This document shows, in pieces, positions 1 through 50,000 of a stretch of DNA of 50,000 nt. The position numbers and the translations under genes were made by a program. The DNA is from Chiloscyllium plagiosum (Eukaryota): positions 1-50,000 of the forward strand of contig NW_025214730.1 in the NCBI RefSeq assembly GCF_004010195.1. The letters are read 5' to 3'. The notes below the pieces were generated by a model, which saw only the letters and a program-made list of their open reading frames with translations, was not told the DNA's origin and did no database searches. The first letter of the stretch is position 1, and the number at the start of each line of letters is the position of its first letter.

Positions 1-1986
1 GTGCTGAGAGTTTGTTATGTTCACGTCACAGGCATCTTATTTAGATCCTAGCTTTGCACCACTTCTGAAGCTGCAAACCAGAAAGTGCCCTTCACTGTTT
101 GGTGCTGCACTGTTATCCCCGAAGAAACATCCCAGGAAGAGAAGTTAGTTCCTTAGCGACCGAGATAACATTGAGTCAGTACAGAGTCTGAAGAGAAACA
201 CAATGCAAACAGGTCAATGATCATCTACTATCTGCAAGGGTAAGTGTCATCGTCTTCTCTTTACTACCTTATACTCACTGTGCCACTACTCAGTCTAAAT
301 TCTACTGATGCACACGCTTCTTCCAAACCACAAACCCTTCCTGCCTTCACTATTTACTCACCACCTCTCTTGCATCACCACTATCTGCTCTCCAATTCAA
401 ATTTTTCTTGGACTCAGCCCTTCCCTTTATTTCATTACAGGGAAAACAAAAATCTGCCCATCGTCCCTTCCTGATGTCTGCACAGCACGTTGACTGGCAA
501 ACCTATAATACACAGACTATTTGTTTGTGACCTACAGGACTGACCATGGCTAACTAAGTGTGAATAAATCTGTTGACTGACATCATTCCCATCGTCTCCA
601 TTACGAACTGCTGCTCTTTGACTTTTACAAATGAATGTTTGGTTGATGTACATGCAATTGAATTTGTCATATAAGCTGCTGACTCACACTGTAGGAGTGA
701 CACTGACATAGCAGGGTGTCTTATGCAAACATATCGACCTCCTTGACAGTTCAGTTACTAAATTGTGACAAGTCCCACCATCCTTTATGTGCTAAAAACA
801 ACGCATGGAATAGTAACCAACAGCCTCTAAGCAAATAATATGAAAGTAAGACAAGGGCCATTAGTTGCATCCTTTGTGTCCTTGTGCGCAAAGTCTCTAA
901 GTCTCTAAAGCCTACCTTGATTTGGTTTCCAAAATGCAAGCCGTCAGGTATAGAGGTTTCAGGAAAGAATTTCAAAAGTTAAGCTTTGGCAGCTATTGGC
1001 TCAGGCACCAGAACAAGTAACAATTAAAAATAGGCTTGCTTAAAGAATGGGACATAAAGCCACACAGTTAACTTAGAAGACTGAAACACAGGAGATAATT
1101 AGAGATAAGAAATGGTCTGATTCTGGAAGAATTTGAAAACACCACTGAGAATTTTTAAATTGAGACATGGTTTAACTGAGAACCAGGGTAGTTCAGTTAA
1201 CTCAGGAGTTATGGAGGAATGTATTTAGTACAAGTTCAAACATGAATAGCAGAGTTTTGAATGAGGGCAAGTTATGGAGGCTACAATGTTTATGGAGGCT
1301 AGTCAGGAAAGTATCATGGTTGTCAACAAGACATAGATGAGGATTTCAACAATAAAAGATTTGAGGCGGGACAAAAATGTTATGAAAATAGAAATTGGTG
1401 CTTTAAGCTATAACATGAATGTGTAGTTAATAGCTTGTCTCAGGACCAAATATAACAACAAAGACAACACAGGAAAGTCAATTGTAAAAAAAAAATCACT
1501 AAGTCACTAGAGTGTCTGGAAAGAATTTTCTTCATAGTGAATTGTTTCTGTGAATAATGTGGATAATTGAGTGTTTTACAGAAAAACAGTACCAGCAAAA
1601 ATATCAGTTGGTACAAAAATCATAAAACATTACTATGAAGATTGCTATTTCCAATGAAGTAAATTGTGATGGGAAATATTTTTTTACAAATATTTCATTG
1701 TGTAACTTATAAAATGCCATAAAATTTGAATGGGGTGGAATGCAAAAAGGATTTCCTCTACTCGAAATATGCATTTATATTACAACCTTGTGCTGTGCTA
1801 TTGCAAAGCTAATAGGGATTGATGAAATAACAAAGGGATAAGACAAGCATCAAACCAATAACTGATCTCCCTGGAAGTGTGATGAAAGTTGGTTCGACTG
1901 AGGCATTTAAGAGGGTAATGGATGATTATGTGAATAGAAATAATGTGCAAGGTTATGGGGACAAAGAAGGATATTGACACTCCATA

Positions 1987-2052
1987 ATGATGCTTGTTTG
2001 AAAGGATGGTGTGGGCATGATGCTTGTTTGAAAGGATGGTGTGGGCATGATG
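1987..2052. repeat. Perfect 30-bp tandem duplication
   Basis: atgatgcttgtttgaaaggatggtgtgggc x2 plus atgatg, in the tail of a CR1 fragment (~1840-2090). Confidence 0.9.
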
Positions 2053-2596
2053 AGCCAAATGGCCTCTTTCTGCACCATGACAATTCTGTGATTGGTTCAA
2101 GATAATTGCAAACCTAGTTTAAAAAAAAACACACACACCTTCTGGATGTTTTTAAACCCTATCCCACTACCTCTCAGCTGAATATAATAAAAAATTTAGG
2201 TCACTGTCAGAACAGATTGGAAATTCGCTTAATTTCAAAGCCAACATCGAGCTTTCAAAGAAAACCATCAAAAATCAAAATTTGTCATTTGTCACAGAAT
2301 ATAAAGGCCACAGAATATTTCAACACTTGAGTTTATGGTGTGTAAATAAAAATGTATGAAAAGTGGGTAATCAAGAAGATTGGTAGTAAAAACATGAGGG
2401 GGCGGGGTGAGTGAAATTTTGGATCGTATCATATACCTTCTATTTGCCCTAAACTGGCTTAAGCAAACAATTTGTAATAAATAAAAACTTGTCATAAGGT
2501 CATTGTTAACTGTTACATTGAAAAAAAGGTAGTAATCTTTATGCTGATCTACAGAAATTAAGATCAACTCTCACAAAGAGACAAAATAGAATGATA

Positions 2597-3080
2597 AAGA
2601 GGAACTTCAATTATTCGAACATCAATTATCCAAAAATTGGATTATCCGAAGGAGATCTCGAGGTGCCGATAGAAACATTACATCAAAGGTGTGTTTCCAA
2701 CACTGATCGCGTCTTTTGTTTTAGTGATTAAACAGGCACTGTCTCCAAATGACAGACCTCCCGCCCTCTCTCTCTCTCTCTCTCACTCTCTCCCCACACT
2801 TTCCCTGGAGTTCTACACAGGGGTGTACCCTAAATCCCACTTCTCCAGATAATCTGTCCAACATTGTCCTGTACAGGGCAAAGGTGGAACCTGTCAAAAA
2901 GTTACAGTAAAAAGCTGTGTGCGTATGTGTGCATGTGCGCTATTTGGAGACTCAACCCCCAAAAGACACCAGCAGCAGCGGCAGTCTTGTTGTTGATGTC
3001 CAGTCCAGCTGCCCCGGAGAGGGGGCGGGGGTGGACGGGGTGGTGTTGGATGGGGTTGGGGGTGCAGGCGGGATTCAGGA
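2597..3080. mobile_element. Truncated non-autonomous Tc1/mariner (Tigger/pogo-like) element
   Basis: Starts ta|aagaggaacttcaattattcgaa (TIR-like); the body resembles the reverse complement of the 18705-19317 element; the other end is replaced by a SINE fragment. Confidence 0.65.
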
Positions 3081-3102
3081 TTCTCCCCTTCAGGATTCCT
3101 TC

Positions 3103-3300
3103 AGGTGCTCCAGTTTCCTCCCACAATCCAAAAGTGCGCAGGTTGGGTGGACTGACCATAATAAATTGCCTATAATATCCAAGGATGTACAGGCCAGGCA
3201 GATTAGCCATAGGAATTGCAAGGTTACAGGGGTAGGGTAGAGGAAATGGGTCAGGATCGGATGCTCTTCAGAGGTTTGGTGTGGACTTGATGGCAAAGGA
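3103..3300 (+). mobile_element. HE1-like SINE 3' fragment
   Basis: ggtgctccagtttcctcccacaatccaaaagtgcgcaggtt...ggtgtggactt matches the SINE bodies at 33093-33397 and 40423-40738. Confidence 0.7.
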
Positions 3301-4504
3301 TTTTGTGTCTGCTTCGGTGTTTGCATCAACATTGATACTTCTCTGCAAATGTATTGATCGGTTCAGGATTAGATGTATCACAGAATTTAATGCAAAATAA
3401 CAAATATCACAGGGGCAGAGAAAAGAAATTTAATAACGTGAGCATTTTACAATAATAATTGCTTGAAAAAGCTAGACTGCAAAGAATACACTCTGGTATA
3501 TTTAGGTAAAAGTGTTCTGAGTGACACATAAATCTAAATGTGAAATAGGGTTTTTCAAAAGTGGTCTCACCCTAATAAAAAGCACAATATATTTTTAGAT
3601 ATTATACTCCATGTTAAATTATAATGACTGGAATTTCCCTTTGAGTACATTGAAAGTGCCCACCTCAAAAATTGATCATCTATCATAGTCTGACTGATTA
3701 TTTAATAAAAATGGATAACCTATTGCAAAAGAACTGGCTTAATTAAGTGATGAGTCCTGTTGAAATGCAATAATGCCGAAACAAGAGCACCATCTGGATA
3801 ATTTCTGTAAAGTAAGCCCAAATATTTTCTGTCAATGTTAAAGTAATGGTCACAGACATCCACATCTTAAACATTCTGTATCATGGTGCTTTCCCATTGT
3901 GATCCCGTACTGAGATTTGAAAGTTGTTGCAATTCCTCAGTGAGAATGGAGAGAGAGAGCAGGATATGGGGACTGTGAGTAGGAACCTATTAGGCAAAAT
4001 ACAGCTGCTATAAGTTGGTCAGAATTCTATTATAGCTCAAATTTGAGCCCACAGGTCCCAATCCCCATTTTGGAAACCCTGCTCTATCACACTGACAAAG
4101 TCAATTCTGACTTACGTTATTGAAAGAATACCTTTGCCTTTATGCCACTTAAATTAAGAGCTATTGAAGATCAGGGAGTTTAGTAATTGAGACCACAGGT
4201 AGAGATGTTTTCAATGGCATTTTTCATTAAGTCTAAGAAACTGATACACGTATATTTGCACAACATTAAGATTACATTTCTTGACCTTGGAATGGCAAAA
4301 ACAACAGTTAGTGTACCAAGGAACTTATTGATAAAGACATTGCAATAACTGGCATGCATACAGAATTAGGCTAATCTTTGTAGCCAGAAATTGAGGATTA
4401 TTTCAGAATCTATACTATTTGAAATCCAAGGATTCATGGTTCTTCTCCTTGATAAGTAATATGCTGCTGGAAATGGTAAGTAAATTCTGCTCCCTTGGAT
4501 CCAT

Positions 4505-4587
4505 GGGCTTATGCCCGAAACGTCGATTCTCCTGTTCCCTGGATGCTGCCTGACCTGCTGCGCTTTTCCAGCAACACATTTTCAGCA
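4505..4587 (+). repeat. Penelope-type short repeat, one arm
   Basis: gggcttatgcccgaaacgtcgattctcctgttccctggatgctgcctgacctgctgcgcttttccagcaacacattttcagc, nearly identical to 31687-31749. Confidence 0.7.
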
Positions 4588-5381
4588 TCCATAGTATCAG
4601 ACAATTTGCCTCTTAACACACAACTCCTTATACATAACAAAAAAGCAGCTATGAACTTTGGCTAACTCACAAAACAAGAATGGAATAATATCAAGCTGAC
4701 CCTTGGCACAAAGTTGCTTGTTTATGGGTCTGTTCCCAGAACCTAGTTGTACTGCAAAGAAATATACAAGACTTGCAGCTATTGAAAAAAAATTAATCTC
4801 AGCCACTCTCATTTTTGCGATTCGCAACACATTCTGGACATCTCGTGGAAAGTCAAAACAATGAATGTTGGCAAATATGTTGTCTCTGAATGATGAGTGC
4901 CAAATGTAATGGCTTGGAGATGGAAGTTGAACACAAGACTTTTCTATATGACAAGCCAGTAGTGGAAATGCCCAAAGCTCCACTTTAAGGATGATTGCAA
5001 GAGTGGCACAAAGGCACTAAAACATTGATTCTTGCACCTGGGAGAAATTAGAAATTGGCTGACATATGCCACAAGTTGAGAGGTACCAACACCAAAAGTA
5101 CCAAATTACAACATCTAATACACAACTTCACATCTGGCAGGTAGTTCCTTCAATCATCAGAAATGCATAACCCGAAGCTATACTATTTCAAATGGATTTA
5201 GTGCATCATCTTATGTGGATTAAAGGATGCTGATAACAAAGTAACTATCCACGAAACAGATGTTTAATGCTTCCATTTACTGTTTTAAACTTTGAACTCA
5301 CATTGCTACAGGAAAACAAAATTATTGGATGAGCTGAGCTGTTTTAATACAAGACATTACATATTTAAAGGCCGCCACAGA

Positions 5382-5920
5382 TGATGTTAAAAATCACACA
5401 ACACCAGGTTATAGTCCAACAGGTTTAATTGAAAGCACACTAGCTTTTGGAACGACGCTCCTTCATCAGGTGATAGTGGAGGGCTCGATTGTAACACAGA
5501 ATTTATAGCAATAATTTGCAGTGTGATGTAACTGAAATTATACATTGAAAAATTGATTGTCTGTTAAGCCTTTCATCTGTTAGAATACAGTGATAGTTTC
5601 ACTTCTTTCATGTGTAAATCACAAAATCTTTTTTAAAAGTTGCATTCTCGGGTTAGCTGTTAACAATGGTGATAGCTAGACAATATATTGAAGGTGTAAG
5701 CCCCCTGTGTTCTCTGTCTATGACCTGATGTTTAGATTGATTCTAATCTAAGAAGTGAGATAACAAGAGTTTTACATAAATTCATGCAGTTTTTGAGCTC
5801 AGAGTTCTACAAGAATGTATGCAGTTTTTGAGCAAAGTGCAATGCAACTCTGCAAATACAAATTCACCTCACAAAATATATGTACACCCCAGTCCAACAC
5901 CGGCATCTCCAAATCATGAC
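5382..5920. mobile_element. Penelope-like element remnant (pLTR with hammerhead-like core)
   Basis: aaaaatcacacaacaccaggttatagtccaacagg...ctagcttttggaacgacgctccttcatcagg...cccagtccaacaccggcatctccaaatcatga; minus strand carries CTGATGA-stem-(A)AAAGCTA. Confidence 0.55.
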
Positions 5921-7060
5921 CATAGATGATATTCTTGTTACATAAAGATTTTTAGAGCAAATTATTTTCTTTGCCATCCCGCAGTAAATGCTAAACTCCT
6001 GTCAATTCTCAGGCAACGCTAAAATATATTATCCTTTAATCTAATACTATATGCAGCATAATTTGATTTGCTCAGATTCTAGGTGTGAAATTTAACAGTT
6101 AATTTGCTCTGCTGACCTGCAAGAAATTGAATGCCCCAGAGAGGCTGGGACATCTCTGTTCTACAGGTAGAATGTAAGTAAATTTACATTCCCATACCTT
6201 GCCATTCAGAGCCATTTACATGGCCATCTCCTATTATTCAGAGATAATTTACAATTGCATCATCATCCTATTCAAAATCAATAAGAACATTGCTCTTGTT
6301 TGAATTTTGACTACTTCCTATAGTTTAAAAAAATCACAACAGAAGGGATGATTTACATTATATTGTTTCTGGAAATGATGCAGTCACTGAATTGTGTCTT
6401 GTGTGGCATGTGACTGTGGGGGAGTGACTGGGCAGTTGTATTGTGGGCATTATTGACTGCGATGTAAAGTTTTTGTATAAAGGAAGGACTGTCTCCTTTG
6501 TTCAGAGAGACCTCTCGACACACTTCGCAAGCATGGCAGAGTGCTAAGGGTTTCTCCAAAGTTTGTATGGAACTGTGCTTAGTAAAATTTTGGTCGTTGT
6601 TCACAGAAGTTGGTGCATTGCAGTCACATCAAGTGTGTAAGAATCTCAGAAAAAAAGGACCTAACACAGGCTCTAGTTTTGAACTTAACCAAATCTCTCA
6701 AACTCAATATAAAATACTATCACATTAAAATCATTTATATTATCATCCTATAGACTCTGAAACAGTTGTCATGGATTGGAGGGTAGCTAATGTATTAAGC
6801 TTTATTATTAGCTATTTAAAACAAGGAGATAGAGGAATGAAACAGGGAATTATAGGCGAGTCAACCTAACATCGGTAGTAGGGAAAATGCTAGAGTCCAT
6901 TATAAAAGACTGAACAGCAGAACCCTTGAAACACATCTCATCACCTCTAACTCTCCTCCATTAAATATGTCCTTGGACCTCATTATTCATCAAGGTTTAG
7001 ACAATTTGTCCTTGTATAAGAGTCGAAAGAACTGTAGACGCTTTAAATCAGAAATGGAAA

Positions 7061-7170
7061 GAAGTTGCTGGAGAAAAGCTCAGCAGGTCTGACAGCAGCT
7101 GTGAAGAAAAAATAGAGTTAATGTTTCGGGTCCGGTTCTGCCGGACCTGCTGAGATTTCCCAGCAACTTC
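7061..7170. repeat. Palindromic (fold-back) short repeat
   Basis: Arms gaagttgctggagaaaagctcagcaggtc / gacctgctgagatttcccagcaacttc; same family as 8836-8951 and 31579-31749. Confidence 0.65.
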
Positions 7171-7389
7171 TTTCTGTGTGTGTTTCGAATTTGTCCTTGT
7201 TTGACTTGGTGTCAAATTTCATTCAGTAATGATCAAAGTAAAAGCCTCAAAGGGCGTTTATTACATCAAGGGCACTATGCACTATTGGAGCGCACACCAA
7301 CATTTACAGTTAACCAAACGGTAAACATCCAATTAACGAAGTACCCCTCGGGTATATATAAATAGAACCAATTCAGAACCGCCACTCAC

Positions 7390-7416
7390 CCGAGAAAGCA
7401 ATAACCAAGTCGCCAT
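7390..7416 (-). CDS. Putative first coding exon of a divergently transcribed gene (MATWLLLSR; ACADSB candidate by synteny only)
   Basis: Minus strand acaATGGCGACTTGGTTATTGCTTTCTCGG|gtgagt: strong Kozak, 9 codons, phase 0, consensus donor, at the edge of the CpG island. No downstream exon recognised in the window. Confidence 0.45.
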
Positions 7417-7639
7417 TGTATCCTTTGCAACGACTAATGGAATACAAGAATAATTTGGATAAATTAGTGGTATTTGATTTTGTTGCTTGGAGAGTGCAGC
7501 TACTGCAGCTTACACATCTCCAGAGTTCAGACACATGCAATCAATCGCTCAACCTATTCGGAGACGTCAGCCCTATTCCAAAGAGATCAAAACTTGTTTT
7601 TTTAGGGTAATCTGAAAAGCGTGTGAAAACGGAAGGGCA

Positions 7640-8560
7640 AAATTCAAACGTCACAGCGGACGGCAACGACGTTTGGCTCTGAGCTGCGGGGTTGTGCTCC
7701 GCTTCCGGGCGGTCCCGGGGCCTGTCATTGGCGGAAGTGCTGTAGCCCCTCCCCGCTGATGTCACTTCCCTCTGGCGGCCTGTCTGTTTGTGTATCCCGA
7801 TTCAACTGTGACATCGACGCCGGCCTTTTGTTCCTTTCGCCTTCGGGGATTGCGGCTCAGGAAACGAGCTCAAGGAAAGCGTCCTCCTTGTCTCTTCCAT
7901 CCCCGCTCCACCAATCACGGGGACAGTCACCAAGCAAGCGTCCAGACGAGCTGGCTCGCTCATCTTTTCTCTCCTCGGTGGGGAGTGCTGTTATGTTTTG
8001 CTGTTTCGAAGCCTCTAACCAGTGTGTGGAATTAAGCTAAAGGTATTTGGGGGATTGGTGATCGTTACCCCCCCCCCCGAGTGGGGGGCGGGGATGGGGG
8101 CAGTGGTCTGATCCGCATTAACAATCCCGCAGCTCCCGGATGGAGCGTTTGAAAAAAATAACCGAAACGGCTCGAGCCCTCTCAGCTTTCGGACGAAAGT
8201 AAAACTTGTAAGATACGTTGATGGGGATTTTGCGGATAGACTGTTTCCGACCTTCTCCCACCCACACCTGATCCTATGTTTCTTTTAACCATCGATGTGC
8301 TTCTTTAATCCGTTGTGCCTGTTTTATTCTGCGTCTGTCGATGTTCAAAAATAGCGTGGGCCGCTCCGATGTTAACTTTGAGCCTGGTCCGTTGTGAGTG
8401 ATGGTCCAGTCGGCCAATGGGGGGCGGCGCTCGAGGACGTCTCCCCCCCCCGTTGCACCAATGGGCGTGGGGGAGGGGTGGGCTCTCCGATAGAGTCGGC
8501 CACAACAGCCATTTGTAAAAGGGAACGAAGCTCTCCCAGTCCGACAGGAGGGGCGCCTGC
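7640..8560. promoter_or_regulatory. CpG island, probable bidirectional promoter of IKZF5 copy A and a divergent gene
   Basis: Sharp GC/CpG enrichment in an AT-rich background; ETS-like motifs (cttccgg ~7703, gcggaagtg 7731, cacttcc ~7763); CCAAT boxes (~7911, ~8414, ~8458); candidate + strand donor AAG|gtattt after 8042. Confidence 0.8.
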
Positions 8561-8799
8561 AATGGCAAATTAACCTTACATAGTTGATCGTGAGCTACCT
8601 TTGTCGCATTTTAAACACAAACGTACTTTTTAAGTGGTTAGACGAAGCCTCTTTATGCCGAGGATGATTAGTTTCGGAGGGTTTAAGGAGTCACTGGCAG
8701 AGGACACTTTTACCGTGGAGAAGGCAAAAGTGCAGCAGTTAATCCAGTTAGCACTCTTATGTATTGAAAAGACTGAACATTATCCGAGACGACATTGAG

Positions 8800-8951
8800 T
8801 ACTGCAGATGCTAGAAATTAGAGTCAAGATTCAAGTAGTGTTGGAAAACTGTAGCAGGTCAGGCAGCATCTGAGGAGCAGGAAAACTGACATTTCGGGCA
8901 AAAGCCCTTAATAAAGCTACCTGACCTGCTGTACTTTTCCAGCACCACTCT
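8800..8951. repeat. Palindromic (fold-back) short repeat
   Basis: actgcagatgct...ttggaaaactgtagcaggtcaggcagc...tttcgggcaaaagccct...gctacctgacctgctgtacttttccagc. Confidence 0.7.
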
Positions 8952-9409
8952 AACCTTATTATCCTACTCAGTTTAGTGAAAGAGAGCCTAACGTAGGTCA
9001 CTTTTTTTTCTACAAAAGTGACTACAAAGCAAGTACCTAATAATAGTGTTGATAACTGAGGAATTAGTTGAATCAACTGTCGAGGATAAAATATAAAATG
9101 ATTACAAAGAGTAACTATAATTTAATAAAGGATGAATTAATCTTATAATTTAAAAATAGCTCTCTTCCTCAAGTGTGTTCAAATAGTTAGTCAGTACAGA
9201 TGGAAAATTGTTCATTGACTGCTAAGTGTAGACTGTGTGCATCTAGCTACTCTGTATTTAGCGGGCTGTGAAGGAAACAAAAAAATGCTCGTGTGAAGGT
9301 CCTCCTGTCAAAGGTTAGCTCAAATAAAAAGCCCAAAAAGGCCAATCTATTTTTTTTAAAGTACTTGCCAAAGCTTTACAGTGCTTGTTAAATACTATCG
9401 CTTTTATTT

Positions 9410-10030
9410 CCTTTCGTGGAATAGAGGTGTTGCTGGCAAAGCCAGCACATATTGCCCATTCCTCATTGCCCTTGAATTTGGTGAGCTGTCTTCTTGAATT
9501 GCTGCAGCCTGTATGTGAAAGGGAGATTCATGACTCTGACTCAGTGACAGTAAAGGAACAGTGATATACAACTTGTTCAGATTGGTGTATGTCTTGGAGA
9601 GGAGCCTGCAGGCGGTGGTGTTTCTTGCACCTCCTGGTTTTGGATGATAGAGGTCACGGACTTGAAAGTGCTGTCAGTGGAGTTTTGGCAAGCTCGTAGA
9701 TGTGCAGCTATCGTGAACTTGTGGTGAATAGAGTGAATGTTTGTTATGTTAGGTGGAATGTTGATCCCACAGGCTGCTTTCCTCTTGAACATGTTGAATT
9801 TCTTGTCTGTTGTACTCAACAAGTGGAGAATATTTCATCACATTTTGACGTTATGACTTGATGATGGAAAGACTTAGGGGGGAATTGGGAGGTGACACAA
9901 TAATTACAGAATTCCCAAAGTCTGACATACTATTGTAGTCTCAGCATTTAATTTATTAGTCCATTTAAGCATCTGGTTGGTAATCCCCAGCATTTTGGTG
10001 CATGTTCTAGCAATTGTAATGCTGTTGAGT
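9410..10030 (-). mobile_element. Decayed LINE 3' fragment (same family as 32340-35830)
   Basis: Shares similar segments with 32345-32730 and with the reverse complement of 18150-19490. Confidence 0.5.
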
Positions 10031-10298
10031 GCACCTATAAAATTGTAAATGTTGCACTTCGTCAAATGGTGTAAAAATTAGGTTTGCTGATGTTTTTGAA
10101 CGTGGATAGCAAGTTTAGAAGTAGTAAACAGAAGTGGTTTGGAGGGGAAATTCCAGACAGTAGGACTGTAATGAGGAAGGCTTCGCTATGAACACTCAGG
10201 GAAGATGCACTGAAAAGTCAATAGCTGCAGGCTAGGACATGTAACTGAGGAATCTGAAGAAGTAGGATCAAGTGAGGTTGTACAAGGATTTGACGAAT

Positions 10299-11425
10299 GG
10301 AGTCAGGTGTACAGGGTGGAAACAGACCCTTCGGTCCAACTCATCCATGCCAACCAGATATCCTAAATAAATCTTGCTGGCATTTGGCCCATATCCCTCT
10401 AAATCCTTCCTATGCATATACCCATCCAGATACCTTTTTTAAATGTTATAATTATACCAGTCCCCACAATTTCCTCTGGCAGCTCATTCCATACATGCAT
10501 GACCCTCTGTGGAAAAGTTGACCCTTGGGACCATTTTAAATCTTTCCCCTCTTACCTTAAACCTGTGCTCTCTAGTTTTGGACTCCACTACCATGGGAGA
10601 AACAAACACCTTGGCTGTTCACCGTATTTGTGCCCCTCATGATTTTATAAACTTCTATAAGGTCACCACTCAGCTTCCAATGCTCTAGGGAAAATAGGCC
10701 CCAGCTGATTCAATCTTTCCCTATAGCTCAAACCCTCCAACCCTGGCAATATCCTAGCAAATCTTTTTCTGAACTCTTTCAAGTTTCACAGTGTTCTTCC
10801 AACAGCAGGAAGACCAGAACTGAATGTAGTATTCCAAAAGTGGCCTCACCAATCTCCAGTATAGGTGCAACATGACCTCCCAAGTCCAACATTCAATGCA
10901 CTGACAAATAAAGCCAAGCAGACCAAATGCTGTCTTCGTTATCCTGTCTACCTGCGACTCTACTTTTGAGAACTATGAACCTGCCCTCCAAGGTCTCTTT
11001 GTTCAGCAACATTCTCTAGGACCTTACCATTAATTCCTGCTGTGATTTTCCCTTTCCAAAAACCAGTACTTCACATTTATCTAAATTAAACTCCGTCTGT
11101 CCATCTGATCAAGGTACTGTTGTACTCTGATGAAACCTTGGCTGTCCACTACACTACCAATTTGGATGTTATCTGCAAACCTACTAACCAACCTTCTATG
11201 TTCGGTATCCAAATTATTTATGTAAATGACAAAAAGCTGTGGACCCAACACCAATCTTTGTGCCACACCACTGGTCACAGGTCTCCAATCTGAAAAGCAA
11301 CCCTCCACCACCACCCTCTGTCTCCTACCTTCGAGTTAGTTTTGTATCCAAATGGCTAGTTCTCTCTGTATTCCATGTGATCTGACCTTGCTAACCAATC
11401 TACCATGTGGAACCTTGTCAAACAC
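10299..11425 (-). mobile_element. CR1-clade LINE 3' remnant (RT, frameshifted)
   Basis: Minus ORF VVEGCFSDWRPVTSGVAQRLVLGPQLFVIYINNLD...SRFADN is the non-LTR RT GVPQGSVLGP/FADD region; homologous to 33455-34415 and 44005-44900. Confidence 0.9.
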
Positions 11426-11599
11426 CATACTGAATGATTGAGTATAGTAATTGGGCTGGAGCAAACAATAGGCAGAACAACTAATGCTTGCAATGGGTTG
11501 CAGAGGATTTTTGGAGAAGTTAAATCTAGTGGTAACTCAAGTATCAATGTTATTTGCAGTTACAGTATTGTTTGTTTATTTTGTTCAAAGGATGTTTGT

Positions 11600-11930
11600 C
11601 ACTGTCAAAGCCAGCATTGGTTGCATATCTCAAATTGCACTTGGACTGTGTGGCTTACTAGGCCATCTCAACTGGCTGTTAAGTCAAGCACATTGCTGTG
11701 GGTCTGGATCACGTAAAGATAGAGCACCTTTTCTAAAGGATGTTAGTGATCCAACTGGTTCTTTTAGGACTGATTTTGTTGCCACTATTACTGAGATTGG
11801 CTTTGAATTCCGGATTTATTGAATTTAAATTCCACAAGCCGTTAAGATGGGATTTGAAATTATGTCCCCAGAGCGTTAGCCTCAGCTTCTGAATTACTAG
11901 TCTGGTAACATTACCACACTGCCACCATCT
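11600..11930 (-). mobile_element. Degraded tRNA-derived SINE
   Basis: Reverse complement resembles 15972-16320 (gatggtggcagtgtggtaatgttaccagactagtaattcaga). Confidence 0.55.
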
Positions 11931-14032
11931 CCTCTTGTAAGGGGGCAGAGGTGAATATGGAAACAAATGATTATTGGATTCAAATAGAATTTGCAAGTCA
12001 TTTTGAACTAGGTCTAGATGGTGTTAAACTTGACCAAAGCTGGAGTTGAAGAAATTAATGAAGCTATGGAGTCTCAAGCAAGAGGGAAAAAAACACATCT
12101 TTTCAAAGTTCTACCTGAGTGTTCTAGCTCATTACAATTAATATGTTAAGAGCTGATTATGCTGTGACAGAAACTGACACATTGTGGAAACTGACACTAT
12201 AGCTACAAATTACATAAAGGGAGCTGAGGAATAAAACTATTTGTAGGTGTAGTTGCTTATCCAGAGGGGAGAGAATCATGTTTGTGAAGGGTTAGTTTTA
12301 TTTCTGGCATGTGTAGGTAATGTTTGGGGAGATTTTTGCCTTAAAAGAGAGCCTCAATTGTTTTTGGTACTCTTTACTGAACTTGAAGCAGATTTTCTTT
12401 TGTGATTACCATTAGAGTTAAGTTGATTACATGCATGTGTCAACAATTAATTGAATTGGAATAAAAGTATTTTTAAATTTTGGAGACACAAAGATTCCTA
12501 AACTTGATTCATAATCCAAAGGATATCAAACACATTTTGGACCACACAATATATTCACTGGATTTTACTTGTGACTTTCCTGACATCAGAGGGGAAAAAC
12601 GATGGTTGTAACTAATATATTTTCAGTATGTGATTAAGGAGGAGAGAGGCAATCTAATGAGATGGTGATATTAACCACATTATAAATAAACTTTTTTTTG
12701 TTGATGCATTGTTAATTGAGGTGAAAGTGGCAGTGGAAGAGATGTTACACGTGTTTAGGCTAAGAAGGGAAATAAATCAAATAAAATAATTCCTGGCTGT
12801 CTGCAGCACAGACTTGAACTATTTCTAAGGTACTCCTAGGAAGGCATCCAAATGCTTAGTCTGCAACTAACTTAATATACTTTCTTTTAATGTTTTGATT
12901 ATTATTTGAAAGCTGGATAATTGCAAAGGAATAAAATACTTCCCAATTAAAATTAATGTAACTGGAAGCCGTAGCATACTTTAGTTTTCTGTAACATGAT
13001 TTCCTAGAGCTAATCAGTGTTCTTCATTTATTATATATTTGCCATGCAGTTTACATTCTACATTTCAGTATTTACTTAAATATTGTGCAATAAGTTTTCA
13101 ATGGTGCTTTGGTTTGATACCACTTAAATATAGCTCTAAATTTTGGTAAACCTGATCGTAAATAAAATTTCTGGCAAGGAAAAAAATCCATTCACCCGTT
13201 TGGGTACTTTGAATTCTGTGCCTTTCTTAAAAAAATGCATTGTTAATGGCGATGTTCCAATTCCCATAAGTATTTAAATATACCAAGGAGTAAAATAAAC
13301 CAAAATTTGTGAACAGGCAGTGAACATTAGAGAGCAAAATAAGACAGACACTGGAAATCTGAAATGAAATCAAGAAATCCTGGAAGTATTCAGCAGATCT
13401 AATCTGAGTAATTCCAGCATTATCTGTTTGATGTAATTTCTGGTAAAGGCAGTCCCTGAATTGCAAACAGGTTCTTGAGTCCATTCATAAGTCAGTTTGT
13501 ACACAACTTGGAACACACTATGTGACTGTTTAAGTATGAGAAAGCATTTGCATGTTGAATCTGTAAAATTAATATTAATACACCCTGCATGACATTGTGT
13601 TCATAATGAGCATTTGTAGGTCAGATGTTAATAAATCAGGGCTCCTTGTACTGCTGCATGTAAATCAATGTAGCAACTGCAAACTTCTTTATTTTTAATA
13701 AAAGATAAGCTGTACTTGGAACTTGATACTTTATATTTTCAATGTCAGAATTTGGTCAAATCTGGAGGAATGGGTTAATGGTGTGAGGTAGGGATATGGA
13801 AGGAGATGGATAAATATTTGCAATAGAACCAAAAAATGGTTGAATGAAGAAAAACTTTACTCCAGGCTCTGCTTGTTGAATAAAACAGACCATTGTTGAA
13901 AAGATGTTTCGATCTGAATAATACAAGCACATACTGAATTATTTAAAGTATTTTGTTACAGTTGTGGATATGAAATAGTTAATTGTATTTCTTTCTTAAG
14001 GAATTAAAGAAGCTTCAATCAAGGGTAAGAAT

Positions 14033-14165
14033 ATGCGAGAAAAGAGAAATGATTCTGTAGACTTTGTCAAGGACTTTCAAGAGTATCTCACTCAGCAAAC
14101 ACAGCATGTAAACATGATTTCTGGTTCAGTGTGCAATGATAAGGACCCAGAATTACTTCAGCCTG
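14033..14165 (+). CDS. IKZF5: IKZF5/Pegasus copy A, coding exon 1 (exon begins ~14001 with short 5'UTR)
   Basis: Acceptor tttctttcttaag at 14000; ATG 14033 reads MREKRNDSVDFVKDFQEYLTQQTQHVNMISGSVCNDKDPELLQP, matching the Pegasus N-terminus (DFVKDFQEYLTQQT); donor G|gtaagg at 14166; 133 nt, phase 1. Not in the ORF track (too short). Confidence 0.95.
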
Positions 14166-15971
14166 GTAAGGAAGGAAAATATTCATTGTACTAACTCAAA
14201 TTTCCTTATTAGTTAGTATTCCTTATCTGTTAAAACAATTGTCTACTATTTTGCCTTAAAGATTATTTTGACTATAAAAGGTAGACTGAAATACCAAGTT
14301 AAGTATTAGTTTGAAAACAACAAAAAGAATTCTGGAAATAATACGATTCTTGAGAATGTGGCAACCATTGAGCTAAATACATGTACAAAGGTTTAATAGT
14401 CCCCAAAACTAAGAAAACCTTGGTTTTTGGTTTCTGTGTATGCTATGCGTGACAATTTTAAAAAATCAATATATTTGTGTTTTTGTCACGTTTAAGCAAA
14501 TGTGCAGTGTGTAGGCAATCATCATGTATTTTGTGATTCTTGGAATTAATATTTGAAGTAAACATTTTTAATAGTGGTTGTCCTATCATGCTGACAAGAG
14601 TTTTCTGACTTAAAAAGCCCAACGTTCCTAGTTGGTGCAATTCTACCATGCTTGATGGGCTATATTATACTGTTAATTTACCGTTGATATCATTTTACAA
14701 CCCATCCTTGAGTTTTCACAGTTCAGAAGGATTAGCAGTTAATCAGTTTACATAGTTGATTAATTTTTTTGTTTGTATATAGTCAATAGATCTGCAGATA
14801 AAAACATCTCCTGTGAAGAAATCTGAGGTTTTCACATGAAATTGAACTTGTATTTCTCTGAAGTACATTATGAAGTGTCATGTATGATGCAAAGATGAAT
14901 TTGTACATTTTTCCAAGTTTCTCTTGCTTCAGATGTAATGTCTTTAATTCGAAGTTCTAACAGTTTTTAAGTATGTAATGTGTGACTACTTTCTACGTTG
15001 AATCTGGACATGAGGTCAGCTGTTCAACTGTAGCCAAATTCCAAACTGTCCTGTACAGTATTGCTATGCAGATTCCTACAAGGATTATTGAACACTGATC
15101 ACAAATTCAGTGTGATCTAGTTATTGCATCCTGCTTCTAGATTAATTGAAACTAACACCTGTTTTATCCAAATTACATTTTGTTTGTTGCCTTTAGCCAC
15201 TAAGTTATTAGAGCAGTGTATAATTAAAACAAATCAAAAGCAGTAAGTGCGTTGAAGTCGAAGCAATATGGGAGGATAATGTTAAAAACATTTCTATTTT
15301 GAAACTTCAGTGAAAGTACTTCCCCATCTCCAGCCTCACCTTTTCACGTCACTAAACATATGATGCCTTCTAAATCTTTGCACATCATTCTTGAAATCTC
15401 GTGTTTGAATCTGTCATAGTCCAAATCAGCCTCCAGCTCAGTCAAACTTTCATCCTAAGTGACTGTGATCCTGGTAAAGTATCCTATTTCATTTATCTCA
15501 GCACTTGCAATGCTTGACAGCAACATCCTTCTGTACTACATCTTCTCCGATATCTTACTACACTTACTTTGTTCCTTAGTTTCTTAACCATCTAGACAAA
15601 TCCAGGAAGTCAGCTTAGATGATTTCACATGCTGTTCTTGCCTGTATAATCAATTCTTGGCTATCTCTTCTATTTTTCACACGTGTGCTGTACCCAGCAT
15701 CATTCAAAACACTTCTGGTTCAACATGTAAGCTGTTCACGCATATTTTGTTCCCACCAACACTACCTCTCTTATCTGTTCCACTAATTTGTCATGTTGCT
15801 TGTGGTTTCAAATTCAGTACTACATGAACAAAAATTTCCTCCAGCTGAATATTGTCTTCAGTCCCTCTGTAAATTTCATTCCCTTGTTGCTGATTCTATC
15901 CATCCCTGTTAGCTGTTTGAACTAGAATATTTCAACTTAGTGTTGTGCAATGCATTTATTAATTACTTAAG

Positions 15972-16322
15972 GGGAGGGCGATGGCCTAGTGGTATTAACG
16001 CTGGACTGTTAGTCCAGAGACCAAGATAATGTTCTGGGGACCTAGGTTTGAATCCCAACATGGCAGATGGTAGAATTTGAATTCATTTAAAAGAAAATCT
16101 GGAATTAAGAGTCTAATGATGACTACAAATCCATTATTGATTACTGGAAAAGCCTATCTGATTCACTAATGTTCTTCAGGTAAGGAAACTTACCTGGTCT
16201 GGCCTACGTGTGAATCCAGAACTACAGCAATGTGGTTGGCTCTTAACAGCCCTCTGGGTGAATTAGGGATGGGCAATAAATGCTGGCCCAGTTGGTGACA
16301 CCCTCATCCCGTGAATGAGTGA
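15972..16322 (+). mobile_element. tRNA-derived SINE in copy A intron
   Basis: A-box-like tggcctagtgg, B-box-like ggtttgaatccc, 3' end cccgtgaatgagtgaataaa followed by an A-rich tail. Confidence 0.75.
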
Positions 16323-16750
16323 ATAAAGGAAAAAAACCTTATTTGGTTGTCCAGTACCTTTTTTTTTAATATAACTGTGGCAGGACTGAAGAGCTTTAAT
16401 CTGTTGATTGTGGGATCATCTAGCTATAGTGTACTGCATGCTGCTTCACCTTTTTCACATACATTCAGTCTTGTATAACTTCATTGGGTTCACATTTCAT
16501 TTTTTACATAAGTCTTATGATACTCTTACCTTTAGAACACAATTTGTACCCTGTATTTTCAACAATTAATTTTCAGAAGAACCTTGCCACTGACTTTAAT
16601 CTATTTATTGTCTTGTATTTTTGTGTACATATGTATGTATGAGCTATTCATGTTAAGTGAATTTAGTATTTGGTTTGTATTCATACTTTCAACTAGATTT
16701 GTAAAAATTTGTACAGTTGTCTTAATGAATGTTTCCAATTTATTTGGCAG

Positions 16751-16933
16751 CTGGGACAGAAAATCATCAAAATGGAATCCACCATGCTTCAGTTGAAGTT
16801 TCTCTTGATGATGGCTCTGGATTAATAGGAGAAGGGCCAGAAAGGACAGTTGATGGAAAATTAAAGTGTCAGTATTGTAACTATGCCAGCAAAGGGATAG
16901 CACGACTGATGGAGCATACCAGAATGCACACAG
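16751..16933 (+). CDS. IKZF5: IKZF5 copy A, coding exon 2 (ZF1)
   Basis: ggcag|CT acceptor, ACAG|gtaata donor; 183 nt; encodes AGTENHQNGIHHASVEVSLDDGSG...KLKCQYCNYASKGIARLMEHTRMHT (C2H2 ZF1). Confidence 0.95.
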
Positions 16934-17654
16934 GTAATAGACTACATAGCAGAATATCTTGTGTTAAACAACAACAATCAAGTAGCTACTTTTGAATTAA
17001 TCAAAGAACTGATTTGGTGAAATTGAGTCTATCCACAGGCCATTGCTTCATTTGTGCCCTGCACAAAGGCAGGTTCTTGACTCATCTGTTGCTTCATCCT
17101 GAGCCTTGTTCGTTTGGTCACTGGTTTGCTATTGCCTTTCTCGCTCATGAGCAGGGTGAGAAGGTTCCAAATGTACCTCAACTAGAATTGGAAACAAACC
17201 CATGTTGGTGGTGGTGTTCTGAATTACATGCTAGCTAACTGACCTAACCAGTCCTCTGTACTATCGATAAAATGTTTTTGAAACAATCTCAGTTTTATCA
17301 CATTATTAATTTTGGAATTCTTTTGGAGCTCAATTCCTTTTTATTTTGGAAACTAAAGTTTTGTTAACACAAATTTCTATATTAACTTAATTTTTAATGT
17401 TACTGAATTTCATTTACATTTCATTTCTTTTGGTCTCAAACTCTGATTTAAATACTGGAGGTGAAAATGACTGCTTTGATATCCAGGGACCATTTACCTG
17501 TGGCATCAAGGAGTCCTAACAAAAGATAAATTAATGGAAATTGGGGAAGTAAAATCATACCTGACACAAATGAAGCTTCTAGGAGGAAAATATTTTCATC
17601 CTGAGGACATTGATGCAGAAGCTCCTCAGGGAAATACTTTTTACTCCGCCTGTT

Positions 17655-17970
17655 CAGGCATATAATGCCTTGCCCCAGGACCAGGTGAAACTTGAACCTG
17701 GATTTTCTGGCCCAGAGATAGGGACACTATCAATGCAGTTACGTTCCTCAATAGTTACTTTTATTAACCTGTTCAGACATGTGATATGCCTCTGGAACAG
17801 ATGGGATTTGAGCCAGCTCGCCTCGCACAAAGGTAGGACCACTGTCACAACCTCACAAGAACCCCAAAGTTCACTAGTCAATCTATTTAGAGATATTATT
17901 GCACACTTCTGGAGCAGGTGGGACTTGAACCAGGTCTCCCACCTCATATGTAGGGACATTATCACTGTAC
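17655..17970 (-). repeat. Three degraded tandem tRNA-like/SINE head units
   Basis: Recurrent (c)aggtg(g)gacttgaacc...tagggaca(c/t)tatc motif at ~17683, ~17800 and ~17915; similar single units on + at ~28975-29065 and ~29655-29745. Confidence 0.5.
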
Positions 17971-18704
17971 TATAAGCTTCCCTTGATAATGCCCTGGTGT
18001 TAATCATCAGCTGTTTTGTCAATGAACATCTTCTATCATCCTATTAGAAATGCAGGTGTTTGACTGCACATATTTAGTATTTTTAATGACCCAGTGAAAG
18101 TTTATTTTGAGTTCAGTGAGTTCCGGATGACATTCTGGCTTGGGATGATAAGTGGCAAGTAACATTTGTGCTACACGTGTCAGGTAATAACCATCTTCAA
18201 CAACAGAATCAGCCAATTTTCCCATGTCATTCAATTCACTATCATTTTTGAATTGCCCCCCCACTATCTATATCCTAGGCATTAATATTAACCTGAAGCA
18301 GCCATATCAGTTCTGTGGCTACAAGGTCAGGTCAGAGGGTGGACTTCTGAAAAAGTGTTTTCTCCCATATACCCCCAGGGGGGAAAAGAAGCATAAATGA
18401 GGGGTATAATAGAATACCCTTCATTTGCCTGGCTAAGTACATCCCTAACAACATTCAAAGTTCAGTGTCTATCAGGACTAACCAGTTGCTTTCTGCCATG
18501 TTAAACATTCATTCTTTCCACCACAGCTACATATGATATCCTTGTGTACAACATAAAAGATTCTCTCCAGCAACTTGCCAGAATTACTTCTAAAGCATTT
18601 TCCAAATTAGCAACCTTTATTGCTGAAAGAACAATGGCAGCAGGTGCCAGGGAACACCATTTCCTAAACATTCTTCAAGTTACACACATCCTGAGTTGGA
18701 TGTA

Positions 18705-19317
18705 CAGAGGAACCTCGATTATTCAAATGAGATGGGCGGGCACTATTTCGTTTGGATAATTGATTATTCGGTTAATCGATGAAATGCCTTTCCTCTGGGG
18801 CTTGGGGGTTTTCTATTAAGTCTGCTCCTTGTTCAGGAGAATAGGCTCTGCCTGCCCACCAGACCCATCCAACACCGCCCTCCAGCACCCATCCAACACA
18901 GCCCTCCAGCACTGTCTAAACCCCCCCTGCCACGGGGCAGCTGGACTGGATGCCAACAGTAAGACTGGTGCTCCTTTCTGGAGTAAGTCTCCAAATAGCA
19001 TGTGCACACGCACACAGAGCCATACACACAGCATTTTGCAGCAACATTTTGACAAGTTCTGCCTCTGCCCTGTATGGGACAATGTTAGAGAGAATATCTG
19101 GGGAAAGAGAGTTTAGGGTTCACGCCTATGTAGAACGCCAGGGAAAGTGTGGGAGAGGGTGGGTGGTCAGTCATTTGGAGACAGTACCTGGGCTATGTTT
19201 AGGACTGGTCTCAGCAGAGATTTTTAATCAGTGTAAACAAAAGACGCTTTCAGGGTTTAAACATCTCTTTCGTGTAATGTTTTCTTCGGGTCCCTTCGGA
19301 TAATAGAGGTTCCTCTA
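18705..19317. mobile_element. Non-autonomous Tc1/mariner (Tigger/pogo-like) element with TIRs and TA TSD
   Basis: ta|CAGAGGAACCTCGATTAT ... ATAATAGAGGTTCCTCTA|ta; inserted inside an older LINE remnant (~18150-19490). Confidence 0.8.
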
Positions 19318-21023
19318 TACATCACTATTGCTTCACTGTCCCTGGTTCAAAAATCTGGAACTCACTTTTTAACCGTATTGAGTGCAAGTCCACCAGATAG
19401 ACTGCACTGGATAATAAAGGAAACTTGCCACCACAACTTAAAGGGCACATGGGGCTGGCTAACCAACCAGTGATATTCTTGTTGCATGAAAGGTTTTAAA
19501 AAAAAAAATCCCTTCAGTGAGTGTCTAATTTCTCTTCACCTCAGCATTTCAGACAGCTTACTCAATCTGGTTTTAATCTACTTTGAGGTTTGAAAAGACA
19601 GTGTACAGAATTGCACAGTTCTTGTTTGTTACCTTTTGCCAATTTTGCTTTTGCACATTTGTAACGGGTCCTCGGTTTATGCTTCCTAACATTGTTTGCT
19701 TTGAAACTCAAATGTATCCTGGAACATAACCTTATGTCCAGGACAGTTTTATAATTTGGGGTTACTAAAGAGTAATAATGTATACACAGTTTTTTTCCAA
19801 ATATGACTATTGAATCAATGTTGATGAAAGAATAGATGTCAGATTCCAAAAAATTGAAACCTTAGGGGGTACATTTTTCTTGATTATATTGATCTGGATT
19901 TTTATTTAGTTGACAGTAATGGTGCTTGCCATTCATTTTCCTGATAGCTGACCACAAACCTTTAGAAAGTGTTTGAGGCAGTTTGCACAGGAGCTTGATG
20001 TCTTAACAGCAAGCCTGTTCAAATCCGATTGAAGAATCCTAACTGACTTATGATTCTTTTTCATTTTCAATTTGGAGCTCAAAATCAGAAAGATTCCTCC
20101 CTATGAGAATCTGACTCTGGAGAAACTAAACTTTTAGATTTTCATTTCAGGATGCTGATCCAAGAAAAAATTCAGAGGCAGCTGCAAGTTCACTGGGCAC
20201 TGAGGCTGGCATTTAAAGCCCATCTTGATGCTCTGAGACTCTATGTCAGTTACAGTGATTAAAAATAAAAATAACCTCTGTTCCTCAGCATTCATTATCC
20301 TCCATGCATACCTGCATCTTTATAGCCCCCAGTTTTGGTATTTACAGCAAAGGTTCCAAAAAATGGGATTTGAATTTCAAGCTTGGTAGTGATCACCATT
20401 AACTGTGTTATTAAAATTTCATTTGATCTTGATGTACTGATTTTAATTTTTCCTGGCAAGTTTATTGAGTGACTTCTACAACTTGGTACCATTTGATGAT
20501 GCCAAGCCCCTCTGCAAGGTAGTTGCAGTGCAACAATAGAGGAGTCAAGTAGCCTGATGGAATGTGCATGCATAATCGCCAGAAATTTATTTTCTAATTT
20601 AGATCACATGAATAGAGTTAGCAAACCTGTGGCCATTATGCAGTTACTTTTAATGTTTATTAAATTGCTACTATATATCTCCCTTCAGTAACAACATCTA
20701 TGCAGGTACTCTGAACTGAAATGGTATCATTTTGGTATGTCTGGCTTCCTACTGTTGGTGTAAAGTTCACAGTATGATACATCTGAGAACTCTTTTTCTT
20801 TGAATAGGAAATTAAAACCTCAATGGAGAAGTAGGGGGAGAAATAGCCTTTCAAGATCTGCAATTGTACGTTATTCTTCTGCTGTTATTGGACTTCTTTC
20901 TTTTAAGAGAAATAACAACGATGTGACATTGAGCATAGGGCCTCTGGGAAATCGTGGACAAATACTGAGTGGCGCGCACACTTTTTCATTTAGTATTGTC
21001 ATTGGTTGCTTGTTCTTCCTGGG

Positions 21024-21070
21024 AGACAGAGTCCTAAGCCTCAGATCAGACAGAGTCCTAAGCCTCAGAT
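21024..21070. repeat. 24-bp tandem duplication
   Basis: agacagagtcctaagcctcagat(c) x2. Confidence 0.9.
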
Positions 21071-21817
21071 AGTTTCATCTCCTGACAAACTTATCTTGTT
21101 GAAATACAAACTTAATTATATATTCCATGCTAACAGAAGCATATTTTTAGGCTTTTTTTTCTTCTTTGGTGAAGTTCCATCTCCAACATGTGAATATTCT
21201 TAACAGTGCCGATCAAAATAGATTAAGCCTTTTCAGACCTCCCATGGGGCTTGCTGCTTATTTATTGCCTTTAGGAAATTATTAACTTTAGCATAAGATG
21301 TTTGTTGTTTAGTCTATGTTGGTTTCGTTTAAACAAAACTAACCTGTGGACCAAGTTGTCACTGTTCATGTTAAGTCTGTTTTTGATGCTTTTTTATTGA
21401 AGCCAATTCCAACCATGGAAGTCCTAAGTATTAAGTGGGACAATGGAATTGAAACTAAATAGTCCATATTTATAATTTTTTCAAATGTCAAGTCATGCTG
21501 ACTGGTCCACATACATTAATTTCCCAACATGAGTCTTTGAATTATATTAAAGATAATTCTGGACTCCATCCCTGGAACCACAGGCTTTTCAAATATTGTG
21601 TGAACTGAGATCAGCTAACCCAGCATAGAAACAGGACCAGTCTTGAAGCTTTCCGCTGCTTCAATCAGAATCAGATTCCGTGAATCATTTGGGGATTTGA
21701 GTAATATTTATATTAATTTACAGTTGGAAGGAGAGAAATCCTTTCACATTTGGCTTAGATATTAATTCTTTAGGAGAAAAATATAATAACTTGACTGATT
21801 TGTTCTTTGTCATGTAG

Positions 21818-22746
21818 GTGAGAAGCCCCACAGATGCCATCTATGTCCATTTGCTTCAGCTTATGAGCGTCATCTTGAAGCACATATGCGCTCACATAGA
21901 GGTGAAAAACCATATAAATGTGAGCTTTGCTCGTTTCGCTGCAGTGATCAAAGTAATTTATCCCACCATCGTAGGCGCAGGCATAAACTACTTCCTCTGA
22001 AAGGACGCAGGACATCACTGACCAATAAGAGAATGATGGGAATTTTGCAGAAAAAATCCAGCTTCTCCCTGAACTATGGAAGAAGACCTCTAAATAACTT
22101 TGGACCTTCCATGTTGACACAGAAGACCACAGATTACCTTGATGAGTATTCTCATAACATCTCAGCTGAATCTTATGAGGGTCTGACAAAAGCACAAACT
22201 AGTGGAATCTCAAGGGATGTACAGGAAATGATGGTAGATAATCCATTAAACCAGCTTTCTGCCTTAGCTGGCCAGCTTTCCAGCCTTTCACAAGAAGACC
22301 AAACTCCAGCATCTTCTGATGTGACATGCAGAGATGAAAAGCCTTATCTGATACCACAGTCTGTAGCGCCAATAGTTACCACTGTAGTTTCCAGCGTGGC
22401 TCAAAGCTCATCCAATGCTAGCCCTGATAGACATCCTGTGCACAATCAAAGAACATTCAGTCCAGTGCCAGGCCCCAACAGTGAGCGCAGTGCTCACATG
22501 AGTTCACCCTGCATGACGAACAGCCAACCTAGCACTCCTGCACCTCCAATTCAAGTCCAGGATCCACAGCTCCTGCATCATTGCCAACACTGCGACATGT
22601 ATTTTGCAGACAATATACTTTACACTATTCACATGGGGTGTCATGGTTATGAAAATCCATTTCAGTGTAATATATGTGGTTGTAAATGTAAAAACCAATA
22701 TGATTTTGCTTGTCATTTTGCCAGGGGTCAACATAAGCAAACTTAA
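21818..22746 (+). CDS. IKZF5: IKZF5 copy A, last coding exon (ZF2, ZF3, linker, C-terminal ZF4-5)
   Basis: catgtag|GT acceptor; GEKPHRCHLCPFASAYERHLEAHMRSH..., ends HHCQHCDMYFADNILYTIHMGCHGYENPFQCNICG...FARGQHKQT*; spliced CDS 133+183+929=1245 nt, 414 aa, no frameshift. Confidence 0.97.
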
Positions 22747-22759
22747 TGTTATTTGTATT

Positions 22760-22765
22760 AATAAA
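22760..22765 (+). terminator. Candidate proximal poly(A) signal of copy A
   Basis: AATAAA 14 nt after the stop and another at ~22829; the region is very AT-rich, so usage is uncertain. Confidence 0.25.
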
Positions 22766-24224
22766 GTTATTAAAAATTAATCTTGTTTTATTAAATGGTA
22801 AATTTATTTCAATCTTTTGTAAAACTATAATAAAAACTAGATTAATCAATTGTCAATTTGTTTAAAGGAAACTTAAGATATTTTCCAGACTGCCAATGAC
22901 CTAATTACTTCGTCACTGCTTATCTACCATATATGTATTTAAAAACCACGAACAGGCTATTAAATATATTTTAAAAGTTAGGAAAGGTGAATCAAGCAAG
23001 AAAACAAGGAAATAATTTACTTCAGTTCATTTCTCTTAAAATTGCTGATGCATGATGCATTATTGCCCTATCAAGAAAGACCTTGGAAGGGTACATCTTA
23101 TTTATTTGAATGGTAATGTGGATTTCCAGGTTAAAGTAAGGTAGGTATCAACTGGGGTTGCATTGTTTGGAATTTAGGTAGTTTATAGGATGATTTGATA
23201 GAAGATCTTTAAGATATTAAAGGAAGAAGTAAGGGAAAATTTAAAAAAATAATTGGAGTTGGAGTATCTAGAACTAAGAAACAAAATCTTAACATTAATT
23301 TCAGAAATCAATGTTAAATTCATTGTAAATCTTAAAACCAAAATCAATTTGGAAACAAAAATCACAGATCCTGAGGGATTTTCTGGACAAAGGTAGTCAG
23401 GCAGAGTTAGATCACAAAATGGTAGAATGAGCTTGAGTGGCAAAATGATTGCCTCAGGTGCCTTGTTCCTACTTCAAGTGGTTTAATTGCAAATCTGCTT
23501 GTGCAGTTATTTATCATTGCAACCATGTTCAATGCAGTCCACGTTACACACTTTCGATCAATCCTCACTTGAGTCAAAATTTATCTTTCTCTGAATCCAC
23601 TTAAATTCTAGCCAAGGAATGGTGAGGTAGTTACAGCATTCTGTTGCTAATCTCTTAGGAATTAATTTTAAACATGTGTATTTTAATAATATAGTTGATT
23701 TTAAAGTCCCATTAATAAGGTTCTGTTCAGAAATCAGTGTGTTTTGTTTTTTAAAGAAATATATTGAAGAATTCTTGGCTGGAGCATTAGAATGAATCTG
23801 CTGAACATTCTTGGAAGATTCATGACAGCCATATAAAGTACTTCTTTCTCCCTGTAAAGTTACTTATTTTTGCTGGTATTATGGGTTCTGGTTTCTACCA
23901 TGTCTTTACTGAGGGCTATTTTCTTGATTTGCCAATGTTATCACTTGGCAACCAGGTTTCAATAGAAAAACGAAAATTGCATTTATTCCTTAGGAAATGT
24001 CTGATCTATTTTAGCTGTTGCTGGTGAAGAACAGGATCTCAAGTAAAGAATTGAAGAAAATCTTGTACCCTATTACCTGACCCAATGAGTTCATCCTAGG
24101 TCTGCTTGATTTAATTTTACTTTCCCTTCCATACTGAATAAACTAAATCCTTGTTATTATTCTAATTATTCTACTCTACTTGTCTGTTCCTTACCTGGGT
24201 ATTGTATACAGCAGATGTAAATTA

Positions 24225-24366
24225 CAGTACAACCTCGATTATCCAAATTTCAGATTATCCAAACGATCTCAAGGTCCCGATGCTCTGGTAAACTGTTGTC
24301 CGAACTTTTGATTATCCGAACAAAATATTCCCCGCCTGTGTCGTTTGAATAATCGAGGTTGCCCTG
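24225..24366. mobile_element. 142-bp MITE, TA TSD
   Basis: ta|CAGTACAACCTCGATTATCCAAA ... TTTGAATAATCGAGGTTGCCCTG|ta with internal gattatccraa repeats. Confidence 0.8.
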
Positions 24367-27014
24367 TATACTAACACCTTTGGAAAGGGGAGGCTGCATA
24401 TTAATGTCAAGTGTGCACATATTGCTCAAGTCTCTTTTAGCTTTTTAAGTTAGATTTGTCTAGTAGTACTGTATAATAATTTTCTAACAAGAATTGGTGT
24501 TGTGTCTACTTAATTTAAATAAACTATTTTGATTCTTGAATCAGAAGTACAATTTCAAATATTGAGTAAGAGGTTGAGGTTTGTAGTTTTGTGAAAAAAT
24601 GAAAATATAGAAAGATATGAATAAATTTTAATGGGTGTGTTATTAACAAATGTGCTTTAAAGATAAGTGCAAGAGGAATCTAGTGATGCAGATATACAAA
24701 TTAGCTTTTATGGCTTTGTATATTAAGTCAAATGCTGGGGTTCATTTCTAGAGGGATGGAATTGAAAAGATACTTTGTGTAAACTTGTACACAACTTTTG
24801 GTGTATTGTAAATTGTTCTGGTCTTCATATAAAAAGGAAATAGAGATACTGCAGAAAGTGCAAAAGAGAACTTGGTACAGTGATACTGAACTGAGGTTAC
24901 ATCAATCAGGAAAAATCTAAAGGGCTGAGCCTTTCTATTGAAAAGTGAAGAGTTGAGTACTAGTGGTCTTATTGTGAACCTATTCAATAGGGTAGGCAAA
25001 GAAGATATTGCCAACTGCAAAACCAAATTTATAAATCATAAATGCAAAATAGACATTGGATTTATTAAAGCAAACTCAACATAAAATTGTTTACACAGAA
25101 AATGGTTAGATTGTGGGACTTGCTCGCACAGAGTTAATATAATTACATAGATGTAATAAAATAGGAGCTAGATAAGTGCATGCAAAGAAAGGAATACAAG
25201 AATATGTTAATTGGGTTAAATGAGGAAGGGTGTGGAGCATATTCATTTGAGCCTGTTTTGCCAGCGGCTTGTTATCTCTGCTGGTATTGTTTGTATGCAT
25301 AACATTATTTATCAGCTGAACTTGCCATTGGAGCGAACTGGTCTCAGCAAAGTCAGCACTGTTGTTATTTATATTAATGTAGTTTAAACTGAAACAGTAC
25401 CACTAATTATAACTGCAACTACTGAACTATTTTCACATTACATGCGATCCTCCCATTTCATGTGTTTCCCCCAAAATAAATTACATTTTCATATGTGCGT
25501 TTTAAAATTTTAAAAGTTGTAAGAACTTAAAATTATAGGACTGAGTTTGTCATGTGCAGCAATTATAGGTACCTTCTGATCAGAATCTATAACAGTTGCT
25601 ATCTGAATATAAAACTGGCAACACTTTTGAGGTTGTAGTGCAGTTTTATATTCCCTGTAACCTTAGTGCTTTGAAATTTAAAAATCTAATGGAGTCATCT
25701 TGTTTAGCTCAGACTTGAACTGAAATTACCCGTTAGTCCTTTCAATGCATGTACTAAACAACAATTTGCAGTTTGTGCCCTTTATGATGGAGAAACATCC
25801 TGGGATGTTTCAAAATCTGCATGTAAGTAAATAAACTTCAGGTCAAGAAGGGTAGGATGACAAGCATTGAAAGAAGTCTTGGCCTGAAGTAAAATTCTGT
25901 TGATCCTAGTCAAAGATAAATCGTGCAGTATTGAAAATCTGAAATGAAAAGAGAAAATGCTGGAGAGACTCAGCATCTGTAGAGTTGTGAAAAGTATTGT
26001 TGTATCCCATGTAAAATCTGCCTGACCTGCTAACATCCACAGAACATCAGACTACCCCATTGTTAACAGTCTTGAGAGGTTACAAAATTGGAGGTGACCG
26101 TATAAATGAGATTGGAAGAGCACAGCAGTTCAGGCAGCATCCAAGGAGCTGCCTGAACTGCTGTGCTCTTCCAGCACCACTAATCCAGAATCTGGTGTCC
26201 AGCATCTGCAGTCATTGTTTTTACCTAAATGAGATTGACTGAAGCCAACTATGGATGTAATGAACAAAGATTTTAAGTTTTTAATTTGGAGGTGATGAAC
26301 CATTCCAAGTAATGGATGGGATGATAAGTTTTGGAAATGTTGATTATAGATGAATAATGGAAGAAGAGCAAGAACAGTGTTTAAATATGGGTAGGAAAAG
26401 TATGCAAAGGAGTTACTGGTGTTTATGTATGGAGATAAAGAGTTCATGATGGATGAATGACATTTCTAAACCTTAGTTCTGGGTCAGAGGAGACATCATG
26501 GTTACAAGTCGACTGGTTTAGATTGAGAATAGCAGAAATGGATGGAGTTGGTGTCAAGAGAGTGAAGCTTGTGACAGATTCTTAAACAGTTGGACTAAAG
26601 TGGGCTATGCTTCATTCAGGACTTGCTGCCAGACAAAGGTCATTTAGGAGTTAAGATAAATATTGAATAATGATGCTGAAGACAAATGGGGTAGATCTCA
26701 AAAAGAGAAGGGAGAGATGCAATTGTTCAGCACGTACTGAATGCGTTCAGAAAATGGGAATAAAATCTGTACAAGGCAATTCCATCAAACTGGATGATGG
26801 GAGGCAATGGAGGTCAATGTTGGAGTCAACTACAGTACTAAACTTTGGAAACTATGAAGAAAGGTTTGCAAATTGATAATTCCAGACTGCTAAGGAATCA
26901 AATCTATTGATAGCATGAGGATCAGGGAGAGGTGTTATCTTGATGTGTGGTGATTGGAGAGTGGAAAGAGGAGAATTAGTTAAGAGGTGGGCAAGTACCA
27001 TTATATAATAGATA

Positions 27015-27195
27015 CAGGTTATTCTGCTATAATGTGTGTTTCATCAACAAATTTGCTGTAACACAATTGACGAATTGGGATACTGTTTCTAAAGCAAGAA
27101 GTTTTAAAGCATATAATGGTGGTGCTATTAGACAATTTTGTTGTAACAAGGGATTGCACAAGAACAAAACTACTGCATTATTGCAGAACTGACTG
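27015..27195. mobile_element. MITE, TA TSD
   Basis: ta|CAGGTTATTCTGCTATAATG ... CATTATTGCAGAACTGACTG|ta imperfect TIRs. Confidence 0.6.
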
Positions 27196-28811
27196 TACAT
27201 TTATTAAAACTCAACAAGATATGCTGAATGACAGAAGATCGTCATGTTGTTTTAGGGCTGGGCTGGGTTAGGTTGGGGTGAGGAAAGAGACGGTGGTTGA
27301 TGAGCACAAGTCATGCACTTCATAAGAAGGGAAATATCAGTCTTGTGAAGCAGCTCTTGTGAATGTCTCAAGTCAGCCTGAGACAAATTGCTCACCAGCC
27401 CTAAAGTAGAGGATTTGTAAATACTATTAGCACAATTATTAGGTTTTTCTTCATGAGGAACGCTGCTTTTTAAAGTTTTTTTTTCAAAATTTGAACCACT
27501 TTAATGCAAACCTCATTTATTTTCTGGTGTTAGCTACAAAATATAAAATTCTGTCTGCTTAATGGTGAGCTGGAAGAAATGGTTCTGTACATATACAAGG
27601 ATAAAACCTAGGGTCGTGGAGTTTTGAGAATTTAAGTTGGTGAGATTTAATATGGTTTTGACAATGGAGTAGAAGGTTGAAGTATGCAAAATCCTAGTTT
27701 ATTCCTTCAAACTAAATTAGAAAAATACATTACATTAAGTTACAACATGGAAATTGGTTCTTCAGCAATCTATCCAGTGTAATGTTTAATGTTGACAGTT
27801 TTGCCTCAACCATTTAGTTCTGAAAGTAAATTCAGAAATGAAGAGTGCTTTTTTAAAATTTATGGCCTCAATCCATATACAACTACTAGTAAAGGCTGTT
27901 CCTTTATCTACCCGGTGGCATTATTTCCTACTATGTAGCCTAATACTCTAACTGAAATTTAAGATTTTACATAGGTGCCTCTACACTTTGTATACAAAAC
28001 CACATGATATTTAAGTGGTTCTGCTGTTAATGTTATTATAATTGCATGTTAAATTGGAAAAAAAAATGTTTGGATTCATAGTTAATGAGAACCTTTAAAA
28101 GCAGGAGGATATTAAAAATCTATTTAATATATTGCACCAGAAGATCTTGTCAATGAAGGGACTGTATGTTGTTGCTAAACATTCTGTGGTTCTGTCTTTG
28201 CTGTCAGGAGTGAGTGCGCAGAACCTAGTTGGCATATACAACCATTTTGCTGACAAATTAGTGGTAATGTGAAATTTCTTGGCCCAACAAGTCCACTTAT
28301 ATGCCTGGTTATATTGCAAAATTATATAGATTTCGCACTCCTATATACATTTGTGAACTTGACTGAATTTTAAAGTAGAAACTTATGGAATCAACATATT
28401 TTTCTCTTCAAGATAACCTCCAATATGGTCAGCCAAAAGAAAAACCTAATTGCGTGAGAAAGGACAAAAATGAATTTTTTTTACGTGTTTGACTTGAGTT
28501 TAATACGTCACAGCAAAATAGTTTAAGAATTGGTTAAAATAACCTGTCTACATTTTAGCCTTGTTTCAGTGGTACCAACCCTGAGACATGGACACCTTAA
28601 TAGGAGATGAATCACTGAACTAAGTAAGCCGGCAATAAATTGTAGACTGATACATAGTGGTATTACAGAAGAATTGAATACAGACATCCACATGCTTTCT
28701 GCATTTATACAGCAAGGAGATAGACCCTGTGGTCCAACCAATCCATGTCGACCGTAATTCCAAACTGAACTAATCTCACCTGCCTCTACTTGGTCTACGC
28801 AGAAATATTTC

Positions 28812-28922
28812 TGTTAGGTGAAGGGGTAAATGTAGGGGAATGGGTCTGGGTGGGTTGCTCTTCAGAGGGTCTGTGTGGACTTGTTGGGCCAAAGGGACTG
28901 CTTCCACACTAAGTAATCTAAT
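28812..28922 (+). mobile_element. HE1-like SINE 3' end
   Basis: ...gtgtggacttgttgggccaaagggactgcttccacactaagtaatcta matches the tail of the 33093-33397 SINE. Confidence 0.7.
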
Positions 28923-30269
28923 TACTGGTTGTCTTAAGACTTCCTTTTAATGTTCTATTAGATGAGAGGCCTCTGGTGTATTGGTATTGTCCACATCTCT
29001 GGGCCAGAAGATTCCGTTTCAAGTTACACTTGCTCCAGCACTGTCATAATACATCTGAACAGATTTAAAAAAAAATAACATGCTTTGTTAGACAATATTA
29101 CCTATATTTCAAGTAAATTGAACCAAGAAAATATTTAGGTGAAAAAAGTGACTACTTCCATTTATCGAACAGGCAAGGATTTCTTCAAATACATATTTCT
29201 ACTAGATGCAGTTGTAATGGTGTTGGCAAACGATCATTTCTTTGTATCAGCAGGAGGCAAATTAAACAAATTTGAATAGTTTGCTATAAATGTTGTGGTT
29301 TTTGACTAAGAATGAGTGTCTTAGGATGAAGGTGCATTATTTTATCAGGTATACTTGTTGGAATTTCCATTAGAAATCCAGTGTCCACATTTCCTATCCT
29401 GTTTTTCTTGATATTATCACAATGCAATTGCATATTAAAACCACTGGATGGCTCTTTGGAATAAATCTGTCGTTAGGTTTCCAGCTCTCGATTTTAAGGT
29501 TTCTCTTGTAATCAGTTACTTTCCCTTTAGTTATCTATTACCTAATCTTTAAACTATAATGTTCAACTTTAGAAACAGGCTGCCTTATCTTGAAGATCTA
29601 TTCTAATATTTGTACCCCATTTGTTTCTCTCATCCATTTCATGAACCCCAGTTTCATGTTAGCATTCCTACCTCTAAACCAGGATTTCTGGGTTCAAGTC
29701 CCACCTGTTCCAAAGATGTGTAGTATCATCTCTGAAACAGGTTGATTACAAAATACCCTAGATAGTTTATTTCCAGTGCCTGGGCTAGAGGGAAGGTGTT
29801 TGACGCTAAATGATATTTGGCTTTGAGAATAATTCTTAGAATGCCATTTTCAAGACCTTACTCAAAGTTGTCTTTTAATTGCTGGAATGTCCTTAATTTT
29901 TAAAAATTTGTTCAAATCCTACACACTTGTTTTCCAAAATATTTTACACCGGCCCCAAGGAGACAACAGCACCTAAGGCTTTCTGCCATAGGTGTAAAGT
30001 TGTCTTTACTCTCGACAAATTTTTTGCCCTCTTTGATAGTTAGACAACACTAATTGTGGGACTACAGATCATAGGTCTGGTTCTGTCGTCACACCAGAAC
30101 CATATACAGTAGTAGTGTACTGATATAAAACCGATTGCACAGGGATCAGGTCCTTCGTTCGGTACTTCACCCTTCCTGGTGATATAAAGGTTCTCTCTGC
30201 TGTTTGACAAATGAGGATGTCAGTCATTGCCATGATTGCTGGCCTCTGTTAACGCTGTGGTTTCTAGGG

Positions 30270-31030
30270 TGACAGTTTCCGTGGGGACTCGTTAAGCTGT
30301 CGCACCAATTCCTCCCTCCCGAACTCTGACCTCCCTTCCCCCCCCCCCGGCTTTTGTTCGGTTGCTCGCTTCAATCTTCCAGCCAGGATTCGGCGGAAAA
30401 AAAAAATAGAATTTAAATTAGAAATCCGTTAAATTAGCTGGCCGCCGCTGTCGACGACAATGCCGTTGGTCGCGTGCAAAAGGTCGTCTCCCCTCCGCCA
30501 GCCCGATTGGGATGCTACTCTGGTGAAACGGTGTTTCCAGGGCAGACGTTAATTAGAGGGTAAGTGAACAAATACAATGTTTAAATGCTGGTAGGTAGGT
30601 CGGATGCAGCGTTAGTGTTCCTTTTAAGAGCGAAGAGCTGTATATTATATACATTTAAGGAGTCCAAGTCGATCGATTGACGCGACGACCTAACGCTCCC
30701 CGGACATGTCTGTCTCCAGCTCCTTGAATTATTTGACGTCTGTTTGTACTAACCCCCATCCCTTTCGGGAGACAGTTTTAATATCCCACATCCCCTCCCC
30801 CATTTCCAAATCCACAACACAGCCTGAGCGGCGCAGCCTAACATGCTGATGGACTGTCCGTGATTGACATTGGGTTGGCTCAATGGGAACCGGCGGCCGC
30901 TGTGACTGACCAATCGGCTCGAGCAGGCCAGGCAGCGGTGCCGCCCCTCCATCAGCAAGGTCCCTTGAGAAGTGAATGGGAACAAGGTGGGAGGGAGTGC
31001 GTGTCAATCACCGACATCAGGGTGTCCAGC
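30270..31030. promoter_or_regulatory. CpG island, probable promoter and non-coding exon 1 of IKZF5 copy B
   Basis: Second CpG-rich island; consensus donor GAGG|gtaagt at 30560; CCAAT/ATTGG boxes (~30505, ~30910); 11.8 kb upstream of the copy B acceptor with no other gene recognised between. Confidence 0.7.
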
Positions 31031-31555
31031 ATCCAGTCGCTCTCCCTCCAAATAAAACCAATTACAAATGGAATAGAAATTATCGAACATCTTGGAAACA
31101 AGAAGTTTATTCTTCAAAGGATAAGCTATCACTGATGATCACCTTGAGTTCAGGGTTACTTTCTTATAATGTTGAAACTATTATAGGACGACGTGATTCG
31201 CAATTGTCCTAATGAATAGTTTAGAATCACATGCCAGCCTTTGAGTACAATAGAGGTTCACTAGGTTTGTGGTTTCAAGGGACTGTCTTATGAAAATTGA
31301 TTAAATAGACTCTCGTGTTTAAAAGGAGGGACGATCTCAATGAAGCATACAAAATTCCTAAGGGACAAGAGGGTACGCGCTGATGGGATGTTTTCTCCTT
31401 TTGGGGGTGCACTCTCAGAATAAGGGATTGGCCATTTAGGATTGAGACCAGACGACACCTCTTCATTGAAAGTCTCCACGCCAGTGAACTGTGGATGCTG
31501 AGTCAGTGCTTATATTCAAAAGTAACCAATAGACTTATGGATGAGAGAAAGTGAG

Positions 31556-31749
31556 GGCTGCAGATGCTGGAGATCAGAGCTGAAAATGTGTTGCTGGAAA
31601 AGCGCAGCAGGTCAGGCAGCATCAAAGGAGCAGGAGAATTAACGTTTCGGGTATAAGCCCTTCTTCAGGAATGAGGAATGTGTGTTCGATTCTCCTGTTC
31701 CTTGGATGCTGCCTGACCTGCTGCGCTTTTCCAGCAACACATTTTCAGC
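31556..31749. repeat. Fold-back Penelope-type repeat, ~61-bp stem with hammerhead-like loop
   Basis: Arms 31579-31639 and 31689-31749 are reverse complements with 2 mismatches; the loop reads CTGAAGA-AGGGCTTATACCC-GAAACGTT on minus. Confidence 0.8.
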
Positions 31750-33092
31750 AGGAATAGACTTATGGATGTCAAGCTCATGCAGGAAAGTGGAATTGTGGTG
31801 GAAGATTAGCCATGATCATGTTGAATGGCAGGGCAGGTTCAAGAGGCCAAAAGATCCATGTCTGAACCATTTCTTATCTTATTACATCCTGTGTTTGGTT
31901 GCACTGTGGCTGCAAAGAAACATCTTAGCAAACAATACAGAATGAAATATTCCAGTATACATTAAAATATGTGGTATTTGTGTGTATGCACACAGTATGA
32001 AATAAATGTAATACATACAGATTCTGCCCTTAACATCTCCCATCTGTGTGTTGAGCAGCAACACACAATATTTGTTTGCCACTATATTTATCAACAGATT
32101 TTCCTCTAAACACATCTGTTACATGGGAATTTTTTAACAGTGTAAAAAAGGGGAAATTATGATAGAAATGATTTGCACCAATAATTACTACTCCATATTG
32201 TTCCCCCCAAGACATATGATCCACTGTTGTTCCAGGTGAAAACAGGTTTGCTTTCCCACTGAAATCAAAGCTTTGCTTTCCCATTGAAATCAATGGCAAT
32301 CACCACTTGTTCATTTTGAGACTTCTGCCACTTGCACAAAAATGATGTGGTGTTCCCATGTATCTGCTGCTACTGTTCTTCTAGATTGAAGTGTTTATTT
32401 GTTTGCGAGATGCTGTCTTAGGTTCTTTGGATTTCTGTGGTGCATCTTGTAGACTATACATAGCTGCTACTGTGGATCGGTGATGGAGGGAGTGGATGTA
32501 CTACCTGTCAAGCAGGATGTTTTTTCCTGGATGGTGTCATGCTTCTTGAGTGCTGTTGGAGCTACAGCCAACCAGGCAAGTGACTTGTGCCTTGTAGATA
32601 GTCAAAAGACACTGGTGAGTCAGGAGATGAGTTACTTGCCACAGTATACCTAGCCTCTGAGCTACTCATAGCTACTGTGTTTATGTGACGGGTCCAGTTG
32701 AGTTTCTGGCCAATAGTAACCCCAAATATTTTGATAGTCAAGGGACGGTGATTAAACTGTCTCTTATTGGAGATGATCACTGCTTGGCATTTGTGTGGCA
32801 CAAATGTTGCTTGCCATTTTTCAGCTACAGCCTATATATTGTCCAGATTTTGTTGCATTTGAACTTGGACTGGTTCAATACCTGAGGAGTCACAAATGGT
32901 ACTGAACATTATGGAATTATCAGGAAGTGTCCCCATTTCTGACTTTATGATGGAGGGAAGATCATTGATGAAGTTGGTTGGGCCGAGGACACGACTGAGG
33001 ACCTGCAGAGATGTCCACGAGCTGAGATGACTGAACTCCAACAATCACAAGCATCTTTCTATTTGCCTGGTATGACTCCAACCAGCAGAGAG

Positions 33093-33397
33093 TTTAGATT
33101 AGATTACTTAGTGTGGAAACAGGCCCTTCGGGCCAACAAGTCCACACCGCCCCGCCAAAGCGCAACCCACCCATACCTCTACATTTACCCCTTACCTAAC
33201 ACTACGGGCAATTTTAGCATGGCCAATTCACCTAACCTGCACATCTTTGGACTGTGGGTGGAAACCAGAGCATCCGGAGGAAACCCACGCAGACACGGGG
33301 AGAACATGCAAACTCCACACAGTCTGAGGCGGGAATTGAATCCGGGTCTCTGGCGCTGTGAGGCAGCAGTGCTAACCACTGTGCCACCATGCCGCCC
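33093..33397 (-). mobile_element. Near full-length HE1-like tRNA SINE
   Basis: Minus: gggcggcatggtggcacagtggttagcactgctgcctcacagcgccagagacccggattcaattccc (A/B boxes), V-SINE-type core, tail taagtaatctaatctaa. Confidence 0.85.
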
Positions 33398-33454
33398 ACG
33401 CATACCCATTGATTCCAGTTCTGCTAGGGCTCCATGATGCTGCACTCGGTCAAA

Positions 33455-34415
33455 GAGTTATATAGCACGGAAATAGACCCTTCTGTCCAAATCACCCGCA
33501 CCAACTGTATATCGTAAACTGATCTAGTCCCATTTGCAATATTTTGGCCCACATCTCTCTCAATCTTTCCTATTCACGTACCCATCCAGATGCCCTCTAG
33601 GTTTGGACTCCTCTACCCTGGGGAAAAGACCTTGACTATTCACCCTATTCATGCTCCTCATGATTTTGTAAACCTCCATAAGGTCACCCGTCAGCCTCTG
33701 ATGCTCCTGGAGAAAATGCCTCAGCCTATTCCACTTTTCCCTATAGCTTAAACTCTCCAATCTTGGCAACATCCTTGTAAATATTTTCTGAACCCTCTCA
33801 AGTTTAATAATTCCTTTCCTGTAGCAGGGAGACCAGAACTGAATGCAGTATTGTAAAAATGGCCTCACCAATGTCTTTTACAAGTGCACCTTGCAAAGGC
33901 TATGAGCCTTGACAACATTCCAGCAATAGTACCGAATTTGCCAATCCTGTACTCAGTGCACTGACTAATGAAGGCAAGTGTGCCAAATGCCTTCTTCACT
34001 ACCCCGTCTACTTGTGACCCTATTTTCAAGGAACTATGCACCTTCACACCTAGGTCCCTTTGTTTGGCAATACTCCCCAGGACCCCACTATTGTATAAGC
34101 CTTACCAAACTGCAACACCTTACGTTTATCAAAATTAAATGTCATCTGCCACTCCTCGGCCTATTTGCCCATCTGATCAAGGTCCTGTTGTACTCTGAGA
34201 TTACTTTCTTCACTGTCCACTACGCCACCAATTTTGGTGACATCTGCAAATTGACTAACCATTACCTCCTATATTCACATTCAAATCATTTATATAAATG
34301 ATGAAAAGCAGTGGACCCAAATCCTTGCAGCACATCACTGGTCACAAGCCTGCAGTCAAAAATCAACCCTCTACTACTGTCCGTTGTCTCTCACCTTCAA
34401 GCCAATTTTGTATCA
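33455..34415 (-). mobile_element. CR1-clade LINE 3' remnant
   Basis: ORF VRPFLQYCIQFWSPCYRKGIIKLERVQKIFTRMLPRLESLSYREKWNRL is the typical CR1 ORF2 C-terminus. Confidence 0.9.
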
Positions 34416-35829
34416 AAACTGGTACCCAAACTGGGTGTCGGTGAGCATGTGCTGCTTAATAGTACTGTTGATTACACTTTCCATCACTTCACTAATAATT
34501 ACAAGTAGACTGATGGGACGATAATTGGTTGGACTGGATTTGTCCTGCATTTTGTGTATGAAACATACTTGGGCAATTTTCCACATTACTGGGTAGATAG
34601 CAGTCTTGTAATTAAACTGGGAACCACTTGGTTAGGAAAACAGCAAGTTCTGTACTATTACTGGAATGTTGTCAGGCCCATGGCCTTTGCAGAATCCAGT
34701 GCCACCAACTGTTTCTTGATATCAAATGGGGTGAACTGAATTGGCTGAAGACAAATGCAGGACAAATCCAGTCCAACCAATTATCGTCCCATCAGTCTGT
34801 AATGCTGTGGACCACTAGAGGTCAAAATGGATCATCTACTTGGCACTTCTAGCTGAAGATTACTGCAAATACTTCAACCTTTGCACTTAAGGTTTTGCTC
34901 TTCTGTCATTGAATTTGGGGATATTTGTGAAACCTTATCCTCCAGTGAGTTGTTTATTTGTCCACCACCATTTATGACTGGATATGGCAGCACTGTAGAG
35001 CTTAGATCTGATTCATTGGTTGTAGGATTGCTTAGCTCTGTGTATCACTTGCTGCTTGTGCTGTTTGGCATGCAGTAGTCCTGTTTGATAGCTTCACCTG
35101 GTTGGCATGTCATTTTCAGGTATGCCTAGTGCTGCTACTGGCATGTCTCCTGCGCTGTCCATTGACCCATTGATGGTAATGGTTAAGTGGGAAATATGCT
35201 GGGCCATGAGGATGCAGATTGTGTTGGAGTACAATTCTGCTGCTGTTGACGGTGCACAGCGCCTCATCAATATCCAGTCTTGAGTTGCTAGATTTGTCTG
35301 AAGTTTGTCCCATTTAGCACAGTTAGTACCACACAGAATGCTGGAGGGTATTCTCAATGTGAAGACAGGACTTTGTCTTGATAAAGACTGTACAATGGTC
35401 ACTACTAGTGATGCATCTGCAACTGGCAGATTGGTATGGATGAGGTCAAATATGTTTTTCTCTCTTGTTGGTTCGGAGTCAATATTAAGGACTCTGAGGG
35501 CAATTCCTTCCCAACAGTATACCACTGAGCCAGCACCTCTGCAAGTCTGCCCTGCTGGTGGGACAGGACATATTCAGGGATGTTGATGGTAGCATCTGAG
35601 ACATTGTCTATTAGGTATGATTCCACAAGTATGAGTATGTCTGTCTGGTGCTTGACTAGTCTGTGAGACAGTTCTCCCAGTTTTGACAGTAGACCCCAGA
35701 AGTTAATAAAGAAGACTTTGCAAGGTTGACAGGGCTGTTTGTGCTATTGTCTCTTCTGAAGATTAGGTTGTTGCTGCATGGTCCATCAGGTTTCATCTCA
35801 TCCTCGAGACTTTGTAGAGATTGACAAAA

Positions 35830-36115
35830 ATTGAGTGGCTTGCTAGGTCATTTCAGAGGGCAGTTGGGAGTCAACCACATTTCTGTGGGTCTGGTTACAT
35901 GTCGCCAGACCCAGTGAGGATGGCAGATTTCCTTCCCTCAGCCAGATGGATTTTTCCTGACAATTGACAATGGTTTCATGGACTTCAATAGAATTTTAAT
36001 TCTCAATATGTTTTATACCACCACCTGCCACAGCAGGATTCGAACCTGGGTCTCCAGAGCATGAGCTAAGTTTCTGAATTAATAGACTAGCAATAATACC
36101 ACTAGGCCATCACCT
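35830..36115 (-). mobile_element. tRNA-derived SINE (family of 15972-16322)
   Basis: Minus: ggtgatggcctagtggtattattgctagtctattaattcaga...ccaggttcgaatcc. Confidence 0.65.
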
Positions 36116-36235
36116 TCCTTTGTACCCTGGTTTTAGATTCACCAGCCAAGGCAAATATCTGCATACATCCTATTACACCCCTCATTAAGAATGTTTTGAG
36201 TTTCACCCTCATTCTTTGAAATTCTAGGGAGTATA

Positions 36236-37773
36236 CTGTATATACTCAAGGAAATCTTGATCCCATGTAAAAGTCAAAGCACTATTCTTGGCCAAAAAAT
36301 CTAGAATTTTCCATATATCTCGTGTAAAAGTCGACCCTAGTTCTTCACATAATTCATACCGACATTAGGCTTCGGATTTCTTAAGTTCATCATTGAGCAA
36401 ACACTATAATTAGTATTCACTTTTTGTACGGCTGTTCTGCTCTGCTCGAGAGCTCTGTTCTGCTAGCCGTCCCACTCTGTTCTGGAACTCTGTTCTGCCA
36501 ACAGTTCCCGCTCAGTTTCAGGATTCTAGTCTGCCAGCTGTTCGCGCTTCATTCCGGGATTCCAGCTTGCTGGCCATTCCTGCTCCGCTCCAGGATTCCA
36601 GTCTGCCAGCCATTCCTGCTCCATTCTGGGATTCTAGTCTGCCAGTTATTCCCGTTCCATTCCGGGATTCCAGTCTGCCGGTCATCCTGCTCCATTCTGG
36701 ATTCCATTCTGCCAGCCATCCCGCGCCGCTCCGGGACTCTGTTCTGCTGGCCGTTCCTGCTCTGTTCTGGGATTCCAGTCGCCGGCCGTCCTGCTGCACT
36801 CCAGGACTCCGGTCTGTTGGCCATCCCTCTCTATTCTGCCAGCCGTTCCACTCCTTTCCGGGACTCCAGTCTTCTGGCCGTACCACTCTGTTCCTGCATT
36901 CCAGTCTGCCAGCCGTGCAGCTCCGATCTGGGATTCCAGTTTGCCGGCCGTCTGGCACCGTTCGGGGATTCCAGCCTGCCGACCGTCCAGCTCCGGTCTG
37001 GGATTCCAGTCTGCCGGCCGTCTGGCACCGTTCTGGGATTCCAGTCTGCCGGCCGTCCAGCTCCGGTCTGGAATTCCAGTCTGCCGGCTGTCCAGCTCCG
37101 GTCTAGGATTCCAGTCTGCCGGCCGTCCAGCTCCGATCTGGGATTCCAGTCTGCCGGCCATCCAGCTCCGGTCTGGGATTCCAGTCTGCCGGCCGTCCAG
37201 CTCCGGTCTGGGATTCCAGTCTGCCGGCCGTCCTCCTGCGGTCTGAGATTCTAGTCTGCCGGCCGTCCTGCTCCGGTCTGGGATTCCAGTCTGCTGGCCG
37301 TCCTGCTCCAGTCCTGGATTCCAGTCTGCCGGCCGTCCTGCTCCAGTCTGGGATTCCAGTCTGCCGGCCGTCCTGCTCCGGTCTGGGATTCCAGTCTGCC
37401 GGCCATCCTGCTCCAGTCTGGGATTCCAGTCTGCCGGCCGTCCAGCTCCAATCTGGGATTCCAGTCTGCCGGCCATCCTGCTCTGGTCTGGGATTCCATT
37501 CTAGCCTTCAGCTGCACCGATGATGTCATTGTCGCTCCAAGGTTTATCACTAATTCATTTTATCTTCTATTTTCGTTATTCGATAATTACTGTAATTCAT
37601 TGTGTCTTTTTCTTTATTCGTTTCAAGATCAACTGGGCTTCTAATGATACAGTATGAATTTTGACGGGCATGAATTTCAGCCCATCAAAAGTAGTATCCA
37701 TCTAATAGTCGATCCCATAAATTTAACCTTAAAACATATTCAAAAAAAATTCAACTCTTATGCGTATATATGG
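36236..37773. mobile_element. Non-autonomous pogo/Tc1-type element carrying an internal minisatellite
   Basis: ta|CTGTATATACTC ... GCGTATATATGG|ta ends; subterminal tgtaaaagtc(g)a repeats at ~36266 and ~36323. Confidence 0.6.
36430..37500. repeat. GC-rich 35-bp minisatellite, about 30 copies
   Basis: Unit ccagtctgccggccgtcc(a/t)gctccggtctgggatt; period 35 (e.g. 37076, 37111, 37146); degenerate at the left, homogeneous at the right. Confidence 0.95.
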
Positions 37774-39439
37774 TATATTGAATCTCTTCATTAAACAATC
37801 CTGCTATCCCAAGGATTAATCTGCTGACCCTTTGTAGCACTCCCTCTATGCCAAGTATGTTCCTCCTTAGAGACCCAAACTGCACATGATACTTCCCAGG
37901 AAAACAATGTCCCCAGAACAGTAAAAACAAAATACTATGAATGCTCATGGTCTGGTTTGAAGTAAAAATGTCCTAGAATATATACTCTAATTTAAGTTCG
38001 TATGGTGGAATACTTGTGAGACACAAGAGTGTATGTAGTCCAAACTAACCTTTGGATAAAGGTGACTACTATCTATTTACATAATAAATTGAGGGAGATA
38101 AATATCTAGAATGTTTCTATTATCATTACTATTAACTGTAACCTCAGTTGTACAGGACTAATGCCATAATGCTGAATGACATATGATGTACAATCATACA
38201 TTGTAAGATTCAGTACAAATGTATAAAATGGCTTTATCAGACAGTGTAATTTCACTGTTAACAACAAGTGTTTAAAGGGTTTGGGCTACTTCCTTGTATC
38301 ACTGATTCATTGCACAGATTGCTGTTGAAACAGATAGTCTCTATCTGGCAATTTGTTTTTAAAACAGAGCCTATTCTTGATCTGTAGATAAGTTATAAAT
38401 ATCTTATGATTCACTCTTGTTTCTGAACTAATAATTGAGACCGATTGCATCTCATTTAGGCTGTTGCAAATAATGTCTGTCTTCCTTTTGCAAGAAACAG
38501 CTTGACTACATAGATATTGGGAATGTGCTACACAGTGAATAACCACTTCTGTACAAGCACTATTCCCTTTTAGAGAAACCCAGGTATGGTAGCATCTGTG
38601 AAGAGAAAACAGCGTTAACCTTTAAGTCCAGGGGCATTGTTCGGAACTGATAGCATCTGGGAATAAAAATGGTATTTATCTTGATGATAAGGGTAGGGCA
38701 TGGGAAAAGGAGTGCTCTGACAGGTGGAGGCAGGGCCCAGAGAGAGAGAGAGAGAAAGAAAGGAATTATTGGTAGAAAGCTATGGAAGAAGAGAAACTAT
38801 ATAGGTAATAATGAGCACTATGAATGAAAATAAGTTAGTTGTGCTGAAAGCATCCATTGTTCTTAATTTTATTCCCTTTTAGATGCATGTTTGCTTAGCT
38901 GTGTAGCAATTTTAAAGTGAACATGCAGTTCAGTAAGCATTGCAGCTTTAATGTCATTTAAAGGTGACCTCAGAACTTCAAATTGGCATCTGAGACTTGT
39001 AAACATTTCAGTCATGTTACACCAGGTATTACAGATGTGTGCACACATTGGGCAGCCACCAGGTGTATCTAGAGCAAGCAGACTTTGGATTTTTTCATTA
39101 GACTTTAGTCAGCATCCCAAGCTATTTTGGGTCTCTACAGTGCAGCTACTATCCTCTGTTAACCTCACTAACTGAACATGCATTCAGCAGCTTGAAGGAA
39201 GACCCCTTCCATCAGTGCTATTTAAAGGGTACACCCATTTCTTACAAATTGAGTCCTGTTGTTTGGACTCTACAAATCTTCAATTCCATGTACAAGTCCG
39301 TGAAGTCATAAAAATCTATAAGGAGTGAGGTGGCAGCAGCTGAGTGAGTTTTCACTGACTTCAAAACTTCTGAATAAATCAGTTGCCTCCATATATGTGC
39401 AAGGCAGAATTGCTCTGGAATGCAGCATGACATGGAGAA

Positions 39440-40100
39440 TAACAAAGGCCATACAAAGCAGGGAAGGATGGAAGAGGAGAAGGACAGAAGGACTTTAGCA
39501 AGAGGCTTTATGCACTCAGGATGACTGGGGAGTATTTCTCTTGCACCTTAGCAAGAAAAGTATATGTGGGGCATCTGCGCTTCAGTAAGAATATTTTCAC
39601 TGAAATCTAACCTGTTAAGGCCACAATTGCAGTCTTTGAATATAACAAGGACCACATTGCCAGTGGTTGGCAAGATGACAGTGACGGTACCGAAACCAGA
39701 TACACAAAATTCAGTCACACCACCCTGTTCAAGCAACATATGTGAACCCTGGATCAGAACATCTAACTGGTGTGTGATGATCCACAACAAATACTCAGGT
39801 CAGTGCCAGATATACTGGCAGCATTGATGGTGGATTCCTCATGTGGCATTCTCCTATGTCAGTTGCATTTGAACATGACGGCAAACCAAAGTGTGGTCAC
39901 TAGACAATAAGATCCTTCTGATGACCACATACTGAAGACTTTGGTAGTCACACTGCCACTTGTACTGTAGATAGAGCAGAGCATTGGTGGAATGAAATGC
40001 TGAACAAAAATTGCCTGAACTGCTCTGGTGCAGTATTTGGCAGAATGTATGTCATGATCTGTCATAATCTGCTGCATGCTCCTCACCATAATGAAGGAAT
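39440..40100 (+). mobile_element. Fossil PIF/Harbinger (HARBI1-like) transposase fragments
   Basis: Collinear motifs in shifting frames: TTLPVVGKMTV (39651), VSARYTGSIDGGFL (39799; cf. ARYPGSxHD), IEQSIG (39971), CLNCSG (40012; cf. RCLDxSGG), IICCML (40064; cf. CCxLHN). Confidence 0.55.
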
Positions 40101-40422
40101 AGCCCTTTCCATCAATTATGTGATGAGGAGCGGTTTGTTTTCAAAAACTCTGAGTCTGATTCTAGGAAGCACAACAATAAGTTATATTTATAAAACAGTT
40201 TTAACATAATGTAACATCTCTATGCAGTAATAATCTAAACCAAAATTTGTCCCTAAATCACATACAAAAATCTTAGGGAAGATGATTAAGCGCTTCGTCA
40301 AAGAGAGAGGTTTTAACAAACAGCTTAAAAATGGAAAGAGAGGCTTAGAAAAGGAATCTGTAATGCTTAAAAAATTAACAACTGACAAACTGCACAATCA
40401 GCCATGAAGTCAAAAGGTCAAA

Positions 40423-40738
40423 GGCGACATGGTGGCTCAGTGGTTAGTACTGCAGTCTCGCAGCGCCAGGGACTCAGGTTCGATTCCAGCTGTGTGGAGT
40501 TTGCACATTCTCCCTGTGTCTGTGTGGATTTCCTCCAGGTTCTCTGGTTTCCTCCCACAATCCAAAGATGTGCAGGTTAGGTGAACTGGCCATGCTAAAT
40601 TGCCCATAGTGTTCAGGGGTGTGTAGGTTAGGTGCATTAGTCATGGGGAAATGTAGAGTGGGTCTGGGTGGGTTACCTTTCAGAGGGTCGGTGTGGACTT
40701 AAGGGGCCGAAGGGCCTGTTTCCATACTGTATCAATTC
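40423..40738 (+). mobile_element. HE1-like tRNA SINE
   Basis: ggcgacatggtggctcagtggttag...caggttcgattcc A/B boxes; core tgtgtggagtttgcacattctccc; tail gggccgaagggcctgtttcca. Confidence 0.85.
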
Positions 40739-42391
40739 TATGAAAAGTTAAGAGGAGCTTTGATATCTTGGAGGATGCTGCTGTCGAAAATGCTGATAGT
40801 CCACTGCTGCTGGTATAGTTTGGGCACGGACCATCATGTGTTTTCTGAAAGCAGTACGTTGTCATCTGAGGCCAATGGAGATAAAGTGATACAACGAAAA
40901 AGTACGACACAATTAATTTTGGATTGCAATAACAAGAATGTAGTTATAAAGGGCCAAATGGACTCCACCTTAAAATAAGTCTCTGATTTTGTACAGTCCT
41001 TGCCCTTTAGTACATTCTGTTTGTATCCTCAGCTTTAAAATTTGCAACAGATAAAAATAAGATATACAGTATAAAGGAATAAATTAAGCTATCATGACAA
41101 TTAGTCCTCAGAATAGTAGTGAAAATCACAAATACTAAGCTATGAGATGATTCATTCAATTACCTTCTATTCTCCTATTATATCATACATGACATGGTTA
41201 CCACCCTTTTCAGAAATCCTGTACTTCTGAAAGTGTTAAACAGAATCTGCTGATATTACTAATCAATGAACCAGTGTGTTATACTCATCTGACTTCACTG
41301 GCTTTGGTTGTAGTCCCTTGAATAAAAATATTATATCAAGAATTTACAACTACTTGTGCTAAAGTAAAGCTGTATCTGTATAAATCTATATGTCTCCTCA
41401 ATTAAGAAGCAGCTCAAGCTCAATGTGTCTCAGCCAGGGATCTTTACAGATGATGTAACCAATTGTGAATTGAAAGCCAGAAGCTCCCTCAATATTTCAA
41501 AATTGTGCCGTTGTAATGAAGTACTGCACCATCTACATGCACAAGATGCCCCTTTTCAGTATATCATGATGTATATTGTGCTACAGAAAACATGAGAAAC
41601 AAAATTGCAGAATTCATGCAGTTTTCATAATGGAACACAACATCCCATACGTGTTGGGCAACATCAAAGGTACATGTAGATCAACACTTCAGGTCCTGTG
41701 AGGGATCTTGACTCCCTACAATTCTTTACATAAACAAGCATGGAGATATTGCATATATGTCACTGATAGCATCAGCCCAACGTTAGCATGATAAACATAT
41801 CCCACCTTTATACTTATTGTTTCTCTTTTATTCTTATAACCTGGCAACATGAAGGAGATATAATTATTTTTTCTAATCATACTGCCATTCTATTCTTGCT
41901 GCATTTTTCTAGTTTTAATTCTGAGAAATTCAAACTGCTGGAACAGTAGAACCTTCTCAGATACCTATAAAAATAGCGCCAGTTGCAATGCTAAATGACT
42001 GCTGTCAAGTTTGGTTTTGTAGATGTGATTCTGTGCTGTTATAAATATGCTTTTGCAAAAGATTTGGGAGTTGGCATTTCAGTATCATTTCACAAAACTG
42101 TTTGAAGAAGTAGTTCTCTAAATTAAATATATGCTATTATGTAGCGTTAAGAGTTCCTACTGAGCAGTTAAAACTCCTCACTGTTCAGTCACAGCAACTT
42201 TGTTGTACTGCTCTGATGAGTATTTGATCACCTCATTTGAAATATTAATAGATAATAACATACTTTGACAAATGCCTATTGCTACAACATTCAAATTTTA
42301 ATAAGTTTTGTTCTTCACAATGTATTCCTCATAAAGTTATATTTTCTTTTTTCAAGGAAATAAACCAATTTTTTTAAACATTTGAGAGATC

Positions 42392-42524
42392 ATGGAGGAG
42401 AAGAGAGCTGCTTCTGTAGATTTCGTCAAGGATTTCCAGGAGTATCTCACTCAACAAACCCAACATGTGAACATGATATCTGGCTCTGTTGGTGTGGAGA
42501 AGGACCCAGAATCTCTACAAACTG
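42392..42524 (+). CDS. IKZF5: IKZF5/Pegasus copy B, coding exon 1 (exon begins ~42357)
   Basis: Acceptor ttttcttttttcaag at 42356; ATG in atcATGg context; MEEKRAASVDFVKDFQEYLTQQTQHVNMISGSVGVEKDPESLQT; donor G|gtaagg; 133 nt, same as copy A. Confidence 0.95.
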
Positions 42525-44004
42525 GTAAGGACATTTTTGTCTGCAAAAATTATGTTTTGTGCATAGTGAATACTGGCATGCTACTCTGAGGCTAACTTGT
42601 CCACTATGGTTACTTAGATTCATAGAAAGAGGAAGTCCCGAATCAGGACTGACAAATTAAAATCTCCACTTGACCGAATTAAATGTCTGTCTTGAGGGGC
42701 CGAAGCAAGGAGGGTTAATATTGGCTGAAAATGTTTTCTTTTCAATAAACTAAATGCTTTCTGAACAAAAATGTTGCAAACCAGCCAGTGATGTACAATA
42801 GATTATAAATTGTATATTTAAAAATGTATCTGGTTATATGAAAGTTTATTGTAAAAGCAGGCAAAAAGTAATCTGAAGATTTCAATGCCATTGGTCAATG
42901 ATCTTTTCAATAAATTTATTCATTAACAACATTGTTAATGGTTGTATTTTAATGTCAGAGGGTGGCATGTGAATGGAATGACTGTCAGAGGAAGCTGGTA
43001 CAATTGCAACTTTTAAAACGCATTGGATGGATATATGAATAGAAAGGGTTTTCATTGATCATTTGCAGCACTTTTTCCCCAGTGTGTTATTCCCTAATTT
43101 GACCACTCTCTTTCCTGTTATCACTCCATACACCTGTTTCTCAACTCTGACCAATTCATTCTCCTACATTGCATTTTTCTTTAACTTCTTGCAGTTGTTT
43201 TTCTAATTTATTAAGAAATCCTAGCAGACAAACTTCAAAATCTTTATTCAACTAGTTCATGTAATGTATTTAATGTACACCTGTTGTAGCTGTTGTTTTC
43301 ATCCTTCCTCATGTTAGTAGTTGAGCTTTTAACAAAAACAACGCCAGGTGAATTCTGAAGCCAAATCATTATGTCGCTGTGTGATTCTTCTCAGGTTAAA
43401 TAGACAAGAGTTTCTCCATTTGAATCTGTTTTTTCAAAGTATTAAAAGATGCCTCTTTGAGGAAGATATGGAAAAGATGAATTTGAGGGCAATGCAAACT
43501 ATCCTGGGATGCAGGAAAAGGGCAACAATAGATCAAAGTGTTATAGATGAAGTGGACGATCATAGAATAAGTGGTGGTTAAGTTGTGGAGGGATGGAAAG
43601 ATAAAGGGCCAGGGAATAAATTGTATATGAAAATGTGAGCATGGATAATTGTGGGTCAAGGGGAGAAAGGGAAGGTTTGGGAAAGAAAGTTACAAGAGCC
43701 TCATTTTTCCTGTAATTATTTAAAGGCTTTTGATGCATTATCCCACTACACCACTCCATGCCACCCACTTCTAGAAAGGAACAAGAAATTAAAGTGAGAA
43801 ACAAAAAGTGTTAAGGAGAAAGAAACAGAAGTGAAAAAGATAGACAAGGAGACAACTGACAATGAAAACAAAACAGATCTTGGTAAAAGATAGGTTCTGT
43901 TTTATTATATAGACTACCATAGGAGATTTGGTATATGGGTGATATGTTTTGTTGGAATCTGCTGTCTAAACTAATTTTATATTATTAGCCTTACCTCAGT
44001 AGAG

Positions 44005-44900
44005 TCTTGAGATGCACAACACGGAAACAGACCATTCGGTTCAACCCATCCATACCGACCAGATATCCCACCTGCCAGTACCCAGTCCATAACCCTCCAA
44101 ACCCCTTCCTATTCATATACCCATCCAGATACCTTTTAAATGTTGCAATCGTACTATTCATATACCCATCCAGATACCTTTTAAATGTTGCAATCGTACT
44201 AGCCTCTAGCACTTCCTCTGGTGGCTCATTCCATACACGTACCACCCTCTGGGCGAGAAACTTGCCCCTCCGGTCTCTTTTATCTTTCCCCTCTCACCCT
44301 AAACCTATGCCCTCTAGTTCTGGACTCCCCCACCCCAGGGAAGGTACTTTGTCTATTTATTCTATTCATGCTCTTCAATCCTAAGCCTCCGACTCTCCAG
44401 GGAAAACAGACCCAGCCTATTCAACCTCTCCCAATAGCTCAAATCCTCCAACCGTGGCAACATCCTTGTATATCTTTTCTTAACCTTTTCAAGTTTCACA
44501 ACATCCTTCCGATAGGAAGGAGACCAGATTTGCACGCAATATTCCAAAAGTGGCCTAACCAATGTCCTGTACAGCCGCAACATGATCTCCCAACTCCTGT
44601 ACTCAATACTCTGACCAATAAAGGAAACATACCAAATGCCTTCTTCACTATCCTATCTACCTGCGACTCCACTTTCAAGGAGCTATGAACCTGCACTCCA
44701 AGGTCTCTTTGTTCAGCAACACTCCCTAGGACCTTACCATTAATTGTATCAGTCCAGCTAAGATTTGCTTTCCCAAAATGCAGCACCTCACATTTATCTA
44801 AGTTAAACTCCATCTGCCACATCTCAGCCCATTGGCCCATCTGATCAAGATCACGTTGTAATCTTGAGGTAACCTTCTTCGCTGTCCACTACACCTCCAA
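44005..44900 (-). mobile_element. CR1-clade LINE 3' remnant in copy B intron
   Basis: ORFs WAEMWQMEFNLDKCEVLHFGK and LRLYRTLVRPLLEYCVQIWSPSYRKDVVKLE; internal 45-bp tandem duplication 44109-44198. Confidence 0.92.
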
Positions 44901-44964
44901 ATAATTATATTAGTCCCTCTGTATTACATCATGAACTTAAACCCCATTCCAGAATTAAGCCTAT

Positions 44965-45310
44965 TAATCAGTACCAATCCAGTATTGAGGAAGTGCTGCT
45001 GGGTCATTGGTGCCATCTTTCAGATGAAATATTAAACTAAAGGCTCATCTGTTCTTTCAGATGCCCATAAATTTTCTAGCACACTATTTAAGAGCAGAAC
45101 AGTTCCCTGGCTATCATGGTAATCTAGCCACCATTTCATTCCTCAAATAAGTTCACTAAGACAAATTAATTTCTGTTGGACCTTGCTGCACACAAATTGA
45201 CTTAGTTTTCTCTACATTATAACGATTACCATACTGTGAGTACTTAATTAGCTGAATTACTTTAGGATGTCCAGAGGTCAAGGAAGTTACAATATAAATT
45301 CAAGCTCCTT
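44965..45310 (+). mobile_element. Old DeuSINE-like (SacSINE/AmnSINE Deu-domain) remnant
   Basis: ggtgccatctttcagatgaaatattaaactaaaggctcatctg resembles the Deu-domain consensus as recalled; 3' end resembles a SINE tail (tataaattcaag). Confidence 0.45.
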
Positions 45311-45813
45311 CGTAAAGGGAAATCTTTTCATTAGAAATAAAAACTCTATTTATTTTATCATCTGTGGTTCCTGTGTTGTAATGGGACTTTACTCATTTCA
45401 GCTGTTACCTGTTTGTGTTAGCTGAATGCATATTGCAATGCTTGAGAATGTAAGACTTAGTCAGAAAACATTCAATAAAAATGAAATTTGACTTTAGCAC
45501 CTGTAAATCATTAATTTACATATTAATATTTATTACAAAATAGTAGATATTTTACTGTCAACAAGAATTACCACAGAAAATCAATGAATATTTGCAGAAA
45601 TACAAAACAACGTTTCAGAAATGTCTTTCATGCGGTAGTTTTTCTCTTAACATTTGCTATAAATGTAGAAAATGATCACAGAACTTTTTTATGAACGACA
45701 ATATATTTGTGTCACCTGTATTGTAAAATGATTTTCTTCTCTCATAGCTGTCTGTACTTCAGATTGCAGAGAATTTTTAATTCTTCCTATTTTTCTGGGA
45801 TTTATTACTGCAG

Positions 45814-45993
45814 GATCAGAAAATGATCAAAATGGAATGCATCATGCTTCAGTTGAAGTTTCATTGGATGATGGCTCTGGGCTTATGGCTGATGGGCTTG
45901 AAAGAACATATGATGGAAAACTAAAGTGCCGATACTGCAACTATGCTAGTAAAGGGACTGCACGTCTGATGGAGCATATCAGAATGCACACAG
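45814..45993 (+). CDS. IKZF5: IKZF5 copy B, coding exon 2 (ZF1)
   Basis: ctgcag|GA acceptor, ACAG|gtaaca donor; 180 nt; GSENDQNGMHHASVEVSLDDGSGLMADGLERTYDGKLKCRYCNYASKGTARLMEHIRMHT. Confidence 0.93.
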
Positions 45994-47621
45994 GTAACAA
46001 CTGTACATTGACTTCTACGTGATCTAAAATAGAAGTTATTATCAGATGTTTATTTCTATTCTAACTACCTAAAGGAGCAGTACTGTACAATAAGGTGAAA
46101 ACATACTAATTTAATGAACATGCTCAGTTACATAAAATCCAAATTTCTGGAATGTCAATTGACAATGAGGTAAACAACCTTTTGATTCATTTTGATGATT
46201 AGGTTGGTAGAGAGATGGTAGGTTGTATGATAGAGGACAAGCTCTTCTCTTGACAAATGTTGTTGTTTTAATGAAGAGAATAATTTATACAAAATTATTA
46301 AATTCTAACTGAGACCAAACTGGGGTATTTAGATAGCATTTAGCGTCCAGGTTGATATTAAGTTTGTGGTATTGATTATGAGTGTGACGTGTAAAACTAT
46401 TTCTTGACATAAATTGACTTAAATGGAGTCTCACCATCAAAGTCCCCTTAAACTACAGTTAATTTTTATTTTCTGCCATGTCGTATTGGATTACTTTGGT
46501 TAAAGTTGTGTTGCTAACTTCATTGTTGGAAGTAGTTTATGATCATTTGTTGTTTGGTATTGTAAGGCAGTTAATTTGACATTTGCTGATACATTAATTA
46601 ACTCAGTTTAGATCAATTAATGTTCCTGTTTTTATGGTATTAGTATTGATTCAGTTTCTCCACAAGGTTAGGTTCTGTCACTTAGGAACATAGACTTCTT
46701 GCAGGATTTCCCCAGCAACTATCGTTCTCCCTTTTTAAATACCAATTTTCTCAGAACAAATAAGCTAAAGGATGTTAAATTTGATCACAATTCTTTGTAA
46801 CAGTTTGATTTTTTTTAAAAGGAGTACCGATGGTGAGTCTCCCCAGTTTAAAGTGAAAAGGGCTTCGACTAACGAAAAAGCAGGTAAGGATCAATGTATT
46901 CAGTAACCATCTGGTTAAGCCTACGATAGCATAGTACAGTACTGCTCCTCTAAGTAGGATATATAAAGCTGTAAAATCAGCAGATAAAGGCTACAGTTCT
47001 TTCTTATAATTATGTTTGAGTTTTTTTTTGTAATTAGAGAATGGCACCCATAATATACAATGTGTTATGATTTGACAATGCAGGAACTGCTGTCACTTCT
47101 GATTTTCAAAATGCATCCTGTAAGAGGCAAGTTATTTTCTGTTGATTTTTCAATTGGAAACATATTTCATCTTCAACGTTTTTAATGAGATTTCATTCAA
47201 AAACAGATGGCAGATAACCAAGTAGCTAAGAAGCTGAGATAATTTCAAGTTACCTCATCATATTTCATGTTAGCTAAAATTCCAGCCCTTAATGTGATAG
47301 TGAGTAGGGTGCAAACATCCAACTGACACACATCCATCAGCTATATTGGTGGAGTTTCATCAGTTTGTAATTGACCCACTACAGAAAATAATCCACAAAT
47401 CTGAACTGCCTCACCATGAGGAAAGAAAAACAAAACTGTCCAGATTTCTTACATAGCAACTATGTTGACAACCAGATGGGATTGTTGACAATGATCTTAA
47501 GAGTTCCACCACTCTGTCGCACTCCTAGCTAAAGGAAAAGCTACTTGGTGGAGGAAAAATTAGAAAAATGCAAAAAGGGAGAAAAATGGCAAGGTTTGCT
47601 GATCTATTCTTTCTGATACAG

Positions 47622-48553
47622 GTGAGAAGCCCCACAGATGTCACCTATGCCCGTTTGCTTCAGCGTATGAGCGGCACCTCGAAGCACACATGCGCTCACA
47701 CACAGGTGAAAAACCGTACAAATGTGAGCTTTGCTCTTTCTGCTGCAGTGATCGAAGTAACCTGTCCCATCACCGTAGACGTAGGCACAAACTTCTTCCC
47801 TTGAAAGCTGCTAGGACCTGCCTGACCAATAAGAAAATGTTGGGCATTTTGCAGAAAAAAACTAACAACTCCCTGAGTTATGGGACAAGACTTCTGATTA
47901 ATCTAAGTCCTTCTTCCATGATGATACCGAAGCCAGATTACCTCAATGACTTTTCTCATGATATGTCAGCTAACTCCTATGAGGGTTTGCAAAAAGTACA
48001 GTCTGTTGGGATCTCAAGGGACATGCAAGATATTATGGTGGATAATCCATTAAACCAGCTTTCTACCTTAGCAGGCCAATTGTCCAGCATTCCACCTGAA
48101 AATCAAGCTCCAGCATCTCCTGAGGTGGTAGCCTGCAGGGATGAAAAACCATATGTGATTTCACAGTCTACAGCTCCAGTCGTTTCCACGGTAGCTTCCA
48201 GTGTCGCCCAAAGCTCATCTCCTATCAGTCCAGATGCATGTCCCATGCAAAATCAGCGGAACTTCAGTCCTGTGGCTGGCCCCAGTAGTGAGCATAGTGC
48301 TCATACAAGTACACCCAGCGTGACGAACAGCCAGCCTAGCACCCCTGCTCCTGCACTTCAGGTCCAGGATCCCCAACTTCTGCATCATTGCCAACACTGT
48401 GACATGTATTTTGCAGACAATATCCTTTACACTATTCATATGGGGTGCCATGGTTACAAGAACCCATTCCAATGTAACATATGTGGATGTAAATGTAGAG
48501 ACAAATATGACTTTGCTTGTCATTTTGCTCGGGGTCAACATAAGCAGAATTAA
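47622..48553 (+). CDS. IKZF5: IKZF5 copy B, last coding exon (ZF2, ZF3, linker, ZF4-5)
   Basis: gatacag|GT acceptor; open to TAA 48553; spliced CDS 133+180+932=1245 nt, 414 aa; all zinc ligands intact. Confidence 0.97.
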
Positions 48554-50000
48554 CATTACAGCACCTAATTAAGAGCTGGTATTCAATTTCAATACGTATT
48601 AGACTAATGTTGCTTCATATTGAGAATATTAAACATGTAATAAGAGGGAATGATTTACTTGCCTCACTTCTTTTTCCTTTTGTGGATACTTTAAAATGCT
48701 TTTTAAGTCTTTTGAAGTTATGATCTAGAATTAGACCACTTCAAAGCATATTGGTTTGCAGCACAATTTGATATATCTCCTACAGTGTAAATTCAGCAAT
48801 TGCATCACTTCTTATCTCCATGAAGACTTCAGTGATCTGAGTGAACCATGGCTTATACTTGAATATCAAGTGCTGATCTTGACAAGTATCTGTCACTAGT
48901 GAGAGAAGAACATTACTGCAGAAATAACAAAAAAGCTGTCAACTTCAATTACTGCCCCAATATATTTTTTTATATTCTACAGTATGTTAAATAGGGCATT
49001 TAGCTGTATAAATTATATTATTTGAATGCATTTTTGTAGATTAAACTTCCTTTCTGCATTAAAAATACTGAGACAAAAAGTTTTATGTTTTGACATGAAC
49101 AACAAAAGGTTTATCAAGAAATTAATAAATAAATTCTTTGTCAAATGTATAAAAATAGCCCACTAGATCTGGTAAGCATTCACATTTTATTATTCAACAG
49201 TTAACAGCTTTCCATTGTAAAGTCAAATTTATCTGCTTCAAGTCTGTCAAACTAAGCAGTTGTCCCTTAAAATCTTCAGACATGTCTCTATGCCAGTTCT
49301 GAGGATCAAAGAAACATTTCTGCATCAAAGGTACAAAAATGTAAAATGCTTTAGTAATGGTTTGCATTTCCAAAATTACTAAATCTGTCTAGCTCTAATT
49401 ACTATATCTATATTTAATAACAGTCTTTATTTTACAAGTGGGATGATGTGACAACAGCAAAACCGTTCATATCGTGGTCTACGTTAGGACAATTCTCATC
49501 TTTTTACTTAAATACAGAGGCATGAACTCAAAAAAGTTGTCCAATAATAACCTTTATTTATTGGATCAATATAAAGTCAACACATTTAGTACTGATGAAA
49601 TAGAGACCTTAAACAATTTTGTTATTTTAATGAACTAAACTCTTTGACTTCTTACAGCAGAATTATTTATTGAGTTCGATGATTTCTTGATATGTTCCAC
49701 TTTTTAATCACTTCCAGTATGTGAGATCATGAGCCTTTGAGCCATCATATAGACAAATCCCCCTTCTCACGTATGTGCATCAGCTCAATCTGCTTATTGA
49801 TCTCTGGGCATTTCACATGCTATAAGAGTTAAGCTAGAATTTGGATCAGACCTTTCTTATCTTGTGCGTTTCTCAAACTCCAGAATTTGCTTGTCCCTGA
49901 ATTATAGCTCCCTTCATAGATATGTTGGCACTTAATTTTCTCTCTCAGGATTCTAATTCTAGCTTTTAACTTCCAGCACTGAATGTCCTTTGTTACTACT

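Follow-up and report, generated by a model that had tools for sequence, protein, structure and literature searches.

Chiloscyllium plagiosum carries two intact IKZF5 (Pegasus) genes, here called A and B, which trace to a tandem duplication before the chimaera/shark split. Copy B appears near-ancestral. Copy A seems to have passed through an early burst of change that was then kept, and the full account, in which A was probably retained as a functionally altered Pegasus, stands evenly balanced in our judgment. IKZF5 is needed for human platelet production. Cartilaginous fish are a key outgroup for the origin of the jawed-vertebrate blood and immune systems, and they hold an old, conserved second Pegasus altered in its DNA-binding part.

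Two intact genes and their locus

The window (the whole stretch of DNA analyzed, 50,000 nucleotides) contains two IKZF5 genes on the plus strand, each with a 1245 nt coding sequence for 414 amino acids and without stop or frameshift. The gene models thus agree with the sequence-only reading, which had proposed two complete same-strand genes of three coding exons.

14033..14165, plus strand: gene A coding exon 1 (gene model and spliced contigs; exon start at 14001)
16751..16933, plus strand: gene A coding exon 2, zinc finger 1, carrying Q85, I94 (16897-16899) and T101 (gene model and spliced contigs)
21818..22746, plus strand: gene A coding exon 3, fingers 2-3, middle region, C-terminal fingers 4-5 and stop (gene model and spliced contigs)
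42392..42524, plus strand: gene B coding exon 1 (gene model)
45814..45993, plus strand: gene B coding exon 2, zinc finger 1 (gene model)
47622..48553, plus strand: gene B coding exon 3, fingers 2-5, with C146 the sole fixed derived residue of gene B

The four coding introns all have GT-AG borders and lie in phase 1 at matching positions, with exactly the sizes first reported: 2585 and 4884 bases in A versus 3289 and 1628 in B. The spliced gene B model is identical to RefSeq protein P0161. Five C2H2 fingers are encoded by each gene, three N-terminal and two C-terminal (motif scan and alignment), and Pegasus/IKZF5 heads the named matches of both last exons. A six-frame genome search, in which 128 of 3927 candidates were scored, returned A and B as the only full-length IKZF5 matches. 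The copies share 321 of 413 aligned amino acids (78%) and 983 of 1239 nucleotides. The many synonymous differences remarked on earlier amount to a dS of 0.83 (NG86); with a dN of 0.13, dN/dS is 0.16 (codon bootstrap 0.11-0.22), far from 1, and within the fingers it is 0.03-0.04. Purifying selection acts on both intact frames, and together with the orthologues of each copy, chimaera included, this ratio upholds the proposed old, constrained tandem duplication.

Corresponding coding introns, 3' flanks and promoter regions gave no match between the copies (blastn, word 7, E<0.05), bearing out the impression that the introns do not align. Sensitive blastn found dispersed repeats as the only sequence common to the presumed 5'UTR introns, and no conserved noncoding sequence common to A and B. 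The claim of an extra Ikaros-family member stands if taken to mean a second paralogue of IKZF5; both genes are already annotated in RefSeq as "Pegasus-like."

Contigs of one public run (X15) join the three coding exons of gene A at exactly the modeled junctions, and one of them defines a further exon.

7936..8042, plus strand: 3' part of a noncoding first exon of gene A (joint 8039/13998, cut +3; GT..AG, 5958 bases skipped)

Raw reads of a second run (X22) showed no exon joints, with a depth of about 2 over the gene A last exon in one orientation. Logan contigs of 1.4-2.0 kb yielded complete 414-aa proteins of the A type (P0175, P0177, P0180, P0181 and P0183) and the B type (P0198). These contigs are too short for the introns seen here. 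For splicing of B the sign is indirect, a full-length B-type protein on a 1355-base Logan contig in a skate cluster. Part of the gene B last exon occurs in 18 of the 24 rows of the run search, no row being recorded as RNA, and this count is given no weight here.

Three further features mark the surroundings of the genes.

7390..7416, minus strand: probable coding exon 1 of ACADSB, the head-to-head neighbor (27 nt from ATG, donor GTGAGT; from sequence)
7001..9000, no strand: CpG island (CpG observed/expected 0.58-0.90 in 500-base windows)
30001..31500, no strand: second CpG island (observed/expected 0.57-0.87), with a candidate donor GTAAGT at 30560

The first island is likely a two-way promoter common to gene A and ACADSB, and the second likely the promoter of gene B; the islands show no detectable similarity to each other. 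A contig of run X15 terminates exactly at 7390. The 27-nt exon appears to join, in frame (phase 0), an acyl-CoA dehydrogenase exon on C22, where the short/branched-chain enzyme (PDB 2jif) is the best match of an exon further down that gene. C22 carries the ACADSB exons, a 500-N gap and then PSTK, in fitting order and orientation, and on the strength of the in-frame first exon the unplaced 50-kb contig would fit the gap between them; repeats are the only matches between the window ends and the C22 sequence around the gap, with no overlap. Human gene order is ACADSB, IKZF5, PSTK, and the position proposed for the window genes agrees with it. In practice, the contig could be assigned to this gap in the chromosome.

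One-sided divergence of copy A

Both types are listed in 20 of the 22 chondrichthyan species seen, including sharks, rays, skates and the chimaera Callorhinchus. The earlier attribution to "a cartilaginous fish lineage" was therefore right about cartilaginous fish but too narrow. In all 18 comparable species the A-type and B-type entries have a longest contig of equal size, and their RefSeq numbers are near-consecutive in most; the tandem order was read in C. plagiosum DNA alone. Among 309 Pegasus-type proteins, 42 score better to A than to B, comprising 40 chondrichthyan-cluster A types, a divergent goby protein and a partial lamprey protein.

The alignments indicate that copy A took on derived residues at otherwise constant zinc-finger positions early and then kept them. 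Fixed A/B differences number 12, counted after removal of one caecilian row (a low-quality model); 11 are A-derived and 1 B-derived, or 7 versus 1 when cyclostome agreement is also required. Of 24 non-independent relative-rate comparisons, 20 gave p<0.05, and in the skate Leucoraja the rate asymmetry is gone (0 of 3 tests). Mean within-copy identity across 18 species is 92.4% for A versus 90.3% for B, so that after its burst A has been at least as conserved. Three of the changes, found by sequence comparison, stand out in exon 3.

21898..21900, plus strand: gene A codon 133, AGA (Arg), making the finger 2-3 linker RGEKP instead of TGEKP
21949..21951, plus strand: gene A codon 150, CAA (Gln), at helix +1 of finger 3, Arg elsewhere
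22006..22017, plus strand: gene A RRTS motif (RRxS/T), directly behind finger 3

Of 286 fetched Pegasus proteins that have the linker motif, 39 carry R at position 133, every one of them A type, and the remaining 247 carry T. In unrelated zinc-finger proteins, just 16 of 1711 linkers have R as their first residue. Position 150 is Q in 40 of 298 proteins, again all A type, and R in 258. The RRxS/T motif, a putative PKA-type kinase site, is present in 20/20 A rows versus 0/21 B, 0/28 bony and 0/3 cyclostome rows. Finger 1 of A adds R85Q, T94I (helix +1) and I101T. The first linker of A is still TGEKP, and helix positions -1, +2, +3 and +6 of the three DNA-binding fingers are the same in the A, B and bony rows of the alignment. 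The A-sided divergence, its hits on otherwise constant finger positions and the ACADSB-PSTK fit all go beyond the sequence-only reading.

Predicted roles of the two copies

Our best reading takes B as a conventional Pegasus and A as an early-rewired variant, with function predicted for both. Helix positions are numbered, and +1 residues assigned their roles, by the general C2H2 code. Since A and B do not differ at the base-reading positions, the two are predicted to share a DNA motif. IKZF5 is described with five fingers in total and the motif GNNTGTNG (PMC10291195), which both copies are predicted to bind, given their unchanged -1, +2, +3 and +6 positions. Among 26 PDB matches at E<=1e-15, none was a Pegasus-DNA structure.

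Through its kept zinc-finger changes, A likely grips DNA differently or is switched on and off in another way. A would read the shared motif with altered affinity via T94I and R150Q, both at helix +1, and R85Q and I101T. Mitotic phosphorylation of the linker Thr turns off C2H2 DNA binding (PMC4359306); T133R would take away a putative phosphate-accepting Thr from one of the two linkers of A, altering phospho-control, and the new RRxS motif behind finger 3 is a further putative change of the same kind. Since A keeps its first TGEKP linker, it could still be turned off in mitosis. The C-terminal dimerization fingers of A and B differ at only 4 of 52 positions, which makes mixed A/B dimers likely. 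Expression may differ too, as A probably sits on the two-way promoter with ACADSB and B on its own CpG island.

It is quite possible, if short of probable, that the two proteins instead do essentially the same job, kept by an expression split between the two promoters or by a need for dose, and that the changes in A drifted in under early relaxed selection and are tolerated, not useful. Early relaxation and drift would also fit asymmetry followed by constraint. In favor of this alternative, A and B do not differ at the canonical base-reading positions and hardly differ in the C-terminal fingers, the CpG islands are separate and dissimilar, and A lies head-to-head with ACADSB. However, the changes in A fall on sites that keep one residue from hagfish and lamprey through mammals, and the new residues are likewise invariant in all A rows (T133R, 39 versus 247; R150Q, 40 versus 258); over 300-420 million years, renewed variation would be expected at neutral sites.

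The rewired reading can be taken further. The Ikaros family is described with five members in PMC8689071. We speculate, while thinking it rather unlikely, that A is a sixth factor, confined to cartilaginous fish and with its own job: it would read Pegasus sites, have its mitotic linker off-switch swapped for a new basophilic kinase site, and tune or compete with B via mixed dimers, with thrombocyte or blood-cell programs as one example. Missense changes in the IKZF5 N-terminal fingers cause human thrombocytopenia (PMC8431765), and a long-tolerated natural variant of this domain thus makes the function of the linker and of helix +1 directly testable. If A does have its own job, it represents a natural experiment more than 300 million years old on those disease-associated fingers.

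Age of the duplication and known systems

Callorhinchus falls inside both the A clade (100/100, stem 0.11) and the B clade (84/76, stem 0.008). Because both types are present there, the duplication is placed before the chimaera/elasmobranch split, and a recent or species-specific duplication is ruled out. The trees took in Pegasus rows only; the 69-row tree is a quick tree, and the lamprey outgroup came from a 50%-cluster search that was otherwise swamped by zinc-finger arrays. An origin in chondrichthyans alone is favored (93/83), but the AU test does not reject an older one (p 0.10).

We consider it unlikely that the duplication predates the bony/cartilaginous split, with one copy lost in bony vertebrates and gene conversion possibly mimicking A/B sisterhood, a history that would fit either functional reading. 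It draws on the AU test, which rejects neither B+bony nor A+bony (p 0.101 each), on clean columns numbering 2 for A+B versus 1 and 1 for the two alternatives, and on the long outgroup branches of the ML tree, which prompted a tool warning. Against it, that tree groups A+B apart from bony IKZF5 at 93/83, the A signature is in no fetched bony-vertebrate protein, and the teleost duplicates nest within the bony clade. We give practically no credence to a two-haplotype assembly artefact or one dead copy, since, although the contig is an unplaced 50-kb piece and splice support from reads covers gene A alone in C. plagiosum, both are ruled out by a dS of 0.83, introns that are unalignable instead of near-identical (the mark of an artefact named beforehand), intact frames with dN/dS far below 1, and separate orthologues of each copy in sharks, rays and chimaera.

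A full-text literature search, whose coverage lacked two key Ikaros-evolution papers, found no description of the A/B pair; "ikzf5" was absent from shark papers among the matches listed, and one file of the elephant shark genome supplement (PMC3964593) held no Ikaros, IKZF or Pegasus match. Shark expression studies must tell apart two "Pegasus-like" genes.

The kind of event is ordinary: a tandem duplicate kept, with asymmetric evolution. Among relatives, PMC8689071 describes IKZF1 as having four fingers that bind DNA, with GGGAA as the core. IKZF1-4 (Ikaros, Helios, Aiolos and Eos) share a homologous C-terminal finger pair, of which the genome search (128 of 3927 candidates scored) gave five more matches on five other contigs at 42-52% identity; unlike the A/B pair, IKZF1-4 match in these fingers only and are dispersed, not tandem. 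Teleosts likewise keep two IKZF5 paralogues in one lineage ("Pegasus" and "Pegasus-like"), presumably tied to the teleost genome duplication. These branch within the bony clade and are thus an independent event, and they are without the linker and finger-3 changes of A. Bony-vertebrate IKZF5 (human, bichir, gar, birds) has the same three N-terminal and two C-terminal C2H2 fingers and the N-terminal DFVKDFQEYL motif, with 68-78% identity between A or B and well-modeled non-teleost bony proteins, whereas the shark window has two tandem copies. Copy B differs from bony IKZF5 by one fixed change, R146C, sporadic elsewhere too; copy A carries other residues at finger and linker positions where the examined bony and cyclostome rows show a single residue with few or no exceptions.

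An intact tandem pair of IKZF5 genes

The tandem IKZF5 (Pegasus) pair in the window is real, old and conserved. A six-frame motif scan detected ten C2H2 fingers on the + strand, in two groups of five, and the sequence model gives an upstream gene A and a downstream gene B.

Coding exons of genes A and B (sequence model)
14033-14165, +, gene A coding exon 1
16751-16933, +, gene A coding exon 2
21818-22746, +, gene A coding exon 3
42392-42524, +, gene B coding exon 1
45814-45993, +, gene B coding exon 2
47622-48553, +, gene B coding exon 3

Each gene yields an unbroken 414-aa product. Their coding introns are GT-AG, in phase 1 and at corresponding positions, and have the sizes that the sequence-only reading had given. 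That reading had also noted that the introns do not align by eye and proposed an old duplication retained under purifying selection. Both points stood up: blastn (word 7) returned no match between A and B in the corresponding coding introns, 3' flanks or promoter regions, and the proteins, identical at 321 of 413 positions, give a dS of 0.83 and a dN/dS of 0.16 (NG86; bootstrap range 0.11-0.22). By region, dN/dS is 0.03-0.04 for the fingers and 0.29 for the middle part.

On sequence tests both genes classify as IKZF5, and they are the only full-length IKZF5 matches among the 128 of 3927 genome candidates scored. On each of five other contigs (C43, C7, C5, C4 and C33) the same scored set has one weaker match, to the C-terminal finger pair of Ikaros type; of four that were translated, three presumably resemble IKZF1-4 types and one TRPS1. 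A dense C2H2 zinc-finger cluster at about 0.4-6.0 Mb of contig C37 supplies most of the 150 genome matches listed. The spliced products of A and B are exact copies of P0138 and P0161, RefSeq 'Pegasus-like' entries labelled Chiloscyllium, one of them on a 50,000-base contig; both genes are thus already annotated. We found no description of a tandem IKZF5 pair in the literature searched, which took in sections of PMC8689071, PMC8431765, PMC10291195, PMC4359306, PMC6238376, PMC7617475 and PMC13755043 and one supplement file of PMC3964593.

Genomic placement and transcripts

As far as the data show, the window is an entire unplaced contig. The − strand of another C. plagiosum contig, C22, carries PSTK and an acyl-CoA dehydrogenase gene that, among PDB entries, best matches the short/branched-chain enzyme (ACADSB). 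Some 4.8 kb upstream of the ACADSB exon at 30,730,464, the contig has a gap of 500 N.

Further features of the window
7416-7390, -, 27-nt ATG exon with a GTGAGT donor, likely the first coding exon of ACADSB; a contig from sequencing run X15 ends exactly there
30001-31500, no strand, second CpG island, which would serve the conservative copy B

The 27-nt exon would join the ACADSB exon of C22 in frame. Together with the donor and the X15 contig end, this join indicates that the window most likely fills the C22 gap between ACADSB exon 2 and PSTK (within G000:C22:30,718,181-30,772,468), the most likely gene order being ACADSB, A, B, PSTK. No sequence overlap was found between the window and C22 around the gap, and C22 has two further gaps nearer PSTK. 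With this order, the promoter shared with ACADSB would belong to copy A, the derived one.

A 1288-base X15 contig spans the three coding exons of gene A and lacks precisely the 2585 and 4884 bases between them, and a second links 14001 to a non-coding exon that ends at 8042. In run X2 the first coding intron of gene A is removed, and raw RNA reads of run X22 thinly cover its last exon in a single orientation. Indirect support for a spliced B transcript comes from the skate cluster, in which P0198, a B-type full-length protein, was called on a Logan contig of 1355 bases.

A G+C-rich 35-bp tandem array of about 28 copies (36494-37502) lies in what is presumably gene B's first intron; it stays open over long stretches on both strands, apparently as a side effect of its repeat structure. 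Three 600-850-base fragments (10410-11352, 33590-34418 and 44154-44900) belong to a single dispersed family and are 68-73% alike; on the − strand of the copy at 44.5-44.9 kb, one frame resembles reverse transcriptase, and we take this copy to be of LINE type. Two short SINE-like copies lie side by side and inverted at 31579-31750, and a similar inverted pair occurs at C22:30,756,330-30,756,511.

One-sided divergence of copy A

Change after duplication fell largely on copy A, with stem lengths in a 28-row tree of 0.11 changes per column for A and 0.008 for B. Twelve columns are fixed between 20 A-type and 21 B-type chondrichthyan proteins, chimaera among them; 11 are derived in A and one in B, or seven and one when cyclostome agreement is required (one caecilian row was left out of the site counts). 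Of 24 non-independent relative-rate comparisons, 20 were significant; for the skate Leucoraja, 0 of 3 were. Since this burst, copy A has stayed no less conserved than copy B (mean within-copy identity 92.4% versus 90.3%).

Four fixed A changes lie in the DNA-binding region (R85Q, T94I, T133R and R150Q), as does the nearly fixed I101T. T133R makes the finger 2-3 linker RGEKP, found in 39 of 286 motif-bearing proteins, and R150Q occurs in 40 of 298, all of A type in both cases (isoforms counted separately); arginine at that linker position is uncommon in unrelated finger arrays (16/1711). Copy A also gained RRxS/T directly behind finger 3 (20/20 A rows versus 0/52 others). The lone fixed change of B, R146C, is not confined to B: one A protein and three bony ones have it too. 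A residue of the dimerisation region, between fingers 4 and 5, is K in the elasmobranch B rows displayed but E in copy A, in chimaera B and in the bony and cyclostome rows, which marks a later change of charge in B.

By standard C2H2 numbering, we take helix positions -1, +2, +3 and +6 to be unchanged in all three DNA-binding fingers, and T94I and R150Q both to fall on +1, which predicts that copy A recognises an unchanged motif with an altered grip on DNA. For IKZF5 that motif is given as GNNTGTNG in a table of PMC10291195. According to portions of PMC4359306, C2H2 linker residues stabilise DNA binding, and mitotic phosphorylation of the first linker Ser/Thr, by the kinase TOPK/PBK, reduces it; copy A has lost this putative phospho-acceptor in one of its two linkers. 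The C-terminal fingers of A and B are identical at all but 4 of 52 positions, which makes A/B mixed dimers likely. We consider it an even call that copy A was functionally altered early. Somewhat less probably, both copies were instead kept through a division of expression or for dosage.

Distribution and age

The last exon of gene B matches proteins of Heterodontus (95%), Hypanus (89%) and Callorhinchus (86%); that of gene A matches different proteins, from Heptranchias (92%), Mobula (88%), Amblyraja (84%) and Callorhinchus (81%). In protein cluster lists both types occur together in at least 20 of the 22 chondrichthyan species listed, and two catsharks have one type each among 15/18 and 15/16 cluster members listed. 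The longest contig is the same size for both types in 18 of 18 comparable species, and accession numbers are near-consecutive in most, from which we infer that A and B are probably adjacent in other species as well.

Two trees (quick, 69 rows; careful, 28 rows) both recovered an A clade and a B clade. Each clade includes a Callorhinchus protein, in keeping with the proposed old duplication, which therefore predates the holocephalan/elasmobranch split, dated to 300-420 My in sections of PMC6238376. A still older duplication, with one copy lost in bony vertebrates, is improbable: an AU test leaves the pairing of either copy with bony IKZF5 unrejected (p 0.101), but the careful tree, with one hagfish and two lamprey proteins as outgroup, groups A with B (support 93/83), and none of the 309 Pegasus-type proteins fetched is an A-like protein of a bony vertebrate, in a set that names neither coelacanth nor lungfish. 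Clean columns for A+B and the two alternatives stand at 2:1:1. A stem-chondrichthyan origin is favoured, but not proven, by these comparisons. The IKZF5 duplicates of teleosts arose in a separate event, according to the 69-row tree.
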